Both the position numbers and the translations under genes were made by a program. Below are positions 1 to 60,688 of a DNA stretch of 60,688 bases, in pieces. Origin of the DNA: Alphaproteobacteria bacterium UBA2964 (GTDB taxonomy: Bacteria; Pseudomonadota; Alphaproteobacteria; MPNO01; UBA2964); contig CAJJCG010000031.1 of assembly GCA_905182615.1 (NCBI GenBank), forward strand, positions 1 to 60,688. Direction: 5' to 3'. Under the pieces are notes generated by a model. That model was not told where the DNA came from. It worked only from the letters and a program-made list of their open reading frames with translations, and did not search any database. The first letter of the stretch is position 1, and every line of letters begins with the position of its first letter.

Positions 1-1091
1 TCGTTCTGTAAGATAGCGTAAAGCGGTACGGTATAGAGCCCGCCGCAGACGGCAATTGCCGTCAGGTCAAACAGGATACGCCAGTTAGCCGGACTGTTGA
101 TAAAGTCTGTCGCAGTCATTAATCCGCTGGTCGGAGCGTGGAGGCCGCGCGACGCGAAATACAAATCGAGCGTAAAGCCAGTCAAAGCGAGGGCGCTCAA
201 TGGTACATATTTGGCGGATACTTCGCCTTTAAGAAGCCTGGTGCACCAGTAGGAACCGATCCCGATCCCGAGCGAGAATGTCACCATGAGTAGGGTCACG
301 ACGCTGGCATCACCGCCGAGCAGGATTTTGCTGAAATTGGGGAATTGCGACAGAAACGTTGCGCCAGTTAGCCAAAACCAGGAAATCCCCATGATCGAAA
401 GAAAGACCGAACGGGTTTCCCGAGCACGGGCGACCATGCGCCAGGTCTCCTGGAAGATATTGGTATTGATCTTCAGGTCAGGGTCCGCGGCGTCGGCTTT
501 GGGGATTGCCCGGCTCGCAACCCAGCCTAACAGAGCGACGATCAGCAAGCTGGCGGAGACGATGGAAATGCCCTGATCCGCCACAATCAGAAGTCCTCCG
601 GCGATGGTGCCGATCAAGATAGCGAGAAAGGTGCCGCCTTCGATCAGTGCGTTGCCGCCGATCAGCTCGTTTTCTTTCAAATGGCTCGGCAGAATACCGT
701 ACTTCAACGGGCCAAAGAACGCGGATTGGGTGCCCATCATGAACAGGACGGCGATTAGAAAGTAGGTGTTGGAGAGATAAAACCCGGCGACCGCTATCGC
801 CATAATGAAGATTTCTACGATCTTGATACGTTGGATTGATGCTGATTTCTCGAATTTGTCCGCTATCTGCCCGGCTGTCGCGGAGAACAGGAAGAACGGC
901 AGGATAAAAATGCCAGCCGCCATCGTGACCAGGATTTGCGGGCTGATGTCAGATGACTGCAGCAATCCGAAGGTGATCATCATGATCAGGGCCTGCTTCA
1001 TCAAATTGTCGTTCATTGCCCCGAGAAATTGGGTGACAAAAAGCGGCAGAAACCGCCTGGTCTTAAGAAGGTTCGGGGCTGTTTCGGTCAT
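1..1091 (-). CDS. MFS transporter, LplT-like (lysophospholipid-transporter type); C-terminus lies beyond the left edge
   Basis: Open minus-strand frame that runs off the left edge, so it is absent from the ORF track. My translation from ATG 1091-1089 reads MTETAPNLLKTRRFLPLFVTQFLGAMNDNLMKQAL...GQIADKFEKS...FGPLKYGILP...: successive hydrophobic helices resembling LplT-type MFS proteins. Confidence 0.6.
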   Translation of the reverse strand, partial: MTETAPNLLKTRRFLPLFVTQFLGAMNDNLMKQALIMMITFGLLQSSDISPQILVTMAAGIFILPFFLFSATAGQIADKFEKSASIQRIKIVEIFIMAIAVAGFYLSNTYFLIAVLFMMGTQSAFFGPLKYGILPSHLKENELIGGNALIEGGTFLAILIGTIAGGLLIVADQGISIVSASLLIVALLGWVASRAIPKADAADPDLKINTNIFQETWRMVARARETRSVFLSIMGISWFWLTGATFLSQFPNFSKILLGGDASVVTLLMVTFSLGIGIGSYWCTRLLKGEVSAKYVPLSALALTGFTLDLYFASRGLHAPTSGLMTATDFINSPANWRILFDLTAIAVCGGLYTVPLYAILQN

Positions 1092-1097
1092 GTTGGG

Positions 1098-1736
1098 TTA
1101 TTTAGACTTTGTGACGGCAGTTACGACATAAAGCGGATCAGAGTCACCGGGGTTTGGAGAAATATTTTCGAATTCGGGTGCTTCAAAGCCACCAGCTTCG
1201 TTGAAATAGTAGCCAACCAGCTTGGCGTGGCTGATATCGTCCATCTGGTGCCATAATGCGATGGCTTTGGTCGGGAAACATCTGTTGGAAAACGAGATGA
1301 TGCAGCGGCTGCCCGGGCGCAATACACGCGCTATTTCACCAAAAACGTGAACCGGGTGGATCAGATACTGGACCGAGACGGTGATCATACAGCCGTCGAA
1401 CGAGTTATCTGCAATCGGCAGGGTTGGGTTGGTACTTAGATTATGGACCAATCGTTCTGTAAGCTGTGCGTTGTCGTCAAGCTCGACCTGATTCATGCCG
1501 ATCCCGGTGACGCTTTTGTACTCAACATCCCAGGGCAGGTGGGACACGCAGCTCGACATGAGATCAAGCAGGTCGCCGCCAGCGGGCAGATGTTCACGGA
1601 AATAGTCGTTTAGCGCCGCGCAGGCATGGTCATCGATATGGGTGACCAGACGCGGCTGTTCGTAAAAAATTCCGTCATCGGACTCGTCGGTCCGCAGAAA
1701 GTGCTCCGGCTGGAGCTGATCACTGTCATTGGCCAT
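1098..1736 (-). CDS. class I SAM-dependent methyltransferase (Methyltransf_11-like)
   Basis: 212 aa. LLDLMSSCVSH, FDGCMITVSVQYL and VLRPGSRCIISF resemble the SAM-binding motif region. There is a 3-nt gap to the upstream TauD gene and a 6-nt gap to the downstream MFS gene, consistent with an operon. Confidence 0.6.
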   Translation of the reverse strand: MANDSDQLQPEHFLRTDESDDGIFYEQPRLVTHIDDHACAALNDYFREHLPAGGDLLDLMSSCVSHLPWDVEYKSVTGIGMNQVELDDNAQLTERLVHNLSTNPTLPIADNSFDGCMITVSVQYLIHPVHVFGEIARVLRPGSRCIISFSNRCFPTKAIALWHQMDDISHAKLVGYYFNEAGGFEAPEFENISPNPGDSDPLYVVTAVTKSK

Positions 1737-1739
1737 GTC

Positions 1740-2621
1740 TTATTGCACCGCCGCTTCCTGAAAGGGCGGTTCGCCGGCGAGGACTGGATGATCGTCTTCC
1801 AGAGTAATGCGCCGCAGCATCCGGCGTTCGTCGCTTGGAAAATCAGTGCGGGCATGAACTGAGCAGCGATTGTCCCACATCATGATATCGCCGGGGCGCC
1901 ATTGGTGCTCATAGACGAATTCCGGTTTGCTCTGATGCTCGAACAGGAAGTCGAGGAGCTCGCGGCTTTCTTCCGGGCTAACGCCGATGATTTCTTCGGT
2001 CATCAACTCACTCACGAAAAGCGCCGAACGTCCGGTTTCGGGGTGTTTGCGGAATACCGGGTGGGCGAAATGCGGATGCACACTCTTGTCATAGCTATCA
2101 GCCGTTTTGTGCTGATTGCCGTAATCGTATATATGCAGCGCTTTTTTGGTGCCGATGCGGTGCTTGATGTCTTCGGGCAGAGTTTCTGCCGCTGTATAGC
2201 TGTTGGAGAACAGAGTGTTGCCGCCGTGTGCGGGAATATCGATGGCGTATAGCAGTGTCGCCTTGAGAGGTTTTTCGTAATAGGGCGTATCGGAATGGAA
2301 CATCATTTCGCCATCCGGCAGAGTCCCGATCGGTTTGCCGTTTTCCCGCACGTTTGTAATTAACATGACGGCGTTACTGGTTTGTTGTTCGTGTTTGGTC
2401 GCGGTCGATTGAAGACGCACGGCGACTTTGCCAAAACTGGCGGCATAAGCGTGTTGTTGATCTAACGTCAGGTCCTGATCGCGAACCAGGACGATGATGT
2501 GGTTATGCCAAGCCTGTTTGATAGCTTTGGCGACATCCGGGGACAGGGGTTCCCGTAGGTCTACGCCGAGGACTTCCGCACCGATGGCTTCGCAGATTGG
2601 CCTAATTTCGAAATCAGTCAT
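1740..2621 (-). CDS. TauD/TfdA-family Fe(II)/2-oxoglutarate dioxygenase (paralogue 1)
   Basis: Track ORF 1740..2678 starts at a TTG. ATG 2621 gives MTDFEIRPI..GAEVLGVDL, a typical family N-terminus. FHSD (HxD) and WDNRCSVHAR motifs are present. Confidence 0.8.
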   Translation of the reverse strand: MTDFEIRPICEAIGAEVLGVDLREPLSPDVAKAIKQAWHNHIIVLVRDQDLTLDQQHAYAASFGKVAVRLQSTATKHEQQTSNAVMLITNVRENGKPIGTLPDGEMMFHSDTPYYEKPLKATLLYAIDIPAHGGNTLFSNSYTAAETLPEDIKHRIGTKKALHIYDYGNQHKTADSYDKSVHPHFAHPVFRKHPETGRSALFVSELMTEEIIGVSPEESRELLDFLFEHQSKPEFVYEHQWRPGDIMMWDNRCSVHARTDFPSDERRMLRRITLEDDHPVLAGEPPFQEAAVQ

Positions 2622-2766
2622 GACCGCACCTGTTTCTATAGTTTCTTGGATTGAACGCCATTGAAGGCGGGAACTCAAGAAGTCTGTGGTCCATTTGACG
2701 CCTTTAGGGACGGGGCGTAGAGTCTTTGAAAATTAGAGAATACAGGGCTTTGCGAAGGAGACGGTG

Positions 2767-3618
2767 ATGGAAGTGACGCGTCTATCCGATGCACTTGGGG
2801 CACATGTGTCCGGTGTGGATCTTGGCAATATTGATGCTGGAACCGCTGACAAGATTAGAGGGGCGTTCCACGAACATCAGATACTCCTGTTTCGCGGTCA
2901 GGATATTTCGGTGGAACAGCATATCGCCTTTAGTCAAAATTTCGGGCCGCTAGAGGTCCATATCTCGAAGGATAGCCTGCACGACGATCACGAGGAGATA
3001 CTGCTGGTCTCCAATAAGAAAGAAAACGGTGAGTATATCGGCGTCGAGAATGCCGGCGACTCCTGGCATTCGGACTTGTCCTATATGCCGGAACCCAGCC
3101 TGGGCTCACTTCTGTATGCGCTGGAAGTCTCCGAAATCGGCGGCGATACCGAATGGCTCAATATGTATGACGCCTATGACACGCTGCCGGAAGAAACCAA
3201 ACAGCGGATTGACGGCCTCAAGGCCCGTCACAGCTTTAATCGCTATAAAAACAACCGGATTGGTGTGCCGTCGCAGCGACAGGAAGGGGGCAAGGAGCGC
3301 TATGAGAAGCTCAGCCCGCCTGATGTCTTTCATCCCGTAGCACGGACGCACCCTGAGACAGACCGCAAAGCGCTTTACGTCTCACCAAGGTTCACGCTGG
3401 GTATCCTCGATGGATCAGAGGACGAGGCGCAGGATTTGCTCGATGAGTTAATTGAGCACGTGACGCAGCAGAAATTTGTTTATCGCCATGAATGGCAGGT
3501 TGGCGATCTCGTCATGTGGGACAATCGCTGTACGCTGCATTTGGCTTGCCGGGGGATACCCGAAGACCAGGTCCGGCATATGCATCGCACGACGATCTCC
3601 GGCGATGTGCCGTTTTAA
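2767..3618 (+). CDS. TauD/TfdA-family dioxygenase (paralogue 2)
   Basis: AAGGAGA at 2754-2760 favours ATG 2767 over GTG 2764. Motifs WHSDLSY (HxD), GGDTEW and WDNRCTLHLA. Confidence 0.85.
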   Translation: MEVTRLSDALGAHVSGVDLGNIDAGTADKIRGAFHEHQILLFRGQDISVEQHIAFSQNFGPLEVHISKDSLHDDHEEILLVSNKKENGEYIGVENAGDSWHSDLSYMPEPSLGSLLYALEVSEIGGDTEWLNMYDAYDTLPEETKQRIDGLKARHSFNRYKNNRIGVPSQRQEGGKERYEKLSPPDVFHPVARTHPETDRKALYVSPRFTLGILDGSEDEAQDLLDELIEHVTQQKFVYRHEWQVGDLVMWDNRCTLHLACRGIPEDQVRHMHRTTISGDVPF

Positions 3619-3624
3619 GGGAAG

Positions 3625-4482
3625 ATGAGCATGCAGGTTAATCCGCTTTCAGATGTTCTGGGTGCCGAGGTCATTGGCATTGATGTCGGAAACCTTGATG
3701 CGGCGACCTTCGACAAGGTTCATGACGCTTTTTTGGAGTACCATGTGCTGGTGTTTCGCGATCAGGACCTGTCGCCAGAAAGACAGGTGGATTTCGCTCA
3801 ACGGTTCGGTGAGCTGGATGTTCATATCCAGAAGGACAATAAACATTCGGGCCATGAGGCCATGCAAATCCTCTCGAATAAGAAGGTGAATGGGGAATAT
3901 ATCGGCTCGCCATCGGCAGGCGATGCCTGGCATTCGGACCTGTCCTACACGGATATTCCGACGCTGTGCACGATGCTCTATGCCATGGAAACCCCGGAAG
4001 TCGGTGGCGATACCGAATGGTCCAACATGTATCGTGCCTATGACATGTTAACCGAGGAGATGAAGCAGAAATTGGATGGGCTGCATGCCCGCCATACATT
4101 CAACCGATTTCGCAACCACCGCGTTGAAGTTCCCGAAATATATAAAGGAATGGGAAAAGAGCGCTACGCGGATATCGCGCCGCCGGACGCGGTTCACCCG
4201 CTTGTCCGTACCCACCCTGAAACCGGCCGCAAGGCTCTGTATCTTTCAGAACGTTTCACCATCGGTATCGAAGAATTAGAGGAAGATGAAGGCCAGGCGT
4301 TAATGGATGAATTGATCACGCATCAGAAACAACGCGACTTCATCTATCGCCATAAATGGAACCTGCATGATCTGACGATCTGGGATAATCGCTGCCTAAT
4401 CCATCTTGCCTGTGGCGGCGTGCCTGAAGGACAAATTCGACATATGCACCGCGTCATCGTGCGCGGCGATAAACCCTACTGA
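3625..4482 (+). CDS. TauD/TfdA-family dioxygenase (paralogue 3, tandem copy of paralogue 2)
   Basis: 285 aa, colinear with the preceding gene (WHSDLSY, GGDTEW, WDNRCLIHLA). 6-nt intergenic gap. Confidence 0.85.
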   Translation: MSMQVNPLSDVLGAEVIGIDVGNLDAATFDKVHDAFLEYHVLVFRDQDLSPERQVDFAQRFGELDVHIQKDNKHSGHEAMQILSNKKVNGEYIGSPSAGDAWHSDLSYTDIPTLCTMLYAMETPEVGGDTEWSNMYRAYDMLTEEMKQKLDGLHARHTFNRFRNHRVEVPEIYKGMGKERYADIAPPDAVHPLVRTHPETGRKALYLSERFTIGIEELEEDEGQALMDELITHQKQRDFIYRHKWNLHDLTIWDNRCLIHLACGGVPEGQIRHMHRVIVRGDKPY

Positions 4483-4501
4483 CCAATAACTCCAGGAGAG
4501 A

Positions 4502-4933
4502 ATGAGAATGGCTGACGAGAGAGTTGCTTCAACAAAACCCCGTATTCGGCACACGATGCTTCGCGTGAAAGACCTCGACCGGTCGGTTAAATTCTATGCC
4601 GAGGTCATGGGTATGCAGGAATTCCGCCGTAATGCGAATGAAGGTGGCAAATACACCGTCGTTTTCATGGGGTTCGGTGACGAGAACTCTGATCCCGCGA
4701 TTGAGCTGACCTATAACTGGGGTCAAGACGATGGATATGAGCTGGGAACAGGCTTTGGCCATGTCGCCATCGGTTATCCGGATATCTATGAGGTCTGCAA
4801 AAAGGTTGAGGCATTTGGCATGGAAGTGCCGCGTCCACCGGGGCCGCTGAAACATTCGGGTCCCAACGGCCCGGTTATCGCCTTTATCCGCGACCCCGAC
4901 GGCTATTCCATCGAGCTTGGCCAAAGGGCGTAA
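4502..4933 (+). CDS. gloA: lactoylglutathione lyase (glyoxalase I), VOC superfamily
   Basis: 143 aa. HTMLRVKDLDRSVKFY ... IELTYNW ... GHVAI ... IAFIRDPDGYSIEL closely tracks GloA. Start could be ATG 4508. Confidence 0.75.
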   Translation: MRMADERVASTKPRIRHTMLRVKDLDRSVKFYAEVMGMQEFRRNANEGGKYTVVFMGFGDENSDPAIELTYNWGQDDGYELGTGFGHVAIGYPDIYEVCKKVEAFGMEVPRPPGPLKHSGPNGPVIAFIRDPDGYSIELGQRA

Positions 4934-4960
4934 CCGTCGGGAAATACTTGGGAGGACGCC

Positions 4961-6445
4961 ATGGCGGAGACGGACTCGGCAGCAGTCGTAAGGACGAGTA
5001 ACGAACATAAATTTGCGTATCAGGACCTGCGTGACTGGCTCGAGGAAGCTGAAAAGCTTGGCGAGCTGGAAAAGATTACCGGCGCGAGCTGGGAGGAAGA
5101 TATTGGGATGGCGGCGACCGTCGCCAAATACCGCGATGGCTCCCCGGCATTGTTGTTTGATGAAGTCCCTGGTTGCGCCAAGGGTTTCCGGGTGCTGTGC
5201 AATTTCTTCGGCGGTAAACGCAAAAATTTGACCCTTGGCTTTCCCGAGCACCTCAACAAGGTCGAGCTTTCTGAAGCCTGGGCCGGCATTTACTCGCATG
5301 AGCAAGGCGCTCTGATACCACCGGTCTATGTCGATGATGGTCCTGTATTCGAGAACATCATGACCGGCGACGATATCGATGTGCTCGCCTTCCCATCCCC
5401 AATGTGGCACGAGGATGATGGCGGCCGCTATATTGGCACCGGCACTTACAATGTGACACAAGACCCGGATACTGGCTGGTATAATCTCGGTTGCTACCGG
5501 GTCATGGTCATCGACGAAAAGACCGTCGCCTATAACTCTGCACCCGGCAAACACGGCCGTATTCATCACGAAAAGCACGTCGCCAAGGGCGAAAAGATGC
5601 CGGTCGTCATGGTCGTTGGTGGAGAACCGCTGGCATTCTTGCTGGGCGGTTATGAAGTGCCGTCAGGGGTGAGCGAGTTCGATGTGATGGGTGGCCTGCG
5701 GGGTAAGCCTATTGAACTGGTTCGTGGCAAGGTAACAGGGCTGCCATTCCCGGCTGATGCAGAGATTGTCATCGAGGGTTGGGTCGATCCAGAGGAAGTC
5801 GTTCCCGAAGGACCGTTTGGTGATTGGTGCGGCAGCTACACCGAACCGGGACGTGTGCGGCCGAAATGCGATGTCGCGGCGATCTATTACCGTAATGACC
5901 CAATTATCCTTGGTTTTCCGCCGCAGCATCTGCCGGATGAATTCTCACGGTTCAGGGCAATTACCCGTTCAGCCTTGATGAAACGGAATATCGAAGCCGC
6001 TGGGGTGCCAGATATTCATCAGGTCTGGTGCCATGAGGTGGGCGGCTCACGGATGTTGACCGGTGTATCCATCAAGGCGCGCTATCCTGGCCATGCGACG
6101 CAAGCCGGTCATATTGCCAGTCAGTGCCATGCTGGCGCCTATGCTGGCAAATGGGTCATTGTCACCGATGATGATATCGACGTGACCGACTTGGAAGAGC
6201 TCATCTGGGCGGCGCTGATGTGCTGCGATCCGGCGACGGAGATGGACATCATCAAGAATGCCTGGACATCGAACGCGGATCCCCGGCTTCATCCAGATGA
6301 CAAGGCGAAAGGAAATGTCACGAATTCCCGCTTGATTATTGACGCCACCAAGCCATTCCACTGGGCGGACCGGTTCCCGAAATCAACCAAACCCAAAGCA
6401 GAAGTATTGGAGGCTGCCCGTAAGAAATTCGGGCATCTCGCGTAA
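4961..6445 (+). CDS. UbiD-family (prFMN-dependent) decarboxylase, paralogue 1
   Basis: 494 aa. Signature PADAEIVIEGWVDP..EGPFGDWCGSYT, compared with AEIVLEG..EGPxGDHTGYY remembered from UbiD. Confidence 0.85.
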   Translation: MAETDSAAVVRTSNEHKFAYQDLRDWLEEAEKLGELEKITGASWEEDIGMAATVAKYRDGSPALLFDEVPGCAKGFRVLCNFFGGKRKNLTLGFPEHLNKVELSEAWAGIYSHEQGALIPPVYVDDGPVFENIMTGDDIDVLAFPSPMWHEDDGGRYIGTGTYNVTQDPDTGWYNLGCYRVMVIDEKTVAYNSAPGKHGRIHHEKHVAKGEKMPVVMVVGGEPLAFLLGGYEVPSGVSEFDVMGGLRGKPIELVRGKVTGLPFPADAEIVIEGWVDPEEVVPEGPFGDWCGSYTEPGRVRPKCDVAAIYYRNDPIILGFPPQHLPDEFSRFRAITRSALMKRNIEAAGVPDIHQVWCHEVGGSRMLTGVSIKARYPGHATQAGHIASQCHAGAYAGKWVIVTDDDIDVTDLEELIWAALMCCDPATEMDIIKNAWTSNADPRLHPDDKAKGNVTNSRLIIDATKPFHWADRFPKSTKPKAEVLEAARKKFGHLA

Positions 6446-6458
6446 GGACAAAACAAAT

Positions 6459-7949
6459 ATGGCCGAGACACCAACTGCTGATAGCGATCGCGATCATAAT
6501 TTGCGTCATACGCTGGTCTATCAGGACCTGCGTGACTGGATTGCTGAAGCGGATCGTCTTGGCGAACTGCGCGATGTGAAGGGCGCAAGTTGGGAACAGG
6601 ATATCGGGCTGGCCTGCACGGTCGTGAAGTATGACGAAGATGCACCGGTCTTGTTGTTTGACGACATCCCTGGTGTGAAGCCGGGGTTTCGGGTGCTGGC
6701 GAATTTCTTTGGCGGCAAACGCAAGAATATGACGCTCGGGTTTCCAACCAATCTGTCGAAGGTTGAGCTGTCGGACGCCTGGGCTAAGGTTTACTCACAT
6801 GATCAGCAATCGTTAATCCCGCCGGTGATCGTGGATGACGGGCCGGTCTTTGAAAATATTCAGATGGGTGACGAGGTCGATATCGATCAGTTTCCGTCGC
6901 CGATCTGGCATGAAGGCGATGGCGGGCGGTATATCGGGACCGGGAGTTATAATGTTACCGCCGACCCAGATAATGGTTGGCTCAATCTCGGTTGCTATCG
7001 GATTATGGCGAAAGATTCGAAGACCGTGGCCTTTAACACGGGGCTCGGCAAACACGGACGCATCCACTTTGAAAAGAACGCCGCGAAGGGCGAAAAAACA
7101 CCGGTCGTGATGGTGATCGGTGGCGATCCGATGGCGTTCATTATGGGTGGCTATGAAGTTCCGTCGGGGGTCAGCGAATATGACGTCCTCGGGGGGATGC
7201 GAGGCAAAGCGGTTGAACTGGTAAAGGGCAAGGTCACAGGGCTGCCGTTTCCAGCTGATGCTGAAATAGTCCTTGAAGGTTTTGTCGACCCAGAGGTTGA
7301 GGTGTCGGAAGGTCCATTTGGCGATTGGTGCGGCAGCTATACCGAGAGCGGTAGGCGGCGCCCGAAATGCGATATCGTCGCGGTTTATCACCGTAATGAT
7401 CCCATTATCCTCGGTTTTCCACCGCAAAGCTTGCCGGATGAATATTCGCGTTTTCGCTCGATAACCCGATCGGCTTTGTTGCGACATGCGGTCAATGCGG
7501 CTGGCGTTCCAGACGTTAAGGCGGTCTGGTGCCACGAGGTTGGTGGCTCGCACATGCTGACCGGCATTTCGATTACCCAGCGATATCCCGGTCATTCGAC
7601 ACAGGCGGCGCAGATCGCTTCGCAATGCCAGTCAGGCGCCTATGCGGGGAAATGGGTGATCGTGACCGACGACGATGTCGACGTTGCTGATCTTGAAGAG
7701 CTGATCTGGGCCGCGCTGATGCGCTGTGATCCGGTGAACGATATTGATTTCATCAAATATGGCTGGACGTCATTCGCTGACCCGCGGATTGACCCGGAAG
7801 AACGGGCCAAGGGAAACATTACAAATTCCCGGATGATCATCGATGCCTGCCGTCCGTTCCATTGGAAGGACGATTTCAACAAATCAACCAAGCCGTCAGA
7901 GGAATTGCTGACACTGGCGCGGGAGAAGTTCGGTTATCTACTCGACTAA
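6459..7949 (+). CDS. UbiD-family decarboxylase, paralogue 2 (tandem copy)
   Basis: Track ORF 6339..7949 overlaps the previous gene. ATG 6459 gives MAETPTAD..YQDLRDWIAEADRLGEL, colinear with the paralogue 1 N-terminus. PADAEIVLEGFVDP..EGPFGDWCGSYT present. Confidence 0.85.
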   Translation: MAETPTADSDRDHNLRHTLVYQDLRDWIAEADRLGELRDVKGASWEQDIGLACTVVKYDEDAPVLLFDDIPGVKPGFRVLANFFGGKRKNMTLGFPTNLSKVELSDAWAKVYSHDQQSLIPPVIVDDGPVFENIQMGDEVDIDQFPSPIWHEGDGGRYIGTGSYNVTADPDNGWLNLGCYRIMAKDSKTVAFNTGLGKHGRIHFEKNAAKGEKTPVVMVIGGDPMAFIMGGYEVPSGVSEYDVLGGMRGKAVELVKGKVTGLPFPADAEIVLEGFVDPEVEVSEGPFGDWCGSYTESGRRRPKCDIVAVYHRNDPIILGFPPQSLPDEYSRFRSITRSALLRHAVNAAGVPDVKAVWCHEVGGSHMLTGISITQRYPGHSTQAAQIASQCQSGAYAGKWVIVTDDDVDVADLEELIWAALMRCDPVNDIDFIKYGWTSFADPRIDPEERAKGNITNSRMIIDACRPFHWKDDFNKSTKPSEELLTLAREKFGYLLD

Positions 7950-7983
7950 CGGATAGAATTCCGCTGTAAGCAAGGAGATAGAA

Positions 7984-8745
7984 ATGGGACAGCTAGAGGG
8001 CAAAGTCGCCGTTGTGACTGGTGGGTCGCTGGGCATTGGCGCGGAATATTGCAAACGTCTGGCGGAAGAGGGCGCTAAAATCGTCATTGCCGACCTCGAA
8101 GATGCCAGCAGCGTCATTGGCGTAATCGAACAGGCTGGCGGCGAGGCCATCTATGTCGAGACTGATGTTGCCAATGAGGCCGCCAATATGAATATGGCGG
8201 CCAAGGCATTTGAAGCGTTTGGCCGGCTCGACATTCTGGTCGCGAATGCCGGGCTCTATACACATCTCCGGCGGGGGCCGTCTTTGGACGAAACCGTTGA
8301 TGAATGGGACGCCGTCTATAACGTCAATATCAAGGGCGTTTGGCTCGGCGCCAAAGCCTGCATCCCGGAAATGAAGAAAAACGGCTACGGCAAGATTATT
8401 AATATCGCCTCTACCGCAGCTTTTCAGGGCACGCCGGGGATCACGCGCTATGCGGCGTCCAAGGCCGCTGTCGTAGGCATTACGCGGTCGATGGCGCGGG
8501 AATATGGTGATGACGGTATCCGCATCAATGCGATCGCGCCGGGCCCGATTGAGACCGAAACCGGCAAGCAGTATGAAACCGACGAAAGTATCAAACGTCG
8601 GGTGGCGAGCGGCAAAAAACGCGCACTGGGTCGCAATGGTATGCCTGCGGACGTTCTTGGGTTATGTGTGTTTCTATCGTCGCCGAAGAGCGATTTTATG
8701 AGTGGTCAAACGGTCGTCGTCGATGGCGGCGGCACGATGTGGTGA
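7984..8745 (+). CDS. SDR-family oxidoreductase (FabG-like), copy 1
   Basis: 253 aa. TGGSLGIG Rossmann motif, NAG, YAASKAA (YxxxK). Confidence 0.85.
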   Translation: MGQLEGKVAVVTGGSLGIGAEYCKRLAEEGAKIVIADLEDASSVIGVIEQAGGEAIYVETDVANEAANMNMAAKAFEAFGRLDILVANAGLYTHLRRGPSLDETVDEWDAVYNVNIKGVWLGAKACIPEMKKNGYGKIINIASTAAFQGTPGITRYAASKAAVVGITRSMAREYGDDGIRINAIAPGPIETETGKQYETDESIKRRVASGKKRALGRNGMPADVLGLCVFLSSPKSDFMSGQTVVVDGGGTMW

Positions 8746-8760
8746 GAAAGGGTTAAGTTG

Positions 8761-9522
8761 ATGGCGAGACTGGACGGACGAGTAGCGATTGTAACGGGAG
8801 GCGCGCGGAGTATTGGAGCAGCCTTCGCCAAGGGTTTGGCAGCAGAAGGTGCCAAAATCGTTATCGCTGATCTCGACGCGGCAGAGGAAACGCTGGGCAT
8901 CATCAAGCAAGCCGGTGGTGAGGCGATGGCCGTCAAAACCGATGTCACCAATGAAAGCAGTTGCGAAGAAATGGTCGCCAAAGCCGTTGAGGCCTATGGC
9001 AAGCTCGATATTCTCGTCGCCAATGCCGGGCTGTGGGTCCATCTCGAACGCCAGGAAGCCACGGAAATCGATATCGATACCTGGGAAAAGGTGATGTCGG
9101 TCAATGTGAAGGGTGTCTGGCTGTCGGCAAAGGCAGCGATCCCGGAAATGGTCAAGAACAACTATGGCAAGATCATCACCGTGGCCTCGACCCGGGCGAT
9201 GAAGGGCGGCGCTGGAATGTTGCACTATGACACCAGTAAAGGGGCCGTCATCGGCCTAACCCGGTCACTGGCCCGCGAATACGGGCCGTCAGGCATTTGC
9301 GCCAATATCATTGCACCGGGCGCGACGGATACTGAGATCAGTCAGTCCTTGGCGACTGACACCCAAAAAGAACGCCGCGTGGCTAGTGCGCAGGCGCGCG
9401 CGATCAAACGTGCGGAAGAGCCTGATGATCTGGTTGGGGCCTGTGTTCATTTGGCATCACCCGAAAGCGATTTCATGTCGGGTCAGACACTGGTCGTCGA
9501 TGGCGGCGCTATCGTCTGGTAA
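8761..9522 (+). CDS. SDR-family oxidoreductase, copy 2 (tandem)
   Basis: TTG 8758 is immediately followed by ATG 8761. TGGARSIG, NAG, YDTSKGA. Confidence 0.85.
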   Translation: MARLDGRVAIVTGGARSIGAAFAKGLAAEGAKIVIADLDAAEETLGIIKQAGGEAMAVKTDVTNESSCEEMVAKAVEAYGKLDILVANAGLWVHLERQEATEIDIDTWEKVMSVNVKGVWLSAKAAIPEMVKNNYGKIITVASTRAMKGGAGMLHYDTSKGAVIGLTRSLAREYGPSGICANIIAPGATDTEISQSLATDTQKERRVASAQARAIKRAEEPDDLVGACVHLASPESDFMSGQTLVVDGGAIVW

Positions 9523-9524
9523 TA

Positions 9525-10367
9525 CTAGGCGACTAAACTGTCGCCGCTGACTTTACTGCGGCGCAGGCGGCGGTCATCGCCCAGTTCAAAATGGGTGCGG
9601 GCGTGGGTGACTGCCAAATTGTCCCAGATAATGAAATCACCAATTGTCCATTCATGTTCATAGACGAATTGTCGTTGTTCGGCGTGATCGAAGATCGGGT
9701 CGAGGATTGCGGCGCTTTCCGCGATGGTTAGCCCTTCGAGCTGACAGGTCATCAGACGGTTGACGAATAGCGCCTCGCGCCCAGTCTGTGGATGGGTGAC
9801 CACGCAGGGCTGCCAGGCCTTTTCAATGTTTTCCAGATTATCGAGATCGGGTTTCTCAATCGTTGCGTAGTCATAAACGCTGAGGGCTTTCTTGCCGCGG
9901 ATTGTCTGTTTTAGGTCCTCGGACATGGTTTCCCATGCCTGATACATATTGCACCACATCGTATTGCCGCCGGTCTTCGGAATGGCGAGGGCGCAGAGCA
10001 TCGTGAATTTATCCGGCGCGTCGGTGTAGCAGGTGTCGTGGTGAAACCACATCTCGCCATCGGGGATGACGCCGGTGGGCTCGCCGTTTGCATCGCGAAT
10101 ATTGCTGACATAGGCGATCCCCGGTGTGTCAGAGGAACTGGCAGGGACGACATAATCATCCGGTAGTTTGCGTTTTCGAACCGGGCCGAGAGCAAGCGTG
10201 AAAGCCAGCTGCTGCTTGGCGTTGAAAGTCTGGTTGGGGAAAATCGCGACCTGATGCTCATGGATAACCGTACGAATCTCAGCCGCGAGAGCCTCATCCG
10301 GCGTATCGCGGAAATCGAGCCCGGTGATGCGGGCTCCGAGTGGGGCGTCCAGTGGTGTTACTTTCAT
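9525..10367 (-). CDS. TauD/TfdA-family dioxygenase (paralogue 4)
   Basis: The track start at 10493 would overlap the divergent SDR gene. ATG 10367 gives MKVTPLDAPLGARITGLDF. WFHHDTCY (HxD), GGNTMW, WDNLAVTHAR. Confidence 0.8.
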   Translation of the reverse strand: MKVTPLDAPLGARITGLDFRDTPDEALAAEIRTVIHEHQVAIFPNQTFNAKQQLAFTLALGPVRKRKLPDDYVVPASSSDTPGIAYVSNIRDANGEPTGVIPDGEMWFHHDTCYTDAPDKFTMLCALAIPKTGGNTMWCNMYQAWETMSEDLKQTIRGKKALSVYDYATIEKPDLDNLENIEKAWQPCVVTHPQTGREALFVNRLMTCQLEGLTIAESAAILDPIFDHAEQRQFVYEHEWTIGDFIIWDNLAVTHARTHFELGDDRRLRRSKVSGDSLVA

Positions 10368-10461
10368 GGCCCTATAATAGCAGATGATCCGCCGAAGGGG
10401 AGTTGAAACCGAGGCTTTCACCGTCCACACTGCCGCCAAACAAATACAGGCTATGGAGTTT

Positions 10462-11223
10462 ATGATGGGTAGAGTAGAGGGACGTGTCGCCATTGTGACC
10501 GGTGCTGCTCAAGGTTTGGGCGCAACTTACGCACGGGCTTTGGCCGCAGAAGGCGCTAAGGTCGTGATCGCGGATCGCGATAGCGGTGCGGCTGTGGTCG
10601 AAGAGATCAGGGCCGCCGGTGGCGAAGCGATTGATGTCCCGACCGATGTCCGCGAAGAGGCTGCTACCCTTGAAATGGTCGCCAAGGCTGTCGAGGCCTT
10701 CGGTAAACTCGATATCATGGTCAATAACGCCGCTATTTTCACGGCTGTTGAACGCAAAGGCTTTGATGAAATCTCCGTGGACGAATGGGATTTGATGCAT
10801 GCGGTCAATGTTCGCGGCACCTGGCTTTGTTGTCGGGCGGCCGTCGCTGAGATGCGCAAACACCAATACGGCAAGATCATCAATATCTCGACCAGCCGGA
10901 TTTTCCAGGGCGTGCCGTTTTTTCTGCACTATGACTCGACAAAAGGCGCGGTTCTCGCGATTACCCGCTCGCTGTGCAAGGAAGTCGGTGACGATGGCAT
11001 TCGGGTTAATTGCATCGCGCCTGGCTCCACGATGAGCGAGAACGTCCGCAAACGGACCAATTGGCAGGGCAGTGGTGCCAAGGCTCAGCTCGCGAACCGT
11101 ATGATTAAACGCGAACAGCTGCCCGAAGATCTTGTCGGCGCTGTGCTCTTTCTGTCATCCGCAGAAAGTGACTTTGTCACTGGCCAGACCATGCTGATCG
11201 ATGGTGGCGTCTCCACGCACTGA
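10462..11223 (+). CDS. SDR-family oxidoreductase, copy 3
   Basis: The track ORF starts at 10384. ATG 10462 gives MMGRVEGRVAIVTGAAQGLG, colinear with the other SDRs. YDSTKGA (YxxxK). Confidence 0.8.
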   Translation: MMGRVEGRVAIVTGAAQGLGATYARALAAEGAKVVIADRDSGAAVVEEIRAAGGEAIDVPTDVREEAATLEMVAKAVEAFGKLDIMVNNAAIFTAVERKGFDEISVDEWDLMHAVNVRGTWLCCRAAVAEMRKHQYGKIINISTSRIFQGVPFFLHYDSTKGAVLAITRSLCKEVGDDGIRVNCIAPGSTMSENVRKRTNWQGSGAKAQLANRMIKREQLPEDLVGAVLFLSSAESDFVTGQTMLIDGGVSTH

Positions 11224-11337
11224 ATAAGCTCGCTTTCCATACTGAGTATACCCGCGCTGGGTTGGCCTACAGGCCCTGTTGCGCTATAGCTGCGCCCAAC
11301 TTTTGATACTGACTGATTTCTAAAAAGGACTAGACCC

Positions 11338-12981
11338 GTGACTGAACGCACCCCCGCACGTAGTTACCCCGATTTACATGACCATTTGAAAGCCCTCGAC
11401 GAGGCTGGGCTGTTGGTAACGGTCGATCGTGAAATCAACAAGGACACCGAGATGCACCCGTTGGTGCGCTGGCAGTTCCGCGGCGGGATTGAAGAAAAAG
11501 ACCGCAAAGCCTTCTTGTTCACCAATGTCGTGGACTCTAAGGGTAATAAGTTCGATATGCCGGTGGCTGTTGGTGTGTTGGCGGCAAACCGCGAAATCTA
11601 TGCCATGGGCATGGGTTGTCCAGTGGAAGAAGTGCAGGATCGCTGGGCGCAGGCAATTGCCAACCCGATTCCGCCGAAAGAGATTTCTAGTGAAGAAGCG
11701 CCGTGCCACGAGGTCATCATCGAGGGCGACGATTTGGATAAGCCCGGCAATGCGCTGGATGCTATCCCGGTGCCGATCTCGACACCTGGCTGGGATGTCG
11801 GGCCGGTCGCCACGCTAACCCAATATGTCACCAGAGACCCCGATACCGGCCTGACCAATATGGGTAACTACCGTGCCCAGATTAAAGCGCCCCGCCGGAT
11901 GGGGATGAACCCGTCTTTGGAGCTGCGTCCTGGTATCTATGTTCACTGGGAAAAAATGAAGAAGCGAGGTGAGAAATTACCGGCCGCTGTCGTGCTTGGT
12001 GCTCCTTCGTGCGTGACATTCACTGCGGCGCAGAAACTACCTGAAAATCTTGAAGAAATTACCGTTGCAGGTGGGCTCGTTGGCTCACCGATTAACGTTG
12101 TAAAAGCCCGTACGGTTGACCTGATGGTTCCCGCTGAAGCAGAGATCGTTGTTGAGGGTTATATCAACACGGAGATGCTTGAGCCTGAAGCGCCGTTTGG
12201 TGAAAGCCACGGCCATGTGAACTTGCAGGAATTCAACGCCTTTATGGACGTCACCTGCATCACAAGGCGGTCGAAGCCGATTATGACTTCGATCATTTCG
12301 CAGGTCACACCGTCTGAATCTTCCTGCATCAAGCAGGTCGCCTACGAAACCATCTTTATGAACCACATGCGCGACGCGCTGGGCATCAAGGGCGTTCAAC
12401 GGGTGGCACTGCATGAGCCTTTGACCAACATCCGCAAGCTTGTGGTTCTGGTCTGTGATCGTGACATGCCAGCCACCGAAGTTTGGCGAGCCCTTTATGG
12501 TGCGGCAACGCTGCTGCGCGCCGGTGGCAAATTCGTCATCGCCGTCAATGACGATATTGATCCGTCCAATGCAGATGCGCTGTTCTGGGCGATGGCGTAT
12601 CGCTGCAATCCGATCCTCGATATGCAGGTTTTACCGCATCGGGATCAGGGCCATGGCCCGCGCTCCAAGCGTAATAACGGTGAAGATGGTTCGGTTCTCT
12701 ATGACGCAACGCTGAAAGAGAACTTCCCGCCGATTTCGCTGCCAAAACGCGAATTCATGGAAAACGCCGCCGAGATCTGGGACGAGATTGGCCTGCCGAC
12801 GCTCAAGCCGCAGGAACCCTGGTTTGGTTATTCGCTTGGCGAGTGGGATGAAGAATTCGACGAGGCCGCAAAAATGGCAACGGATAGCGAATACTGGGCC
12901 TATGGAGAACGTATTGCCCAACGCCGCCGCTCGGATGTCGAGATGAACACGGAAGTCCGAGACGTCGACGAGACGAAGTAG
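11338..12981 (+). CDS. UbiD-family decarboxylase, paralogue 3 (divergent, longer)
   Basis: 547 aa with a GTG start. PAEAEIVVEGYINTEMLEPEAPFGESHGH. N-terminus YPDLHDHLKALDEAGLL is typical of the family. Confidence 0.8.
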   Translation: MTERTPARSYPDLHDHLKALDEAGLLVTVDREINKDTEMHPLVRWQFRGGIEEKDRKAFLFTNVVDSKGNKFDMPVAVGVLAANREIYAMGMGCPVEEVQDRWAQAIANPIPPKEISSEEAPCHEVIIEGDDLDKPGNALDAIPVPISTPGWDVGPVATLTQYVTRDPDTGLTNMGNYRAQIKAPRRMGMNPSLELRPGIYVHWEKMKKRGEKLPAAVVLGAPSCVTFTAAQKLPENLEEITVAGGLVGSPINVVKARTVDLMVPAEAEIVVEGYINTEMLEPEAPFGESHGHVNLQEFNAFMDVTCITRRSKPIMTSIISQVTPSESSCIKQVAYETIFMNHMRDALGIKGVQRVALHEPLTNIRKLVVLVCDRDMPATEVWRALYGAATLLRAGGKFVIAVNDDIDPSNADALFWAMAYRCNPILDMQVLPHRDQGHGPRSKRNNGEDGSVLYDATLKENFPPISLPKREFMENAAEIWDEIGLPTLKPQEPWFGYSLGEWDEEFDEAAKMATDSEYWAYGERIAQRRRSDVEMNTEVRDVDETK

Positions 12982-13085
12982 TTTCGAAGGCTGGTAGGGC
13001 TTTCTTAACTCACGCGGAGTTGAATTCACCGGATTGGCTGTACTTCCCACTTAAAGTGCAGACCAAATAGTAACGGGCTTATTCA

Positions 13086-13943
13086 ATGTCTCGACGTTCG
13101 ACCTTCAGAAAATTTTCGCGCCGGTTTGCGCTGGTATTGTTGTGCGCGCCTTTGCTGACGGGGTTTTCATTTGAAGCCCTGTTTGCACCTCAGTCTTACC
13201 TGCTTGAAAAATGGGCGGCGCATGACGCGGCATCGAAAGCGATTATCGATCACAGTGAATGGGACAGGCTTCTTAAGCTCTATGTTGTAAAAAAATCGGA
13301 TGGTATCACCCGGTTTGCCTATAAGCGGGTATCCAAATTGGATCGTCGTCGGTTGGACGGCTATATCCGCGACATATCGAAGACAAAAATCGGCAAGTTC
13401 AATCGCGATGAGCAGTTCGCCTTTTGGGTAAACCTCTATAACGCCCGAACGGTGAAGGTGATCCTCGATCACCCTGATGCAGAGTCGATCCGAGATATTG
13501 ATATTTCACCGGGCTTCTTTGCGGATGGGCCCTGGGACAAAAAGATGATCGTGGTTGATGAGATCATCTTGTCTTTGAATGATATCGAGCACGGCATTCT
13601 ACGGCCGATCTATCAAGATCCGTATATTCATTACGCGGTGAATTGCGCGTCAATAAGCTGTCCAAATCTGCTGCCAGTTGCCTTCTCGGCAAAGAACTAC
13701 GGAACATTGCTCGACAAGGCGGCGCGCGCTTACATCAATCACCCGCGTGGTGTGAGGGTTGAGCAGGGGCAGATTAAGGTCTCGAGCATCTATGTCTGGT
13801 TTGCAGAGGATTTCGGCGGTGAGGCAGGCGTGCTTGAACACATAAAAAAATACACTGATCGCGAGCGTGTCCGGGTCATCCTACACAGCCGGAAATCAAT
13901 AGCCGGTCACGGGTATGACTGGACGCTTAATGACGACGGCTAG
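13086..13943 (+). CDS. DUF547 domain protein, probably exported
   Basis: 285 aa with an N-terminal hydrophobic segment. FWVNLYNA and HYAVNCASISCPNL motifs as remembered for DUF547. Confidence 0.6.
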   Translation: MSRRSTFRKFSRRFALVLLCAPLLTGFSFEALFAPQSYLLEKWAAHDAASKAIIDHSEWDRLLKLYVVKKSDGITRFAYKRVSKLDRRRLDGYIRDISKTKIGKFNRDEQFAFWVNLYNARTVKVILDHPDAESIRDIDISPGFFADGPWDKKMIVVDEIILSLNDIEHGILRPIYQDPYIHYAVNCASISCPNLLPVAFSAKNYGTLLDKAARAYINHPRGVRVEQGQIKVSSIYVWFAEDFGGEAGVLEHIKKYTDRERVRVILHSRKSIAGHGYDWTLNDDG

Positions 13944-13948
13944 CCGGT

Positions 13949-14656
13949 CTATTGATCGTTGCGAGCTGTAAACCGGAGATTAGCAATCGCAGAACGGGAT
14001 TTAACCCCGGTATCATCGGTATCGGCGGAAATTGCGATATGGCTAGGGGCGGGACCGTTCGCACGGAATAGCTTTCGGTAGTCCGCCGCAATATCAATCG
14101 TTTCAGTCATCCATTGGAAAAGCGGCGCATTTGTACTGCGTTTGATTACGATCATACCGCGATCTGGCAAATGAGGGTTGGTAAAACTCGCGCCCGTCTT
14201 GTGCTTTCCGCCCCACATATAGGTAATGACTCGGCCACTCGGTGGTAGGCCGATAAAACTGGATAGAGTGTCGCCAATTGATGTCCAGATGCTGCGTTCT
14301 TTTTCTGCCATTGGAAACCAGACATGGACCGCAATCGGCCGGTCACCTCCACCTTTCTTTGTAGCATCTGTAGCTGGTGGTGCCTTTTCAACACGCCAGC
14401 GCCAGCGGAGGATAGGATAGTCTCTTCCGCCTGTGAGCGGGCGTACGAGCATACCAAACGCGTCCATAGCATTAGCCGTCAGAGCGCCGTTGGCTGATTT
14501 TTTAAAGGCGGTTGGCATGACGCCGGGGATCGTGATGTTCTGCCAGCCCGTATCGTCTGGTCCGCCGTAAAGCGGGATGAGGACAGTGGCTGCCCCACTG
14601 GAAATCATCCCCAATGACAGCAGCAGGGGCAGGGCAGCTTTCGTAATCTGGTTCAT
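13949..14656 (-). CDS. DUF3047-like exported protein
   Basis: 235 aa with a signal-peptide-like LPLLLSLGMISSGAA. WRWRVEK...GGGDRPIAVHVWF resembles DUF3047. Its start overlaps the upstream stop (ATGA). Confidence 0.45.
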   Translation of the reverse strand: MNQITKAALPLLLSLGMISSGAATVLIPLYGGPDDTGWQNITIPGVMPTAFKKSANGALTANAMDAFGMLVRPLTGGRDYPILRWRWRVEKAPPATDATKKGGGDRPIAVHVWFPMAEKERSIWTSIGDTLSSFIGLPPSGRVITYMWGGKHKTGASFTNPHLPDRGMIVIKRSTNAPLFQWMTETIDIAADYRKLFRANGPAPSHIAISADTDDTGVKSRSAIANLRFTARNDQ

Positions 14657-15411
14657 GCGGGAACGGGGTCAATCAGCCCAAGCCGCTCAAGGCTTTTGGC
14701 CTGCAAGGCCCAACGACGTTCGGAAAATCCTTTAACGGCGCGCCAGAGAACAGCGTTGTCATGAACCAGCGCTTTAATGCAGGCATCCCAGATACCTTTG
14801 ATTGCCAAGACGGTTTCCAGACGCTCTTGTTCGGTTAACTGAGCGTTGGCGCTGACCAGCTGACCATAGGCTACGTGCCGCACTTCGTCCTGGGTGACAC
14901 GACGGTTGATTGCCTGAAACAGCGGGCAGCGGATGTCGTCAGATAGTTCATGCTGCAATGTCAGGGCTTCGCTTTCGAGAACCACGTGGACCGCGAAAAC
15001 CAGCCCCGTAGGGGGGCCTTTCCAATTTACCAGCTGCTTGGTTGCTTCTCTGAAGCCATCCGGTATGAGGGCCGGCATCCCGACGCGTTCGAGGTAGGCG
15101 CGATACACCTTTGCGTGCCGTTCTTCATCCGCAGCCTGATATTCGAGACAAGCGCTGAGGTCTGCATCAGGTGAGTCCGCGAGCAACATTTTACAGGCTG
15201 CAGCGGTTGCTTCCTCACCGGCCATTAAGGCGCCAAGCGCCCGTCCAATAAAGCGCTGCGTTAAAAAATTGGGTGGAGAAGGGTGGATAGACCAATCGAT
15301 ATCCTTTTCGATCTGCCACTGACCGTTTTCGGCATTGTTGATAAGCGTCGCGATTTGATGTTCGCGGGAGCTCTGAGACGACGGAGGCGTTACTATTTGA
15401 GTTGGCAGCAT
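14653..15411 (-). CDS. ferritin-like di-iron protein of unknown function
   Basis: 252 aa. Two ExxH motifs (DEERHAKVY, QDEVRHVAY) in predicted helical context, as in four-helix-bundle di-iron oxygenases. Confidence 0.45.
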   Translation of the reverse strand: MLPTQIVTPPSSQSSREHQIATLINNAENGQWQIEKDIDWSIHPSPPNFLTQRFIGRALGALMAGEEATAAACKMLLADSPDADLSACLEYQAADEERHAKVYRAYLERVGMPALIPDGFREATKQLVNWKGPPTGLVFAVHVVLESEALTLQHELSDDIRCPLFQAINRRVTQDEVRHVAYGQLVSANAQLTEQERLETVLAIKGIWDACIKALVHDNAVLWRAVKGFSERRWALQAKSLERLGLIDPVPA

Positions 15412-15511
15412 AGGATCACGATGTCCGTTTAGGTTACAGACATGTGGTAACGGCTTGGAAATTTAGAAGTAACAGTAGGATGACATATTCGTTACTTCGC
15501 CTGCTTAGAAA

Positions 15512-15814
15512 TTATCCTACAGGCTGTTTACAGGCCAGAAGCAGGAACATAATCAGCAAAAAAGCGCTGCCGGTGACGGCCGCGACGATGCTAAACCGCC
15601 AGGCGATACGGCAACCGGATTCGTCAAAGTACAGATCGGGCTTCATCAGGTAGGACGGCTTGATGAAATTTTTCTTACGAAGCCACATGTGTTTCGGCGG
15701 TTCCGGCGGCACCAGCAAATGGTCATTAAGGATACGCGAGAAGACAGCCATGGCTGCCGCCCCGGCGAGAAAAACCCACACAAAAACGCTCGAATGTTCC
15801 CAAAGACCGCACAT
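15512..15814 (-). CDS. small hypothetical membrane protein
   Basis: Start at ATG 15814 (MCGLWEH...), 2 nt after the upstream OCD stop. Two hydrophobic segments (VFVWVFLAGAAAMAVF, IVAAVTGSAFLLIMFLLLA). No family recognised. Confidence 0.3.
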   Translation of the reverse strand: MCGLWEHSSVFVWVFLAGAAAMAVFSRILNDHLLVPPEPPKHMWLRKKNFIKPSYLMKPDLYFDESGCRIAWRFSIVAAVTGSAFLLIMFLLLACKQPVG

Positions 15815-15816
15815 GA

Positions 15817-16926
15817 TTAGTCGCGAATATCCTGTAATAGCCATTCGGTCGGTATCTCGTTGCCGAGACCAGCTTCTTTGGCGAGTTCAAATGTCCGTCC
15901 GGCAACCGCATGGAACTGGTTGCCTTGCAGATTTCCGCGTTCTGAATAGGTGATTTGGTCGTTCGATGTCCGACCACGATCAGTGTTTTCCATGATGTCG
16001 GAGAAATAGATCACCTTGTCGGGCATGGCAACGCCATGGGCGCGGGTCCCAAGCGGTTTTTGTCGCAGTCCGTTATCGACATCGGGGCGCGCTGCATAGG
16101 TAACCCATTCATCTGCGAGGGCCATTTCGGGGATGCCTTCGGGTGCCGGGGCGTTGCCGAACCGGAAATAGACATCGACCTTGTCCTGCGCCTCGGGGCT
16201 GACCATGCCGGTGCCACCACCGACGTTGAGAACATGCATGCCGGGTTGCAGGAGGTCGGCGCGAACGACGGGTACCGATGCATTTGTGCAGCCCGCGACT
16301 ATATCGGCGCCGTTATAGGCATCTTCCGGGTTGTCGCAGGAAATGACTTCGATATTCCATTTGGCGCGCATTTCATCGGCAAAGGCGTCGCGATTGGATT
16401 TGGTCGGGCTGTAGACTTGCAGCTTCTTGATATCGCGGACGCACATAAAGGCTTCCATATGGCTGCGCGCCATGCCGCCAGCGCCCAGCATACACACGAT
16501 CTCTGAATCCTCGCGGCTCATATATTTGACGCCAATACCGCCATCGGCACCGACCCGTTTATGTTGCAAAACCCCGTCATTAAGAAAAGCCAGAGGCTCG
16601 CCGGTCTCGACGCTGGTGAGCAGGATCAGGCCACAAAACAGACCGGGCTCGCTGCAATACTTATGGTGCGTCCGGTTGCCATCGATGACCGTCTCATAGG
16701 TGACGTCGGACTTCATGCGAATGGCGAAATAGCCGCGGGTTGAGCCGCCTTCCATGGTGCCCCATTGATAGACCTTGCCGTCAGATGTTGGGATTTGGAT
16801 ATCAATCCGCGGGCGGCACACGGCTTCTCTCTCTGCGAGATCGGCATAGGCCTGTTCCAAGACGTCGATGGTGTCCTGCATTGTCAGGACCTGATCGACC
16901 ATGTCGTTATTGATCACTAGGGTCAT
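15817..16926 (-). CDS. ornithine cyclodeaminase/mu-crystallin family protein, copy 1
   Basis: 369 aa. Family-like N-terminus (VLTMQDTIDVLEQAY) and central Rossmann motif MLGAGGMARSH. Confidence 0.7.
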   Translation of the reverse strand: MTLVINNDMVDQVLTMQDTIDVLEQAYADLAEREAVCRPRIDIQIPTSDGKVYQWGTMEGGSTRGYFAIRMKSDVTYETVIDGNRTHHKYCSEPGLFCGLILLTSVETGEPLAFLNDGVLQHKRVGADGGIGVKYMSREDSEIVCMLGAGGMARSHMEAFMCVRDIKKLQVYSPTKSNRDAFADEMRAKWNIEVISCDNPEDAYNGADIVAGCTNASVPVVRADLLQPGMHVLNVGGGTGMVSPEAQDKVDVYFRFGNAPAPEGIPEMALADEWVTYAARPDVDNGLRQKPLGTRAHGVAMPDKVIYFSDIMENTDRGRTSNDQITYSERGNLQGNQFHAVAGRTFELAKEAGLGNEIPTEWLLQDIRD

Positions 16927-16943
16927 TCTGCCTCTCCGTGTCC

Positions 16944-16959
16944 GTCATTATCGGGCTTA
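16944..16959. repeat. degenerate half-copy of the GTCATTACCGGGCTT repeat
   Basis: GTCATTATCGGGCTTA matches the first 15 nt of the repeat at 17367-17381 with one mismatch. It is inverted relative to 17276-17290, so the two bracket the GIY-YIG gene. Confidence 0.5.
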
Positions 16960-16970
16960 AGGTCATTCAA

Positions 16971-17255
16971 TCAAGTGATCTCCGCATAGAGATCACGCCA
17001 CTCCGGATTATTCTTTTCGATCAGTTCTAGTTTCCACTGACGCGACCAGTGTTTGATGTTTTTCTCCCGCTGAATTGCGTTGCGTATCGACTGATGTTGT
17101 TCGAAATACACTAAGCGATCGACGTCGTACTGTTTACTAAAGCTCTTAACTGATTTTTCCTTGTGTTCATAAACCCGGCGGATCAAATCATTGGTAACGC
17201 CTGTGTATATCGTTACATTATTTTTACTCGCTAGAATGTAAACGTATGCAGGCAT
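16971..17255 (-). CDS. GIY-YIG nuclease family protein (small UPF0213-like)
   Basis: 94 aa. YVYILASKNN..IYTGVTNDLIRRVYEH..K is the GIY-YIG motif region. Confidence 0.8.
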   Translation of the reverse strand: MPAYVYILASKNNVTIYTGVTNDLIRRVYEHKEKSVKSFSKQYDVDRLVYFEQHQSIRNAIQREKNIKHWSRQWKLELIEKNNPEWRDLYAEIT

Positions 17256-17262
17256 TTTCTCT

Positions 17263-17292
17263 GGATTACCGGGTCAAGCCCGGTAATGACAA
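17263..17292. repeat. 30-bp repeat unit containing an internal perfect palindrome
   Basis: GGATTACCGGGTCAAGCCCGGTAATGACAA. The internal hairpin is ATTACCGGG/TCAAG/CCCGGTAAT. This is the exact reverse complement of 17365-17394. Confidence 0.9.
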
Positions 17293-17364
17293 TGGTTGAA
17301 GTTCTTGGTTCGCGTAAAATTTTCAGAACACATAGGCTTAGCTCACATGAAAATACCCACTAAG

Positions 17365-17394
17365 TTGTCATTACCGGGCTTGACCCGGTAATCC
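17365..17394. repeat. 30-bp repeat unit, inverted partner of 17263-17292
   Basis: TTGTCATTACCGGGCTTGACCCGGTAATCC is a perfect 30/30 reverse complement of the other unit. A 72-bp spacer separates them. Confidence 0.9.
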
Positions 17395-17414
17395 AGCACA
17401 TAAGACTCGACTCC

Positions 17415-18527
17415 CTAGTTCCGGATGTCTTGCAGGAACCATTCGGTCGGCACTTCATTGCCGAGCTCGGCTTCCTTGGCGCGTTCGTAGGCACGGCCTG
17501 CGACCGCGTGAAACTGATTACCTTGCAGATTGCCACGTTCGGAATAGGTGATCTCTTTGCTTGATGTCCGCCCGCGATTTGTGCCCTGCATGATGTCGAC
17601 GAAATAGAGAACCTTATCCGGCATCGCGACGCCATGGCCGCGTCCGCCTTTTTTCTTTTGCGTGAAGCCGTAATCGTGATCGGGGCGGGCAGCGTATGTT
17701 AGGTACTCATCGGCGAGATCAAACTCTGGCATTCCCTGCGGTGCTGGCGCATTGCCGAACCGGAAATAGACATCGATGAGGTCTTGGGCGTCTTTGCCAA
17801 CCATTCCACCACCACCACCAACATTGATAACGTGTTGGCCGGGCTCAAGGTATTCGGCGCGGATCACCGGCACAGCGGAGTCCGTACAACCCGCAATGAT
17901 ATCGGCGCCCTTATAGACATCTTCGTGATTGTCACAGACGACAATTTCGATACCGTGCTTGGCGCGCATCTCTTCGGCATAGGCTTCGCGGTTGGCCTTG
18001 GTCGGGCTGAACACCTGGACCTTTTTGATATTGCGGACACACATAAACGCATCGAGATGGGTGCGTGCCATGCCGCCGGAGCCAATCATGCCAACGACTT
18101 CGGAATCTTCGCGGCTCATATATTTGACGCCAATTCCGCCATCGGCGCCGACCCGCATATGCTGCAGCACGCCGTCATTGATAAAAGCAAGCGGCGTGCC
18201 GGTTTCAACATCGGTGACAAAGATTAAACCACAATAGGTGCCGGGCTCCGTGCAGTATTTTTCCTGACTCCGAACCCCTTCATATTCGGTCTCATAAATG
18301 ATGTCGGATTTCATGCGAATGGCGAAATAGCCGCCAACTGAGCCACCTTCCATCGAGCCCCATTGATAGGCCTTATTTGGATCGCTGGTCGGGATCTGAA
18401 TATCGACCCGCGGACGGCATACCGCCTCGCCATCTGCGAGATCGCGATAGGCCTTCTCCAGCACATCGATGGTGTCCTGCATGGTCAGGACTTCCGCGAC
18501 AACTTCGTTATTGATGAAAAGGGTCAC
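17415..18527 (-). CDS. ornithine cyclodeaminase/mu-crystallin family protein, copy 2
   Basis: 370 aa, colinear with copy 1 and clearly a majority of residues identical by eye. MIGSGGMARTH Rossmann motif. Confidence 0.7.
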   Translation of the reverse strand: MTLFINNEVVAEVLTMQDTIDVLEKAYRDLADGEAVCRPRVDIQIPTSDPNKAYQWGSMEGGSVGGYFAIRMKSDIIYETEYEGVRSQEKYCTEPGTYCGLIFVTDVETGTPLAFINDGVLQHMRVGADGGIGVKYMSREDSEVVGMIGSGGMARTHLDAFMCVRNIKKVQVFSPTKANREAYAEEMRAKHGIEIVVCDNHEDVYKGADIIAGCTDSAVPVIRAEYLEPGQHVINVGGGGGMVGKDAQDLIDVYFRFGNAPAPQGMPEFDLADEYLTYAARPDHDYGFTQKKKGGRGHGVAMPDKVLYFVDIMQGTNRGRTSSKEITYSERGNLQGNQFHAVAGRAYERAKEAELGNEVPTEWFLQDIRN

Positions 18528-18537
18528 AGCGACGCTC

Positions 18538-20400
18538 CTAATTCAACGATGTATGCACATCCACCAGCGCGACACCGCCTTTTTCGACGACGTCGGCGGC
18601 GCGCTTGAAGGCGGCTGCGAGGTCTTTGGGATCGCGCACCGGCTCTTCCGCCCACGCGCCATAGCCACGTGCGACCGTGCAGTAATCTGGTTCCGGTCCG
18701 ACCATCCGCTGGCCAATCCATGCATTTTCAGGAGGGCGACCACGACGATAGGCGAGGCCAATCTGATGCTCTTCGTCATTGCCGAATGAGGTGTTGTTGT
18801 GGAGCACAATCATGATCGGAATTTTGTAATGAACGGCGGTCCAGATTGCGGCGGGTCCCATCGTGAAATCTCCGTCGCCGATAATGGCGACTGTGAACTT
18901 GCCCTGATCGCGACCCGCGAGCGCTGATCCTATAATTCCGCCCGGACCGTAACCAATGCCGCCACCGATCGAGTTGGACATGAATTGTCCCGCACCGTCG
19001 AATTCCCAAATTCCATCATACCAGGCACGATAGTTGCGCGCGGCAAGGAGCCAGTCTTTATCCTTCACAGCGTTAAACAATTCAGACGTCATGCGCGGCA
19101 GGTAGATTGGGACCTGATCCCATTTTGCTTCCATGGCATCGGTTTGGCTTTTGCGCAGCTCGTCATGCATCTGCGAAACTTCGGCGCGGCGTTCTTCGGC
19201 ACGTTTGAGCCAGGCCGGGTTATCAGCGGCACGGCTTTTCACTTCGGCGAGGACCTGTTTGAGGCCGTATAAGCCATCGGCCTGCAGCTGAATATCAACC
19301 GGGTGCAGCGGACCTCCCAGATGTGTCCAATGCTGAATAGCGAAGTCGTTCAGCGAAAGATCAATGACCGTCATTTTGCCGGCATCGACTTCTTCACCAG
19401 CGCCGCGCGCGCCTTCGTAAGCACCAATGTTATTTGAGATATCGAGACAATCGACACATAGAACCGCATCGGTCTTTGCCAGCAGCATCTTTTTATAGGC
19501 GCCTTCGGCTTTGGTACGGCCAAAGCTGGCATTGAGATTCTGCGGATGGTTGGACGGCATGCAGATGATGTCGTGACCGTCCTGATAGGCGGCGCCGAGC
19601 AGTTCAACCAACTCTTTCATGACCGGCGTGGTTGCCGCGTCATAGCCGACACGTCCGCCGAGGATCAGCGGGAAGTCGGCGGCGATCAGCGCATCGACTG
19701 CAGCGGCGACAGCTTCCGCTGGAGCGGCAACGGGCGCCGCTGGTTGATAGCGTTGCTCAGTGACATTTGGTAGAGAAACGCCGTCGGGAATATCAGCTTC
19801 CTGAACCACAACATCGACGGAGACATAAGTCGGGGAACAAGGTCCGCTGGTCGCAATGCGTTGCGCGCGGGCAATTGAGTCGAGGCAGCCTTGCAGGGTG
19901 ATCGGCTCATCGGTCCATTTGGTGACGTCTTTAACGATATCGCACTGAGTGTTGGCGGAATGGATCCAGTCCGTCTTGCGACGTTGCGCGGGATCGGCGG
20001 GACCTGATCCACCGAGCACAACGACCGGCATGCGATCAGCCATCGCATTATAGAAAGCCATCGTCGCATGCTGGACGCCGACGAGATCATGCAGGAACGC
20101 CATCGCGGGGCGGCCGGTTGCCTTGCAATAGCCATGCGCCATTGCGACAGCGATTTCCTCATGAGCGACGAGAATGATTTGCGGCTTATGGTTCTTGGTG
20201 TGATTGACCAGCGAGTCATGGACGCCACGAAACGACGATCCCGGTGTCAGGAAGATATAGTCATGGCCAAGCTCGCCAATGAGTTCGGCGATCATGTCAG
20301 AGCCATATTCCGCCTTGGGCTGGTTGGCCGGCAGATTTATCGGCGATTCCGTCGCAAAGTCGGGGGCAGCTGGATAGTTATTATTGATTTCGTCGCTCAT
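18538..20400 (-). CDS. ThDP-dependent enzyme, atypical subfamily (member A)
   Basis: 620 aa. PYR-domain HEEIAVAMAHGY (catalytic Glu), PP-domain GDGDF..(24)..HNN. Subfamily motifs TPGSSFRGVHDSLVNH and DWIHS. Confidence 0.8.
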   Translation of the reverse strand: MSDEINNNYPAAPDFATESPINLPANQPKAEYGSDMIAELIGELGHDYIFLTPGSSFRGVHDSLVNHTKNHKPQIILVAHEEIAVAMAHGYCKATGRPAMAFLHDLVGVQHATMAFYNAMADRMPVVVLGGSGPADPAQRRKTDWIHSANTQCDIVKDVTKWTDEPITLQGCLDSIARAQRIATSGPCSPTYVSVDVVVQEADIPDGVSLPNVTEQRYQPAAPVAAPAEAVAAAVDALIAADFPLILGGRVGYDAATTPVMKELVELLGAAYQDGHDIICMPSNHPQNLNASFGRTKAEGAYKKMLLAKTDAVLCVDCLDISNNIGAYEGARGAGEEVDAGKMTVIDLSLNDFAIQHWTHLGGPLHPVDIQLQADGLYGLKQVLAEVKSRAADNPAWLKRAEERRAEVSQMHDELRKSQTDAMEAKWDQVPIYLPRMTSELFNAVKDKDWLLAARNYRAWYDGIWEFDGAGQFMSNSIGGGIGYGPGGIIGSALAGRDQGKFTVAIIGDGDFTMGPAAIWTAVHYKIPIMIVLHNNTSFGNDEEHQIGLAYRRGRPPENAWIGQRMVGPEPDYCTVARGYGAWAEEPVRDPKDLAAAFKRAADVVEKGGVALVDVHTSLN

Positions 20401-20729
20401 GATGTCTCCCTAGATGGGCGCTCAGTGGCCCAGATTTCAGTTTGTGCCAGCATATCTGGCGGAAGGGCTTTGGCAAAGGGGCAGGGATAATCACACCTTG
20501 ATTTTCAGCGCTTATTTTGGAAGAAAATGAAAATTCATCAAATCAATTATCTTTATCATATATATCAATTTGATTTATCTCGTGCGTAGCCTAGGGTTAG
20601 CGTCAAATGGGATGAGGTAGGGCTTGCGCGTTATTTCGTCGGCCACCTAGACGGCGTACCCTTTGTCGACAACAATGGGGCGTAGAAATGTAAACAGGCA
20701 TGACAGAGGCCTGATAGGGAGGATGTTTG
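20401..20729. promoter_or_regulatory. divergent intergenic region between two ThDP-enzyme genes, with an AT-rich core
   Basis: Largest clean intergenic region in the window. The AT-rich core 20521-20580 carries the direct repeat ATCAATT (20542-20548 and 20564-20570) and the inverted hexamers TCAAAT (20538-20543) / ATTTGA (20569-20574). Confidence 0.3.
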
Positions 20730-22451
20730 ATGCCTACAAAAACACTCAAAGACGTAACCGTCGCTGATGCTTATCTGGCCGTTCTGGCGGATCGCGGCGT
20801 CGATTATCTTTTTGCCAATGCCGGTACGGACTTTGCACCTCTTGTTGAAGCGCTGGCCAAGGCTCAGGCGCTCGGGACATCTCATCCTCACCCAGTTACC
20901 TGTCCGCATGAAAATACGGCGCAGCACATGGCGATCGGCTATTACCTCGCGACGGGCCGCCCGCAGCTAACGATGATGCATGTCAATGTTGGTACGGCGA
21001 ACGCGATGAATGGTTTGCTGAATGCATCGCGGGGCCAGACTCCGATGCTGTTTACAGCAGGGCGGACCCCAACCAACGAAGACAAGCTCAAAGGCCATCG
21101 TTCGCTCGATATCCATTGGACCCAGGAAATGTTCGACCAGGGCGGCATGACACGCGAGGCCGTTAAATGGGACTACGAACTCCGTAATGGCGAGCAGGTC
21201 GAAACCGTCATTGATCGCGCGCTCAGTGTAATGATGAGTGATCCGAAGGGACCGGCCTATCTGTCGCTGCCAAGAGAAGTCCTGGCGATTGAGATGGATG
21301 AGTTCACGTTTGAATCACCGAGCCGGATTCAGCCCACATCACCAAGCCTGCCAAATGCTGATGCGCTGGATGAAGCGGCATCGATACTGGCAAAGGCCAA
21401 GAACCCGGTCATCATTACTAACTGGGGCGGCCGCAACCCGAATGTTATGCCTGCGCTGGTCGATCTCGCAGACAAATACGCTATCCCGGTGGTCGAGTAT
21501 CGCAACCGATTTGTTGCCATGCCACGCCATCATCCGATGTTTGCTGGTGGCAATCCTAATCCGTTTGTCGAAGCTGCTGATGCGATCCTGGTGATGGATT
21601 GTGCAACACCTTGGTTGCCATCGCAGGTTTCGCCATCGGAAGATTGCAAAGTCATCCATATGGCACCCGATCCGCATTACAGTTATTTGCCGATCCGCGG
21701 GTTCCGAGCCGATATTGCGCTGGCCTGTGATAGTGCCCTCGGACTGGTCGCCCTTAACGCGGGGATGGATGAGGCATCCAAATCAAACCAGGGCGCCATC
21801 GATAGCCGGCGCAAGACAGTCACTGCATTGCATGAAGAATTAGAGGAAAGCTGGGCCAAGAAGTTGCAGGCCGTAAAGGATCAGACGCCGATCCATCCGG
21901 CGTGGATTTCAGATTGCATCGCCAAGATCAGTGATGCCGATACGATCTTCGCCAAGGAGTCTCAGCTTCAGGTTCAGTATCTCGATACATCTAAGCCAAC
22001 CAAGATTCTCAATGCTGGGGCGTCATCCGGGTTGGGTCATGGGATGGGCGTCGCCCTCGGGGCCAAGCTCGCCAATCGCGATAATCTGGTTATCGGAACC
22101 CATGGTGATGGCTCATATATGTTTAACGTTCCTGTCTCGGCACATTATGTGGCGGCGGAGCAGGAATGCCCGATCCTGACGGTCGTGTTTAATAACCAGA
22201 AATGGCAGGCCGTTCGTGGTTCAACGATGGGGATGTACCCGGATGGGTATGCCGCGAAAGCAAACCGTCCGCCGCTAATGCATTTCACGGTCGATCAGCA
22301 TTATGAAAAACTGGTTGAGGTTTCCGGTGGGTATGGCGAGCAGGTGACTGATCCGAAGGATATGCTGCCAGCACTGGAACGCGCAGTAAAAGAGGTTATG
22401 GTCAATAAACGGTCGGCGTTGCTGAACGTTATGGCTTCCGATCCGACATAA
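20730..22451 (+). CDS. ThDP-dependent enzyme, acetolactate-synthase-like canonical type (member B)
   Basis: GGGAGGA at 20717-20723 precedes ATG 20730 (the track uses TTG 20727). HENTAQHMAIGY and GDGSYMF..(22)..FNN motifs. Confidence 0.8.
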   Translation: MPTKTLKDVTVADAYLAVLADRGVDYLFANAGTDFAPLVEALAKAQALGTSHPHPVTCPHENTAQHMAIGYYLATGRPQLTMMHVNVGTANAMNGLLNASRGQTPMLFTAGRTPTNEDKLKGHRSLDIHWTQEMFDQGGMTREAVKWDYELRNGEQVETVIDRALSVMMSDPKGPAYLSLPREVLAIEMDEFTFESPSRIQPTSPSLPNADALDEAASILAKAKNPVIITNWGGRNPNVMPALVDLADKYAIPVVEYRNRFVAMPRHHPMFAGGNPNPFVEAADAILVMDCATPWLPSQVSPSEDCKVIHMAPDPHYSYLPIRGFRADIALACDSALGLVALNAGMDEASKSNQGAIDSRRKTVTALHEELEESWAKKLQAVKDQTPIHPAWISDCIAKISDADTIFAKESQLQVQYLDTSKPTKILNAGASSGLGHGMGVALGAKLANRDNLVIGTHGDGSYMFNVPVSAHYVAAEQECPILTVVFNNQKWQAVRGSTMGMYPDGYAAKANRPPLMHFTVDQHYEKLVEVSGGYGEQVTDPKDMLPALERAVKEVMVNKRSALLNVMASDPT

Positions 22452-22482
22452 TAAAAATAGACAAGATACTATAAATTTAGGG

Positions 22483-23583
22483 ATGACGTCGTTGGACGAG
22501 TTTTCGACATTGCAACAAATCGCGGTTCGCGCGCGGAGAAACCTGAACTGGAATGTTTGGGATTATCTCATGGGTGGCTCGGAGACCGAGACTAGCCTGA
22601 AGCGCAATCGGCAGGGATTTGACTCTCTGGGGTTGGCGCCTCGGATTTTGCGCAATGTTGCCAATGTCGATCCGTCGACAACCTTCCTGGGAAAACAAAT
22701 TCGCCTGCCCGTGATGTTGGCGCCGATTGGCTCCCTGCAGCTGGTTACGCCTGACGGTGCTTTGGCGTCGGCTCAAGCAGCAGCAGAAGTCGGAACAATC
22801 AGCTTCTTGAGCTCTGTCACTCAGCCCGAGATGGAAGAAGTTGGCGCGGCGACGAATGCGCCGAAGGTCTTTCAGCTATATGTTAAAGGCGATGACGACT
22901 GGATAGACGAGCAGGTAAAACGCGCTCAGGATTCTGGTTTTGAGATTTTCTGTCTCACTGTTGATACCGCGCTCTATAGCCGCCGCGAACGAGATATCCT
23001 TAAGCGCTGGGAGCCAAGCTCCAGACGCGCGGTCGTTGAAGGCGCGGATCAGGATTATCTCGCCATGTTGAACTGGGATACTGTCAAACGGTTCAAGGAT
23101 CGGCATGATATCCCGCTGATCCTGAAAGGGATTGGGACAGCAGAAGACGCAACGATTGCTCTCGAACATGAAGTTGAGTGCATCTACGTCTCCAATCATG
23201 GCGGTCGCCAGCTTGATCACGGACGGGGCTCGATTGATGTCCTGCCGGAAGTTGTTGAGGCCGTTGGTGGCAAGGCAAGCGTGTTGGTCGATGGTGCAAT
23301 CATGCGCGGGACAGACGTCATTAAGGCGCTGGCGCTGGGCGCTGACGCCGTTTGTATCGGTAAATTACAGGGGCTTGGTTTGGCCGCTGGCGGCAAGGAC
23401 GGGTTGGTTCATACGCTTCGTTTGCTTGAAGCGGAAATCCGGACCTCGATGGCCCTGTTGGGACTACACAATTTTTCAGAGTTGGATGCGAGCTATGTTG
23501 AAGAGGTCGAACCTCTGATGCCGCCGCACCAGACATCACCTTATACACATATTGAATTAGAAGAGCGGGAGTATGAAAGATGA
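22483..23583 (+). CDS. FMN-dependent alpha-hydroxy-acid oxidase/dehydrogenase, copy 1
   Basis: 366 aa. SNHGGRQLD signature of the glycolate oxidase / LldD / mandelate dehydrogenase family. Its stop overlaps the next start (ATGA). Confidence 0.85.
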   Translation: MTSLDEFSTLQQIAVRARRNLNWNVWDYLMGGSETETSLKRNRQGFDSLGLAPRILRNVANVDPSTTFLGKQIRLPVMLAPIGSLQLVTPDGALASAQAAAEVGTISFLSSVTQPEMEEVGAATNAPKVFQLYVKGDDDWIDEQVKRAQDSGFEIFCLTVDTALYSRRERDILKRWEPSSRRAVVEGADQDYLAMLNWDTVKRFKDRHDIPLILKGIGTAEDATIALEHEVECIYVSNHGGRQLDHGRGSIDVLPEVVEAVGGKASVLVDGAIMRGTDVIKALALGADAVCIGKLQGLGLAAGGKDGLVHTLRLLEAEIRTSMALLGLHNFSELDASYVEEVEPLMPPHQTSPYTHIELEEREYER

Positions 23584-25379
23584 GCGATATCAAGGCACAT
23601 GACCGCCCGGTCAATCTCGGTAATCCGCAGATGGGTTGGGCCAGCGATGTTGCAGCAGAAATGCTGCGGCAGTTGGGCGTTAAATACATTTCTTTGAACC
23701 CGGGGGCGAGTTATCGCGGGCTTCACGATTCAATCGTGAACTATCTCGGAAACGACACGCCGCAGATGTTGATCTGCCTGCATGAAGATCATGCTGTGCA
23801 TGTCGCTCAGGGCTACGCGAAGGCAACGGGCGAGCCAATGGCCTGCGCGCTGCATTCCAATGTTGGTCTGATGCATGGTCTGATGGCGACCTTCAACGCC
23901 TGGTGCAACCGGGCGCCGATTATCATGATGGGCGCAACCGGGCCAATTGATGCATCGATACGCCGTCCCTGGATTGATTGGATCCATACGTCGAAGGATC
24001 AGGGCGCGATGCTCCGTGATTACACGAAGTGGGATGACGAGCCTCGTTCAGCCGGTGCCATCGTTGAGTCGATGCTGCGCGCCAATCAGATGGCCCGTTC
24101 AGAACCACCGGGACCAGTTTATGTCTGTCTCGATGCTGGATTACAGGAATCAGCACTCGAAGAAGAGATTAAGATCCCTGACGTGAGCCGCTTCCAGCCT
24201 TCGGAGCCACCGCGGGCATCGGGCAATAATGTAAAAGAAGTGGCGGACATGCTGCTTGGGGCGGCTAACCCCGTGATCATGATTGGTCGCAGTGGCCGGT
24301 CACAGGAAGCCTGGGATAACCGGATCAAGCTGGCGGAAGCCGTTGGTGCTGGTGTCTTCACCAATCTGCGGAACGCCGCGGTCTTCCCAAGTGATCATCT
24401 GTTGCACGTGGGACGTCCTGCAGGACGGATCAATGACACGATGCGGGACGTTGTCACGGAGTCCGACGCGATCCTCAGCCTGAACTGGTTGGATTTTGGT
24501 GGCACCCAGCGTCTGTTGACACGCGACGGTGAGCTCAAAGGCAAGATCGTCCATTGTTCAATGGAAGAGTATGTCCATAACGGTTTTGGCGGCGAATTAT
24601 TCGAACTGCCAATGGCCGATATCAAGATCACAGCGGATCACGATGCGTTCGTGGTTCAGCTGCTCGAAGAAATCGAAAGCCGTGGCGCTGCTTCAAACTG
24701 GGACGGCAAGCGTGTCGGTCCGGAACCAGCTGCTTATGACCAGATCGCCGATCGCGACCCTGACAGCGTTTTGCAACCAGCGGATATTGTGACCGCCTTG
24801 GCCGAGGCGCAGGGTGATCGCAAGATCAGTCTGAACCGGGTTAGTTCCGGTGGCGTTGGTCCGGCCTATCACTTCACTGCACCTTTGTCCTATCTCGGAC
24901 ATGATGGCGGTGGCGGGTTGGCTTCAGGACCCGGCACATCAGTTGGTGCTGCGTTAGCGGTGATGGATACAGATTGGCTGGCGGTTTCCGTTCTGGGTGA
25001 TGGCGATTTCATGCAGGGCAACACTGCCTTGTGGACCGCTGCGAAGTACAAGATCCCGATGTTGGTGATCATTTCCAATAACCGCTCGAACTTTAATGAT
25101 GAGCTGCATCAGGAAACGGTTGCCAAAGATCGTGACCGTCCGGTTGAAAACCGCTGGATTGGTATGCGTATTAGCGAGCCGGATATTGTTCTTACGGACC
25201 TTGCTGACTCTCTTGGCTTTGAAGCTGTTGGCCCGGTTGAGACGGCTGGTGGACTTATGGAAGCAATTGAAAATGGACTGAAGGCAGTTGAAGCCGGCGG
25301 TCAGCATTTCATCAATGTGCATGTTGATACCGGCTATGCCGAACCGCCGCTGATGCGTGGCGGGAATAAAGGCGAGTAA
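23580..25379 (+). CDS. ThDP-dependent enzyme, atypical subfamily (member C)
   Basis: 599 aa. NPGASYRGLHDSIVNY, HEDHAVHVAQGY, RRPWIDWIHT, GDGDFMQG..(20)..SNNRSNFND. Confidence 0.8.
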   Translation: MSDIKAHDRPVNLGNPQMGWASDVAAEMLRQLGVKYISLNPGASYRGLHDSIVNYLGNDTPQMLICLHEDHAVHVAQGYAKATGEPMACALHSNVGLMHGLMATFNAWCNRAPIIMMGATGPIDASIRRPWIDWIHTSKDQGAMLRDYTKWDDEPRSAGAIVESMLRANQMARSEPPGPVYVCLDAGLQESALEEEIKIPDVSRFQPSEPPRASGNNVKEVADMLLGAANPVIMIGRSGRSQEAWDNRIKLAEAVGAGVFTNLRNAAVFPSDHLLHVGRPAGRINDTMRDVVTESDAILSLNWLDFGGTQRLLTRDGELKGKIVHCSMEEYVHNGFGGELFELPMADIKITADHDAFVVQLLEEIESRGAASNWDGKRVGPEPAAYDQIADRDPDSVLQPADIVTALAEAQGDRKISLNRVSSGGVGPAYHFTAPLSYLGHDGGGGLASGPGTSVGAALAVMDTDWLAVSVLGDGDFMQGNTALWTAAKYKIPMLVIISNNRSNFNDELHQETVAKDRDRPVENRWIGMRISEPDIVLTDLADSLGFEAVGPVETAGGLMEAIENGLKAVEAGGQHFINVHVDTGYAEPPLMRGGNKGE

Positions 25380-25402
25380 CGGGTAGGGATAGGAGAAATA
25401 TA

Positions 25403-27193
25403 ATGCCTGATTTAACAAAATTTGACCGGCCCGTTAATGTCGGAAACCCCAAGATGGGATGGGGCAGCGATGTCGCTGCCGAAATGCTCCGTCGTATGGG
25501 AATTAAATATCTGTCGATGAACCCCGGGGCGAGTTATCGCGGGTTTCATGACTCCATCGTCAATTATCTGGGGAATGACGACCCGCAGATGATCCTGTGT
25601 TTGCATGAGGATCACGCGGTTCATATTGCTCAGGGCTATGCGAAAGCAACGGATGAGCCGATGGGCTGTATCCTGCATTCAAATGTCGGACTGATGCACG
25701 GCATGATGGGTATCTTCAATGCCTGGTGTAACCGGGTGCCGATGGTGATCATGGGTGCAACAGGTCCGGTTGATACGATGAAACGTCGTCCGTGGATCGA
25801 CTGGATCCATACCGCAAAAGACCAGGGCGCGTTGATCCGAAATTTCGTCAAATATGATGACGAGCCACGATCAGCACAGGCGCTAGCCGAAACCATGGTT
25901 CGGGTGAACAAAACCATCCGTACTGCGCCGACGGGGCCTGCTTATGTATGCCTGGATGCTGGTTTACAGGAATCTGAAATCGATCCGGATATGAAATTAC
26001 CGGATGTTTCTCGCTTCCTGCCACCGCTGCCAACCCCGGCACCGCAGAAAAGCATCGATGAAGCGGCTGATCTTTTGGCTAAAGCCAAGAACCCCGTAAT
26101 CATGATGGGGCGCCTCAAACGCGCAGAAAAGGGCTGGGCAGATCGTATCAAGCTTGCTGAGCTTCTTGGCGCTGGCGTTGTCACGGATATGAAAACCGGG
26201 ATTGCTTTTCCGACAGATCATGGTTTGCATCTTGCACCACCGGCCAACCGGCCGCGCGATGAAGCCGTTGCCGGTATGCAGGAAGCTGATGTCATTCTCG
26301 ATCTTAATTGGGTCGATTTGGCGGGTACTTTCAAACTGGTCTTTGGCCGCGACGATGTGAATGCCAAGGTAATTCATGTCTCGATGGACTCAATCATCCA
26401 TAACGGTTGGACATCTGACCATATGGGGATGCCCCTTGGTGACGTGACCATGTTGGCCGAACCGGAACCGGTTGTTGAACAACTCCTTGAGGCACTTGAA
26501 AAACGCCTTGGCGGCAAGTCCAAGTGGGATGGTCAGAACAAGGGACGTATGCCTGAGCCTGACACGACTTATGACATGCTGAATCAGGACGATAACATTT
26601 CGGTCGAAGCCGTAACGCTTTGCATGAACGAAGTTCGCAAGGGCCGTAATATTACGCTAACCAATGTCACCATTGGCTGGGCGGCAGACGGGTATCACTT
26701 CACCCATCCGCTGGATTATCTCGGCAATGATGGTGGTGGCGGACTGGCTTCTGGCACGGGTACGGCCATCGGTGGTGGTTTGGCTCTCGCCGATACAGAC
26801 CGCACGGTTGTTGCTGTCCTCGGCGATGGCGACACCATGCAGGGCGCATCGTCTCTTTGGACCGCAGCGCATTACAGCATTCCGGTGCTGTTTGTGATCT
26901 CAAACAACCGATCCAACTTCAATGATGAAATTCATCAGGAAACGGTCGCCATAACGCGTAACCGGCCTGTTGAAAATCGCTGGATTGGTCAGCGGATTGA
27001 CGACCCGACTGTTTCGATTGAGAAATATGCTGCGTCTTTAGGTGTTGAATCAGCGGGGCCGATTGAAAAAATTGCGGATCTGGTGCCAGCCCTGGAGCAT
27101 GCATTGTCAGTTGTTGAATCCGGTAAGCCTTATCTGCTCAACGTTCATGTTGAGAAGGGCTATGCGGTGCCGCCGCCGGCACGTGAAGCATAA
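25403..27193 (+). CDS. ThDP-dependent enzyme, atypical subfamily (member D, tandem copy of C)
   Basis: 596 aa, colinear with member C. NPGASYRGFHDSIVNY, RRPWIDWIHT, GDGDTMQG...SNNRSNFND. Confidence 0.8.
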   Translation: MPDLTKFDRPVNVGNPKMGWGSDVAAEMLRRMGIKYLSMNPGASYRGFHDSIVNYLGNDDPQMILCLHEDHAVHIAQGYAKATDEPMGCILHSNVGLMHGMMGIFNAWCNRVPMVIMGATGPVDTMKRRPWIDWIHTAKDQGALIRNFVKYDDEPRSAQALAETMVRVNKTIRTAPTGPAYVCLDAGLQESEIDPDMKLPDVSRFLPPLPTPAPQKSIDEAADLLAKAKNPVIMMGRLKRAEKGWADRIKLAELLGAGVVTDMKTGIAFPTDHGLHLAPPANRPRDEAVAGMQEADVILDLNWVDLAGTFKLVFGRDDVNAKVIHVSMDSIIHNGWTSDHMGMPLGDVTMLAEPEPVVEQLLEALEKRLGGKSKWDGQNKGRMPEPDTTYDMLNQDDNISVEAVTLCMNEVRKGRNITLTNVTIGWAADGYHFTHPLDYLGNDGGGGLASGTGTAIGGGLALADTDRTVVAVLGDGDTMQGASSLWTAAHYSIPVLFVISNNRSNFNDEIHQETVAITRNRPVENRWIGQRIDDPTVSIEKYAASLGVESAGPIEKIADLVPALEHALSVVESGKPYLLNVHVEKGYAVPPPAREA

Positions 27194-27639
27194 TGTGTCC
27201 GGCGGATAGTGGAGATGACCTGGGTAAGCGGGCTTTGGCCCGCGAACAGGTCTATCTCTGCATCATGACCAATGTCGAGCCGCCGCCGGAGGGCAAACCG
27301 CCGCGTCAAAGCCTGATGCATGATCACAAGACCTATCTCCGTGATCTGGAACGCAAAGGGTTATTATTCGGGGCAGGGCGGCTGTTCAATGAAGAAGATA
27401 ATGAACACGCCGCCATTGGCCACGGCATGATTGTTATCCGGGCGAAGACCCGGGCCGAGGCTGAAGCGATTGCGTTTGAGGAGCCGTTTACCAAGGCGGG
27501 CTATCGAACGATGGTCTTGCATCCTTGGCAACGGAATGAAGGTAGCGTCGACATCTCAATTCGCTTGATGGATTCAGTGCTTGAGATTGACAGTCGGACT
27601 TATGATCTGGTGCCACGCGAAGGCGCAGTCAGAACGTAA
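27193..27639 (+). CDS. YciI-family protein
   Basis: 148 aa. The start shares one nt with the upstream stop (TAATG). YLCIMTNV (beta-1), H..YL..L...GLLFGAG and EEPF..AGY are YciI-like. An internal ATG at 27265 would remove beta-1, so it is disfavoured. Confidence 0.55.
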   Translation: MCPADSGDDLGKRALAREQVYLCIMTNVEPPPEGKPPRQSLMHDHKTYLRDLERKGLLFGAGRLFNEEDNEHAAIGHGMIVIRAKTRAEAEAIAFEEPFTKAGYRTMVLHPWQRNEGSVDISIRLMDSVLEIDSRTYDLVPREGAVRT

Positions 27640-27717
27640 TAGCTGACTGGCCGAGTTGTTTTAAAATTAAGAATAGATAGCCCACTTCGGGGGCTGTGTT
27701 GAAAAAGGTGATTTAGC

Positions 27718-29493
27718 ATGAGTGACGGCGAACCAATTCGCAAAGCCAATACCCGGTATCAATCCGACGTCATCGTCGACATGATCAAACTCTATGATTT
27801 CCCGGCGATTCCATTGAATCCGGGAGCCAGCTATCGGGGGTTACACGACAGTCTGGTCAATTACGGCGAAAATGATCCGCCGATGATCCTGTGTAATCAC
27901 GAGAAAATCGCCATCCAGATCGCTCACGGCTACACCAAGGCAACTGGTAAGCCGATGGCAGCCGCCGTTCATAACGTCGTTGGTCTGCTGCATGCGCCGC
28001 TCGCCGTTTATTACGCCTATATCGATCGCTGCCCGGTCTTCCTCATTGGTGCCACTGGCCCGATGGATGAAAAACTGCGCCGTCCGTTTATTGACTGGAT
28101 TCACACCGCTTTTGCGCAAGGGTCTGCGGTACGTGACTTCACCAAATGGGATTACCAGCCCGGCAGTGTTCACGGCATTCCAGATTCATTCGCCCGCGCT
28201 TACTCGATCATGATGACTGAACCGCAGGGTCCGGTTTATATGGTCTATGACGCTGGAATTCAGGAAGCCGAGCTAACGGAACATATCGCCATTCCGTCAG
28301 CTGATGCCGTGAAGGTTCCGCCGCGTCTTGCCGCTGATCCTAAACTGATTGATGAAGCCGCTGAAATGCTGCTAGCTGCGGATTATCCGGTTCTGTTGAC
28401 CGAATATGCTGCCCGCGCACCGATTGGTTTTGATGACACCGTCAAGCTGGCCGAGACTGTTGGCTCGCCTGTTTTCGACATCAATAAACGGCTTGGTTTC
28501 CCGAACCGCCACCCTCTTAGTGTTTCGATGCATGCGGATGCCTTTAAAGGTGCTGATTTGGTTATGGCACTGGATGTCATCGACTGGACGAAGGGCTCGC
28601 ACAAACCGAACTGGGAAACCCGTGAAGTCGAAACCATTACGACACCAGAATGTAAATGGATCGATATTGGTTTTGCCGATATCGAAATCAGCAAATGGGC
28701 CACCGATTACAACAAGCATCATAATTGGGATATGCGGATTCTGGCCGATACAGCCAATGCGATCCCCGCCCTTACCGAAGCCTGTGTCGCGCGTATTAAG
28801 GATGACGACAAGCTGGCCGCGCGCATTGTCGAGCGGACCAAGGATGTCGGCGAAAAACATACGGCGCAATGGGACAAGTGGCAGGAACAGGTCAAGGATA
28901 CCTGGGACCAAATGCCGATGCATGAAGCCCGCATGGCCACTGAAGTTTGGGAAGCCATCAAGAATGAGGACTGGGTCCTGACAGCAGGGACGTTGAAAGA
29001 CTGGGTCCGTAAGGTCTGGAACTTTGACAAACCATACCAGCACCCCGGTCGTGATCTCGGCACTGCCACCCAATTCGGTATCTCGATGGGTGTTGCGTAT
29101 GCCTATAAAGACACTGACAAGCTGGTTGTTGATCTGCAGCCCGATGGTGATTTGATGTTTGATCTCGGCGCCCTGTGGGTTGCCGCGAAATATGAAATCC
29201 CGATGCTGGTCATTATGTACAATAACCGTGCTTATTATAATGACTGGGCGCATCAGATTTCAGTTGCCAAGAAACGCGGCACTGATGAGGCCCGCGCCTA
29301 TATCGGCATGGATCTCGAAGGACCGGAACCAGACTTTGCTCATATTGCCAAAGGCATGGACTGGTACGCCGAGGGACCAATCTTCGATCCCAAGGAAATC
29401 GGCCCGGCCGTTGCGCGTGCCATTGAACAGGTCAAGAAAGGCAAACCAGCCTTGATCGATGTCATCACCTGGCGGCGCGGAGAAGCGGCGTAG
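27718..29493 (+). CDS. ThDP-dependent enzyme, atypical subfamily (member E)
   Basis: 591 aa. NPGASYRGLHDSLVNY, HEKIAIQIAHGY, RRPFIDWIHT, PDGDLMFD...YNNRAYYND. Confidence 0.8.
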   Translation: MSDGEPIRKANTRYQSDVIVDMIKLYDFPAIPLNPGASYRGLHDSLVNYGENDPPMILCNHEKIAIQIAHGYTKATGKPMAAAVHNVVGLLHAPLAVYYAYIDRCPVFLIGATGPMDEKLRRPFIDWIHTAFAQGSAVRDFTKWDYQPGSVHGIPDSFARAYSIMMTEPQGPVYMVYDAGIQEAELTEHIAIPSADAVKVPPRLAADPKLIDEAAEMLLAADYPVLLTEYAARAPIGFDDTVKLAETVGSPVFDINKRLGFPNRHPLSVSMHADAFKGADLVMALDVIDWTKGSHKPNWETREVETITTPECKWIDIGFADIEISKWATDYNKHHNWDMRILADTANAIPALTEACVARIKDDDKLAARIVERTKDVGEKHTAQWDKWQEQVKDTWDQMPMHEARMATEVWEAIKNEDWVLTAGTLKDWVRKVWNFDKPYQHPGRDLGTATQFGISMGVAYAYKDTDKLVVDLQPDGDLMFDLGALWVAAKYEIPMLVIMYNNRAYYNDWAHQISVAKKRGTDEARAYIGMDLEGPEPDFAHIAKGMDWYAEGPIFDPKEIGPAVARAIEQVKKGKPALIDVITWRRGEAA

Positions 29494-29566
29494 CGATATT
29501 CTCGCTGTTGGGATAGAATAATCACGCGTTGAGTGTGCGTCCGATTAACCACGGAGGACTTCAGCC

Positions 29567-30409
29567 ATGATGATCCAGAATGCGCCAGACGGCGAACCCC
29601 GCTTTGTCAGCCTGATGGCCGAGCATAACGAACTGTGCGAACAGTTTGCTCGCGCCTTTGGCAATGAACGGTTTGAAAAGCCCGAGCCTTTCGAGGAAAC
29701 CGTTTATGTCATCGGGCATCATGACCGCGGCTGGGACAAATTCGACGCAAGCCCTGTGCTCGATCCTATCAGTGGTTTTCCGACAGGTGTTGGCGGCGCT
29801 AAAGGGCCCGGCGGCGCGGCGACGACCAAGCTGTCACCGGATTTCAATCAGGCACGCCACGATTATTGCGGGTTGCTGGCCTCAATGCATACATGGGGGC
29901 TGTACCACGCGCGCTATGGCTTTTCGGATTTTCGGGTACGGCCAGGCGGATCGACATCCGTACCAATTGCAAAAGAAATGACCGGGGAAACCAACGAAAT
30001 CCTTACTCGGGAAATCGCCAGGCAGGAGGAATTGAAGGCCAAACTCGCGTCAGATGCTGCGACGGCTAGTTGGATCAAGGAAGACAACCTCTTCCGCAAT
30101 TACAAGCTCCTCCAGTTCTGTGATACGCTGGCGCTTTATTTCAACCTGCGCCACGAAAATGACCGCGCGGTTGAAGTGTTCACCCATGTGCCGGAGAACA
30201 CAGCCAGTGACACCTCGGTGACGGTAACACCGCAGGGCGAGGGGACTTATTCCTTTGCACCGTTCCCGTTTGCCGGTGACAGTCTCGAAATTCGTTCAAA
30301 GGGCCGTTATTTGACCGCTATGCCCGGCGATGCCGCGCCAAGTGATCTCGGGGTCCATATCGCGGGTCTTCCGGCTCAAGAACAGGTTTTTACCTTTGTC
30401 GGCGCATAA
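29567..30409 (+). CDS. DUF3891-like protein (HD-like motif)
   Basis: 280 aa. GGAGGA precedes the start. IGHHDRGWDKFD resembles the H-D-x-G-W core I recall for DUF3891. Weak call. Confidence 0.4.
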   Translation: MMIQNAPDGEPRFVSLMAEHNELCEQFARAFGNERFEKPEPFEETVYVIGHHDRGWDKFDASPVLDPISGFPTGVGGAKGPGGAATTKLSPDFNQARHDYCGLLASMHTWGLYHARYGFSDFRVRPGGSTSVPIAKEMTGETNEILTREIARQEELKAKLASDAATASWIKEDNLFRNYKLLQFCDTLALYFNLRHENDRAVEVFTHVPENTASDTSVTVTPQGEGTYSFAPFPFAGDSLEIRSKGRYLTAMPGDAAPSDLGVHIAGLPAQEQVFTFVGA

Positions 30410-30524
30410 AACAGCTACCTTTTAGTGCGTTAAAATTTTTGGTGCGGTTGGACTAGCCCCACCTGCGCCCGGCTGCTAATTTCTGTCGACATATTTTCAC
30501 GGCTTAAAAGATAGGGGACAGCTC

Positions 30525-32309
30525 ATGAGCGAGGGCGGCATCAAAAAATCAAACGTCAAATACAATTCCGACGTTATCGTCGACCTGATCAAGGATTTCG
30601 GATTCAAACATATCGCCTTGAATCCCGGCGCCAGCTATCGCGGGCTCCATGACAGCTTGGTCAATTACGGTGAAAACGACCCACCGATGATGCTCTGTAC
30701 CCACGAGAAAATCGCGGTTCAGATGGCGCATGGCTATGCCCGAGCCACCGGTGAGCCGATGATTGCCATTGTTCATAACCTAGTTGGGCTGCTGCATGCG
30801 CCGATGGGTGTCTATTATGCCTATCTCGACCGCGCGCCGGTCTTCATCATGGGGGCTACTGGCCCGGTGGCAGAGCCCAAGCGCCGCCCGTACATTGACT
30901 GGATTCATTCCGCAAACGTACAGGGTCAAATCCTGCGCGATTTCGTCAAATGGGATGCTCAGCCCAATACCATCGATTACGTGCCGGATGCTTTTGCCCG
31001 CGCCTATTCGGTCATGATGACCGCGCGTCAGGGGCCTATCTATATGTGCTATGACGCTGGCTTGCAGGAAGCCGAGCTCGATCACGAAATTAAAATGCCG
31101 CCAAAAACCGCTGCGCGAGTTCCGGCACAACCCGCACCTGACCCGACGGCGCTCGGCGAGGCTGCGGAAATGCTGGCCAACGCCGAACGTCCGGCCATTG
31201 TTGCCGATTTCGCCGCCCGCCCGCCGCATGGCTGGGATCATGTTATCGAAATCGCTGAAACACTGGGCGCCAGTGTCTGGGATGTGAATTCACGTCTCAA
31301 TTTCCCAGGTAATCATCCGCTGAACCTGTCGATGGATCAGGAGGCTTGTTACGAGGATGTCGATTGCGTGCTGCTGCTTGATGTTGCCGATTTTGAGAAA
31401 CACACCCATGTGCGGGATATTTCAACCCGCAGCGTAAAGCCGTCGGTTAAAGAGGACGCTAAATGGATCGACATCGGCTGGACCGATACAGAGATCAGTA
31501 AATGGACGATGGATTATTCGCGGACGCTGTTCCCTGATATCCGGATGACTGCAGACGTGGTCACCGCCACGCCGATGCTCACCGAGCTGATGAAAGGACA
31601 TATCGCCAACACCGATGGTCTGGCAGAAAAGATTGTCAAGCGCACCAAGTTGATCGGCGAGAAGCATCACAAGATTCGTGCGGACTGGCGCAAAGAGGCC
31701 GAAGAAGATTGGGACTCGCAGCCGATGACGGTTGGTCGTCTCGCGCTCGAAACCTGGGAAGTTATCAAAGACGAAGATTGGGTCCTCACGGCTGGCACAA
31801 TGCATGATGCCGCGCGTCGCTTGTGGGACTTCGACCGGCCTTACTGTCATGGCGGGCGAGAGCTCGGCACGGGCACACAGATCGGCACCTCTCTTGGTGT
31901 CGCGCTGGCCAATAAAGGCACCGGACGTCTTTGTATAAATATGCAGCCCGATGGCGATCTGATGTTTGATGCTGGCGCTCTGTGGATGGCGGCCAAGTAC
32001 GAAATCCCGATGTTGATCGTGATGTACAACAACCGCGCCTATTACAACGACTGGAACCATCAGATCGTAATCGCCAAGAACCGTGGTACTGACCCCGAGC
32101 GTGCCTATATCGGGATGGACCTGCTTGATCCTGATCCCGATTTTGCCGGCCTTGCACGTTCGCAGGGCTGGTGGGCAGAAGGTCCGATTGAGAACGGTGA
32201 CGATGTTCAAGCGGCATTACGACGGGCCATCGAACAGGTCAAAAAGGGCAAGCCCGCTCTGGTTGATACGGTCTGCATGCGTGGGAAGGGCAAAGCGGCT
32301 CTGACGTAA
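30525..32309 (+). CDS. ThDP-dependent enzyme, atypical subfamily (member F, paralogue of E)
   Basis: 594 aa, colinear with member E. NPGASYRGLHDSLVNY, RRPYIDWIHS, PDGDLMFD...YNNRAYYND. Confidence 0.8.
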   Translation: MSEGGIKKSNVKYNSDVIVDLIKDFGFKHIALNPGASYRGLHDSLVNYGENDPPMMLCTHEKIAVQMAHGYARATGEPMIAIVHNLVGLLHAPMGVYYAYLDRAPVFIMGATGPVAEPKRRPYIDWIHSANVQGQILRDFVKWDAQPNTIDYVPDAFARAYSVMMTARQGPIYMCYDAGLQEAELDHEIKMPPKTAARVPAQPAPDPTALGEAAEMLANAERPAIVADFAARPPHGWDHVIEIAETLGASVWDVNSRLNFPGNHPLNLSMDQEACYEDVDCVLLLDVADFEKHTHVRDISTRSVKPSVKEDAKWIDIGWTDTEISKWTMDYSRTLFPDIRMTADVVTATPMLTELMKGHIANTDGLAEKIVKRTKLIGEKHHKIRADWRKEAEEDWDSQPMTVGRLALETWEVIKDEDWVLTAGTMHDAARRLWDFDRPYCHGGRELGTGTQIGTSLGVALANKGTGRLCINMQPDGDLMFDAGALWMAAKYEIPMLIVMYNNRAYYNDWNHQIVIAKNRGTDPERAYIGMDLLDPDPDFAGLARSQGWWAEGPIENGDDVQAALRRAIEQVKKGKPALVDTVCMRGKGKAALT

Positions 32310-32330
32310 GACCGTCAGTAGCGACCAAAT

Positions 32331-32362
32331 AAAAAGGGCGGGAATTGAACCCCGGCTTTTTT
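32331..32362 (+). terminator. candidate intrinsic (bidirectional-looking) terminator
   Basis: AAAAAGGGCGGG-AATTGAAC-CCCGGCTTTTTT forms a G/C stem with one mismatch, flanked by an A-run and a T6 run, 22 nt after the member F stop. Confidence 0.4.
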
Positions 32363-32483
32363 CAAAATAATAACGCCCGATAATCCCGTCGTCACGGGCT
32401 AGCCTCTTTCTTTCCGGGGCTGTGGCGAATATTATCACGCCAGCGCCGGTTAGCCGGCATAGGCATTTGTTTGGAGCAAAACT

Positions 32484-34820
32484 ATGGTTGAGAAGTTTGG
32501 TGTTGGGCAGCCGGTCCCGCGTTTTGAGGACCCCCGTCTTTTAACGGGTGGTGGCCGCTATATGGATGATAACCAAATGCCAAATGAGACTCGTGCCTAT
32601 ATTCTGCGCTCGCCTTACGCCCACGCTAAAATCCTGTCGATGGATTTGACTGCCGCCAAAGCGGCACCGGGTGTTGTCGAGATTTTGACCGGTCAGGATT
32701 ACATTAATGATGGGCATGGCGCGCTTAAATGCTCGCCGGTCCAGAAGCAGCGCGATGGCTCACGGATGTTTGAGCCCGATAACCCGCCGCTGATCGATAA
32801 TGAAGTCAAAATGGTTGGCGATTACGTCGCGTTAATTATCGCCGAGACCATCGATCAGGCGAAAGATGCCGCCGAGCTGATCGAAGTGGATTACGAGGCA
32901 CTGCCATCAGTGTCTTTACCCTTTCCAGCATCGCAAGCTGATGCGCCAAAAGTCTGGGCCGATCACGACAGCAATATTTGCTTTGTTCACACAGTGGGCG
33001 ACAAATCGGCAACCGATGCAGCTTTTGATCGGGCCGCGACGATTGCCGGTGGCGAACTACCGGTAAACCGTAGCGCCCATGTCACGATGGAGCCGCGCGG
33101 TGCCATTGGCGATTACAACCAGGGCTCGGGGATGCTGACGCTGTATACCGGCGTGCATTATCCTTGGCAGTTGCGCGAAGAACTTGCGAGCAAAATTTTC
33201 GATATGCCGGAAACCAAAGTCCGCGTTGTTGCAGGTGATATGGGTGGCAGCTTTGGTCTGCGTGGCGGAACCTATCGCGAGCATGTGCTGGTGTCCTGGG
33301 CTGCCTTGCGCATCGGGCGCCCGGTCAAATGGGTCTGCGAACGCTCCGAAGGATTTATGAGCGATCATCAGGGTCGTGACGTTTACTGGGATGCTGAAAT
33401 TGCATTGGATGAAAACGGAAAATTCCTTGCTGTCCGTGCCACCAGCTTTGCTAATGTTGGTGCTTATCTGGCGAGTAAAGGCACGCTGCCGCCAATTGCC
33501 AACCTTGGCACCATGGCAGGGACTTACGATATTCCAGCGATGTATGTTGATGTCTCGGCGGTTTTTACCAATACCAACCCTATTTGCCCATTCCGCGGCA
33601 ATGGCCGTCCGGAAGCATCCTATGTCATCGAGCGGTTGATCGATCTCGCAGCAGATGAAACCGGCATAGATCCGGCTGAACTGCGGCGTATCAACCAAAT
33701 TCCTCCAGAAGCCATCCCATATAAAACGGCGCTTACCTTTACCTATGACAGTGGTAATTTTGGCGACAATCTCGAGAAGACTTTGAAGATGGTCGATTAT
33801 GACGGTTTTCCCGCGCGCCGCGAACAATCCCGAGCCAACGGTATGCTTCGAGGCATTGGTATTTCTAACAGTATCGAACGCGCCGCTGCAGCCAGTATTG
33901 AGCAGGTAGAAATCCGGTTTAATCCGGGTGGTACGGCAACGCTTTTTGCAGGCACCAGCCAGCAAGGGCAGGGGCATGAGACAATCTATAAGCAAATTAT
34001 GTGTGAGAAGCTTGGCCTTGACCCCTATGAGGTCGGTTTCAATGAAGGCGATACCTCTATCCTCGCTTTTGGCGGTGGTACGGGTGGGTCTCGTTCGGCG
34101 ACTCTTGGCGGTAGTGCAGTTCTGGGCTGCTCTGACAAGATCATTGAAAAGGCGACTAAGTTGGCGGCACATCTTCTGGAAGCGGCGGATGCCGATATTG
34201 AGTTCGCCGACGGCACTTTCGTCGTCGCCGGAACCGACAAGACAATTAGTCTGACCGAAGTCGCGCAGGCCAGTTACAAGCCAGGTCGTACGCCTGTTGA
34301 TATGGAACCTGGTCTTGGATCGGTCTTCACCTATGAAGCCGCCAAAGAGAATTTCCCCAATGGTTGTCATGCTTGTGAGATGGAGATCGACCCCGAAACT
34401 GGCGTGACCGAGATCGTCAGCTACAAGGTTGTTGATGATGTTGGCACGGTGCTGAACCCGCTGACACTCAAAGGGCAGATCATGGGTGGTGTTGCTCATG
34501 GTATCGGGCAGGCCTTACTCGAGGAAATTCAATTTGATGCCGATAGTGGCCAGCTTATTACCGGCTCCTTTATGGATTACACGATGCCGCGCGCTGACAA
34601 TATGAGCTACATCGATGTTGTGAGTAACCCATGCCCGACAGCCACAAACCCTCTGGGCTGCAAAGGGGCAGGCGAGGCTGGAACCGTTGGTGCCGTGCCG
34701 TGTGTCATGAACTCGGTTGTCGATGCACTATCAGAGTATGGCATTCGTCATATCGACATGCCGGCAACGCCTGCCAAAATTTGGGCAGCCATCGAAGCAG
34801 CAAAGAAAGCGGCGGCGTAA
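32484..34820 (+). CDS. xanthine dehydrogenase/aldehyde oxidase family molybdopterin-binding large subunit (CoxL/XdhB-like)
   Basis: 778 aa. N-terminal RFEDPRLLTGGGRYMDD and overall size and architecture are typical of this family. Confidence 0.8.
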   Translation: MVEKFGVGQPVPRFEDPRLLTGGGRYMDDNQMPNETRAYILRSPYAHAKILSMDLTAAKAAPGVVEILTGQDYINDGHGALKCSPVQKQRDGSRMFEPDNPPLIDNEVKMVGDYVALIIAETIDQAKDAAELIEVDYEALPSVSLPFPASQADAPKVWADHDSNICFVHTVGDKSATDAAFDRAATIAGGELPVNRSAHVTMEPRGAIGDYNQGSGMLTLYTGVHYPWQLREELASKIFDMPETKVRVVAGDMGGSFGLRGGTYREHVLVSWAALRIGRPVKWVCERSEGFMSDHQGRDVYWDAEIALDENGKFLAVRATSFANVGAYLASKGTLPPIANLGTMAGTYDIPAMYVDVSAVFTNTNPICPFRGNGRPEASYVIERLIDLAADETGIDPAELRRINQIPPEAIPYKTALTFTYDSGNFGDNLEKTLKMVDYDGFPARREQSRANGMLRGIGISNSIERAAAASIEQVEIRFNPGGTATLFAGTSQQGQGHETIYKQIMCEKLGLDPYEVGFNEGDTSILAFGGGTGGSRSATLGGSAVLGCSDKIIEKATKLAAHLLEAADADIEFADGTFVVAGTDKTISLTEVAQASYKPGRTPVDMEPGLGSVFTYEAAKENFPNGCHACEMEIDPETGVTEIVSYKVVDDVGTVLNPLTLKGQIMGGVAHGIGQALLEEIQFDADSGQLITGSFMDYTMPRADNMSYIDVVSNPCPTATNPLGCKGAGEAGTVGAVPCVMNSVVDALSEYGIRHIDMPATPAKIWAAIEAAKKAAA

Positions 34821-34829
34821 GTATCTTCT

Positions 34830-35753
34830 ATGCCGATAGAAAAATCAGTTTCTATCGGCGAGGGTGGAGATGCTCTTTTTGGAACGCTGATGCTTCCTGA
34901 CGGGAAGAGCCGTTTTGATGCGGTTTTGATCTGGTCGGGATCTGGTCCTACTGACCGTGACGGCAATTTACCGGGTCACATAAACAACTGTCTTAAGATG
35001 GTAGCGCATCAGCTAGCTGATGCTGGCTATGCCTCGATCCGCACGGACAAGCGTGGCATTGGGGAAAGCGAAAATGCTGTCGCTGATGAAACGGAATTGC
35101 GTTTTGAGGCATTTGTTGATGATGCCCTTGTCTGGGCGCAAATCTTGAAAGAGGTGCGGGGTGTTCGCCATGTGTTTCTCCTCGGCCATAGCGAGGGGGC
35201 GTTGACTACCATGCTGGTCGCGCGAGATTTCGATGCGGCTGGCATGATCCTTATTGAAGGAACAGGGTTTCGGGCGAGTGATGTTTTGCGGCGGCAGCTA
35301 TCTGCCCCCGATATCAATATTCCAAAATATTTGGTGTCAGAAATTAGCGAAATTTTGGATAGCCTGGATGGAGGGACCCTTGTTGCAGAATTTTCAGCTG
35401 AACTTGAAGGACAATACAGGGAAAGTATCCAGCCCTATCTGATCTCGTGGTTCAAATATGATCCGCAGGAGGAATTGGCGAAGACAAAACTGCCGGTGAT
35501 GGTTATCCAGGGCACGACTGATTTTCAGGTTTTGATAGAAGAAGGTGAGCGCTTGGCGGCAGCGCGCGGCGATATTAAATATCTTCAAATCAATGGTATG
35601 AACCAAGTGCTGAAAGATGCCCCAAAGCACAGGGCGTCAAACTACGCGACCTATGGCAAACCACTACTCAAACTGGCTGTTCCGTTAATGCCGACGATTA
35701 TTGAATTCCTCGATGAACAAGCGCGATCCGCCAGCGTGGCGAATGACCGCTGA
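34830..35753 (+). CDS. alpha/beta hydrolase
   Basis: 307 aa. GHSEGA nucleophile elbow (GxSxG) in the expected position. Confidence 0.65.
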   Translation: MPIEKSVSIGEGGDALFGTLMLPDGKSRFDAVLIWSGSGPTDRDGNLPGHINNCLKMVAHQLADAGYASIRTDKRGIGESENAVADETELRFEAFVDDALVWAQILKEVRGVRHVFLLGHSEGALTTMLVARDFDAAGMILIEGTGFRASDVLRRQLSAPDINIPKYLVSEISEILDSLDGGTLVAEFSAELEGQYRESIQPYLISWFKYDPQEELAKTKLPVMVIQGTTDFQVLIEEGERLAAARGDIKYLQINGMNQVLKDAPKHRASNYATYGKPLLKLAVPLMPTIIEFLDEQARSASVANDR

Positions 35754-36839
35754 TTAGCCGACTTTACCACCCGGCAGATGCGGGAATGCAGAATGTTCAT
35801 GCGGCAGGGTTACCGGCATTGCTTCAGTGACGCTCGCGGAGGAGAGTTCATCCAGCGACGTAACGCCAATAAGCCCCATCGTAGTGTTGATTTCCCGCTC
35901 CAACAGTTCCAAACAGCGAACGAGGCCTTCAGCACCTCCGGCTCCTAGCGCATAGGCTTGCAGGCGGCCAATACCGACGGCTTTTGCGCCAAGGATCAAT
36001 GCTTTGACGATGTCTGTCCCACGGGTGAAACCACCATCGATAAAGACTTGGGCCTTACCATCAACTGCCTCAACGACTTCAGGCAGCATCTGGATATTTC
36101 CGAGGACGTGATCAAGCTGGCGACCGCCATGGTTTGAGATATAGATACCCTGCACACCGTGTTCGACGGCGAGGGCAGCATCTTCAGCGGTCATGATACC
36201 CTTCAGGATCAGCGGGATATCGCCGATCTCATCCTGGATCAACTTTACGGTTTCCCAGGTGATTTTCTTTTGCCATTCGCGTGCGGCCACACGGCGAAGG
36301 GCGAGCTGTGCCGGATTGAGCCGTTCGCGATTGCCATAAAACGCTGAGTCTACCGTGAGCGTCACCGAGGCATAGTTGGCTTTGACCACGCGGCGGACTA
36401 AATCTTTGATCCAATCGTCATCACCGCGCACATAAATCTGGAAAGATTTCGGATGAGGGCTGTTGTCGGCTACTTCTTCAAGGCTGGGTTGGCAGACCGT
36501 TGAGAGGAAATTGACGCTGCCAAACTCTTCCGCAGCATTGTCGACGTCGATGCCGCCATTGGCTGAGAACCGTTCGATTCCGCCCATCGGGGCGAGGAGA
36601 ACCGGAATACGCAGCTTGTGTCCGAAGAAATCTGTTTCGGTATCGATCTCGCTGACATCGCGACAGATGCGGGGGCGGAAGGCGAGACAATCGAGCGCCA
36701 TACGGTTACGCCGGAGCGATGTCTCACTTTCGGCAGCACCACAAATATAATCCCAGTTATCCTGATCGAGATTGCGTCGGGCCATCATGATCATATCGTG
36801 TGTGGTTTCAAAAATGGCGTCACTCATTGTGTTCTCCAT
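35754..36839 (-). CDS. FMN-dependent alpha-hydroxy-acid oxidase/dehydrogenase, copy 2
   Basis: 361 aa. SNHGGRQLD signature. Confidence 0.85.
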   Translation of the reverse strand: MENTMSDAIFETTHDMIMMARRNLDQDNWDYICGAAESETSLRRNRMALDCLAFRPRICRDVSEIDTETDFFGHKLRIPVLLAPMGGIERFSANGGIDVDNAAEEFGSVNFLSTVCQPSLEEVADNSPHPKSFQIYVRGDDDWIKDLVRRVVKANYASVTLTVDSAFYGNRERLNPAQLALRRVAAREWQKKITWETVKLIQDEIGDIPLILKGIMTAEDAALAVEHGVQGIYISNHGGRQLDHVLGNIQMLPEVVEAVDGKAQVFIDGGFTRGTDIVKALILGAKAVGIGRLQAYALGAGGAEGLVRCLELLEREINTTMGLIGVTSLDELSSASVTEAMPVTLPHEHSAFPHLPGGKVG

Positions 36840-36875
36840 CCGTCTGGTATGTTGGAATAAGTTTGTTTCAAGCGG

Positions 36876-37946
36876 TCACGTTAGGCGACCGCCTGGAATA
36901 TGCGGGAAGGCGCTCATCTCGTGGGCCGGGTTAACCGCTCGTCCTTTTGCCAAATAAGAAGGGTTCAGTTGGTCAAGAGATGATACGCCGAGCAAGCCCA
37001 TGCCAATTCTAATCTCGTCTTCGAGAATGGTCAGGCAATTTATCAGTCCAGAAAGTCCGCCAGCGCATAAAGCAAAAGCCTGCAGTTTGCCAATCCCGAC
37101 CGCCTGAGCGCCGAGGGCGACTGCCTTGATGACGTCAGTGCCGCGCATAAAGCCCCCATCGATGAAAACTTCGGCGCGGCCATCAACTGCGGCGACAATA
37201 TCGGGAAGGACTTGGATTGTTGCCCGATCATGATCGAGCTGGCGGCCACCATGGTTGGATACATAAATTACCGAAGCACCGTGCTGTACGCCAATCTCCG
37301 CATCTTCCGGACGGCTAACGCCTTTGAGGATCATCGGGCCGCCCCAAATCTGACGGATTTCATCCCAGGTGTCCCAGCTAAGCCCAGCCAGAAATTCACG
37401 CCCAGCTGAATTGGTTCTGGTCGGCGGTGTCCAGCCGGCCAACATCTGGCGTTCACGATTAGAATACACTGCGGCATCGACAGTAACGGCGAGGGCGTCA
37501 TAGTTGTTTTGCTTTACGCGACCGAGTAATTCTTCGAGCCAGTCCCGTCCCCCGCGAACGTACATTTGATAGACCTTGGGATGCAGGCTGTTCATCGCAA
37601 TCTCTTCCAGCGATGGTCGGGAATGACCGCTCAGCATGTTGAGAATGCGGAACTCTTCTGCAGCATCATCGACGGCCTGTGCGGCCGCCGGTGTAACAAG
37701 TTGCAGCGATGCCATAGGGGCCAAAAAAACTGGCATACGGGACTTATGTCCCATCACCGTTGTTGCGTAATCGATTTCTGAGACATCGCGAAGTACACGT
37801 GGCTTGAGTGCTATAGAGTCGAGACCGAACCGGTTGCGTCGCATGGCGGTTTCGCTTTCGCTGCCACCGGCAAGATAATCCCAGACGGGGCCGCGGGCAT
37901 TACGCCGGGCTCTTCTGATAATCTCATGGTTCGTTTTGAATTCCAT
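36876..37946 (-). CDS. FMN-dependent alpha-hydroxy-acid oxidase/dehydrogenase, copy 3 (tandem)
   Basis: 356 aa. SNHGGRQLD signature, colinear with copy 2. Confidence 0.85.
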   Translation of the reverse strand: MEFKTNHEIIRRARRNARGPVWDYLAGGSESETAMRRNRFGLDSIALKPRVLRDVSEIDYATTVMGHKSRMPVFLAPMASLQLVTPAAAQAVDDAAEEFRILNMLSGHSRPSLEEIAMNSLHPKVYQMYVRGGRDWLEELLGRVKQNNYDALAVTVDAAVYSNRERQMLAGWTPPTRTNSAGREFLAGLSWDTWDEIRQIWGGPMILKGVSRPEDAEIGVQHGASVIYVSNHGGRQLDHDRATIQVLPDIVAAVDGRAEVFIDGGFMRGTDVIKAVALGAQAVGIGKLQAFALCAGGLSGLINCLTILEDEIRIGMGLLGVSSLDQLNPSYLAKGRAVNPAHEMSAFPHIPGGRLT

Positions 37947-37983
37947 TACTCGGTATTATCCCCGTATTTGCGCTATTTTGGTG

Positions 37984-37997
37984 CGTCCGACCGGACG
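37984..37997. promoter_or_regulatory. 14-bp perfect palindrome in a divergent promoter region
   Basis: CGTCCG-AC-CGGACG lies in the 164-bp spacer between the divergently transcribed FMN-oxidase copy 3 and the TauD-like gene. Candidate operator only. Confidence 0.25.
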
Positions 37998-38110
37998 GCG
38001 GCGAAGGGCAAACTTTAGTGCTCGCATTGATGCTTGTCGAGGTGGCGGTGGGCATGATTTTTTGTCTAAATCGGTTTCCCAATAAAGGAATTAAGGCGTA
38101 AAATCCGTGC

Positions 38111-39205
38111 ATGACTGAAATAGAGACAAAAGATCGCTTAACGCGCCGTACTCCGGCGGTTCCTATGGAACCTGTGGTAGATCCGGCGGCTTGGACAGCA
38201 TCGGACCTAGCATCAGATCAGGGGTGGGTACACGAACTCACTGAATCGGATGTCGCAGAACTCGATGCATTGGTTATCCTACTTTCGGAAAGGATTATCG
38301 ATGTTCTCGAACTCAAAGAGACCGATATTGATCTGCCGACCTTGGGGCCGCGGCTTGAAAGGGTAGCTAATGATGTTCTCGACGGCAGAGGACTTGCCCT
38401 AATCAGAGGTGTTCCAGTTGAGCGCTACTCGAGATTACAGTCTGCAATCGCGTTCTGGTGCATTGGTGGATTTGTCGGTGATCCGGTATCACAGAATGCC
38501 AAAGGCCATCTGTTGGGGCATGTTCAGGACCTCGGTGGTACGACGCTGAAAAACCCCAGTAATCGCGGTTATCAAACGCAAGAGGGACTGCCGTATCACT
38601 GCGATTCCTGTGATGTCGTTGTGCTGATGTGTTTGCATCCATCTAAGTCAGGTGGAGAGAGCACGGTCGTCAGCTCGTTGAACATTTATAACGAGATGCT
38701 CAAACGTAATCCTGCAGCGGCGGCTGCTCTAACCGAAGCAATATATCGCGACCGTCGGAACGAAATTCCAGAAGGCAAAGATCCGTGGTTCCAATTGCCG
38801 GTCTTTAATTTCCAAGATGATCTCATGACTGTTAGCTGGCAGGGCGGCTATATCCGTTCAGCTTCCCGGTTTGAAGAACTTCCGCCGCATTCTCAGGATT
38901 TGAAGGTCGGGCTGGATCTGTTCAATAAGTTGGCCAATGAGCTGGCCTATTCGATGGATTTTAAACCTGGTGACATTCAGATCTTGCATAATCATGTCAC
39001 GGTGCATTCACGCACGGCATTTGAAGAGTTTCCTGAATTGAAACGTAAGCGACATTTGCTACGACTTTGGCTGGGTACACCGAATGGGCGGCCATTATCG
39101 CCGGCTTATGCAAATCGTTATGGAGACCTGAAACCCGGCGCCAGACCGGCGGGAGGAATAATTGTACCGGGGACTGTATTTAAGGCCCCATTAGAGGCAG
39201 AATAG
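38111..39205 (+). CDS. TauD/TfdA-superfamily dioxygenase, larger clavaminate-synthase-like branch (paralogue 5)
   Basis: 364 aa. YHCDSCD (HxD) and NHVTVHSR distal His motif. Confidence 0.7.
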   Translation: MTEIETKDRLTRRTPAVPMEPVVDPAAWTASDLASDQGWVHELTESDVAELDALVILLSERIIDVLELKETDIDLPTLGPRLERVANDVLDGRGLALIRGVPVERYSRLQSAIAFWCIGGFVGDPVSQNAKGHLLGHVQDLGGTTLKNPSNRGYQTQEGLPYHCDSCDVVVLMCLHPSKSGGESTVVSSLNIYNEMLKRNPAAAAALTEAIYRDRRNEIPEGKDPWFQLPVFNFQDDLMTVSWQGGYIRSASRFEELPPHSQDLKVGLDLFNKLANELAYSMDFKPGDIQILHNHVTVHSRTAFEEFPELKRKRHLLRLWLGTPNGRPLSPAYANRYGDLKPGARPAGGIIVPGTVFKAPLEAE

Positions 39206-39315
39206 CCGCGAAGAAACAGGTGGATCGTTTCCAAACTATGGATCTGATCCAGATTATGCCTTCGGTCGTATGTCTAGTAAGGGAACGCAGGCAAATATCA
39301 CGTTAGGAGAAAACA

Positions 39316-40524
39316 ATGGAACTACCTACAAGTGATCGTTATCAGGCTATGAGTGTTGATAGCTTCGATACGACGAAGCTGTTGACCAACGCGGCTCGCC
39401 AACGGGATGCTCGTAAATTGAATGAATTCCCGATTTTTGACGCTGATGCGCATCATTATGAAAGCGAATCTATTTCAGAAATCATCAAATATATTGATGA
39501 TGACGTTTTGAATCACTTGGCGCGTGCTAATCCGGGAATTCTCTCTGCAGGTCGTGGTGGCTATCAGCCGGTGGGTGGCCGGATTACACGCTACCCGCTG
39601 CGCAAGATCGAAGAGACTCCATCCGATGGCACACATCGCGACGTTCATCTGTCGCGCCGCTGGATGGATGCGATGGGTATAGACTATATTAGTTTGTTTC
39701 CGACAGGGATGTTGGGTATCGGCCTTATCCCGCAGGTCGAGGTCGAAGTGCAATACGCTCGCGCGTACATGCGCTGGCTGACGGAAGAAATTCTACCGTG
39801 TGACCCTCGCGTTAAAGGTTATGTCTTCTTACCGTTCAACAGCCCGGAAGCGGCCTATGAAATTGCCACCGAGTTTGGTGACAAGGAAGGTATTATTGGT
39901 TTTCTCGTCACCAGCCCGCGTTATAAGCCAGTTCATGACAATGCTTATATGAAGACCTACAGCTATATCGAAGAAACAGGGAAGCCGTTGGTCTTTCATT
40001 CTGGTCTTAACTGGAATGACCCACTGATGTCAGTAACCAATCGATTTATCGCAGCTCATGCACTTGGTTTTACGCTTTATAACGTCATTCATATGTGCAA
40101 CTGGATCTGTAACGCTCTAAATGAGCGTTTCCCGAAAATCCCGGTTGTCTGGACAGAATCAGGCCTTGCTTGGGTTCCGTGGCTCGCTCAGCGGCTCGAC
40201 AATGATTACAAGATGCGTTCGTCGGAAATTCCGGGTCTGAAGAAACTTCCCAGCGAATATATGGGGGACATGTTCTACACCAGTCAGCCAATGGAAATGC
40301 CGAACGATTTGTCGTTCCTGGAAAGCACTTTCAAGATGATCAACGCGGAAACCCAGCTGCTTTATGCGTCTGACTATCCGCATTGGGATGCTGATATGCC
40401 TTCCACTATTTATGATCTGCCATTCCTTGATGAGAAGGCGAAGCGGAATATTCTTGGTGGCAACGCTATCAAAATCTTCGATCTCGATGTTTCGGATCGT
40501 TATCCAAACTATAAAGCTGCTTAA
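39316..40524 (+). CDS. amidohydrolase_2-family protein (ACMSD/LigW-like metal-dependent hydrolase/decarboxylase fold), copy 1
   Basis: 402 aa. FDADAHHYE N-terminal metal motif and ASDYPHWD C-terminal Asp motif. Confidence 0.7.
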   Translation: MELPTSDRYQAMSVDSFDTTKLLTNAARQRDARKLNEFPIFDADAHHYESESISEIIKYIDDDVLNHLARANPGILSAGRGGYQPVGGRITRYPLRKIEETPSDGTHRDVHLSRRWMDAMGIDYISLFPTGMLGIGLIPQVEVEVQYARAYMRWLTEEILPCDPRVKGYVFLPFNSPEAAYEIATEFGDKEGIIGFLVTSPRYKPVHDNAYMKTYSYIEETGKPLVFHSGLNWNDPLMSVTNRFIAAHALGFTLYNVIHMCNWICNALNERFPKIPVVWTESGLAWVPWLAQRLDNDYKMRSSEIPGLKKLPSEYMGDMFYTSQPMEMPNDLSFLESTFKMINAETQLLYASDYPHWDADMPSTIYDLPFLDEKAKRNILGGNAIKIFDLDVSDRYPNYKAA

Positions 40525-40618
40525 GCACCACGTGTTTTCTTCTCCGGCGAAAATCGGGCTGTAACCGCCCGACCTGAGATAAAAATTAGAGATATTTGTT
40601 GTTAAGAAAGGGAGTGTA

Positions 40619-40990
40619 ATGGCTAAGGAAATTCTCGTCGGAAAGGCCTCCGACTTCAAAGAAGGGGGCAAGAAAATTGTCCCTAACGGAAAGACCAGCG
40701 AAATAGGTGTCTATCTCGTGCATGGCAATTGGTATGCTTATGCCAATCTGTGCCCGCATCAGGGCGGCCCAGCCTGTGAAGGCCTGTTGATGGCCAAGGT
40801 TGAAGAGGTCATCGCTGAAGATAAGACCTATCAAGGAATGCGCTTTAATCACGACGAAATGCATATCGTTTGCCCATGGCACGGTTGGGAGTTTGATATT
40901 GCTGATGGTCAGGCTGTCGCCGACCGTAAGTGGAGCCTTCGTAAGTTTGAAGTAGAAGTTCGTGGAGAAGATGTCTATGTCCTCGCCTGA
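40619..40990 (+). CDS. stand-alone Rieske [2Fe-2S] domain protein
   Basis: 123 aa. The ligand boxes LCPHQGG (CxH) and VCPWHGWEF (CxxH) are separated by an unusually long 37-residue spacer. Confidence 0.8.
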   Translation: MAKEILVGKASDFKEGGKKIVPNGKTSEIGVYLVHGNWYAYANLCPHQGGPACEGLLMAKVEEVIAEDKTYQGMRFNHDEMHIVCPWHGWEFDIADGQAVADRKWSLRKFEVEVRGEDVYVLA

Positions 40991-41318
40991 TGTTGATCCA
41001 AGAGCAGCTGATCTGCCAGAAGGCGGAGAGGTTCTTGCCCATATTCCTGACGAAGAGGCCGCAATGCGAGCCTTCGCCAAGCGGATCGCGGAAGTTCCAG
41101 AGGGTGAACCCATCCCGATTGAAGTGGTTCAGGAAGGTTTTACGGCGATGGTGCGGCTTTATTCCGTTAAATTCCAGCTTGGTGAACGCTGGGAACCGTT
41201 TGCAGAAGACAGCATGGTACCTGCAACCGCTGCCATGATTATGTGCACGACAATGATGCGTGCCGTAAATGTCGAGGTGTTTGAATTGGGGATGTGGCAG
41301 TCATGGTCTGGTGCCTAA
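40971..41318 (+). CDS. hypothetical acidic protein, no family recognised
   Basis: ATG 40971 (MSMSSPDVDP...) overlaps the Rieske gene 3' end by 20 nt. The ORF ends 16 nt before the next amidohydrolase start. Called from operon position only. Confidence 0.4.
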   Translation: MSMSSPDVDPRAADLPEGGEVLAHIPDEEAAMRAFAKRIAEVPEGEPIPIEVVQEGFTAMVRLYSVKFQLGERWEPFAEDSMVPATAAMIMCTTMMRAVNVEVFELGMWQSWSGA

Positions 41319-41334
41319 GCATAAGAGGAGTGTA

Positions 41335-42561
41335 ATGGATTTACCGACGAGTGATATTCATAAGCAAGCCGTAAAATCTTTAGATACGACGAGTTTGCTT
41401 ACCAATGCTGCGCGACAGCGGGATGCCCGAAACTATGACTCGTTTCCTATAATTGATGTCGATTGTCATCATTATGAGAACGAGTCGCTTTCGGAGATCG
41501 TTAAGTATATCGATGATCCTGTACTAAAGCAGATGGGAATGCTTTATACGGGCGGTGGAACCGGCGGCCAATCACCGCTTAATCCCGGCGGTGTTGGCTA
41601 TCAGGATGTCTCTGGGCGCGTGACGCGCTATCCATTACGCAAAACTGAAACGACACCTAGTGACGATCAGCACCGTGATGTTCATCTGTCCTTACGCTGG
41701 ATGAATGCCATGGGCGTTGATTATGTCTGTTTGTTTCCGACGCCGATGTTGAGCCTCGGACTGCATCCGCAGCCTGAGGTCGAGTCAGGCTTGTCGAAAG
41801 CCTATAACCGTTGGCTTCTGGAAAATATAACCTCCAAAGAAGAACGTATCAAAACGATGATTTATGTGCCGTTCAGTGATCCTGAAGCGGCCTACGAAAC
41901 CGTAAAGGAATTTGGTGATCATCCTGATGTCATTGGCTTCATGATCGTGTCTGTGCGGTATCAAGCGGTGCACAACAACGCCTATATGAAGACCTATGCA
42001 CTGATGGAAGAGCTTGGCAAACCGCTCGGATTCCACAGTAACTATAATTGGAACGACCGGCTGGTCGGTAACGCTAACCGTTTTCTAGTGACTCATGCGC
42101 TTGGCTTTACCGTTTATAACGCGCTTCATCTGTGCAACTGGGTGGTTAATGGTATGCCGGAGCGTTTTCCGAAGCTGAAAACCATCTGGATTGAATCTGG
42201 GCTCGCTTGGATTCCGTGGGTAATGCAGAGACTGGATAATGATTACAAGATGCGTTGGTCGGAAGCCCCGTCTCTAAAAGGGCTGCCGAGCGATTATATG
42301 CGTGAGATGTTTTACACCAGTCAGCCGATGGAAATTCCGGACAATCCGGATGTCCTTAAAATGACCTTTGACATGATCAATGCTGATGATCAGCTTTTGT
42401 GGGCGTCAGATTATCCACATTGGGATATGGATGTTCCGAGTGTGATCTATGATCTGCCGTTTCTAGATGAACGGCAGAAGCGAAAGATGCTCGGTGGTAA
42501 TGCCATAGATCTGTTTAATCTCGATGTCAGTAAACGTTTTCCGAACTACAAACCAGCCTAA
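41335..42561 (+). CDS. amidohydrolase_2-family protein, copy 2
   Basis: The track ORF starts at 41269. ATG 41335, preceded by AAGAGGAG, gives MDLPTSDIHKQAVKSLDTTSLLTNAARQRDAR, colinear with the copy 1 N-terminus. IDVDCHHYE and ASDYPHWD motifs. Confidence 0.75.
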   Translation: MDLPTSDIHKQAVKSLDTTSLLTNAARQRDARNYDSFPIIDVDCHHYENESLSEIVKYIDDPVLKQMGMLYTGGGTGGQSPLNPGGVGYQDVSGRVTRYPLRKTETTPSDDQHRDVHLSLRWMNAMGVDYVCLFPTPMLSLGLHPQPEVESGLSKAYNRWLLENITSKEERIKTMIYVPFSDPEAAYETVKEFGDHPDVIGFMIVSVRYQAVHNNAYMKTYALMEELGKPLGFHSNYNWNDRLVGNANRFLVTHALGFTVYNALHLCNWVVNGMPERFPKLKTIWIESGLAWIPWVMQRLDNDYKMRWSEAPSLKGLPSDYMREMFYTSQPMEIPDNPDVLKMTFDMINADDQLLWASDYPHWDMDVPSVIYDLPFLDERQKRKMLGGNAIDLFNLDVSKRFPNYKPA

Positions 42562-42567
42562 CGGGAA

Positions 42568-43869
42568 GTGACGGTGACCTTAACTGAAGGGCTAGTTAAG
42601 TTAATTCGTAAAAAACCAGTTTCGGTTGTTGATCTTCATCAAACGGCTTTGTTCACGCTTGATGCGGTTGCCAATATGATTGCCGGTCGCAACTCAGAGC
42701 CGGGACGTAAGCTCCTCGAGTGGGGTAAAAACCGTCAAAGAGATTCTGCACGGCGCGCCTTTGTTATGGGTGGGCTGACGCATATTTTGGAAGTTGATGA
42801 TATTCATCGGGCATCAGTGGTTCACACCGGCTGTGTAACGGTCCCGGTTGCTTTAGCTCTGGCGGCTGATCAAGATATTCCCGGTGAGAAGTTTCTTAAA
42901 AGCGTTCTTTATGGATTTGAAGCAAGCTGTCGCGTCGGAATGGCAGTTGGTCCGGCACATTACAAAATTTGGCATAACACAGCGACCTGTGGGCCTTATG
43001 GCAGTGCTATGACAGCCGCGACAATTCTCGACCTTAACGATGAGCAGACGATGCACGCGCTCGGTAATGCGGGCACACAGTCAGCCGGTTTGTGGGAATT
43101 TCTCGCCACCGGTGCGATGAGCAAACATCTTCATGCTGGGCGTGCTGCAGAGGCAGGGCTAGTAGCTGCTGAGTTGGCCGCCCTGGATTTTACCGGGCCA
43201 CCGGCGATCCTCGAAGGACCCGCCGGGTTTTTCGCGGGTGCCTGTCCCGACCCAGACCCGGAGGCCGTTTTAAGAGATGCCGGTGCTGAATGGCAGGTGC
43301 ATTTGACCTCGATCAAGCCATGGCCCGCGTGCCGTCATACCCATCCGGCGATCGATGCGTCACTCGCGGTATTTGATGATCTCGATGGGGCTGCCATAGA
43401 GCGCATTGAGGTTGAGACTTATCAGGCCGCAATTGATGTGTGTGACCGGCCTGTAGCAAACAGCGAATATGAAGGCAAGTTTTCTCTGCAGCATTGTGTT
43501 GCTGCAGCGTTGCAACGCGGCAAGGTCGATTTTTCTGCCTTTGGACCAGAGGCACGACGTGATGCGGCGGAGCTCGCAACGAAGGTAAGTGTGTCAGCCG
43601 GCGGGCCTTATGCCAAATCCTACCCGGCTTCATGGGGGGCTGCGGTTTCTGTTATTCTCGCGGATGGTACAAAACTAGAATCCTCAAAGCCCGAATGTAA
43701 GGGCGATCCAGAATCGGCGTTGAATGACGATGAGATGATTGCCAAAGCCCGCGACCTGATCCGCTTTGGTGGCATCAATGACCCGGCGCCGGTCATTGAG
43801 GGTGTTATGGGAATGTCCCAAGGTGGTAATTCTCTGAATGTATCTAGCCTATTAGCGTCTGCAGCATAA
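42568..43869 (+). CDS. MmgE/PrpD-family protein (not the canonical PrpD)
   Basis: 433 aa with a GTG start. Family-like core (GGLTHILEVDDIH, TCGPYGSAMTAA). Confidence 0.7.
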   Translation: MTVTLTEGLVKLIRKKPVSVVDLHQTALFTLDAVANMIAGRNSEPGRKLLEWGKNRQRDSARRAFVMGGLTHILEVDDIHRASVVHTGCVTVPVALALAADQDIPGEKFLKSVLYGFEASCRVGMAVGPAHYKIWHNTATCGPYGSAMTAATILDLNDEQTMHALGNAGTQSAGLWEFLATGAMSKHLHAGRAAEAGLVAAELAALDFTGPPAILEGPAGFFAGACPDPDPEAVLRDAGAEWQVHLTSIKPWPACRHTHPAIDASLAVFDDLDGAAIERIEVETYQAAIDVCDRPVANSEYEGKFSLQHCVAAALQRGKVDFSAFGPEARRDAAELATKVSVSAGGPYAKSYPASWGAAVSVILADGTKLESSKPECKGDPESALNDDEMIAKARDLIRFGGINDPAPVIEGVMGMSQGGNSLNVSSLLASAA

Positions 43870-43973
43870 TTTCGATATTTTTAAAGTCGGAGTTTATCTG
43901 ATCGTTCAGCGGGCTCGTTCAGGATGGAAGTTGCCGGAAGCAGAAGCGGTCATGGAAATAGGAGACCTTTAGA

Positions 43974-44798
43974 ATGAGTCAGCTAGAGAAAGCCGAGAAA
44001 CTTTTGGCGATGCATAAGAACGACGACATTTTGGTCCTGCCAAATGCTTGGGATGTCGCTAGCGCCTGCGTGTTGGTAGATGCCGGGTTTAAGGCAATTG
44101 CGACAACCAGCGGTGGATGTGCCTTCTCGGTTGGATTCTGTGATGGCGAACATATCGGCCGGGATGGCATGACGGAGATCGTTCGTCGTATGGCCTGTGG
44201 TGTTCCGGTGCCGGTAAGTGCTGATATGGAAGCTGGTTATGGTGGAAACCCCGATGATGTGATGGCTACCGTTAAGGCCGCGCTCGATGCAGGGGCGGTG
44301 GGCGTCAATATTGAAGACAGCAACAAAAGCGGTCCGAGGCGGCTTCATAATCTCGACCTTGCGGTTTCGCGTGTCCGTGCAGCGCGTAAAGCCGCTGACG
44401 ATTTTGGTATCCCGGCGGTGATTAATGCCCGAACAGATGGATATATGCTTGGCAGTGACGAAGACATGTTCGATGAAACTGTCAAACGCGCCAATGCCTA
44501 TCTCGCAGCAGGTGCTGATTGTGCGTTTGTGATCGGTGCGCGCGATGGTGACCTTATTGGTCGGCTCGCTGCGTCAATAGATGGTCCAATGAATGTCTTG
44601 GCAGGTCCCGGGACACCGCCGGTACCGCAATTAAAAGAGATGGGCGTGAAGCGGGTGACTGTTGGCGGCAATATAGCCAAGGCGGCCTATACGTTGGTCA
44701 AAACGGCTGCTGAAGAGTTAATGCAGAGCGGCACCTATGAGTTTGCCGCTGGAGCGTATTCGCAGCCTGAAATGCACCGTATTATCAAGGGCGAGTGA
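43974..44798 (+). CDS. isocitrate lyase/PEP mutase superfamily protein (methylisocitrate-lyase-like)
   Basis: 274 aa. VLPNAWDVASACVLVDAGFKAIATTSGG and GVNIED motifs. Confidence 0.7.
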   Translation: MSQLEKAEKLLAMHKNDDILVLPNAWDVASACVLVDAGFKAIATTSGGCAFSVGFCDGEHIGRDGMTEIVRRMACGVPVPVSADMEAGYGGNPDDVMATVKAALDAGAVGVNIEDSNKSGPRRLHNLDLAVSRVRAARKAADDFGIPAVINARTDGYMLGSDEDMFDETVKRANAYLAAGADCAFVIGARDGDLIGRLAASIDGPMNVLAGPGTPPVPQLKEMGVKRVTVGGNIAKAAYTLVKTAAEELMQSGTYEFAAGAYSQPEMHRIIKGE

Positions 44799-44811
44799 CG
44801 TATATTTCGCG

Positions 44812-45771
44812 CTAATTCGGATAGCTGTGGGGCGCCTTTTCAAGCGCTTCGAGATTTCGATTTAACCGGTTTAGCAGCGCCGTTAGTTCAGCCTCATCCG
44901 TTTTATCAAGAGCGGGGCCCGGTTTTCGGGTTGCGGCAGAGTTTATGACGCCCCGGCGGCGTAGAACCTCTTTGCGCAGCGACAGCCCGATACCAATCTG
45001 TTGTTCATGTCTGACCATCGGTAAATAGGCGTCAAATAAATCTTCGGCGTCTTCTGCTTTTCCGGCGGCGTGCATTGCACAGACCTGGACCATCATTTCT
45101 GCAAAGGCAAAGCCGGTCATGGCGCCATCAACGCCTCGGTCGAGTTCTTGCGGAAGGTATAGGGCACCATTACCGACGAGGATGCTGACGCGGCGGCGAT
45201 TACCGTTTTCTTCATCGGCGCGGAACTGAGTGATTTTACGCAGTCCCGGTGACTCTTCATGCTTGAGGATTTTTAGGCTGGATAGGTCGGCAAATAACTT
45301 GTTCAGCAGCTCTACCGATATATAGACGCCGGTGCTCGGTGGGTAATCCTGCAGCACGATGGGCGTATCACCAATGGTGCCACAGACATCGTGAAAATAT
45401 TTTTCGATCTGGGTGTCTGTGCGGAGACCGGGCATTGGGGCGATCATGACACCTGCGGCACCGGCATCCATAACTTTGCCGCTAAAGGTCTCGATAGACC
45501 CAAGAGAGGGTGCGGAGACCCCGACAACAATCGGCACCCGTTCATCAACCCGTTTGAGAACACGCTGACAGAACGCCATGGATTCAACCGGTGTAAGTTT
45601 TTGGGCTTCGCCCATAACGCCCAAAATGGTCATGCCGGATACGCCGGACCCCAAATAATAATCGACCATCCGATCAGTGCTCTCGAGGTCGAGAACACCA
45701 TTGGCTTCGAAAGGAGTCGCAGAAATGATAAAAACGCCCTTTGCGTTTTCGTCCAGAATTGGCGTTGCCAT
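44812..45771 (-). CDS. dihydrodipicolinate synthase/N-acetylneuraminate lyase family class I aldolase
   Basis: 319 aa. SATPF...G.LD N-terminus, GVMGE, and a KHEES region at the Schiff-base Lys position. Confidence 0.65.
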   Translation of the reverse strand: MATPILDENAKGVFIISATPFEANGVLDLESTDRMVDYYLGSGVSGMTILGVMGEAQKLTPVESMAFCQRVLKRVDERVPIVVGVSAPSLGSIETFSGKVMDAGAAGVMIAPMPGLRTDTQIEKYFHDVCGTIGDTPIVLQDYPPSTGVYISVELLNKLFADLSSLKILKHEESPGLRKITQFRADEENGNRRRVSILVGNGALYLPQELDRGVDGAMTGFAFAEMMVQVCAMHAAGKAEDAEDLFDAYLPMVRHEQQIGIGLSLRKEVLRRRGVINSAATRKPGPALDKTDEAELTALLNRLNRNLEALEKAPHSYPN

Positions 45772-45850
45772 TGTATATCCTCAGTGGTCTTGGATGCTGC
45801 GTATGCTAGCCTCTAGTCTGCTGAAAGCCACTGCGTAAGGAAAGTCTTTC

Positions 45851-47308
45851 GTGCCTGAATTCGATCTGGTTATTCGTCATGCGGATGTTGCGACCGAAAG
45901 CGATCGGTTCTCGACCGATATCGGGATTTCGAACGGTAGAATCACGGCGCTGGAGCCCGGTCTTTCCGAAGGCGCGCAGGAGATCGACGTCAAAGATAGA
46001 CTGGTTATGCCCGGTGGCGTCGATAGCCATTGCCACGTCGAACAGATTTCCTCCAACGGCATCTGGACAGCGGATGACTGGTTTACCGCGACACGGTCGG
46101 CGGCGTGCGGTGGTACGACAACGATAATCCCCTTTGCCTGTCAGCATCGTGGCCAGTCTTTGCGAGATGTCGTGAAGGCCTACCACGATTTGGCTGGGCC
46201 GAAGGCGGCGATCGATTATGCATTCCATTTGATTGTCTCAGACCCGACAGATCAGGTGTTGGGGCAGGAGCTGCCGGCACTGATCAAGGATGGCTATACT
46301 AGCTTCAAGATATATCTAACCTATGACGCGTTGATGCTGACTGATCGACAATTTCTTGACGTTCTAGCCGTCGCCCGGCGTGATGGCGCGATGGTCATGG
46401 TGCATGCCGAGAATAACGACATGATCAAATGGATGGCGGAACGGTTATTGCATGCGGGGCTCCGAGCGCCGAAGTTTCATGCGGTCGCGCGGCCAATGTT
46501 GGTGGAACGGGAAGCAACACACCGCAGTATCGCGCTCGCGGAGTTGGTGGATGTGCCCATACTAATTGTTCATGTGTCTGGTAGTGAAGCGATAGAGCAA
46601 ATCCGTTGGGCACAAGATCGTGGTCTCAATGTTTATGGTGAAACTTGTCCGCAATATCTGTTCCTTACCGAAGATGATTTAGACAAGCCGGGTCAGGAGG
46701 GCGCAAAGCATATGTGCAGCCCACCACCGCGCGATAAGGCCAATCAGGAAGTCGTGTGGAAAGCCCTGGAAGCTGGGCTCTTTGAGGTATTTTCCTCAGA
46801 TCACGCGCCGTATCGGTTTGATGATCCGGAAGGAAAATTTAAAGCTGGCAAGGACGCACATTTCAAACAGATTGCCAATGGCGTACCGGGACTGGAAGTT
46901 CGGCTGCCTTTGCTGTTCTCCGAAGGTGTTGGCAAGGGACGGATCACGCATCAACAGTTTGTTGCATTGACGGCGACCAATGCGGCTAAGCTTTATGGGT
47001 TGCACCCCAGAAAGGGAACGATCGCCGTGGGAGCTGATGCCGATATTACGGTTTGGGACCCGGACAAACAGGTGACCATCACCCAGTCTATTCTGCATGA
47101 TGCAATGGATTACACACCGTATGATGGACAAGAGGTGACAGGCTGGCCGGTGACGACCATCTCCCGAGGCAACGTAGTCTGGGATGGTGACGAATTTCTC
47201 GGCGCAGCGGGTAAGGGTGAGTTCCTGCCCTGCGATACGCCCCCGGCTTTATCGGCAGAAAGACGCCCTGTCACAGCATTTGATCCAGTGACAGGCGTTC
47301 TGAGTTAA
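45851..47308 (+). CDS. dihydropyrimidinase/D-hydantoinase-type cyclic amidohydrolase
   Basis: 485 aa with a GTG start. GGVDSHCHVEQ (HxH), SFKIYLTY (carbamylated-Lys region), VHAEN, FSSDHAP. Confidence 0.8.
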   Translation: MPEFDLVIRHADVATESDRFSTDIGISNGRITALEPGLSEGAQEIDVKDRLVMPGGVDSHCHVEQISSNGIWTADDWFTATRSAACGGTTTIIPFACQHRGQSLRDVVKAYHDLAGPKAAIDYAFHLIVSDPTDQVLGQELPALIKDGYTSFKIYLTYDALMLTDRQFLDVLAVARRDGAMVMVHAENNDMIKWMAERLLHAGLRAPKFHAVARPMLVEREATHRSIALAELVDVPILIVHVSGSEAIEQIRWAQDRGLNVYGETCPQYLFLTEDDLDKPGQEGAKHMCSPPPRDKANQEVVWKALEAGLFEVFSSDHAPYRFDDPEGKFKAGKDAHFKQIANGVPGLEVRLPLLFSEGVGKGRITHQQFVALTATNAAKLYGLHPRKGTIAVGADADITVWDPDKQVTITQSILHDAMDYTPYDGQEVTGWPVTTISRGNVVWDGDEFLGAAGKGEFLPCDTPPALSAERRPVTAFDPVTGVLS

Positions 47309-48093
47309 GTGCTTCGAATGTAACCGCCATCGACGCGGATCGAGCCACCGGTGACATAGCCGGCGCAATCACTCACCAGAAATGCAGCGACTTTCGAAAA
47401 TTCATCGACGCTGCCATAGCGGCCCGCCGGGATTGTGGCATGCGAGGCTTTGACGACTTCCGCTACCGGCACACCCTGATTTTTCGAGGCATTGGCATCA
47501 ATTGAATCGACCCGGTCAGTATGGATGCGACCGGGCATGATCGCATTGACGGTGACGCCGTCTTTGGCGACCTCGGTAGCAAGTGTCTTGGCCCAACCGA
47601 TTAGTGAAGATCGTAGTGTGTTGGATATACCCAAACCGGGGATTGGCTGAACAGCTCCTGAGCTTGAAATGATGAGGATACGGCCCCAGCCGCGTTCCCG
47701 CATGCCCGGCAGAAAGGCATTGGCAATTTCCAGTTGGCTGAGGACCATTGGCCGGAATTGTTTTTCAACGACATCCAAATCGACATCTGCGATAGGTCCG
47801 GGCGGTGGGCCGCCACCATTATTGATAACAATATCGATACCACCGAAATCACTGGTGACATCAGCGATGAGGGTGGCAACCGCTGTGGCATCAGTAAGGT
47901 CAACTTGATAGGCTCGGATTGCGCGACCAGTACGGCTTGCGATATCTGTGGCCTGCGCCTTCATGGCATCACCATCGCGACCGCAGAGGGCGATGTCGGC
48001 ACCTTCGGAGGCAAGTTGTTCAGCGATGCCCTGTCCCAAGCCACGTGAGGCACCAAGCACGAGGGCGCGTTTACCGGTTAATCCGAGATCCAC
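47305..48093 (-). CDS. SDR-like oxidoreductase with atypical active-site region, copy 4
   Basis: 262 aa. GASRGLG Rossmann motif, but the expected YxxxK position reads SNTLRSS. Confidence 0.7.
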   Translation of the reverse strand: MDLGLTGKRALVLGASRGLGQGIAEQLASEGADIALCGRDGDAMKAQATDIASRTGRAIRAYQVDLTDATAVATLIADVTSDFGGIDIVINNGGGPPPGPIADVDLDVVEKQFRPMVLSQLEIANAFLPGMRERGWGRILIISSSGAVQPIPGLGISNTLRSSLIGWAKTLATEVAKDGVTVNAIMPGRIHTDRVDSIDANASKNQGVPVAEVVKASHATIPAGRYGSVDEFSKVAAFLVSDCAGYVTGGSIRVDGGYIRST

Positions 48094-48113
48094 AATATAG
48101 TCCTTTGGTTAGT

Positions 48114-49076
48114 TTAAAGTTCGTGCTGGCGTTTTTGTCGTGATTCAAAATCCATGACCGGCGGGTTGAGATATCGACGTACTGCCGATGGATCTACTGC
48201 ATCGCTAGCGGCGACGGGGCGTTCTCCTTTGATGGTGACGCGTTCCATTAGGCGGCGCTTGGGATAGTAATCATGGATTGCGGAATGTTGCGCGCAGCGG
48301 TTGTCCCAGAACAGGACCATGTCCTGTTCCCAACGATGCCGGTACTGATACTCGTGGATGTAAGTTTTGCGGAATAGGAGATCGAGGATGGTATTGCTTT
48401 CATCCTCTTCCATACCTTTGATCTTGAGCGTGAATTGCGGGCTCACGAACAGTACTTTTTTGTCGGTCACAGGATGTACTGTCACGATCGGGTGGGTCGA
48501 GGGAGGATATTGATCTTCAAATTTGCGTAGCCGTTCAATCCCTTCTGGCGTTTCCGGAAAGAGCGTTTTGAAGGGCTTGAAATCATGCACCGCTTCGAGG
48601 CCAGACAGGAAACTCTGCATTTTGTCGGATAGTCCTTCATAGACAGCAGACATGCTGATGAAAGCAGTATCGCCGCCGACGTCGGGAATAATCTTGGAAC
48701 AAAGCACGGTGCCCATTGGTGGGCATTCACGAAATGTTTCATCGGTGTGCCAGATATCGGTAGGTGGCGGTGGATTACCTTCCTTCTGATCATAAACAAT
48801 AAGCTCCGGGGCATCTTCGGCGCTGCTTGAGAACGGATGTACCGTCAAATCTCCGTAATAGCGCGCGAAACGCTTAAGGTCTTCTGAAGAAATTTTTTGC
48901 TTGGGGAAAATCAGTAGCCCGTGCTCGGCATGTGCCTGACCGATGGCAGCGATTGTTGCGTCATCAAGGGGCTGTGTTAGATCTACACCGGTGATTTCTG
49001 CGCCGAGAAAGACACCTTTCTGCTTAAGTGAAATTGTTGAGGTTTCGTTCTTTAAAGCAATTGCTCCATCATCCAT
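48114..49076 (-). CDS. TauD/TfdA-family dioxygenase (paralogue 6)
   Basis: 320 aa. WHTDETF (HxD), GGDTAF, WDNRCAQHSA. Confidence 0.8.
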   Translation of the reverse strand: MDDGAIALKNETSTISLKQKGVFLGAEITGVDLTQPLDDATIAAIGQAHAEHGLLIFPKQKISSEDLKRFARYYGDLTVHPFSSSAEDAPELIVYDQKEGNPPPPTDIWHTDETFRECPPMGTVLCSKIIPDVGGDTAFISMSAVYEGLSDKMQSFLSGLEAVHDFKPFKTLFPETPEGIERLRKFEDQYPPSTHPIVTVHPVTDKKVLFVSPQFTLKIKGMEEDESNTILDLLFRKTYIHEYQYRHRWEQDMVLFWDNRCAQHSAIHDYYPKRRLMERVTIKGERPVAASDAVDPSAVRRYLNPPVMDFESRQKRQHEL

Positions 49077-49087
49077 GATAATCTCCT

Positions 49088-50776
49088 TTAGCCTTTTTGA
49101 GCGGCTAAGCCTGCTTCTCGTAGTCCCGAAAGGGTAGCTCTTGGCGAAATTTGGTCCTGCTCAACGCGGATCTCGATCATCGCCGGACCACCAGACTCTA
49201 ACGCTTTTTCGAAGGCCGGGGCAAACTCCTCCGTCCGTTTGACGACTTCACCGGTGAGCCCAAATGCCTTGCCGAGGGCGGCAAAATCTGGATTAATAAG
49301 ATCGGTTCCGCTGACGCGGCCCGGATAGAATTTTTCCTGATGCATGCGGATCGTACCATAGGTGCTGTTATTGACGACGACAAAGACGATCCCGAGATTG
49401 TATTGGCGGGCTGTCGCGATCTCCTGTCCGCACATCAAAAAATCACCATCGCCACTGAACGAGACAACGATACGGTCAGGGTGCACTGTTTTGGCGGCTA
49501 CTGCTGCGGGGACGCCATAGCCCATAGATCCACTTTGCGGTGCTAGCTCGGTCGGGTAGCTGCGATAGGGATAGAAGCGGTGTACCCAGTTCGAAAAATT
49601 GCCTGCGCCGTTGGCGATAATCGCATCATCCGGTAGGCGTTCACCAAGCCACTGAATGATGGAACCGAGATCGACGTCGCCTTTCATGTCTGGAATTGTG
49701 ACGTTGCCGTCCTGGTCTGCTCGCGCGGCCCTAGTCAAGTTGGACCACGGAACGCTGTTTGGTGCCTTTAGTGCCTTAGCCGCGGCTGCAAAATTGGCCA
49801 TGCCGGAATGGATTGCCAGTTCGGGTTCGTAAACCCTAGCAAGCTCATCAAGGCCCGCCGCAATATGTACGAGCGTTTGGCTAGGGCAGGGGATTGCGAA
49901 CCGCTCATAGCCATCGGTTATGGTTTCGGTCATTTGCGCACCGACAACGATGAGTAAATCAGTTTCCTGAAGGCGTTTGGCGAGTGGCGGATTAATCCCC
50001 AGCCCAACATCACCGGCGTAGTTTGGATGCCGGTTATCGATTAGGTCCTGACGGCGAAAAGCGGCGCCAACCGGTAAATCAAAATTCTCCGCAAACTTAA
50101 CGAAATCGTTGCAGGATTCTTGTGTCCAGCCGCTGCCCCCAAGAATGACGAAAGGACGTTGCGCCTGGTCAAGCATTTCTTTGAGCTGAACCATTGCCTC
50201 TGGCGGCGGGGCGGGATTGATCGGTTTATAGCGGACGGCATCATTGACCGAAGCCTTTTCCTTTTGCATGTCTTCCGGCAGGGCAATGACAACAGGGCCG
50301 GGGCGCCCCGATGTCGCGACATGGAAAGCGCGGCTCAAAACTTCTGGTATGCGGTTGGGATCATCGATCTGGGTGACCCATTTCGACAAAGGCGCGTACA
50401 TTTCGCGAAAATTAACTTCCTGAAACGCTTCGCGGTCCATCATGGCGCGTCCGACTTGACCAACCAGAAGAATAACCGGCGACGAATCCTGATGCGCGGT
50501 GTGAATGCCGAGACTGGCATTCGTTGCCCCCGGGCCACGAGTGACAAAGCAGATCCCAGGTTTGCCTGTTAGCTTACCATAGGCCTCGGCCATATAGGCG
50601 GCTCCGCCTTCCTGGCGGCACACGACCAGTTTAATATCGTTCTGTACATCAAACAGCGCGTCCAGTGTGGCGAGATAGCTCTCACCGGGGACACAGAAGA
50701 TCGTATCGGCGCCATGAATACGCAGCTGATCGACAAGAATCTGGCCACCAGTCCGTAGATTTGGGTTGTCGGTCAT
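49088..50776 (-). CDS. ThDP-dependent enzyme, acetolactate-synthase-large-subunit-like canonical type (member G)
   Basis: 562 aa. VPGESYLATLDAL, QEGGAAYMAEAYG, GDGDFLM..(22)..VNN. Confidence 0.8.
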   Translation of the reverse strand: MTDNPNLRTGGQILVDQLRIHGADTIFCVPGESYLATLDALFDVQNDIKLVVCRQEGGAAYMAEAYGKLTGKPGICFVTRGPGATNASLGIHTAHQDSSPVILLVGQVGRAMMDREAFQEVNFREMYAPLSKWVTQIDDPNRIPEVLSRAFHVATSGRPGPVVIALPEDMQKEKASVNDAVRYKPINPAPPPEAMVQLKEMLDQAQRPFVILGGSGWTQESCNDFVKFAENFDLPVGAAFRRQDLIDNRHPNYAGDVGLGINPPLAKRLQETDLLIVVGAQMTETITDGYERFAIPCPSQTLVHIAAGLDELARVYEPELAIHSGMANFAAAAKALKAPNSVPWSNLTRAARADQDGNVTIPDMKGDVDLGSIIQWLGERLPDDAIIANGAGNFSNWVHRFYPYRSYPTELAPQSGSMGYGVPAAVAAKTVHPDRIVVSFSGDGDFLMCGQEIATARQYNLGIVFVVVNNSTYGTIRMHQEKFYPGRVSGTDLINPDFAALGKAFGLTGEVVKRTEEFAPAFEKALESGGPAMIEIRVEQDQISPRATLSGLREAGLAAQKG

Positions 50777-51447
50777 ATTGTTATGAACTCATCGATAAAG
50801 ATTGTGTAACGCTGAAGCTTGGGTTTCGTCGCATCTTCGGCGTTTACGTAGGATATCGAGCTTTTGCCCAGCAGTTCACGAGGCAGGATCATGACCCGTG
50901 AGAAATTACCGGACCGGTCAGCGGGCGCGTAGGCAAGTACCGGATCGGGGCCTGCCTCAAACCACGCTTCACCGGCATCGATATATGTCTTATGGCCTTG
51001 GGTTTCGACTAAAAATCCACCCTTGAGCAAGCAGCGAATGCCGGGACCTTGATGGGTATGGGTATAGGCGATACCGCTCGGTGGAATGTCCACTCGGTCG
51101 CAGCGAATGAGGTAATCATCGCCAGGGACTAGATCGACTTCGGCTTGGTAGAGCAGGGTACTGGAAACGCCATCGCCAGAGATGAGATTATCACTATCAC
51201 TCGTTGTGTCCTGCACCAATTCATAACGCAGGATATGGGCGCCATCTGCGCCGGCCGAAACCGATGTTTCGTTGGCATTGTACCAGGCTGAATTCCTAGA
51301 CAGGGTTGCGGCTGTTGTGGACTTGTTTTTAACAGTTGCCATACCGTCGCTGACATAGAGAACGCGATTTTGTGCCGAATAGCTTTGATCGGGTGTTTTT
51401 TTGGCGCCTAGTCGGTCGTCATAAAGACGTAACAGGTATTTTGCCAT
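50773..51447 (-). CDS. hypothetical protein, possibly cupin-fold
   Basis: 224 aa. YTHTHQGPGIRCLLKG resembles a cupin metal motif. Its stop overlaps the downstream ThDP gene start (ATGA). Function not supported. Confidence 0.3.
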   Translation of the reverse strand: MAKYLLRLYDDRLGAKKTPDQSYSAQNRVLYVSDGMATVKNKSTTAATLSRNSAWYNANETSVSAGADGAHILRYELVQDTTSDSDNLISGDGVSSTLLYQAEVDLVPGDDYLIRCDRVDIPPSGIAYTHTHQGPGIRCLLKGGFLVETQGHKTYIDAGEAWFEAGPDPVLAYAPADRSGNFSRVMILPRELLGKSSISYVNAEDATKPKLQRYTIFIDEFITI

Positions 51448-51448
51448 T

Positions 51449-51769
51449 TCAGGATTTAGCTGTCGGTGACCAGGGGGCAGGAATAAGAGATTTATTCTCC
51501 TGACGCAGGATCAAGGGTAGGATTTTAGGCAGGAATGCTTTCCACGCGGCGCTTTTACCTAATTCGGCGCGACGACGGTCTCTCTCAGCATAGGAGTCGT
51601 AACCCCACATATGAATGATCTGATTTTGTGGACCGAAATCGGTGTAATACCAGCCTACAAGGTTGCCCAGGATTGGCTCCTGAATAGCCAGTCCTTTGGC
51701 CTGATAGTTCTTCATATACACCGGCACTTTCCCGGGATGAAGGGTATAGATGCGTTCTTCAACAATCAT
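51449..51769 (-). CDS. NIPSNAP-family protein, copy 1
   Basis: 106 aa. MIVEERIYTLHPG...HMWGYDSYAERDR pattern typical of the NIPSNAP dimeric alpha-beta barrel. Confidence 0.7.
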   Translation of the reverse strand: MIVEERIYTLHPGKVPVYMKNYQAKGLAIQEPILGNLVGWYYTDFGPQNQIIHMWGYDSYAERDRRRAELGKSAAWKAFLPKILPLILRQENKSLIPAPWSPTAKS

Positions 51770-51937
51770 AGAATTAGGTTTCCTATATCATAATTTAAAG
51801 ACATCACATCACAGGGGAAGAGCTCCGGCAACTGCGTAGACTGCCAAAGTGAATGCAGTTAGGCCGCTGTCGTTGATCGACCTCCTCATTCAGGTATGAT
51901 CCTGCCCAATACGGCAGAAAATAGAACAAAGATAGTT

Positions 51938-53446
51938 ATGAAAAATCATACGGTTAGAACTTATTCCTCAAAAGAAAATTTAGCCCGCGAAGACGAGTTG
52001 GCCTGGAAACTTGGGGCGCTGGCGGTTGATCCAGTCCCGGTCGATGATGATGTCGCCGACATGATTATGAACCGGATCATCGATAACGCTTCTGTTGCTA
52101 TTGCAGCTATCAATCGTTCACCCCCTGCTGCAGCGCGTGCGCAGGCATTGGCACATCCCCGCGATGGCGGTGCAACTGTATTTGGCGTCGCCAATAATCA
52201 GCAGTTTGATGCCGAGTGGGCGGCCTGGGCCAACGGCACAGCAGTTCGCGAGCTGGATTATCACGACACATTTTTGGCGGCCGATTATGCGCATCCCGGT
52301 GATAACATCCCTCCGTTATTGGCGGTCGCTCAGCAACTCGGAAAATCCGGTCAAGAATTGCTGAATGGTCTGGCGACCGGTTATGAAATTCAGATTAATC
52401 TCGTGCGGTCGATTTGCTTGCATGAACACAAAATCGATCATGTCGCGCATCTCGGCCCATCTGCCGCTGCGGGTATTGGCACAATGTTGGGATTGCCGGT
52501 CGAGACAATTTATCAAGCTGTACAGCAAGCGTTGCACGTAACGACATCGACGCGTCAATCTCGCAAAGGTGAGATTTCCAGCTGGAAGGCCTTTGCGCCG
52601 TCCCATGCTGGTAAGCTGGCGATTGAAGCGGTTGATCGCTGTATGCGCGGCGAGGGGGGGCCGTCTCCGATTTATGAAGGAGAAGACGGTGTCATTGCCT
52701 GGATTCTGTCGGGGCCGGAAGCTATCTATTCAGTGCCATTACCCGAAATTGGTGAGTCGAAACGCGCAATTCTCGACTCCTTCACCAAGGAGCATTCCGC
52801 GGAATATCAAAGTCAGGCGCTGATTGATCTGGCCTTTCGGATGAAAGAACAGATCAGTGATTTTGAAGCGATTGATCGTATCGTTATTCAGACCAGTCAC
52901 CATACTCATTACGTAATTGGTACGGGCGCTGGCGATCCGCAGAAAATGAATCCAACAGCGAGCCGGGAAACGCTCGATCATTCGATCATGTATATCTTTG
53001 CGGTCGCTCTGCAGGATGGCGAATGGCACCATATTCGGTCTTATTTGCCTGAGCGGGCGGCACGCGAAGATACCGTGCGACTGTGGAACAAGATTGAAAC
53101 TGCTGAAGACGCCGAGTGGACGACGCGGTATCACGAAACCGACCCCGATAAGTTAGCCTTTGGCGGGCGCGTCGAAATCACTTTGAAAGATGGCTCGGTT
53201 ATCATGGATGAGTTGGCCGTTGCGAATGCTCATACGAATGGTGCACGGCCGTTTGCCCGGGAAAACTATATTCACAAGTTCCGGACTTTGACGGAAGGGC
53301 TGGTCTCCGTGATCGAGCAGGACCGTTTTCTTGATCTCGTTCAGCGCTTGCCGGAATTGACCGCTGAAGAAGTCCGGCAAATCAATGTTGTGCTGGATGT
53401 AGCTACTCTTGAGTCAGCAGCCCGCGATACAAAAGGAATATTCTGA
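51938..53446 (+). CDS. prpD: 2-methylcitrate dehydratase
   Basis: The track ORF starts at 51896; ATG 51938 is preferred. About 500-aa MmgE/PrpD protein directly followed by prpB and prpC. Confidence 0.75.
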
Positions 53447-54351
53447 TGTTATTTGCAACTAAATCAGCCGCTGAAAAACGATCGGGTTTCCGTGCTGGGT
53501 TGAACTCGGGAAAAATCCTCAAGTTTCCCGGCGCTCATGCCCCTTTGGTTTCGATGGAAATTGAGCGGCAAGGTTTCGATGGCGTTTATATCTCGGGCGC
53601 TGCGCTCTCCGCTGACCTCGGCCTACCTGATATCGGTCTTACGACATTGTCTGAGGTTACCCAGCGTGGTCGTCAAATTTCTCGCGTGACGTCGCTACCG
53701 GCTATTATTGATATCGATACTGGATTTGGCGAACCAATGAGTGCTGCCCGCACGGTGCAGGAGCTCGAAGAACTCGGCATCGCCGGGTGCCATTTGGAAG
53801 ATCAGGAAAACCCTAAGCGCTGCGGCCATCTCGATAACAAATCACTGGTCAGTTTGGATGAAATGGCGCGGAAGATCATGGCGGCATCGGATGCCAAAAC
53901 CGACCCCAACTTTGTGCTTTTTGCACGAACTGATGCGCGGGCATCGGAAGGAATGGATGCGGCGATTGATCGGGCGAAGGCTTATGTCGACGCGGGCGCG
54001 GACGCTATCTTCCCGGAGGCTATGGAAGGGGAGAAGGAATTCGAAATATTCCGCAAGGCGATCGACGTGCCAATGATGGCAAATATGACAGAGTTCGGAA
54101 AATCACCGTTGTTGTCAGCCCAACAACTCGAGAACCTCGGTTATAATCTTGTGATCTATCCGGTAACCACGATGCGGCTCGCAATGGGCGCGGTACGTGA
54201 TGGCCTGGCGGAAATTGCCGAGACCGGCACTCAAAATGGTTTGATCGATAAGATGCATAGCCGGAAAGAACTGTACGAACTTATCCGCTATCAGGATTAC
54301 AATAATTATGACCAGTCGGTCTTTAACTTCAAAGTGCGCGAAGAGGGATAA
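53446..54351 (+). CDS. prpB: 2-methylisocitrate lyase
   Basis: 301 aa. IIDIDTGFG and EDQENPKRCGHL (KRCGH) motifs. The start shares one nt with the prpD stop (TGATG). Confidence 0.85.
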   Translation: MLFATKSAAEKRSGFRAGLNSGKILKFPGAHAPLVSMEIERQGFDGVYISGAALSADLGLPDIGLTTLSEVTQRGRQISRVTSLPAIIDIDTGFGEPMSAARTVQELEELGIAGCHLEDQENPKRCGHLDNKSLVSLDEMARKIMAASDAKTDPNFVLFARTDARASEGMDAAIDRAKAYVDAGADAIFPEAMEGEKEFEIFRKAIDVPMMANMTEFGKSPLLSAQQLENLGYNLVIYPVTTMRLAMGAVRDGLAEIAETGTQNGLIDKMHSRKELYELIRYQDYNNYDQSVFNFKVREEG

Positions 54352-54356
54352 GCGAG

Positions 54357-55487
54357 ATGGCAAAAGAACCACGGATTTATAAAGGTCTTGATGGGGTTGT
54401 CGTCGACGAAACGGCGATCTCAAAGGTTATGCCTGAAACCAACTCGCTGACCTATCGTGGCTATGCTGTGCAGGACCTCTGTGAGTATTGTTGCTTTGAA
54501 GAGGTGGCGTATCTGTTGTGGCATGGCCAGCTCCCGACCCGGACACAGTTGCGGACGTTCAAGAAGGACGAACGCAGCCGCCGCAAAATTTCCCGGGATC
54601 ATCTGGCCGTAATTCAAAAGTTTCCAAAACGCGCCCATCCGATGGATACTATTCGGACCTCGGTTAGCTATCTCGGTACGACAGAGATTGCCTGGGGCGG
54701 AGAACCCGTCGAAGCTGATATGGAACGGTCGATGAATTTGTTGGCAAAAATACCAACAATGATCGCGACCGACTATCGTTTGCGGAAGGGCAAGCGTCGT
54801 ATTGCGCCACGTACCGATCTTTCTTTCTCCGAAAACTTTTTGAATATGTGCTTTGGCGAAGTCCCGCCGAAGCAGGTGGTGAAGGCATTTGATATTTCAC
54901 TGATCCTGTATGCCGAGCACAGCTTTAATGCGTCGACCTTTGCCACGCGTGTTGTGACGTCGACGATGTCAGATGTTTATAGCGCCGTAACAGCGGGCAT
55001 CGGTGCCCTCAAAGGCCCACTCCATGGTGGTGCTAATGAAGCCGTCATGAATATGCTGCTGGAAATTGGCCATCCGGATAAAGCCGAATCCTGGCTGCGC
55101 GATGCTTTCGCCAATAAACGCGTCGTGATGGGATTTGGACATCGGGTCTACAAATGGGGTGATAGCCGGGTGCCGACGATGCGGGGCTGCCTTGAAGGTC
55201 TCGCGCGCTGGAAAAATGATCGTAAATGGATCGAGATTGAAGATGTTCTTGAGGACATCATGGTCAAGGAAAAGAAAATTCACCCCAATCTCGATTATCC
55301 GGCGGGCCCGGCCTATTACATGATGGGTTTCGACATTGATATGTACACGCCAATCTTCGTGATGAGCCGGATTATCGGCTGGACGGCGCATTACATGGAA
55401 CAGAATGCGGCGAACCGTTTAATCCGCCCGCTTTCCGCCTATACCGGCGTTAAACAAAGGCGGGTAAAGCCGATTGCCCATCGCTGA
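54357..55487 (+). CDS. prpC: 2-methylcitrate synthase / citrate synthase family
   Basis: 376 aa. LTYRGY, LKGPLHGGANE and GFGHRVYK citrate-synthase motifs. The prp assignment comes from context. Confidence 0.8.
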   Translation: MAKEPRIYKGLDGVVVDETAISKVMPETNSLTYRGYAVQDLCEYCCFEEVAYLLWHGQLPTRTQLRTFKKDERSRRKISRDHLAVIQKFPKRAHPMDTIRTSVSYLGTTEIAWGGEPVEADMERSMNLLAKIPTMIATDYRLRKGKRRIAPRTDLSFSENFLNMCFGEVPPKQVVKAFDISLILYAEHSFNASTFATRVVTSTMSDVYSAVTAGIGALKGPLHGGANEAVMNMLLEIGHPDKAESWLRDAFANKRVVMGFGHRVYKWGDSRVPTMRGCLEGLARWKNDRKWIEIEDVLEDIMVKEKKIHPNLDYPAGPAYYMMGFDIDMYTPIFVMSRIIGWTAHYMEQNAANRLIRPLSAYTGVKQRRVKPIAHR

Positions 55488-56018
55488 CCTTCAACGCTTG
55501 CCACCCAGCCCTAATTATCGGGCTTTAGCGGGACCGCACTGGAAGCTTATTCTGCGGCCCTAGTTTGATACTGTGGCGTTGGGATTTGTTGCCAAGTGTT
55601 TCTGATCGCTGTCGCGGGCATGGTCCGCTGTTTCAATTTCAGACGGATCGGGCGAGAGGTTTGCAGATGACCTTGCTTTTCCGGGATTGAACCTTTCGCA
55701 TTATGCGGAGGCCTTAGGCAAAATATCGCAATCCCATCGTGCGTTTCGTCAAATTTGTGATGATTGGGAAAACGCTTTTTCGCCAAAGAAAACTCTTCTT
55801 CGGGGCAGCGTTCGGCCATGAGTCCTAAAAAGGTGGATATGCTCCTTGGCTCTGCTGATCGGGTGACGCCGTTTTTTGGATGGAATTGCGCTGGCGAAGC
55901 GTTGGAAAGTGCCCGACACAAATCTGTTTATCTGCAAACAGGGCCATTTTTGCGGCGCGTTGGGCCTGTCGCATGATGCGGCGCCATTGCAACGGTTCGC
56001 TGATCTGCTTTTGCAGAC

Positions 56019-56936
56019 TTAAGGGGAATTGCTTTCAGGCGGAACCTGTTTCCGGAGCATCGCTTCACGGCGCACAATATAGCCGCAGGAGGCTAGAACG
56101 ACGGCACCGCCAGAAATCGCCCAGGCATCCGGTACTTCACCGAAGAAAACAAAGCCAATGCCAACGGCAATTATGATCCGCATGTAGTCCAGTGGCGCGA
56201 TAATCGTCATTTCCCCTGCGGCATAGGCGCGGGTCAGACAATATTGCCCGGTTGAGCCGACAAAACCGAGGGCAAGTAACCAAAGCCATTCCTCGCCTGC
56301 TGGCATCCTAAAATCTAGAGCCGCTGGGATCGCCAGGATGATGAAGCCCCAGAATAGAAAATAGAAAACGATCCGATTTGACGGTTCGGTTTTTGTCAGA
56401 TTCTTCATTGTGGTTAGGGCACAGGTCGCGAGGATCGCGGCCAGCAGAGCGACCAGTGCCGCCGGTTCAATGCCGGTTTGCGGCTGGACAACCATAAGGA
56501 TGCCGCAAAAACCAATGATCGTTGCCAGGGCGCGGCGGAACCGGATGCGTTCGCCGAGAAACAGCGCTGCCATGATGATCGACCAGAGAGGGATCGTGAA
56601 GGTCAGCACTGTCGCGTCAGCCAGGAGCATATGGTGAACGGCGTAAATGCCCGCGAGCAAAGAAGTCGCGCCAAAAAATGCGCGCCAGAAATGGGCAAAT
56701 GGCCGTTCAGTTTTCAAAACGCCAATGCCGTTGATGGCTACCCAGGGAAGCATAAACATCAGACTCGTGAAAAATCTGAACATGCCGACTTCAGCGATGG
56801 GCAGGGTTTGCATGAGAACTTTGGCAATCCCGAACATGCCGGTCAGCAGGGAAACGGCAACCAACATCCACAAGACACCGAGGACATTTGAACTTATGCC
56901 GGTGCGGCGGGCCGCATTTTCGGATTCATTTGACAA
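56019..56936 (-). CDS. DMT-superfamily (EamA-like) transporter
   Basis: 305 aa with about ten hydrophobic helices in two repeated halves. Confidence 0.7.
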   Translation of the reverse strand: MSNESENAARRTGISSNVLGVLWMLVAVSLLTGMFGIAKVLMQTLPIAEVGMFRFFTSLMFMLPWVAINGIGVLKTERPFAHFWRAFFGATSLLAGIYAVHHMLLADATVLTFTIPLWSIIMAALFLGERIRFRRALATIIGFCGILMVVQPQTGIEPAALVALLAAILATCALTTMKNLTKTEPSNRIVFYFLFWGFIILAIPAALDFRMPAGEEWLWLLALGFVGSTGQYCLTRAYAAGEMTIIAPLDYMRIIIAVGIGFVFFGEVPDAWAISGGAVVLASCGYIVRREAMLRKQVPPESNSP

Positions 56937-57096
56937 GAATTTGGGCCTGCGAGGGAGGAAAATGCATGATCCTGAGTATGACGGTCATACCGTAAGGCGG
57001 CTAGGCTGGAAACCGATAAACCCATCACCCTGTTCGAGCCTGATACATCCTGCTTAAATGGCGTTCGACGGCATTTGCCGAATTACGGAGACAGGA

Positions 57097-57411
57097 ATGA
57101 TTTACGAAGAGCGCATATATACAATCAAGCCCGGCACAATGCCTGAATATATGAAAAATTACGAAGAGCTGGGTCTACCGGTCCAAAAAGAAGTTCTCGG
57201 GACACTGGTTGGCTTTTGGCACACGGATGTCGGTGGTCTGAACAAGGTCGTGCATATTTGGGGTTATGACTCACTGGACGATCGGCTGGAAAAGCGCGCT
57301 ATTCTTTCTGCACACCCAGACTGGCCTGCCTATCTGGATGTTGCCTTGCCGCTGATCGTTGAACAGGAAAACCGTGTGCTTATTCCTGCCAGTTTTTCTC
57401 CGGCGAATTAG
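57097..57411 (+). CDS. NIPSNAP-family protein, copy 2
   Basis: The track ORF starts at 57058. ATG 57097, after GGAGACAGGA, gives MIYEERIYTIKPG..., colinear with copy 1. Confidence 0.7.
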   Translation: MIYEERIYTIKPGTMPEYMKNYEELGLPVQKEVLGTLVGFWHTDVGGLNKVVHIWGYDSLDDRLEKRAILSAHPDWPAYLDVALPLIVEQENRVLIPASFSPAN

Positions 57412-57421
57412 GTAATTTGAT

Positions 57422-58180
57422 ATGGCTCGGCTTGAAAATGATGTTGCGATTGTAACCGGTTCGGCGCGGGGTATTGGTGCGGCCTATGCCAAAGCGTTAG
57501 CAGCTGAAGGTGCCAAGGTCGTTGTAGCCGATATCCTAGACCCTGGTTCTACTGTTGAAGAGATTAAAGCGGCAGATGGCACCGCTATCAGCATTGTTTG
57601 CGACGTTACTGACAATGCAGCAATCGATGCCATGATATCGCAGACGGTTTCCGAGTTTGGAAAGATCGATGCGCTGGTCAATAACGCGGCGTTGTTTGCA
57701 GAAATCTCTCATAAAAAGTTCGAAGATATTCCCGATGGCGAATGGGCCAGGGTGATGCAGGTGAATATCGAGGGTGTCTGGCGCGTATCAAAAGCTGTCG
57801 TGCCGCATATGCGGGTGCGGCAATATGGCAAGATCGTCAATGTCGCGTCGACCACCGCACTCAAAGGGACCCCGATGATGCTGCATTACGTGTCATCAAA
57901 AGGCGCCATTCTGGCGATGACGAAAGCGATGGCGCGGGAAGTTGGCGAAGATAATATATGCGTCAACGCGATTGCGCCGGGGCTGGTAGTCAGTGACGGG
58001 CTCGTGGAAGGCGGCAATTGGAGCGACGAGTGGTTCGATAACAATACCAACAGTCGTGCCATCAAACGGCGGGCGATGCCGGAAGATATGGTCGGGACGA
58101 TCGTTTTCCTCTCGTCGCGTGAGGCAAATTTTATTACCGGCCAAACTATGGTGGTTGATGGCGGGTCGATACCGCATTAA
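57422..58180 (+). CDS. SDR-family oxidoreductase, copy 5
   Basis: 252 aa. TGSARGIG, NNAA, YVSSKGA. Confidence 0.85.
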   Translation: MARLENDVAIVTGSARGIGAAYAKALAAEGAKVVVADILDPGSTVEEIKAADGTAISIVCDVTDNAAIDAMISQTVSEFGKIDALVNNAALFAEISHKKFEDIPDGEWARVMQVNIEGVWRVSKAVVPHMRVRQYGKIVNVASTTALKGTPMMLHYVSSKGAILAMTKAMAREVGEDNICVNAIAPGLVVSDGLVEGGNWSDEWFDNNTNSRAIKRRAMPEDMVGTIVFLSSREANFITGQTMVVDGGSIPH

Positions 58181-58248
58181 TTGACTTTTCGCTATCCACC
58201 GCCAAATTCACATGCGAATCTTTGTGCAGAACTAACAGGAGAAAACCA

Positions 58249-58872
58249 ATGGCCGATGATCCAGTTACGGTCGAGATATTCACCGACTATGTGTGACCAT
58301 GGTGTTTTCTCAGTACCGTGCGTATTGAAAAGTTAAAACAGAATTTCAACGTCGATATCAAGTTGGTGCATTTCCCGCTGCATCCCGATACTCCGCTAGA
58401 AGGCCGTTCGATGGCGGATCTCTATGCCGGGCGGGGCACTGATCCCGACGAGATGTATCGTCAGATGAAAGAACGGATGGAAGCGGAAGGCCTGCCCTAC
58501 GGCAAACGCACCCATACTTATAACAGCCGCAAGGCACAGGAGCTTGGCAAGTGGGTCGATACGCAAGATAACGGCGACGCGCTGCACGATGCGCTGTACC
58601 GGGCTTATTTCGTCGACACCAAGAATATTGGCGATATCGATGTTCTGGTCGAAATCGCCGATGCAAATGGTTTCGATGGGGCGGAAGTTCGTCAGATTCT
58701 CGAAGACGGCAAGTTTAGTGCCGCTGTTGATGAGGATTGGGCCAAGTCACGCGCTTATGGTGTGACCGGTGTTCCGACCTATGTCGCGGGTGGTTTTGGC
58801 GTGGTTGGTGCGCAACCATATGAAGCGCTTGAACAGCTTATGAGTGAAGTTGGAGCTGTTAAAGTTGGTTAG
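58249..58872 (+). CDS. DsbA/FrnE-family thiol:disulfide oxidoreductase with in-frame TGA at the first CxxC position (candidate selenoprotein, U-P-W-C)
   Basis: AGGAG at 58238-58242 precedes ATG 58249. The frame reads MADDPVTVEIFTDYV-TGA-PWCFLSTVRIEKLKQNF... and continues in phase into track ORF 58318..58872. That body (VTGVPTYV, FrnE-like) is DsbA family. Confidence 0.6.
58294..58296 (+). other. candidate selenocysteine (UGA) recoding codon
   Basis: The TGA sits exactly where D-x-x-C-P-W-C places the nucleophilic Cys. A hairpin follows immediately: stem 58298-58303 paired with 58315-58320, and an 11-nt loop starting GU. Confidence 0.5.
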
Positions 58873-58934
58873 CTAGGTTGGTTCTGTTGAATTTCAGAGT
58901 GGACATATAATTCCGAGGTTAAATTTCCAGAGTT

Positions 58935-58966
58935 TGAGGCGGTGGCCTCATGCTCTGGTTTATTTG
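58935..58966 (+). terminator. candidate intrinsic terminator after the DsbA-like gene
   Basis: TGAGGC-GGTG-GCCTCA is a perfect 6-bp stem, followed by the T-rich TGCTCTGGTTTATTTG. Confidence 0.35.
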
Positions 58967-59197
58967 TCTAATGTAGACCTTCTACGATAACCGTTATTAA
59001 GAAATAGTTTTTGCTGAGTATCTTAAAGCGTGCGTTCAAAGATCTCTTACGGTACGACGCACTACCCGAAACGGCCGTAATCCGAGAAAAAATTGAAGCG
59101 AATAGAGAAGTTGATCAGCCATTTTGTCCGTCTTCTGAAGGCGATCTTATTTATTCTCTTATCGTCTGCCGTCAGCGGCTATGGAACAAAATAGTGA

Positions 59198-59742
59198 GAT
59201 TGTATACGGGAGGATTTCTGGTTCATCGTAGTGACCGAAGGGAACGAAGATGAGACAGAAATCGCAGACACGACAGACGGGTGTCGCCAAGGCGATCAAG
59301 GACATTCGCCGGACTACCCGCAAGCAGTATGTAACAGTATCTCCGGACAAAATTACCTCCGGCTCACCTTCAGTTTTTGCGCTACTTGGAACTTTATCAT
59401 ATTGAGAAGGATTATCTTCTCGTGCATGCCGGTGTTGCTCCGGGAGTGCCGATTGAAGGTCAAGGGGCCGAAGACTTTCTTTGGATCCGCGAAGAGTTTT
59501 TGCGATCAAAAGCCCATCATGGGCATTGTATTGTCCATGTCCATTCAATCGTTGATATGCCGGAGTTCCTCCTAAATCGGATCGCTATTGGTACCGGTGC
59601 CTATTATATTGGCCGGTTAACATGCCTGATGCTTGAAGGGGATGAGCGCCGGTTTATGCAGACCTTATCTCGGAATTTAGTATCGTGCTGCGTGTTCGAC
59701 ATCAGGGTTTTCTGGATCATTACACAATCTGAAGAGGCGTGA
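59198..59742 (+). pseudogene. decayed PP1/lambda-type metallophosphoesterase (Ser/Thr phosphatase) remnant
   Basis: The C-terminal part (frame of 59377..59742) reads YLLVHAGV.PG...EDFLWIREEF...IVHVHS...NRIAIGTGAYY.GRLTCL. The family motifs VHGHT and DTGA are mutated to VHVHS and GTGA. An upstream piece in another frame reads VVTEGNED (compare RGNHE). Stops and frameshifts separate the pieces. Confidence 0.45.
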
Positions 59743-59960
59743 TTACTGGAAGAGCCTGACGATCTTTTGGATGCGGCAGATGAGCTCGCTAATCTGATTT
59801 CACCCACCCTTGCCGCATATGTGTTGAGTAGCGTAGAGGACCAGAAGGATGAGCCTGTTATAGAGACATCTCGGGTTTCCAAAAACGGGCTGCTTGCTAA
59901 ATTTTCTCTGTCACAGCAGCTCATTGAGCGGAAGTTTTGGCGGGTTCAGGAATTGATGTC

Positions 59961-60688
59961 ATGTTTCTGAAGGGGTTTGCAAACGGGAACAGTTTTTATC
60001 CCGACCCAGTTTTGCGGCAGCAAGGAGATCTCGATTTTCTGATCCGGAAACAGGATTTACAGGCCGTGATAGAGTTTCTGGCTCCTTATGGGTTTGGGTT
60101 TCGGGCCGCGCCCCTAAGTCGTTGGGGTACAATTTATGACGCAGGTTTTGTGCCCGGCATGACCTCTGATGGCAGCTGTGACCTCGATATTCACGTCCAT
60201 CCTGATTATTATCCCGCCCATTGCTCGCTGACGACCGAACGACTGTTTGCTGAATCAATGCTCGTTGGTGCGGGTAGTTTTACCGTGCGGGTTCCGTCGC
60301 ACGAGCACGCTTTACTTTTATGCGTGACGAATATTGCGAAGGACAAGTTTAATGTGTTTAGCATTCGCAAAGTCATCGACGCGATGGTGCTTATACGGGC
60401 AACGCCGAATCTCGACTGTGAAAAAATTATAGAGCTCGCCTCGGAAGGAAGTTTTCTCATGCCAACGCGAGTTTTCTGCTCCCTTCTGCTCGCTCTGGGA
60501 TTTTATCAGAACACGATTCCGGACATATTGCTGAAGCCTGCACCGCGCTGGTGGAAAAAATCATTCCAGACCGTTGTTCGGAGGTTTCGGCGTCTGTTCC
60601 CGGGTGACCCCTCTTTGTTGCCGATTTTATGGCGGGAATGGGCGCTATGCGCAGAGCCGGCTGTTGCATTGTACAATTTGAAGTTACG
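59961..60688 (+). CDS. nucleotidyltransferase-family protein (NTP_transf_5-like), runs off the right edge; N-terminal part appears frameshifted
   Basis: Open frame to the window end, so it is absent from the track. My translation: (LAGSGIDV)MFLKGFANGNSFYPDPVLRQQGDLDFLIRKQDLQAVIEFLAPYGF...DLDIHVH..., i.e. the LKG...Y.dP..R...D.D.L motif of that family. The expected N-terminal ~60 aa sit in another frame (59767..59970). Confidence 0.4.
   Translation, partial: MFLKGFANGNSFYPDPVLRQQGDLDFLIRKQDLQAVIEFLAPYGFGFRAAPLSRWGTIYDAGFVPGMTSDGSCDLDIHVHPDYYPAHCSLTTERLFAESMLVGAGSFTVRVPSHEHALLLCVTNIAKDKFNVFSIRKVIDAMVLIRATPNLDCEKIIELASEGSFLMPTRVFCSLLLALGFYQNTIPDILLKPAPRWWKKSFQTVVRRFRRLFPGDPSLLPILWREWALCAEPAVALYNLKL

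Follow-up and report, generated by a model that had tools for sequence, protein, structure and literature searches.

An ancient, paralogue-rich segment of a marine alphaproteobacterial core chromosome that may serve oxidative trimming of organic acids

The window, as we call the whole 60,688-nucleotide stretch analysed here, is an entire contig (C31) from an uncultured marine alphaproteobacterium, in which it is part of the core chromosome; we lean towards reading it as a patchwork of roughly ten short, operon-like modules for peripheral oxidative catabolism, an ancient core toolkit for the oxidative trimming of varied organic acids. The whole window, as far as position 58856, is collinear with the closed 4.1-Mb chromosome of a congener (G003), which places it in the core chromosome and not in an island, and together with the neighbouring contigs C117 and C36 it forms part of a collinear region that extends over 120 kb or more. 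Since the window is a complete contig, absences at its edges are in part an assembly limit. Public MAGs related to the host carry the label Rhodospirillaceae.

Pfam searches of the window's open reading frames recover six TauD, three UbiD, seven ThDP, three FMN-oxidase, five SDR, two OCD and two Amidohydro_2 proteins, bearing out the gene-family content of the original prediction. The left part reads as follows (assignments here and below from Pfam unless indicated):

3-1091, minus: LplT-like MFS protein (MFS_1), cut by the contig end
1098-1736, minus: SAM methyltransferase (Methyltransf_11)
1740-2678, minus: TauD1, Fe/2-oxoglutarate dioxygenase (TauD)
2764-3618, plus: TauD2, Fe/2-oxoglutarate dioxygenase (TauD)
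3625-4482, plus: TauD3, Fe/2-oxoglutarate dioxygenase (TauD)
4502-4933, plus: glyoxalase/VOC-fold protein (Glyoxalase)
4961-6445, plus: UbiD1, prFMN-type decarboxylase (UbiD_N, UbiD, UbiD_C)
6459-7949, plus: UbiD2, prFMN-type decarboxylase in tandem with UbiD1 (UbiD_N, UbiD, UbiD_C)
7984-8745, plus: SDR1 (adh_short_C2)
8758-9522, plus: SDR2 (adh_short_C2)
9525-10493, minus: TauD4 (TauD, E 1e-53)
10384-11223, plus: SDR3, its true start probably near 10480
11338-12981, plus: UbiD3, 27-30% identical to UbiD1 and UbiD2
13086-13943, plus: DUF547 protein
13949-14656, minus: DUF3047 protein
14653-15411, minus: AurF-like di-iron protein, weak match
15512-15844, minus: conserved hypothetical protein, 110 aa, 51-92% conserved in relatives
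15817-16926, minus: OCD1, ornithine cyclodeaminase/mu-crystallin (OCD_Mu_crystall)
16971-17255, minus: GIY-YIG protein, a small nuclease fold between OCD1 and OCD2, kept in G003 and L002
17415-18527, minus: OCD2, ornithine cyclodeaminase/mu-crystallin (OCD_Mu_crystall)
18538-20400, minus: ThDP_A (TPP_enzyme_N and TPP_enzyme_C above cut-off; TPP_enzyme_M weak, 19.8 bits, under the 30.4 cut-off)

TauD1, TauD2 and TauD3 (E 1e-67 to 1e-70) form a trio also found in congeners. The best solved structure for UbiD1 and UbiD2 is 7PDA (E 2e-92), an entry that the publication on PhdA, a phenazine-1-carboxylate decarboxylase, cites. In G003 the LplT-like protein corresponds to the N-terminal portion of a 1136-aa LplT-Aas fusion (orthologue 85% identical, fused to acyltransferase and acyl-ACP-synthetase-like parts); it thus recycles lysophospholipids and does not import nutrients.

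Ten genes between 20727 and 35753 form one co-directional run on the plus strand, followed by two FMN_dh genes:

20727-22451, plus: ThDP_B
22483-23583, plus: FMN_dh 1
23580-25379, plus: ThDP_C
25403-27193, plus: ThDP_D
27193-27639, plus: YCII protein
27718-29493, plus: ThDP_E
29567-30409, plus: DUF3891 protein
30525-32309, plus: ThDP_F
32484-34820, plus: CoxL/XDH-type Mo-hydroxylase large subunit
34830-35753, plus: alpha/beta hydrolase
35754-36839, minus: FMN_dh 2, 2-hydroxy-acid oxidase/dehydrogenase (FMN_dh)
36876-37946, minus: FMN_dh 3, 2-hydroxy-acid oxidase/dehydrogenase (FMN_dh; E 1e-99 to 1e-102 for FMN_dh 2 and 3)

The catalytic Glu is present in ThDP_B to ThDP_F, as is the (G/P)DG..NN motif, and ThDP_D retains the equivalents of BFD Glu47 and His70. 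In NCBIfam, ThDP_B scores above the NF006203 cut-off and ThDP_C to ThDP_F far under it, with the benzoylformate decarboxylase model second best for these four; as judged from sequence, five of the ThDP enzymes make up a single uncharacterised subfamily with benzoylformate decarboxylase as a relative, the other two being separate. Among 52 loci of distant taxa with a ThDP gene of this type, FMN_dh lies directly upstream in 10 and an XDH-like gene within 6 kb in 14, and in Burkholderiaceae MAGs ARO, Rieske and TctC genes adjoin the window-type ThDP gene. No FeS or FAD partner genes of the Mo-hydroxylase large subunit were found nearby.

The next stretch holds a divergent dioxygenase and an oxygenase module:

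38111-39205, plus: TauD5, divergent, 364 aa (TauD, E 3e-35; no NCBIfam match)
39316-40524, plus: ARO1 (Amidohydro_2; solved-structure match)
40619-40990, plus: Rieske ferredoxin (CPH..CPWH motif)
40962-41318, plus: conserved acidic ORF, 118 aa, between ARO1 and ARO2
41269-42561, plus: ARO2 (Amidohydro_2; solved-structure match)

The best solved structures for ARO1 and ARO2 are SfbO-type AROs (8SM6-8SM9) and AibH2 (6M1W_B), and both proteins carry the DxH and DYPHWD motifs (defined after PMC13154177 and PMC10811679). These matches and the Rieske motif identify 39316-42561 as a predicted multicomponent dinuclear (Mn/Fe or Fe2) monooxygenase module. The trio of this module is kept in Burkholderiaceae loci L034 and L047; no ferredoxin reductase for the ARO-Rieske pair lies within the window. 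The original prediction had correctly placed two genes between the Amidohydro_2 paralogues (the Rieske ferredoxin and the 118-aa ORF) and had counted the pair among twelve (de)carboxylase-type enzymes. The seven ThDP and three UbiD members of that count stand, whereas structures, motifs and the Rieske ferredoxin reject the pair as decarboxylases in favour of dinuclear oxygenases, so that the count falls to ten.

The right part contains:

42568-43869, plus: MmgE/PrpD-family protein 1, no equivalog (no NCBIfam match)
43909-43972, plus: tctA remnant, 64 nt, the last 20 codons (RARSGWKLPEAEAVMEIGDL*), by alignment to the 3' end of G005 tctA
43974-44798, plus: PEP-mutase/isocitrate-lyase superfamily protein 1 (PEP_mutase, E 6e-78; far under the prpB cut-off)
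44812-45771, minus: DHDPS-family aldolase/lyase
45851-47308, plus: dihydropyrimidinase/hydantoinase (NF009941, 793 bits vs a 647 cut-off)
47305-48093, minus: SDR4
48114-49076, minus: TauD6
49088-50776, minus: ThDP_G (NF006052 above cut-off)
50773-51447, minus: hypothetical protein, 224 aa, cupin-like by eye only, no Pfam match, 78-87% conserved in relatives
51449-51769, minus: NIPSNAP1
51896-55487, plus: prpD-prpB-prpC, methylcitrate cycle for propionyl-CoA (NCBIfam: PrpD, NF042438, 870 bits, just under the 950 cut-off; prpB, TIGR02317, 425 vs 354; prpC, NF010636 2-methylcitrate synthase, 601 vs 479)
55447-56016, plus: pseudogene, ABHD18-like alpha/beta hydrolase (ABHD18)
56019-56936, minus: EamA/DMT-family permease (EamA, two repeats)
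57058-57411, plus: NIPSNAP2
57422-58180, plus: SDR5
58249-58872, plus: DsbA/FrnE-like protein
58873-60688: variable, low-G+C right end with ORF fragments (composition profile, Pfam)
59937-60686, strand unspecified: truncated NTP_transf_5 gene

The pseudogene has lost about 275 internal codons and carries a frameshift, the 462-aa G003 orthologue matching it only over residues 1-115, 391-416 and 414-461 (tblastn). The first CxxC position of the DsbA/FrnE-like gene is occupied by an in-frame TGA, which is kept in G003 together with the upstream frame. The right end is not collinear with G003, and RNA and DNA contigs have loose ends near 59.2-59.3 kb. Genes for an aldehyde dehydrogenase, a racemase and a CoA ligase are missing from the window.

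The eight adjacent paralogue pairs that had been predicted are real, with identities of 73% (OCD1/2), 71% (UbiD1/2), 61% (the Amidohydro_2 pair), 58% (TauD2/3), 57.5% (ThDP E/F), 57% (SDR1/2), 56% (ThDP C/D) and 52% (FMN2/3); a ninth, non-adjacent pair, NIPSNAP1/2, is 53% identical. On a crude whole-genome ORF set (longest-ORF greedy calling), near-adjacent pairs number 15 in 55 genes on C31 vs 0.032 per gene elsewhere, about eight times denser (Poisson p about 8e-10). Each copy has its own orthologue, 69-98% identical, in at least 19 related species (69-95% in G003), and all eight pairs have separate orthologues in one congener. In the tree, ThDP_C is sister to ThDP_D and ThDP_E to ThDP_F, with the same species in each clade; either pair arose by one split that predates the radiation of about 19 species, and single-copy homologues of other Alpha- and Betaproteobacteria branch outside. 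ThDP_A forms a separate clade of 14 sequences. Synteny of the ThDP block holds in L001-L019, UbiD1 orthologues are 90-96% identical within the genus and 79-85% in other genera, UbiD2 adjoins UbiD1 in the genus and in G016, OCD1 and OCD2 occur together in L002-L008, L011 and L016, and FMN_dh 2 and 3 do so in L006, L008-L010, L013 and L014. Orthology and tree topology show that tandem duplication enlarged the modules in the bacterial family's ancestor, the copies having stayed side by side since. The proposed local expansion is therefore tandem and local but not recent; the pairs are ancient (52-73% identity) without having dispersed in relatives.

Such pairs could alternatively be subunits of hetero-oligomeric enzymes, one enzyme per pair with no wider substrate range, which we consider unlikely. 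Phenylphosphate carboxylase's alpha and beta subunits are examples, and its beta subunit is the best NCBIfam model for UbiD1/UbiD2, although at 269 bits vs a cut-off of 469. The paralogues are consistently paired side by side across many species, and AibH1H2, a heterotetramer of two amidohydrolase-fold paralogues (PMC7782822), offers a precedent; AibH1, however, is non-catalytic, whereas ARO1 and ARO2 both have the full DxPHxD motif. Both members of each ThDP pair likewise keep the catalytic Glu and ThDP motif, ThDP and ARO genes are single-copy in outgroup genomes, OCD1 is missing in L009, L010 and L012, which hold a single copy, and an adjacent UbiD2 was not seen in G013 or G018.

The window is a sample of a lineage-wide enzyme expansion, to roughly 50 TauD, 35 UbiD and 23 thiamine-enzyme genes: TauD genes number 45-58 per genome in the genus vs 9-21 in other families, UbiD genes 28-40 in four of the order's five families, and TPP_enzyme_N 18-25 in the genus (leaving out partial MAGs of 1.4 and 1.9 Mb, with 4 and 14), the host's own genome also holding 33 CoxL-like genes and 46 SDRs. 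Regulators are scarce in the lineage (3-4 TetR and 2-14 LysR genes per genome), so that a regulator-free 60-kb stretch is not exceptional within the genome. HTH regulator families and ABC, TRAP and TonB families gave no Pfam match among ORFs of at least 100 aa or, outside genes, of at least 40 aa, and a six-frame search found no TetR_N or LysR HTH on C31. An Rfam search gave no family either. The predicted lack of a visible regulator thus holds for the window, but C117 carries a conserved TetR some 11 kb past the window's left end, and G003 alone has a TetR gene between the SAM methyltransferase and MFS genes. The lack of an uptake system also holds, with the LplT-like and EamA/DMT proteins both present as predicted, but the state is secondary: tctCBA sits between two window genes in five of six congeners (G003, G004, G005, G008, G009), and the tctA remnant is, by alignment, the scar of a roughly 3.3-kb tctC-tctB-tctA deletion whose junction is spanned by contigs from independent seawater metagenomes, which marks the transporter absence as a recent loss.

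The block is transcribed in the sea: four marine metatranscriptomes yield contigs, most of them at least 99% identical, that together cover nearly all of the window. The strongest transcription begins at TauD5, with a transcript contig depth of 55-145 across TauD5-ARO-Rieske-ARO; depth is 46-65 for ThDP_C-D-YCII, 0-10 for DUF547/DUF3047 and for prp, and lowest at 13086-15844 (DUF547 to the 110-aa ORF). It differs more than ten-fold between modules in situ, contig word depth being a poor expression measure and some DNA carry-over being possible in RNA libraries. ThDP_C, ThDP_D and YCII lie together on single RNA contigs of 4.3-4.7 kb, and one RNA contig covers 40369-42557 in the ARO module.

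From family chemistry and gene adjacency, the block probably trims diverse organic acids. Six TauD-type dioxygenases and the two dinuclear oxygenases with their Rieske ferredoxin would hydroxylate C-H bonds, five SDRs and three FMN_dh enzymes would oxidise alcohols and 2-hydroxy acids, seven ThDP and three UbiD enzymes would decarboxylate, and the CoxL-type Mo-hydroxylase would be a further oxidative component. The core logic may run from hydroxylation through oxidation to a 2-oxo acid and ThDP decarboxylation to aldehyde oxidation, a one-carbon trimming of acids not open to beta-oxidation that resembles the mandelate pathway. The duplicates would widen the substrate range. All expanded subfamilies score under equivalog cut-offs (NCBIfam). 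Funnel modules (PrpD-like plus ICL-like lyase, prpDBC, hydantoinase) may pass products to pyruvate, succinate or propionyl-CoA routes, and the substrates were originally imported by the TctCBA tricarboxylate-type transporter inside the block, deleted in this strain. The block is, as originally read, catabolic-looking and rich in paralogues, its function being a prediction.

A small number of pathways dedicated to defined N-heteroaromatic or aromatic carboxylic acids, such as derivatives of phenazine, quinoxaline, pterin or flavin, instead of a general toolkit for heterogeneous dissolved organic matter, seem somewhat less probable again than hetero-oligomers. The 7PDA match of UbiD1/UbiD2, the Mo-hydroxylase with a hydantoinase/dihydropyrimidinase and the strong in situ expression of only two modules are consistent with them, as is riboflavin catabolism, in which a ThDP heterocycle decarboxylase is followed by a xanthine-oxidase-like enzyme (PMC12746152). 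LumK and LumL of that pathway, however, are split 20- and 23-kDa ThDP proteins, unlike the full-length paralogues here, the window lacks a ring-cleaving dioxygenase, a Rieske dioxygenase alpha subunit and a P450, and 20-58 copies of the same families genome-wide are hard to square with a handful of substrates. Organosulfonate or sulfate-ester degradation, with TauD freeing sulfite and FMN_dh plus ThDP acting like sulfolactate dehydrogenase, then sulfopyruvate decarboxylase and Xsc, is improbable. The chain of SlcD, ComDE and Xsc does lead from 2-hydroxy acid to 2-oxo acid to ThDP chemistry, and taurine dioxygenase and the alkylsulfatase AtsK are the nearest structures to the TauD genes, but these all score 124-272 vs a taurine dioxygenase equivalog cut-off of 313, and the ThDP genes 64-143 bits vs Xsc cut-offs of 620-676. 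The characterised ARO SfbO acts on 2-aminoethylsulfonates (PMC10811679), yet its sulfonate-binding Arg232 and Arg235 are Ala and Phe in ARO2, and a Pfam search of the window recovered no family of sulfite exporters, sulfite dehydrogenases or phosphotransacetylases. A horizontally acquired island or biosynthetic gene cluster, suggested by the dense, unusual enzyme content and the slightly lower G+C of the ARO module (about 0.49, composition profile), is highly improbable: collinearity with congeners, synteny of the ThDP core in at least 19 related species and the location in a closed chromosome contradict it, further genes of the same kind flank the window, no tRNA, integrase or transposase was found in it (Pfam and tRNA searches), and NRPS, PKS and terpene core enzymes are lacking.

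The preferred reading, an ancient toolkit for trimming organic acids, joins a large oxidative-enzyme expansion to minimal regulation, as had been predicted, its control being sparse because the whole lineage is poor in transcription factors. These traits, together with expression in seawater, resemble what was put forward for SAR202 (PMC5395668, PMC6946804), although the enzyme families differ, TauD, UbiD and thiamine going unmentioned in the SAR202 pangenome paper. The block may be linked to carboxyl-rich dissolved organic matter.

Profile searches with Pfam models across approximately 58 ORFs of the window returned exactly the family counts of the original prediction, i.e., six TauD, three UbiD, seven ThDP, three FMN_dh and five SDR genes, along with two each of the OCD/mu-crystallin and Amidohydro_2 families. 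The same scan recovered two MmgE/PrpD and two PEP-mutase/isocitrate-lyase (ICL) proteins, a citrate-synthase-type protein, a CoxL/XDH large subunit, a dihydropyrimidinase, DHDPS-like, glyoxalase-fold, YCII, DUF3891, DUF547, DUF3047 and AurF-like proteins, two NIPSNAP proteins, an alpha/beta hydrolase, an LplT-like MFS protein, an EamA permease and a DsbA-like protein. Equivalog-level scores were attained only by prpB (425 bits against a cut-off of 354), PrpC (601 against 479) and the dihydropyrimidinase, with prpD falling marginally short (870 against 950); the prp genes together constitute a prpDBC operon of the methylcitrate cycle. The host MAG (2.45 Mb in 123 contigs, 72.7% complete), in which a search for a 16S rRNA gene gave no match, contributes the window as one entire contig (C31; 60,688 bases). 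Its nearest public relatives are MAGs from seawater that carry the label Alphaproteobacteria or Rhodospirillaceae, including a closed 4.15-Mb chromosome (OX638326.1; G003).

Adjacent paralogues in the window share 52-73% identity, and C31 carries 15 near-adjacent paralogue pairs among 55 genes as against 0.032 per gene elsewhere in the genome (Poisson p = 8e-10, on a crude genome-wide ORF set); the pairing noticed originally is thus real and far beyond chance. The one comparable contig of the same genome is C19, where about nine EamA genes form an array. Scanning one genome per species with ThDP_D yielded 75 loci with a homologue. In the 19 nearest species (L001-L019) every paralogue has a separate orthologue (~66% to 98% identity) and the gene order OCD, ThDP_A / ThDP_B, FMN_dh, ThDP_C, ThDP_D, (YCII), ThDP_E, (DUF3891), ThDP_F, XDH, hydrolase / FMN_dh2, FMN_dh3 is kept, the sole rearrangement being that some species have the E/F segment inverted. 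A tree of 144 ThDP homologues recovers C and D as sister clades (support 97), as it does E and F (support 100); the four clades share the same species set, and outside them fall the homologues of other Alpha- and Betaproteobacteria, which are single-copy. This topology indicates that C/D and E/F each arose once, by tandem duplication in an ancestor of the marine family. Further, the entire window is collinear with G003, whose orthologues are 69-95% identical and hence closer than the paralogues are to each other, which places all eight pairs before the radiation of the genus. Their ages are unequal: OCD1 is absent from three species, and the UbiD1 orthologues of other genera share 79-85% identity; UbiD2 stands next to the gene in one such genus (G016), and no adjacent UbiD2 was seen in G013 or G018. 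The original prediction had opposed local expansion to ancient pairs dispersed in relatives; synteny in the relatives and the ThDP tree show the pairs to be both ancient and local. We consider these evolutionary and structural statements well supported.

That the adjacent pairs encode subunits of hetero-oligomers is plausible for some of them; however, the outgroups are single-copy, some lineages are without OCD1 or an adjacent UbiD2, and both members of each pair have intact catalytic motifs. A pseudo-enzyme reading of the ThDP pairs was rejected since every copy keeps its catalytic motifs, leaving regulatory or structural subunits unsupported, and LumK/LumL were discarded as a precedent for paired full-length ThDP paralogues, being in fact split proteins of 20 and 23 kDa. 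We favor instead the reading that the duplicates would differ in substrate.

Among the ThDP genes, ThDP_B is a true member of NF006203 (PRK08327; 662 bits, cut-off 456) and ThDP_G a member of NF006052. ThDP_A and ThDP_C-F score 223-247 bits against NF006203, below its cut-off, and are therefore predicted to form one separate, related subfamily. The nearest solved structure of this subfamily is benzoylformate decarboxylase (BFD), whose Glu47 and His70 have retained equivalents, and ThDP_A-F reach 110-163 bits against the BFD equivalog NF005485 (cut-off 493). The GDG..NN ThDP motif is conserved, with PDG replacing GDG in ThDP_E and ThDP_F in the paralogue alignment. The FMN_dh genes resemble lactate oxidase, glycolate oxidase, hydroxymandelate oxidase and mandelate dehydrogenase. 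As in the mandelate pathway (MdlB and MdlC), an FMN_dh gene immediately precedes, and overlaps, a BFD-related ThDP gene; unlike in that pathway, the window has no racemase or NAD aldehyde dehydrogenase by Pfam, with a Mo-hydroxylase instead, and the pathway's single ThDP gene is matched by five paralogues of the subfamily, besides two further ThDP genes. Among 52 distant loci, an upstream FMN_dh gene adjoins the ThDP-subfamily gene in 10 and an XDH-like gene lies within 6 kb of it in 14.

All three UbiD genes code for UbiD_N, UbiD and UbiD_C domains by Pfam, and the closest solved structure of UbiD1 and UbiD2 is 7PDA (E = 2e-92 for UbiD1), an entry cited in the paper on PhdA, a phenazine-1-carboxylate decarboxylase. 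Against the models of phenylphosphate carboxylase (TIGR02723, TIGR02724) they score 268-269 bits for the beta subunit (cut-off 469) and 161-166 for the alpha subunit (cut-off 565). With the PhdA-like UbiD enzymes (prFMN-dependent aromatic or heteroaromatic acid decarboxylases) they share the three domains, the 7PDA match and UbiX-type genes in the genome, two genes for UbiX-size flavoproteins being found on the contigs C16 and C58; they differ in that the window has no ubiX or accessory gene and the genome contains about 34 UbiD paralogues. Pathways dedicated to N-heteroaromatic acids draw some support from the match to the entry of the PhdA paper, from the Mo-hydroxylase and the hydantoinase, and from the precedent of riboflavin catabolism, but fail to explain 20-58 copies per family.

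The six TauD genes all match the Pfam TauD superfamily; scored against taurine dioxygenase (NF007104; cut-off 313), they give 124-272 bits, with no match for TauD5. The Amidohydro_2 pair had been read originally as decarboxylases. That assignment gives way, since the best solved relatives, the SfbO-type structures (8SM6-8SM9) and AibH2, are oxygenases, and we predict that the pair are amidohydrolase-related dinuclear oxygenases (AROs), encoded in the following module.

39316-40524 (+): ARO1, fold PF04909 (Pfam Amidohydro_2, E = 1.8e-23), with D44-A-H46 and DYPHWD at 353
40619-40990: Rieske ferredoxin of 123 aa between the two AROs, with C45-P-H and C85-P-W-H
40962-41318 (+): acidic ORF of 118 aa with no Pfam family, overlapping the end of the Rieske gene
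41269-42561 (+): ARO2, same fold (E = 1.2e-21), with D65-C-H67 and DYPHWD at 381

AROs are defined by an N-terminal D-x-H and a C-terminal D-x-P-H-x-[D/E] motif (PMC13154177) and partnered by a small Rieske ferredoxin (C-x-H ... C-x2-H, <250 aa) within three genes (PMC10811679). No ORF of the genome other than ARO1 and ARO2 has both the DxH and the DxPHxD motif, and the gamma4 position is Trp in these two proteins, a mark of the low-potential Mn/Fe-type class. The non-catalytic AibH1 is without the acidic Asp after the C-terminal His (PMC7782822); as both AROs keep this Asp, both are predicted to be catalytic. An AibH1H2-type heterotetramer with one non-catalytic paralogue was rejected, both proteins having kept DYPHWD. 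In common with AibH1H2-AibG, SfbO and PtmU3 (PMC7782822, PMC10811679, PMC13154177), the module has the PF04909 fold, DxH, DxPHxD, the aromatic gamma4 residue and a small CxH..CxxH Rieske protein, here placed between two ARO genes; it departs from them in having no AibH1-type zinc subunit, no reductase gene nearby and the extra acidic ORF. Counterparts of this ORF with 29-31% identity occur in Burkholderiaceae MAGs (L034:2931-3296 and L047:1819-2181) in the same Rieske-ORF-ARO order, and it is a candidate for a fourth component of these monooxygenases. A sulfonate substrate for the ARO pair was discarded, the sulfonate-binding arginines of SfbO not being conserved; organosulfonate degradation by the block is likewise not supported, with the model scores and these ARO residues against it.

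ARO-Rieske and TctC genes are also recurrently linked to the ThDP subfamily in distant bacteria. In tblastn-derived gene maps of two further high-GC loci, L020 and L021, the former (VGEU01000001.1, a lake MAG) holds within about 20 kb the single-copy series UbiD-SDR-UbiD-FMN_dh-ThDP-(Rieske/acidic-ORF-like stretch)-ARO-PrpD-like-ICL-like, the stretch in parentheses being recognised only via a spurious antisense ORF of 175 aa; L020 looks like a counterpart, free of duplications, of modules that extend over 40 kb in the window. In the window itself, the minus-strand ORFs of 175 aa (40586-41113) and 124 aa (55547-55921) were judged spurious because they lie antisense, respectively, to the Rieske and acidic genes and to a hydrolase pseudogene.

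With the window collinear across congeners and its ThDP block syntenic in at least 19 species, the block is core genome and not a variable island, settling a point the original prediction had raised. G+C stays at 0.49-0.56 throughout, no integrase is present, a tRNA scan of the window was empty, and membership in a genomic island was rejected on the collinear congeners, the absence of tRNA and the even G+C. An island or a biosynthetic cluster is contradicted by the synteny. Mapping G003 onto the host assembly places the contigs C117 (32.6 kb) to the left of C31 and C36 to its right. The left flank is alike in style, with two more UbiD3-like genes, an SDR, two TauD, another CoxL-type gene, an isochorismatase pair, a TctA-TctB fusion, an FAD oxidoreductase, a nitrile hydratase and an LLM oxidoreductase. 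At the right end (58873-60688) the G+C is low and collinearity with G003 is absent, ORF fragments occur, one of them metallophosphatase-like by eye with no Pfam match, and an NTP_transf_5 gene is truncated; G003 has a Dpp-type ABC transporter at this position, and environmental contigs part ways near 59.2-59.3 kb, which marks the end as a strain-variable junction. A GIY-YIG gene of 94 aa (16971-17255, minus strand), single-copy in the genome, sits between OCD1 and OCD2; its presence at the equivalent site in G003/L004 (70%) and L002 (83%) indicates that it has long resided there and did not arrive recently as a mobile insertion. In the DsbA/FrnE-like gene (58249-58872, plus strand) an in-frame TGA occupies the expected first Cys of CxxC (V-TGA-P-W-C); the TGA and 15 codons upstream are kept in G003, with a synonymous change adjoining the TGA, which fits a selenocysteine (UxxC) protein or read-through.

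The two absences claimed originally, of regulators and of uptake systems, held among window ORFs of at least 100 aa and those of at least 40 aa outside confident genes: no HTH family was found there, and no ABC, TRAP, TonB or TTT family. A six-frame search of C31 for TetR_N and LysR HTH domains gave no match, and an Rfam scan of the window was empty, with no TPP or other riboswitch. The word AAGCCCGATAAT, the sole one to recur in the 19 window intergenic gaps searched, was unconvincing as a common operator, with 18 genomic matches against about 11 expected and three of its five window matches flanking the GIY-YIG gene. A genus-conserved TetR gene lies between the left-flank UbiD genes (G003:C1:599211-599348; own orthologue C117:7578-7715), some 11 kb to the left of where the window begins, and a second one, between MFS and methyltransferase genes, is found in G003 alone. 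The MFS protein of the window is the front half of an LplT-Aas fusion and would serve membrane-lipid recycling and not substrate import.

In five of the six congeners examined, tctC-tctB-tctA lie between the PrpD-like and ICL-like genes, akin to TctCBA-linked carboxylate operons, and TctC genes flank the ThDP/ARO unit in Burkholderiaceae MAGs; the transporter is deleted here. The 104 bp separating the two genes retain 64 nt (43909-43972) encoding the last 20 TctA residues (RARSGWKLPEAEAVMEIGDL*, as against RARSGWKLPDAEPVMEVGDL* in the congener G005). More than 20 seawater metagenomes contain this stretch. Contigs of independent seawater metagenomes span the junction unbroken, so the deletion is an allele that exists in nature and no artefact of assembly. 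An ABHD18-like alpha/beta hydrolase pseudogene (55447-56016, plus strand) retains only residues 1-115 and 391-461 of its 462-aa G003 orthologue, in different frames. Together with the tctCBA scar, it suggests ongoing gene loss in the strain.

A regulator-free stretch of 60 kb would be unusual for the catabolic clusters of most bacteria; against the background of its own genome it is unremarkable. Genomes of the lineage (2.5-4.4 Mb) code for 3-4 TetR and 2-14 LysR proteins, and UbiD decarboxylase genes (28-40 copies) outnumber LysR regulator genes. This UbiD expansion spans four of the five families of the order, whereas that of TauD is confined to this family, with 9-21 copies in the others. 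The host genome, although incomplete, has 45 TauD, 34 UbiD, 23 TPP_enzyme_N, 33 CoxL-type large subunits, 46 SDR and 11 OCD; near-complete congeners have 46-58 TauD, 30-37 UbiD and 18-25 ThDP. The window is thus a sample of a genome-wide pattern, with a concentration of ThDP (7 of the 16 genomic genes by phmmer to 23 by Pfam) and FMN_dh (three of six) genes. The 33 CoxL/XDH-type genes fall within 2.45 Mb, and the window copy has no adjoining FeS or FAD subunit genes. On C19 (~3.7-20.2 kb), about nine EamA/DMT permease genes, seven of them head-to-tail, stand beside a UbiD and a ThDP gene, and on C8 a TauD trio is accompanied by an SDR, a CoxL-type gene and more EamA genes; DMT permeases may be the preferred partners of these enzyme modules in the lineage. 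Literature searches on UbiD, TauD or ThDP expansions in this lineage or in marine Alphaproteobacteria found nothing relevant.

Nearly all of the window is covered by contigs of four marine metatranscriptomes, which come from at least three studies, and the identities are mostly 99% or higher. Single RNA contigs of 4.3-4.7 kb span ThDP_C, ThDP_D and YCII, and one of 2.2 kb runs from the end of ARO1 through the Rieske gene and acidic ORF to ARO2, indicating co-transcription within each run. Word depths of these contigs were distributed as follows.

TauD5-ARO module: 55-145
ThDP_C/D: 46-65
Left third of the window: 1-25
DUF547/DUF3047 and prp genes: 0-10

Modules thus differ more than 10-fold and expression is not uniform; this variation argues against simple DNA carry-over, although contig depth is a rough measure.

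The window is arranged in modular, operon-like runs. As to the biochemical role of the block, we infer by reasoning that organic acids would be imported, originally via TctCBA, hydroxylated by TauD or ARO enzymes and converted to 2-oxo acids via FMN_dh or SDR enzymes. Decarboxylation by ThDP or UbiD enzymes would follow, with the aldehyde then oxidised, possibly by the Mo-hydroxylase, and the products passing to PrpD-like/ICL-like cleavage and the methylcitrate cycle. The closest known concept is the paralogue-expansion hypothesis for SAR202 (Chloroflexota), in which such expansions were proposed to underlie the oxidation of recalcitrant dissolved organic matter (DOM) (Landry 2017, PMC5395668; Saw 2020, PMC6946804; Lim 2023, PMC10444878). 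Both are abundant marine heterotrophs with many ancient oxidative-enzyme paralogues across the lineage, read as broadening the range of oxidisable hard-to-degrade molecules. They differ in phylum and in the families expanded, which are TauD, UbiD, ThDP, CoxL-type and SDR here and FMNO/LLM, enolase and others in SAR202, and the paralogues here are demonstrably tandem and syntenic. The SAR202 pangenome paper mentions neither TauD, UbiD nor thiamine (PMC6946804).

We tentatively put forward, as a possibility of less than even probability, that a widespread uncultured marine alphaproteobacterial family arrived on its own at a strategy resembling that of SAR202 and based on another chemistry. Each genome would deploy about 50 TauD hydroxylases, 35 prFMN (UbiD) decarboxylases, 30 CoxL-type Mo-hydroxylases and 23 ThDP enzymes, in tandem-duplicated modules with very few transcription factors and in situ expression, for the combinatorial hydroxylation, oxidation and decarboxylation (one-carbon trimming) of carboxyl-rich refractory DOM, and the AROs with the Rieske and 118-aa acidic proteins would constitute a novel variant, in four parts, of the Mn/Fe dinuclear monooxygenases.

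The block supplies expressed targets, viz., a ThDP subfamily, as yet uncharacterised, that pairs with FMN 2-hydroxy-acid oxidases, an ARO-Rieske oxygenase module with high transcript levels and PhdA-like UbiD pairs, and the natural variants with and without the TctCBA importer offer a built-in comparison for finding substrates. The case for marine bacterial attack on the large, carboxyl-rich and slowly degraded DOM pool has so far rested mostly on SAR202; taken with the gene counts across its lineage, the block points to another lineage, unrelated to SAR202, whose genomes are of comparable design but whose enzyme set is centred on decarboxylation.

Follow-up and report, generated by a model that had tools for sequence, protein, structure and literature searches.

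Three UbiD genes in a conserved and probably catabolic locus of a marine alphaproteobacterium, with prenylated FMN likely supplied by stand-alone UbiX

Here we analyse three UbiD-family genes within a 60,688-nt stretch of DNA (the window) and find it probable that they belong to two adjacent units of an aerobic catabolic island, in which the UbiDs act as prenylated FMN (prFMN)-dependent decarboxylases fed by UbiX in trans. The first unit would consist of TauD1-TauD2-GloA-UbiD1-UbiD2-SDR1-SDR2 and the second of SDR3-UbiD3, possibly with a DUF547 gene, while TauD3 would lie between the two on the opposite strand. The cofactor for roughly 35 UbiD paralogues would come from stand-alone UbiX prenyltransferases, one or two in number, and the most likely role of the UbiDs, judging by sequence, is to decarboxylate (hetero)aromatic or unsaturated acids in aerobic catabolism.

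The gene positions given in the original prediction, made from the DNA alone, all hold, and the genes that it named are correct, but its count of the surroundings fell short: TauD0, TauD1, TauD2 and a GloA-like gene lie directly upstream, the last three in one unit with UbiD1. This rightward operon opens with TauD1 (2764..3618, plus strand; Pfam TauD, 239 bits), which ends 6 nt before TauD2 (3625..4482, plus; Pfam TauD, 228 bits), and continues with the gene for a GloA-like glyoxalase I/VOC protein (4502..4933, plus; TIGR00068, 132 bits at a cut-off of 120), found in relatives invariably immediately 5' of UbiD1. UbiD1 (4961..6445, plus; 494 aa) and UbiD2 (6459..7949, plus; 496 aa) are indeed tandem paralogues, 71% identical, the ATG of UbiD2 at 6459 falling 13 nt past the UbiD1 stop; SDR1, a classical short-chain dehydrogenase (7984..8745, plus; Pfam adh_short), and SDR2 (8758..9522, plus) close the operon. 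TauD3 (9525..10367, minus; 280 aa; Pfam TauD) is convergent with SDR2 and divergent from SDR3 (10465..11223, plus), the partner of UbiD3 (11338..12981, plus), which bears out the SDR-SDR-TauD-SDR order, with TauD on the opposite strand, that had been described between UbiD2 and UbiD3; the bounds of TauD3 and SDR3 are public gene calls, trimmed and hence without overlap. UbiD3 is, as had been claimed, longer and divergent: it encodes 547 aa with a C-terminal extension, starts 3.39 kb beyond UbiD2 and belongs to another clade. Following 3' is the gene for a DUF547 protein (13086..13943, plus; Pfam DUF547), kept in part of the relatives only, whose place in the UbiD3 unit is uncertain. Divergently from TauD1 runs a leftward unit composed of TauD0, an Fe(II)/2-oxoglutarate dioxygenase (1740..2621, minus; Pfam TauD, 234 bits), a SAM-dependent methyltransferase (1098..1736, minus; Pfam Methyltransf_11) and, as its closing gene, an MFS transporter (3..1091, minus; Pfam MFS_1; 3' end beyond the window edge) that is kept beside the locus in relatives. 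An Rfam search of the whole window matched no RNA family, FMN riboswitch included, and promoter and terminator scans gave matches fewer than, or no more than, those in shuffled sequence.

The window does lack UbiX, as the original prediction had singled out, matches to the Flavoprotein family (PF02441) being confined genome-wide to contigs C16, C58 and C92. This poses no puzzle, because two stand-alone ubiX genes lie elsewhere, on C16 and C58 (242-248 bits on NF004685, cut-off 188), and because relatives likewise carry one or two, as seen in 25 of the 26 genomes searched (its own and 25 relatives). This settles where UbiX is to be found, and there is nothing unusual in it; one or two UbiX would have to serve about 35 UbiD genes, mostly without a local ubiX. 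The suspicion that the window UbiDs might belong to the ubiquinone pathway is ruled out by their scores on NF008175 (153, 129 and 134 bits for UbiD1, UbiD2 and UbiD3, at a cut-off of 788) and by a separate housekeeping orthologue on C45, which reaches 694 bits on the same model. Membership of a common family, as well as the unlinked arrangement of ubiD and ubiX, is something that the window genes have in common with the E. coli-type UbiD/UbiX pair. The catalytic acid of E. coli UbiD is an Asp; UbiD1 and UbiD2 likewise have Asp at this place, as does the genome's own C45 orthologue in its GEGPYGDHTGYYN loop.

All three UbiD genes are real and intact. Their products each exceed the Pfam gathering scores for UbiD_N, UbiD and UbiD_C, and each contains N-x-G-x-Y-R, the Mn-ligand Glu and E-x-P-F-G-[D/E], in the form of NLGCYR and EGPFGD in UbiD1/2 and of NMGNYR and EAPFGE in UbiD3; in UbiD1 the N, R, H, E, E and D residues are all present. 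In Fdc1, we take the catalytic residues to be R173/E277/E282. Equivalents of the acid residue are E278 in HudA (PMC7976604) and E269 in PhdA (PMC10850782), and in HudA the position after EGPFG lines the substrate pocket (PMC7976604). The unusual sequence in this region was quoted exactly in the original prediction (EGPFGDWCGSY in UbiD1/2, EAPFGESHGH in UbiD3), but it is no sign of lost function: it marks the clade and does not vary in any orthologue. With regard to the Mn2+ ligands Asn, His and Glu, which hold the prFMN phosphate, UbiD1/2 have the full set (N, GKHG, SEF/SEY), whereas UbiD3 keeps Asn and Glu and has Gly in the canonical His column in both HMMER and profile-profile alignments. 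The same His-to-Gly change is common to the whole UbiD3 clade, in which a conserved His occurs four residues later; UbiD3 may for this reason bind its cofactor differently or less tightly. Taken further, the replaced ligand, along with three other UbiD paralogues of the genome that are without some core residues, could be read to mean that one or more of the window UbiDs are catalytically dead and serve, for example, as prFMN carriers or regulators. This we judge very improbable: the catalytic Arg, Glu and acid residue are kept in UbiD1-3, the active-site loop is invariant across orthologues, dN/dS is about 0.02, and the His conserved in the UbiD3 clade is one helical turn away. UbiD1-3 are probably active, prFMN-dependent, non-oxidative decarboxylases, as their residues suggest.

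In a UbiD tree whose only outside references are PhdA, HudA and HmfF, UbiD1 and UbiD2 fall into an 11-row clade that includes PDB 7PDA (support 100/99) and UbiD3 falls elsewhere; the family tree called for at the outset thus assigns the former two to the clade of PhdA, a phenazine-1-carboxylate decarboxylase, on sequence and with these three references. PhdA of Mycolicibacterium fortuitum (PDB 7PDA; PMC10850782) is also their nearest solved structure (314 bits, 38-39% identity), with the three-domain layout and the N/R/H/E/E core residues common to both. It differs in the catalytic acid, Glu269 in PhdA as opposed to Asp in UbiD1/2, and in the loop beyond it, EWTGYF as opposed to DWCGSY. The genes for PhdB (UbiX) and PhdC (maturase) adjoin that of PhdA, whereas UbiD1/2 have TauD, GloA and SDR neighbours; no PhdC-type family was found among the window ORFs scanned, and the genome's UbiX all lie outside the window. 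UbiD1, as a member of the PhdA clade, would be expected to act on a (hetero)aromatic acid in its free form. Comparison can also be drawn with an orphan UbiD from the o-phthalate island on plasmid 2 of Aromatoleum aromaticum EbN1 (WP_011255029, EBN1_RS22170; 58% identity over 97% of the protein), the top match in a plasmid collection that was the sole collection of cultured organisms searched. Like the window UbiDs, it is an extra UbiD without a ubiX directly adjoining; unlike them, it is surrounded, within an anaerobic pathway, by two UbiX-UbiD pairs, an ABC transporter, idi and CoA transferases, none of which occur in the window. No published work on what it does was found.

The best NCBIfam model for both UbiD1 and UbiD2 is the phenylphosphate carboxylase beta subunit (268-270 bits), which, taken with their tandem arrangement, 13-nt spacer and coverage by one RNA contig, raises the idea that the two form a heteromeric carboxylase in the manner of PpcA/PpcB, one as its alpha and the other as its beta subunit, and add CO2 to a phenolic compound. 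Yet these scores fall far short of the cut-off of 469, and the alpha model gives 161-166 bits at a cut-off of 565; no small Ppc subunit, HAD phosphatase or phenol kinase was detected among the window ORFs scanned; the tree nests UbiD1/2 among single-gene paralogues and PhdA; and the adjoining TauD enzymes require O2. Moreover, UbiD2 is present only in closer relatives and is missing from many loci that are otherwise intact. Given a dispensable UbiD2, sub-cut-off scores and no partner genes among the scanned ORFs, we reject such a heteromer and leave it a very slight chance at most. UbiD2, whose active-site loop is nearly identical to that of UbiD1, is a young duplicate and not an obligate partner or second subunit, and both fit better as decarboxylases of the PhdA clade.

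UbiD3 is placed by the tree in a seven-member clade of its own (support 100/100), for which no studied member was found. Relatives at 51-54% identity are UbiDs of Neorhizobium, Sinorhizobium and Paraburkholderia clusters. Other members of the clade adjoin molybdenum hydroxylases, three of the genome's own paralogues adjoin XDH-family Mo subunits, and in Neorhizobium an annotated UbiX adjoins too; in contrast to these rhizobial clusters with their Mo hydroxylase (and, in Neorhizobium, UbiX), the UbiD3 of the window has SDR and TauD neighbours. The Mo hydroxylase partner has here probably been replaced by an SDR and TauD-type dioxygenases. That a UbiD/Mo-hydroxylase pairing can decarboxylate an N-heteroaromatic acid is indicated by the lumazine cluster of Cupriavidus LA-1, which includes a xanthine-8-carboxylate decarboxylase (PMC12391406); the likeness of this cluster to the UbiD3 clade is one of gene pairing. 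The top-scoring solved structure for UbiD3 is HmfF, a 2,5-furandicarboxylate decarboxylase (PDB 6H6V/6H6X; 142 bits, 31% identity). Kinship with HmfF was rejected, as the tree groups HmfF with a paralogue on C93 instead and no hmf genes lie nearby.

About 20 related marine species keep the locus, and strong purifying selection acts on it, with dN/dS values of 0.016-0.053 for all ten genes in the comparison with L019 (0.02 for UbiD2). The genes are expressed in the sea, to judge from seawater metatranscriptome contigs from Logan; these contigs, which are strandless and may include DNA carry-over, cover the genes of the locus and three gene junctions: one spans the GloA-like gene region with 0 mismatches (4645-5601), another bridges the UbiD1/UbiD2 junction (5816-6554), and others bridge the SDR3/UbiD3 junction (10491-11408). 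Metagenomes from seawater or ice, at least 20 of them, contain the DNA of the locus. How far the whole 8-kb region acts together is a separate matter, and we see some chance, well short of even, that it merely juxtaposes independent modules for unrelated substrates, namely the TauD1-to-SDR2 operon, TauD3 and SDR3-UbiD3. The transcription units are distinct, the spacers measuring 97 nt and 114 nt and one junction being convergent; UbiD1 and UbiD3 share no more than 31% identity and fall in two different clades; some relatives lack TauD3 or SDR1; and the closest paralogue of SDR3-UbiD3 stands alone on C117, where the UbiD is accompanied by a paralogous SDR (61% identical to SDR3) and its own two TauD genes. 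Against such independence, about 20 species keep units 1 and 2 side by side, even where protein identity has dropped to roughly 75%.

Further indications of the chemistry come from the TauD and SDR partners. In a PDB search, TauD1 is equally near TauD and RdpA, the (R)-phenoxypropionate dioxygenase, and TauD3 is nearest to aryloxyalkanoate (RdpA-type) dioxygenases (137 bits for RdpA versus 87 bits for TauD). TauD and SDR catalytic motifs are intact at the locus, as seen in the HxD...H...R motif of TauD0, the iron triad of TauD2, and TGxxxGxG and YxxxK of SDR1. The TauD enzymes could carry out hydroxylation or ether/alkyl cleavage and the SDRs the conversion of alcohol to ketone, and both would in this way prepare or finish UbiD substrates; we infer the order of these steps, as we do the decarboxylating direction of the UbiD reaction and the class of its substrates. 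A tie between UbiD and TauD is also apparent beyond the locus: TauD co-localises with 13 of the 34 UbiD genes of the genome against 4.2 expected, and a complete genome from the genus shows it again. The link is seen for none of 35 UbiD genes in a genome from another family of the order, and within the window's own genome SDR, ThDP and OCD genes lie no nearer to UbiD genes than by chance. Near-complete genomes of the family encode 45-58 TauD-type dioxygenases. In the literature, we found no description of a UbiD expansion in marine Alphaproteobacteria, nor of a UbiD-TauD link.

The predicted lack of an aromatic-ring pathway was upheld, no ring-cleavage or benzoyl-CoA gene being present among the window ORFs scanned, and neither in the locus nor in those ORFs was there a CoA ligase or a regulator. 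No substrate-specific gene was found there, and the pathway is therefore not anchored to known chemistry. One might then ask whether the cluster is biosynthetic, carrying out a natural-product decarboxylation in the manner of TtnD/SmdK or of ScoE-type TauD enzymes, since UbiD enzymes are known in polyketide tailoring and TauD1/2 weakly match the ScoE and PtlD models. We attach hardly any probability to this reading, as no PKS, NRPS, carrier protein or terpene gene is found among the window ORFs scanned, the dozens of copies of these families per genome fit catabolic breadth, and relatives have been reported as aromatic degraders (PMC9789639). For the catabolic role that we favour, the likely source of substrates would be carboxyl-rich or humic dissolved organic matter (DOM).

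An expansion of the UbiD family runs through the order, and the cluster is a single case of it. In this MAG of 2.45 Mb we counted 34 UbiD paralogues (about 35), and among 40 relatives sampled across the order there are 26-41 each, the exceptions being one family with 9-14 and one same-genus MAG, 71% complete, with 9. Elsewhere in the Alphaproteobacteria, any copy of UbiD was seen in 137 of 300, mostly a single one, these counts being first-look candidates from a census that scored no more than 9 matches per genome. A report on the Arctic Ocean highlights close relatives as degraders of humic aromatic matter there and leaves UbiD unmentioned (PMC9789639). We tentatively suggest, as one possible reading, that an order with 26-41 UbiDs (~1% of genes) and one or two UbiX strips carboxyls from carboxyl-rich, humic or N-heteroaromatic DOM; the locus would then be a conserved module expressed in situ, the UbiDs of the family would be coupled physically and functionally to its expanded TauD set, and the UbiD3 clade, its metal site rebuilt, would count as a new subfamily. 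If the expansion does serve the decarboxylation of carboxyl-rich DOM, it would put actual enzymes to a part of the marine carbon cycle that is little understood.

As catalysts of reversible (de)carboxylation, UbiD enzymes are in demand, and to our knowledge only a handful have been characterised. The lineage described here, widespread in seawater, holds dozens of intact and mutually diverged UbiD paralogues per genome, with metatranscriptome coverage at this locus, and its set of paralogues includes a PhdA-related clade of ten and a clade of seven in which we found no studied member. Sinorhizobium, Neorhizobium and Aromatoleum EbN1 could serve as cultured proxies for genetics. The source organism itself is an uncultured marine alphaproteobacterium, kin to the Arctic MAG CB4_SCM.57 (GTDB Rhodospirillales_A).

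The UbiD locus of the window is best read as an aerobic catabolic island of two units, in which the putative enzymes UbiD1/2 and UbiD3 would decarboxylate (hetero)aromatic or unsaturated acids with prenylated FMN (prFMN, the UbiX-made cofactor of UbiD enzymes) supplied in trans; we infer that the TauD dioxygenases and SDRs would act on these molecules too, either ahead of the decarboxylation step or following it. The window UbiDs add new members to a known enzyme family; what makes them interesting is the size of the UbiD expansion, a UbiD3 clade for which we found no studied member and whose metal site appears altered, and a family-specific coupling to TauD genes. As far as it went, the gene set of the original prediction agrees with our coordinates and domains: UbiD1 (4961-6445, + strand) and UbiD2 (6459-7949, +) are separated by 13 nt between the TAA stop of the former and the ATG of the latter at 6459, and UbiD3 (11338-12981, +) follows 3.39 kb after UbiD2, all three with UbiD_N, UbiD and UbiD_C domains. 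Between UbiD2 and UbiD3 lie SDR1, SDR2, TauD3 (9525-10367, minus strand) and SDR3 (10465-11223, +), the last two divergent with 97 nt between them and no overlap, since both genes are shorter in the public annotation of identical contigs. The frame was too narrow, leaving out three further TauD genes, a GloA-like gene (4502-4933, +), a methyltransferase and an MFS transporter directly upstream of UbiD1-UbiD2. TauD1-TauD2-GloA-UbiD1-UbiD2-SDR1-SDR2 is a single unit, with intergenic gaps of only 6-34 nt. The HxD...H iron triad and Arg are intact in the TauD proteins, as are TGxxxGxG and YxxxK in the SDRs. Both GloA-like genes of the genome (the one in the window and one in the C18:33455 region) adjoin TauD genes.

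No UbiX is encoded within the window, as previously noted; what had been taken for a puzzle proves ordinary. The genome (a MAG of 2.45 Mb in 123 contigs, 73% complete) carries two ubiX genes elsewhere, at C16:129913-130458 and C58:20584-21129, both scoring well above the NCBIfam flavin prenyltransferase cut-off. They share 86% identity, and their surroundings differ but look like housekeeping regions in both cases: one copy has folE and a fasciclin gene nearby, the other genes for an L,D-transpeptidase and a transglutaminase-like protein. Of the 26 genomes searched, this one included, 25 carry one or two copies of ubiX, with just one in a complete same-genus genome; the second copy here may represent a true paralogue or point to a bin that mixes populations. 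Given two stand-alone copies in this genome and one or two in relatives, the lack of a local ubiX is the normal state in these genomes and no anomaly. Nor are the window UbiDs housekeeping genes: the UbiD of ubiquinone type is encoded elsewhere, on contig C45, and scores 694 bits on the equivalog model vs 129-153 bits for the window proteins.

In a tree of the 34 UbiD paralogues of the genome with three outside references (PhdA, HudA and HmfF), the tandem-paralogue status proposed for UbiD1 and UbiD2 was borne out: they are sisters, 71% identical, within an 11-row clade that holds PhdA (support 100/99). The phenazine-1-carboxylate decarboxylase PhdA (PDB 7PDA) is also their closest likeness by sequence (314 bits, 38-39% identity), followed by HudA (182 bits). 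UbiD3, described earlier as divergent, falls in its own 7-row clade (100/100), apart from HmfF. In the sole collection of cultured organisms searched, one of plasmids, the best UbiD1 match (58% identity) was an orphan UbiD (L054:8923-10437) on plasmid 2 of Aromatoleum aromaticum EbN1, the third UbiD of an o-phthalate island, placed behind an ABC transporter and between two UbiX-UbiD pairs; we found no statement of its function in the literature.

Ligand conservation, a check suggested alongside the original prediction, holds for UbiD1/2 and in part for UbiD3. All three retain N-x-G-x-Y-R with its Asn and Arg, the Glu that binds the metal, and the E-x-P-F-G-[D/E] loop, in which UbiD1/2 use Asp as the acid and UbiD3 uses Glu. 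The Mn2+-ligand His column reads GKHG in UbiD1/2, but the whole UbiD3 clade has Gly there, in HMMER as well as profile-profile alignments; a conserved His-Trp/Tyr, whose His is a possible substitute, stands four residues after it, behind a small insertion. The unusual strings reported after EGPFG are real, DWCGSY (UbiD1/2) and ESHGH (UbiD3) being invariant across every orthologue; together with the position of HudA Y279, which directly follows the acid and lines the substrate pocket (PMC7976604), this invariance argues that the strings most likely mark substrate specificity, not decay.

UbiD3 has counterparts of 51-54% identity on large plasmids in Paraburkholderia, Sinorhizobium and Neorhizobium. 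There the UbiD gene has an XDH-family molybdenum subunit on either side, accompanied by FAD, 2Fe-2S and CoxG partners; next come genes for a GntR regulator, a TctC-type binding protein and a ThDP enzyme, joined in Neorhizobium by an annotated UbiX. A published precedent for such pairing is the Cupriavidus lumazine pathway, in which the step of a Mo dehydrogenase is followed by that of a UbiD-type xanthine-8-carboxylate decarboxylase (PMC12391406). Three UbiD3-clade paralogues of the genome likewise adjoin Mo-hydroxylase large subunits, whereas window UbiD3 and its nearest paralogue (contig C117, 60% identical, gene order UbiD-SDR-TauD-TauD) have an SDR3-type dehydrogenase as neighbour instead. 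The rhizobial cluster, conserved on the Neorhizobium petrolearium plasmid (L055) and Sinorhizobium meliloti plasmid pA (L057), looks like a so far unstudied pathway for heteroaromatic acids in these cultured organisms. At window 32484-34820, a 778-aa molybdopterin large subunit of the XDH family resembles the orphan large subunits beside UbiD3-clade paralogues on contigs C14, C18 and C59; no FAD or 2Fe-2S subunit gene was seen around it among scanned ORFs of at least 220 aa.

TauD genes lie within 6 kb of 13 of the 34 UbiD genes, vs 4.2 ± 1.8 expected (0 of 2000 permutations reached 13), and, in the complete same-genus genome, within 8 kb of 13 of 37 (5.5 expected, p about 0.002). Because UbiD genes in tandem have neighbours in common, these counts are only partly independent. 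No such pattern appeared in a complete genome from another family. TauD3 scores higher against the aryloxyalkanoate dioxygenase RdpA (137 bits) than against taurine dioxygenase (87 bits), and TauD1 is equally near to both types.

The closest matches in public databases are MAGs of marine origin that carry the labels Alphaproteobacteria, Rhodospirillaceae or Rhodospirillales bacterium, among them CB4_SCM.57 from the Canada Basin (97% protein identity), classed as GTDB Rhodospirillales_A; the study describing it names such clades as aromatic-compound degraders and nowhere mentions UbiD (PMC9789639). The order TauD-TauD-GloA-UbiD1-(UbiD2)-SDR-SDR-TauD(-)-SDR-UbiD3 is kept in about 20 species, at UbiD1 identities down to ~75%. 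UbiD2 is restricted to closer relatives, and since UbiD1 stands alone in several genomes whose locus is otherwise intact, UbiD2 is, judging from these comparisons, a later tandem duplicate of UbiD1 and not an obligate partner. Against the orthologous locus L019, dN/dS is 0.016-0.053 across all ten genes, with dS near saturation. Nearly identical versions of the stretch occur in 20 or more metagenomes from seawater and ice, and contigs assembled from four seawater metatranscriptomes, which are strandless and may include DNA carry-over, cover most genes and bridge the GloA/UbiD1, UbiD1/UbiD2 and SDR3/UbiD3 junctions, some with zero mismatches.

Among 40 relatives sampled, members of this genus, of its family and of three further families in the order carry 26-41 UbiD copies per genome, the exceptions being one more family (9-14) and one 71%-complete same-genus MAG (9). 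UbiD was present in 137 of 300 evenly sampled other Alphaproteobacteria, mostly as a single copy; scoring there covered at most nine hits per genome, larger numbers being first-look counts, of which the highest outside the order was 23 vs 30-39 inside. We found no literature report of this expansion. The TauD expansion is confined to the window's family (45-58 copies in near-complete genomes vs 9-21 in other families of the order); this genome has 38-45 TauD genes, six TauD/TfdA genes being in the window, along with 48 SDR, 15 ThDP-enzyme and 11 OCD-family genes. Three very divergent UbiD-like paralogues in a clade of their own (C24:2002-3567, C40:12822-14402, C53:1150-2739) carry an insertion in the catalytic loop (e.g. 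ESGQQGKHHFHPEW) and no longer have the first Glu or the Asn; their chemistry may be different, or they may not be catalytic at all.

The rest of the window, with seven ThDP enzymes, two amidohydrolase_2 proteins, a Mo hydroxylase, FMN hydroxy-acid oxidases and PrpD, PEP-mutase-family and citrate-synthase sets, fits a general carboxylate-processing role. Two pairs of PrpD/MmgE and PEP-mutase/isocitrate-lyase-family genes (42568-44798 and 51896-55487, the second followed by a citrate-synthase-family gene) look like a duplicated gene set of the methylcitrate-cycle type, which would handle branched or substituted carboxylic acids.

Follow-up and report, generated by a model that had tools for sequence, protein, structure and literature searches.

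A clade of clustered ThDP-dependent enzymes, distinct by sequence within the decarboxylase superfamily, with a putative role in 2-oxo-acid decarboxylation

Results and Discussion

Five of six clustered ThDP-dependent enzymes form, as judged from their sequences, a distinct clade within the decarboxylase (PDC/BFDC/ALS) superfamily, for which no characterised member was found. We put at about 0.58 the probability that the five are active, non-oxidative 2-oxo-acid decarboxylases that release aldehydes and work in modules resembling the mandelate pathway. This reading is drawn from their invariant residues together with the neighbouring genes for aldehyde oxidation and 2-hydroxy-acid oxidases.

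Organisation of the gene cluster

ORF calls place six full-length ThDP enzyme genes (A-F) within positions 18538-32309 of the window (the whole 60,688-nucleotide stretch of DNA analysed), and a seventh, G, at 49088-50776. The products of all seven match TPP_enzyme_N and TPP_enzyme_C above the Pfam cut-off, so the six ThDP enzymes in under 14 kb of the initial annotation are borne out; for the middle domain, TPP_enzyme_M, B, C, D and G pass, whereas A, E and F fall marginally short of the cut-off. Assuming 20 such genes in a 4.1-Mb genome, we estimate a Poisson mean of ~0.07 per 14 kb, and six in 13.8 kb is thus far beyond chance. The host is a marine alphaproteobacterium. The features are as follows.

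15817-16926, minus strand: second OCD-family gene, paralogue of 17415-18527
17415-18527, minus strand: ornithine cyclodeaminase/mu-crystallin (OCD) family NAD(P) oxidoreductase (Pfam OCD_Mu_crystall)
18538-20400, minus strand: ThDP enzyme A, 620 aa, A lineage (Pfam N and C domains, clade membership, alignment)
20401-20729, no strand: divergent A/B intergenic region (sequence read directly)
20730-22451, plus strand: ThDP enzyme B (start 20727 or 20730), 574 aa, NF006203/PRK08327 member
22483-23583, plus strand: FMN-dependent (S)-2-hydroxy-acid oxidase/dehydrogenase (Pfam FMN_dh, 352 bits)
23580-25379, plus strand: ThDP enzyme C, 599 aa, C/D lineage (Pfam, alignment, tree)
25403-27193, plus strand: ThDP enzyme D, 596 aa, paralogue of C (Pfam, alignment, tree)
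27193-27639, plus strand: YCII-domain protein (Pfam YCII)
27718-29493, plus strand: ThDP enzyme E, 591 aa, E/F lineage (Pfam, alignment, tree)
29567-30409, plus strand: DUF3891 protein, between E and F (Pfam DUF3891)
30525-32309, plus strand: ThDP enzyme F, 594 aa, paralogue of E (Pfam, alignment, tree)
32484-34820, plus strand: xanthine-dehydrogenase-family large (molybdopterin-binding) subunit (Pfam Ald_Xan_dh_C, MoCoBD_1/2)
34830-35753, plus strand: alpha/beta-fold hydrolase (Pfam Hydrolase_4, Abhydrolase)
35754-36839 and 36876-37946, minus strand: two further FMN-dependent 2-hydroxy-acid oxidase paralogues (Pfam FMN_dh, 342 and 333 bits)
49088-50776, minus strand: ThDP enzyme G, 562 aa, NF006052/PRK08199 member, outside the cluster and the new clade

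The ATG of B at 20730 is preceded by a GGGAGG Shine-Dalgarno sequence. The AT-rich A/B intergenic region contains the inverted repeat ATCAAAT-N25-ATTTGAT; a promoter scan gave no more matches than chance. The stop codon of the first FMN_dh gene overlaps the start of C (ATGA), D begins 23 nt downstream of C, and the stop of D overlaps the start of the YCII gene (TAATG). C and D (56% identity) are adjacent paralogues, as initially annotated; E and F are also paralogues (59%), but are separated by the DUF3891 gene, whose product has no NCBIfam match. E and F are adjacent in the related loci L004-L006, with no ORF of at least 90 aa between them. The window is also rich in oxygenases (six TauD), SDRs (five) and hydrolases.

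The FMN_dh protein encoded upstream of C has L-lactate oxidase, glycolate oxidase, 4-hydroxymandelate oxidase and mandelate dehydrogenase as its best PDB matches, and its two paralogues at 35754-37946 are below the NCBIfam cut-offs. The OCD gene shares the strand of A and follows it after 10 nt, and its product is below every NCBIfam cut-off. The molybdenum subunit has glyceraldehyde dehydrogenase alpha as its best NCBIfam match (540 bits, cut-off 790), and no Fe-S or FAD partner (CoxM-/CoxS-like) was found within the window; it is the cluster's candidate aldehyde oxidoreductase. The hydrolase gene starts 9 nt after it.

Clade membership and distribution

A, C, D, E and F, plus all motif-bearing homologues, are supported as one clade with 100% bootstrap in a tree whose reference set comprised six outside families only. 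PRK08327 (B-type) is sister to this clade with 78% bootstrap, and both join BFDC at 96%. Pairwise identity is 33-59% among the five, and 19-28% when they are compared with B, G, BFDC, IlvI, Gcl, Oxc and PoxB. None of the five reaches the cut-off of any NCBIfam model: the best for all is NF006203 (223-247 bits, with A at 223; cut-off 456), and scores are 110-163 against 493 for BFDC (NF005485) and 85-132 against 538 for ALS (TIGR00118). In a search of the PDB, the clade profile is closest to BFDC (~135 bits), and no solved structure bears the clade motifs. The earlier proposal of a self-consistent subfamily outside characterised families thus holds with respect to the six families in the tree and the NCBIfam cut-offs. 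B and G had been taken for canonical ALS-like enzymes, which is not upheld: B belongs to NF006203/PRK08327 (662 bits, cut-off 456) and G to NF006052/PRK08199 (853 bits, cut-off 539), and both are under the TIGR00118 cut-off. G is more ALS-like.

The clade is widespread, being neither rare nor limited to this genome. It is found in at least 598 species-level genomes of Alpha-, Beta- and Deltaproteobacteria, Binatia and Actinomycetota, with cultured carriers including Phaeobacter, Sinorhizobium, Cupriavidus, Agrobacterium and Novosphingobium, and thousands of metagenome protein clusters also belong to it. The homologues always bear generic names in databases, usually 'acetolactate synthase'. A, C/D and E/F are three old lineages, 33-36% identical between groups, and each is found widely elsewhere. 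An expansion in situ, as first suggested, therefore applies only to the C/D and E/F duplications, which are common to L001-L006, the six closest of the sampled genomes. All six carry C/D as a pair; the other loci sampled have a single copy.

Motifs, invariant residues and selection

In the alignment, the motif (N/T)PG(A/S)S(Y/F)RG(L/F/V)HDS(L/I)VN(Y/H) is present in A (TPGSSFRGVHDSLVNH), C, D, E and F; B (NAGTDFAPLVEALAKA) and G (VPGESYLATLDALFD) lack it. RRP(W/F/Y)IDWIH(T/S) is seen in C-F, with QRRKTDWIHS in A, and the PP-domain tail reads NNRSNFND in C/D, NNRAYYND in E/F and NNTSFGND in A. That these motifs are shared by the five and lacking from B and G agrees with the initial annotation. 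As a mark of the subfamily, however, only R-G-x-H of the N-terminal motif stands, since the Asp of 'HDS' falls in the same column as an Asp in PDC, IlvI, PoxB and G. The PDGD variant reported for E and F is also present in the alignment (QPDGD, against GDGD in the others), and its Pro, at standard position 443, is found in 119 of 119 aligned E-type homologues.

The listed motifs are invariant or nearly so across 358 homologue clusters, and homologues of A down to 44% identity still carry them. Residues invariant in these clusters across all three lineages are, in C numbering, E69, H92, H136, D474, N501, N506, D507, H510 and Q511; R46, R128 and R129 vary little or not at all. For A-F, comparison with the L002 orthologues gives a dN/dS ratio of 0.02-0.04 (0.020 for A), which indicates purifying selection. 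With this ratio and their near-invariance, the motifs are under selection. The catalytic Glu (HE...GY) is kept in A-F; this, the low dN/dS and the residue conservation agree with the earlier view that the enzymes look functional.

D507 of C (standard position 477) aligns with ZmPDC E473 and BFDC L461, and H92 with BFDC H70; the PDC sequence used was verified as identical to 2wva. The RRPxIDWIH loop aligns ambiguously with the PDC HH loop in MAFFT, and H136 is therefore assigned to standard position 114 through its alignment with the FQE motif of G and IlvI. According to a published study (PMC3534367), most of the superfamily has Val or Ile at position 477, decarboxylation in PDCs is affected when the Glu at this position is mutated, and His at 114/115 is mainly found in PDCs, to which the discussion of that study adds indolepyruvate and phenylpyruvate decarboxylases.

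Neighbourhoods of the homologues

A comparison of neighbourhoods, as the initial annotation had proposed, shows that aldehyde-oxidising and 2-hydroxy-acid oxidase genes recur beside the homologues. The order B-FMN_dh-C is kept in L001-L008, the molybdenum subunit gene follows F in L001, L002, L004, L005 and L006, and the hydrolase gene follows the latter in L001, L002, L004 and L005. Xanthine-dehydrogenase-family molybdenum enzymes are also encoded near ThDP homologues in L023-L025, Neorhizobium, L091, L092 and L094. Aldehyde dehydrogenase genes are enriched close to the homologues (in 72 loci, 13 genes within 5 kb and 1 at 5-10 kb). In Agrobacterium pAt2, Acidovorax, Novosphingobium KA1 and Salipiger abyssi, such a gene overlaps or directly adjoins the ThDP gene. 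A 2-hydroxy-acid oxidase gene is found near the homologue in Phaeobacter, Acidovorax and L092. The neighbourhoods are heterogeneous, and some loci carry ADP-forming acyl-CoA synthetases or CoA transferases.

Proposed function and alternatives

The broad function first suggested, C-C bond cleavage or formation, can be narrowed to non-oxidative decarboxylation, which the residues and neighbours favour. From these we infer the following reaction type, residue roles, pathway order and substrate class. ThDP would be activated by the catalytic Glu (E69 in C), the ylide would attack the 2-oxo group, and CO2 would leave; protonation of the enamine and release of the aldehyde would be aided by H92, H136 and D507, with D507 acting from the position of the PDC catalytic Glu and H92 from that of BFDC His70. 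The three FMN-dependent 2-hydroxy-acid oxidases, of which one is translationally coupled to C, would supply the 2-oxo acids, perhaps with a contribution of 2-oxo or imino acids from the OCD-family dehydrogenases. Oxidation of the aldehydes would fall to the molybdenum enzyme encoded after F. The cluster may thus comprise parallel modules similar to the mandelate pathway, each shortening its substrate by one carbon. As the pocket loops differ among the three lineages, these probably have different substrates. The clade pocket is polar and Arg/His-rich where that of BFDC is hydrophobic, and polar or anionic side chains on the substrate are therefore more likely than plain aryl groups.

Alternatively, the five may be carboligases or lyases, similar to ALS, YerE or benzaldehyde lyase, that make or break 2-hydroxy ketones instead of releasing an aldehyde from a 2-oxo acid. 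C, D, E and F have an Ala at standard position 28 in common with benzaldehyde lyase, a lyase rather than a decarboxylase; many superfamily members carry out both reactions, and the database name 'acetolactate synthase' points the same way. This is nonetheless unlikely, as the clade has an acidic residue at 477, His at 114 and a His at the His70 position, in contrast to the V/I, F and T of ALS-type enzymes, TIGR00118 scores are far below the cut-off, and aldehyde-oxidising neighbours are enriched. No ALS regulatory subunit is present among the annotated ORFs of the window. Nor does the clade carry the AHAS-type FAD motif GxRFDDR.

It is rather improbable that the clade acts on CoA esters, in the manner of oxalyl-CoA decarboxylase or 2-hydroxyacyl-CoA lyase, with the conserved Arg residues (R46, R128 and R129) binding the CoA phosphates. 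Among PDB families, 2-hydroxyacyl-CoA lyase ranks second in the search with the clade profile (~125 bits), ADP-forming acyl-CoA synthetase genes lie within 5 kb at 6 of 72 loci, and L094 has CoA transferases. However, CoA ligases and transferases are absent from this cluster and from most neighbourhoods, the five score only 71-96 against a cut-off of 600 for NF058623 (HACL) and ~53 against 557 for OXC, Oxc falls outside the group of BFDC, PRK08327 and the new clade in the tree, and the coupled neighbour is an oxidase of free 2-hydroxy acids. An equally improbable alternative concerns assembly, with C/D and E/F as obligate hetero-oligomers having mixed active sites at the PYR/PP interface, and not independent isoenzymes. 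The pairs co-occur in every close genome that has them (L001-L006) and C and D are only 23 nt apart, but every catalytic and cofactor residue is kept in both partners of each pair, and C/D-type and E-type genes are single in more distant genomes.

Cyclohexane-1,2-dione hydrolase (CDH) contains FAD. Hydrolysis of cyclic 1,2-diketones by CDH- or IolD-like enzymes, opening alicyclic rings of marine dissolved organic matter, is very improbable: the TauD, SDR and hydrolase enzymes of the window could make alicyclic diketones, but IolD and CDH models and structures are not among the best matches listed, the clade lacks the AHAS-type FAD motif, and the aldehyde dehydrogenase and 2-hydroxy-acid oxidase genes that recur nearby are more in keeping with decarboxylation.

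Comparison with known systems

The ALS large subunit (TIGR00118) belongs to the same superfamily and provides the usual database name; its FQE motif, GxRFDDR FAD motif and T-S-G-P-G segment are replaced in the clade. Pyruvate and indolepyruvate decarboxylases (EC 4.1.1.1, 4.1.1.74) share the acidic residue at 477 and, subject to the uncertain loop alignment, His at 114, but have an HH pair in place of a single His, Glu instead of Asp at 477 and Asp instead of Ala/Ser at 28; none of the best NCBIfam matches of the five is a PDC-family model. NF006203/PRK08327, including B, has a His70-type His and N/D at position 286 in common with the clade, and its genes sit beside C/D-type genes in L001-L008. 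B, however, has neither R-G-x-H nor RRPxIDWIH and carries Val at 477 (NNQKWQAV), and the five reach about half of the NF006203 cut-off. This family has the generic NCBIfam name 'thiamine pyrophosphate-requiring protein', and no paper mentioning it was found.

The AlphaFold model of C (pLDDT 86.9, pTM 0.90) has BFDC (MdlC, EC 4.1.1.7) and the 4-hydroxybenzoylformate decarboxylases as its nearest folds (TMq ~0.75, TMt ~0.85, with 18-23% identity to BFDC); the RRPxIDWIH loop is its least confident part (pLDDT 56-70). BFDC is thus both the nearest solved fold and the best PDB sequence family, and, like the clade, it has three domains of the ThDP type, no AHAS-type FAD motif, the catalytic Glu and a His at position 70. 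Identity is only 18-28%, however, and the NF005485 scores stay far under the cut-off. BFDC Ser26 and His281 have no evident equivalents in the clade, invariant N, D and H stand in place of its hydrophobic pocket residues A460, L461 and F464, Gly286 is replaced by N or D, and the clade has a three-residue insertion with R-G-x-H after the PG turn as well as the RRPxIDWIH loop. The arrangement of the genes also follows that of the mandelate pathway MdlB-MdlC-MdlD, from an FMN 2-hydroxy-acid oxidase through a ThDP enzyme to aldehyde oxidation.

A distinct clade of ThDP enzymes in a mixed gene array

Six ThDP-enzyme genes (A-F), all full-length, lie within 18538-32309. B to F form a single co-directional array with other genes interspersed, and A is divergent from it, with an ornithine-cyclodeaminase-family (OCD-family) oxidoreductase gene immediately downstream. 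A seventh gene, G, lies apart.

Genes of the array and its surroundings
18538-20400, minus strand: ThDP enzyme A
20730-22451, plus strand: ThDP enzyme B
22483-23583, plus strand: FMN-dependent 2-hydroxy-acid oxidase (FMN_dh), stop overlapping the start of C as ATGA
23580-25379, plus strand: ThDP enzyme C
25403-27193, plus strand: ThDP enzyme D
27193-27639, plus strand: YCII protein, start overlapping the stop of D as TAATG
27718-29493, plus strand: ThDP enzyme E
29567-30409, plus strand: DUF3891 protein, between E and F
30525-32309, plus strand: ThDP enzyme F
32484-34820, plus strand: xanthine-dehydrogenase-family molybdenum enzyme, large subunit, after F
after the molybdenum large subunit: alpha/beta hydrolase
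35754-37946, minus strand: two further 2-hydroxy-acid oxidase paralogues
49088-50776, minus strand: ThDP enzyme G

The initial annotation had singled out A, C, D, E and F by an N-terminal R-G-x-H-D-S segment, an RRPxIDWIH loop and a PP-domain tail, and had found PDGD in place of GDGD in E and F. On alignment, all of these motifs are exactly as described in the five and are missing from B and G, and the PDGD variant is present in both proteins. B and G had been called canonical members. They are not ordinary acetolactate synthase (ALS) enzymes: B is a member of NF006203/PRK08327 (662 bits, cut-off 456) and G a full member of NF006052/PRK08199 (853 bits), two models with only generic 'thiamine pyrophosphate protein' names. 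E and F had also been called adjacent. In the window the DUF3891 gene separates them, and adjacency is seen in three relatives (L004-L006), where the two genes are inverted with no ORF of at least 90 aa between them. The YCII and DUF3891 genes sit inside the ThDP array.

No regulator or transporter gene is found within the cluster, and a promoter/terminator scan of 17000-36500 gave no more sites than shuffled sequence. The divergent A/B intergenic region (20401-20729) is AT-rich and contains an inverted repeat, ATCAAAT-N25-ATTTGAT (about 20537-20575), a candidate operator with no regulator gene nearby.

Relationship to other ThDP enzymes

All five motif-bearing proteins stay below the curated cut-offs of every NCBIfam model; the best match is the family of B.

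Scores of the five proteins against NCBIfam models, with cut-offs
NF006203/PRK08327: A 223, C 226, D 226, E 242, F 247 bits; cut-off 456
Benzoylformate decarboxylase (BFDC), NF005485 (EC 4.1.1.7): 110-163 bits; cut-off 493
Biosynthetic ALS, TIGR00118: 85-132; cut-off 538
Catabolic ALS, TIGR02418: 67-74; cut-off 551
2-Hydroxyacyl-CoA lyase, NF058623: 71-96; cut-off 600
Oxalyl-CoA decarboxylase, NF006721: about 53; cut-off 557
Sulfoacetaldehyde acetyltransferase Xsc, TIGR03457: 64-111 bits; cut-off 676
Glyoxylate carboligase: 64-72; cut-off 791

The five have the PYR - middle (TH3) - PP architecture of the ThDP DC superfamily, about 550-620 aa long. Pfam TPP_enzyme_N and TPP_enzyme_C are above cut-off in all of them, while TPP_enzyme_M passes in C and D and falls slightly short in A, E and F. 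The superfamily ThDP/Mg motif GDGX(24-27)NN reads GDGD...NN in A, C and D and PDGD...NN in E and F, the latter retaining the Mg-binding Asp444 and Asn471. In place of the structural Gly286 (standard superfamily numbering), almost all of the 358 subfamily proteins have Asn or Asp, two have Glu, and B has Asp, a deviation from the consensus that does not exclude the proteins from the superfamily.

A neighbour-joining tree (200 bootstraps) was built from the window proteins, metagenome and genome homologues and six plasmid homologues, with E. coli IlvI, Gcl, Oxc and PoxB and the BFDC segments from a PDB profile search as references. In this tree the motif-bearing proteins form a single clade (100% bootstrap), which joins the B-type family (78%), and the two together join BFDC (96%). 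G, Oxc, Gcl, IlvI and PoxB fall outside this group. C and D are 56% identical and E and F 59%. Across the three lineages A, C/D and E/F the figure is 33-36%, and towards everything else in the tree it is 19-28%.

Among solved structures, BFDC is also the best match to a sequence profile built from the five, with a score of only about 135 bits; searches of the PDB with peptides across both N-domain motifs recovered no ThDP enzyme up to E = 10. The AlphaFold model of C (pLDDT 86.9, pTM 0.90) has a predicted BFDC-like fold. Its nearest BFDC-family structures (TM about 0.75 query-normalised and 0.85 target-normalised, identity 18-23%) include 4-hydroxybenzoylformate decarboxylases of Pseudomonas fluorescens Pf-5 and Rhodococcus jostii RHA1.

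No paper on any clade member was found in the non-subscription literature covered. The proposal that the subfamily has no characterised assignment agrees with these results: a real clade that reaches no NCBIfam cut-off and in which no characterised member was found. In one sense the clade is new, having no curated model, solved structure or paper found, while its superfamily and pathway logic are already known.

Conservation, spread and age

With C, E and A as queries, 358 homologue clusters were retrieved, down to 44-55% identity. Invariant or near-invariant over these (numbering of C, 599 aa) are R46, H49, D50, S51, E69, H92, R128, D133, H136, D296, D474, N501, N506, D507, H510 and Q511, and the first Gly of GDG (Gly443) is Pro in all 119 aligned E-type proteins. 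The motifs are thus conserved features, not noise. The catalytic Glu (standard position 51) is kept as claimed, within an HE motif in A-F and in 358/358 clusters. Inactivity of E and F through PDGD is rejected, as the variant is kept in 119/120 homologues and the Mg ligands are retained. All six genes A-F are under strong purifying selection, with dN/dS of 0.02-0.04 (dS near saturation) against orthologues in the 4.15-Mb chromosome OX638326 (L002), which rules out pseudogenes or decaying duplicates.

At least 598 relatives were found at one genome per species: a motif-pattern scan matched at least 600 stretches, of which 598 were confirmed by tblastn at a loose E <= 1e-3. The best 80 of these were kept and their centre genes located by tblastn; all recovered centre genes carry the N-terminal motif, and 51/55 of those outside the close clade carry both motifs. 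Among the matches listed are Alpha-, Beta- and Deltaproteobacteria, Binatia, Acidiferrobacterales and Actinomycetota, and the cultured carriers include Xanthobacter, Salipiger, Bosea, Ancylobacter, Amorphus and Roseibium. Plasmid homologues occur in Phaeobacter inhibens, P. gallaeciensis, Sinorhizobium, Cupriavidus necator, Agrobacterium, Novosphingobium KA1, Acidovorax and Thalassospira, among them the genes PhaeoP92_RS19010 (Phaeobacter inhibens plasmid), FY131_RS27445 (Agrobacterium) and CBP36_RS20345 (Acidovorax). Almost all carry the name 'thiamine pyrophosphate-binding protein' or '-dependent enzyme', and one is automatically annotated mdlC.

The A, C/D and E/F lineages each have homologues beyond the closest relatives of the window. 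The complete cluster is kept in the six closest genomes (L001-L006, marine Alphaproteobacteria, Rhodospirillaceae MAGs), and the sampled loci beyond these have one C/D-type gene each. The array is thus made up of three old lineages plus two duplications common to these close genomes. Of the in-situ expansion suggested initially, the C/D and E/F duplications stand, and a private expansion or recent local burst is ruled out by the age and spread of the three lineages. The original interpretation is therefore partly supported: the clade is real, yet it is widespread, BFDC-related and expanded in place only in part.

Gene neighbourhoods

Neighbours were compared at 72 loci outside the close clade, in 625 kb within 5 kb of the ThDP gene and 515 kb at 5-10 kb. 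Aldehyde dehydrogenase genes number 13 in the near zone against 1 in the far zone (binomial p about 0.003), and NitT/TauT-type ABC transporter genes are similarly enriched (permeases 16 against 1). The commonest neighbours at these loci are TctC/Bug binding proteins. On Agrobacterium pAt2, Acidovorax pACP4.2 and Novosphingobium KA1 pCAR3 the ThDP gene is overlapped or directly adjoined by an aldehyde dehydrogenase gene, and such genes stand on both flanks of the Salipiger abyssi A-type gene. A 2-hydroxy-acid oxidase is near the homologue in Phaeobacter, Acidovorax and one E-type contig. Xanthine-dehydrogenase-family molybdenum enzymes, often with UbiD, adjoin homologues of all three lineages: C/D-type in Neorhizobium, E-type at loci L091 and L092, A-type at L094, and further at L023-L025.

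No FAD/2Fe-2S (CoxM-/CoxS-like) partner of the molybdenum subunit at 32484-34820 was detected by tblastn in the whole window. A comparable lone large subunit lies beside UbiD and a ThDP homologue on the Neorhizobium plasmid and in Rhodospirillales MAG L094. In two cultured marine genera, the C/D-type homologues of Phaeobacter inhibens pP92_a (L081) and a Thalassospira lucentensis plasmid (L084) have a conserved gene set in common: a nadC-like phosphoribosyltransferase, a Rieske oxygenase, a MarR regulator and an aldehyde dehydrogenase. The set adjoins the pca protocatechuate genes in Phaeobacter and offers a tractable starting point for substrate discovery.

Active-site residues

The clade was aligned with BFDC and Zymomonas PDC (sequence identical to 2wva chain A). 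It retains the cofactor-activating Glu and a His equivalent to BFDC His70. An invariant Asp six residues past the Mg-binding Asn occupies standard position 477, which is the catalytic Glu in PDC, L461 in BFDC and Val or Ile in most of the superfamily. The BFDC pocket residues A460 and F464 are replaced by invariant Asn and His, and the ALS-type FQE loop (standard positions 114/115) by H-T or H-S. The FAD motif GxRFDDR of AHAS is absent from the clade in this alignment. Canonical ALS identity is ruled out: the five stay below every cut-off and lack both the FAD and the FQE motif.

In the superfamily, position 443 is Gly in 98% of members and position 286 in 97% (PMC3534367). His at 114/115 occurs mainly in PDCs, to which the discussion in that paper adds indolepyruvate and phenylpyruvate decarboxylases, and mutating position 477 alters decarboxylation (PMC3534367). 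Against these benchmarks, the clade has Asn or Asp at 286, His at 114 and Asp at 477, with Pro at 443 in the E/F type. Model confidence is lowest in the RRPxIDWIH loop (pLDDT 56-70), which also aligns ambiguously with the PDC loop.

The lineages also differ among themselves. Where C and D read GGGGLASGPG, E and F show LGTATQFG with a two-residue deletion, and position 28 and the aromatic residue of RRPxIDW vary between lineages; these differences suggest that the substrates probably differ as well. The polar, Arg/His-rich pocket together with carboxylate-type transporters suggests polar or anionic side chains.

The rest of the window

The whole 60-kb window is made up of paralogue families: TauD/TfdA-type dioxygenases (6), UbiD (3), SDRs (5), FMN hydroxy-acid oxidases (3), OCD-family proteins (2), and pairs of Amidohydro_2, PrpD-like and PEP-mutase/ICL-like proteins. 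The Amidohydro_2 fold includes ACMSD/LigW-type decarboxylases.

Paralogue families of the window
1740-2678(-), 2764-3618, 3625-4482, 9525-10493(-), 38111-39205, 48114-49076(-): TauD/TfdA-type dioxygenases
4961-6445, 6339-7949, 11338-12981: UbiD decarboxylases
39316-40524, 41269-42561: further members of the window paralogue families

The window has the look of a catabolic island serving substrates of varied chemistry; neither UbiX nor a regulator is found among the window ORFs scanned. The adjacent UbiD ORFs 4961-6445 and 6339-7949 overlap by 107 nt as listed, and the second probably begins at a start codon further downstream. A 94-aa GIY-YIG domain ORF, 16971-17255(-), lies between the two OCD-family paralogues and may be left over from a mobile nuclease at a duplication junction. 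G is co-oriented with the TauD dioxygenase at 48114-49076(-) and an SDR at 47305-48093(-), and the three look like a separate small module. At 51896-55487, PrpD-like, PrpB-like (PEP mutase/ICL family) and citrate-synthase-family genes in a row are probably a methylcitrate-cycle operon for propionyl-CoA.

Proposed function

A, C, D, E and F are best read as 2-oxo-acid decarboxylases, with a probability of roughly 0.6. The three FMN oxidases of the cluster would supply their 2-oxo acids, with the OCD-family dehydrogenases as a possible further source, and the molybdenum enzyme would oxidise the aldehyde products. Judged from sequence, the acid/base residues at 114 and 477 would fit the needs of an aldehyde-releasing decarboxylase. 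ALS-type carboligases do not have these residues, and a role of the five as carboligases or lyases instead is unlikely. That C/D and E/F are obligate heteromers is distinctly improbable; a single C/D-type gene is the rule at the more distant loci sampled. CoA-ester lyases are scarcely probable either, the scores against the 2-hydroxyacyl-CoA lyase and oxalyl-CoA decarboxylase models being among those below cut-off. Diketone hydrolases are the least probable candidates for this BFDC-related clade.

A broader version of the decarboxylase reading is tentative and rather doubtful: the clade may be a new functional class with its own catalytic set (BFDC-type His, single His114, Asp477 and a polar pocket rich in Arg and His) adapted to 2-oxo acids that are anionic or highly oxygenated, such as those with dicarboxylate or sulfonate side chains. 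It would act in a marine 'decarboxylation battery', in which several ThDP enzymes work with UbiD, amidohydrolase-type decarboxylases, TauD dioxygenases and hydroxy-acid oxidases of abundant marine Alphaproteobacteria on carboxyl-rich dissolved organic matter. Sulfonate substrates, suggested by the TauD paralogues, the NitT/TauT-type ABC transporters in homologue neighbourhoods and the Arg-rich pocket, are only a possibility.

ThDP decarboxylases and carboligases are workhorses in catabolism and biocatalysis, and clades with different pockets are wanted for chiral 2-hydroxy ketones and aldehydes. The present clade is large (hundreds of species, thousands of metagenome protein clusters, several cultured model bacteria) and breaks near-universal superfamily positions at Gly286, at 114 and 477 and, in the E/F type, at Gly443. 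Database labels for it are 'acetolactate synthase' or 'TPP-binding protein', so naming its substrates would mend widespread mis-annotation, and could reveal a route for shortening hydroxy and oxo acids in abundant marine Alphaproteobacteria. Tests are feasible, as tractable strains such as Phaeobacter inhibens, Sinorhizobium, Cupriavidus necator and Agrobacterium carry homologues.

Comparison with known systems

In the mandelate pathway, MdlB, MdlC and MdlD act as hydroxy-acid oxidase, ThDP enzyme and aldehyde-oxidising enzyme in turn. The same logic is seen here in that oxidase, ThDP and aldehyde-oxidising genes are encoded together, a likeness of genes only and not a claim of membership. In the window the trio consists of FMN_dh overlapping C and the molybdenum subunit after F; mandelate-like settings are also found in Acidovorax, Phaeobacter, Agrobacterium, Novosphingobium KA1 and Salipiger abyssi.

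The active sites differ from those of BFDC. Of the catalytic Ser26, His70 and His281, the clade keeps only the His70 equivalent: position 26/28 is Ala or Ser, and the loop corresponding to His281 has no His in the subfamily, although the BFDC H281 segment lies outside the alignment and its column is not aligned. The hydrophobic BFDC pocket A460/L461/F464 is N, D and H in the clade. Compared with ALS, both the FQE loop and the FAD-binding RFDDR motif are replaced.
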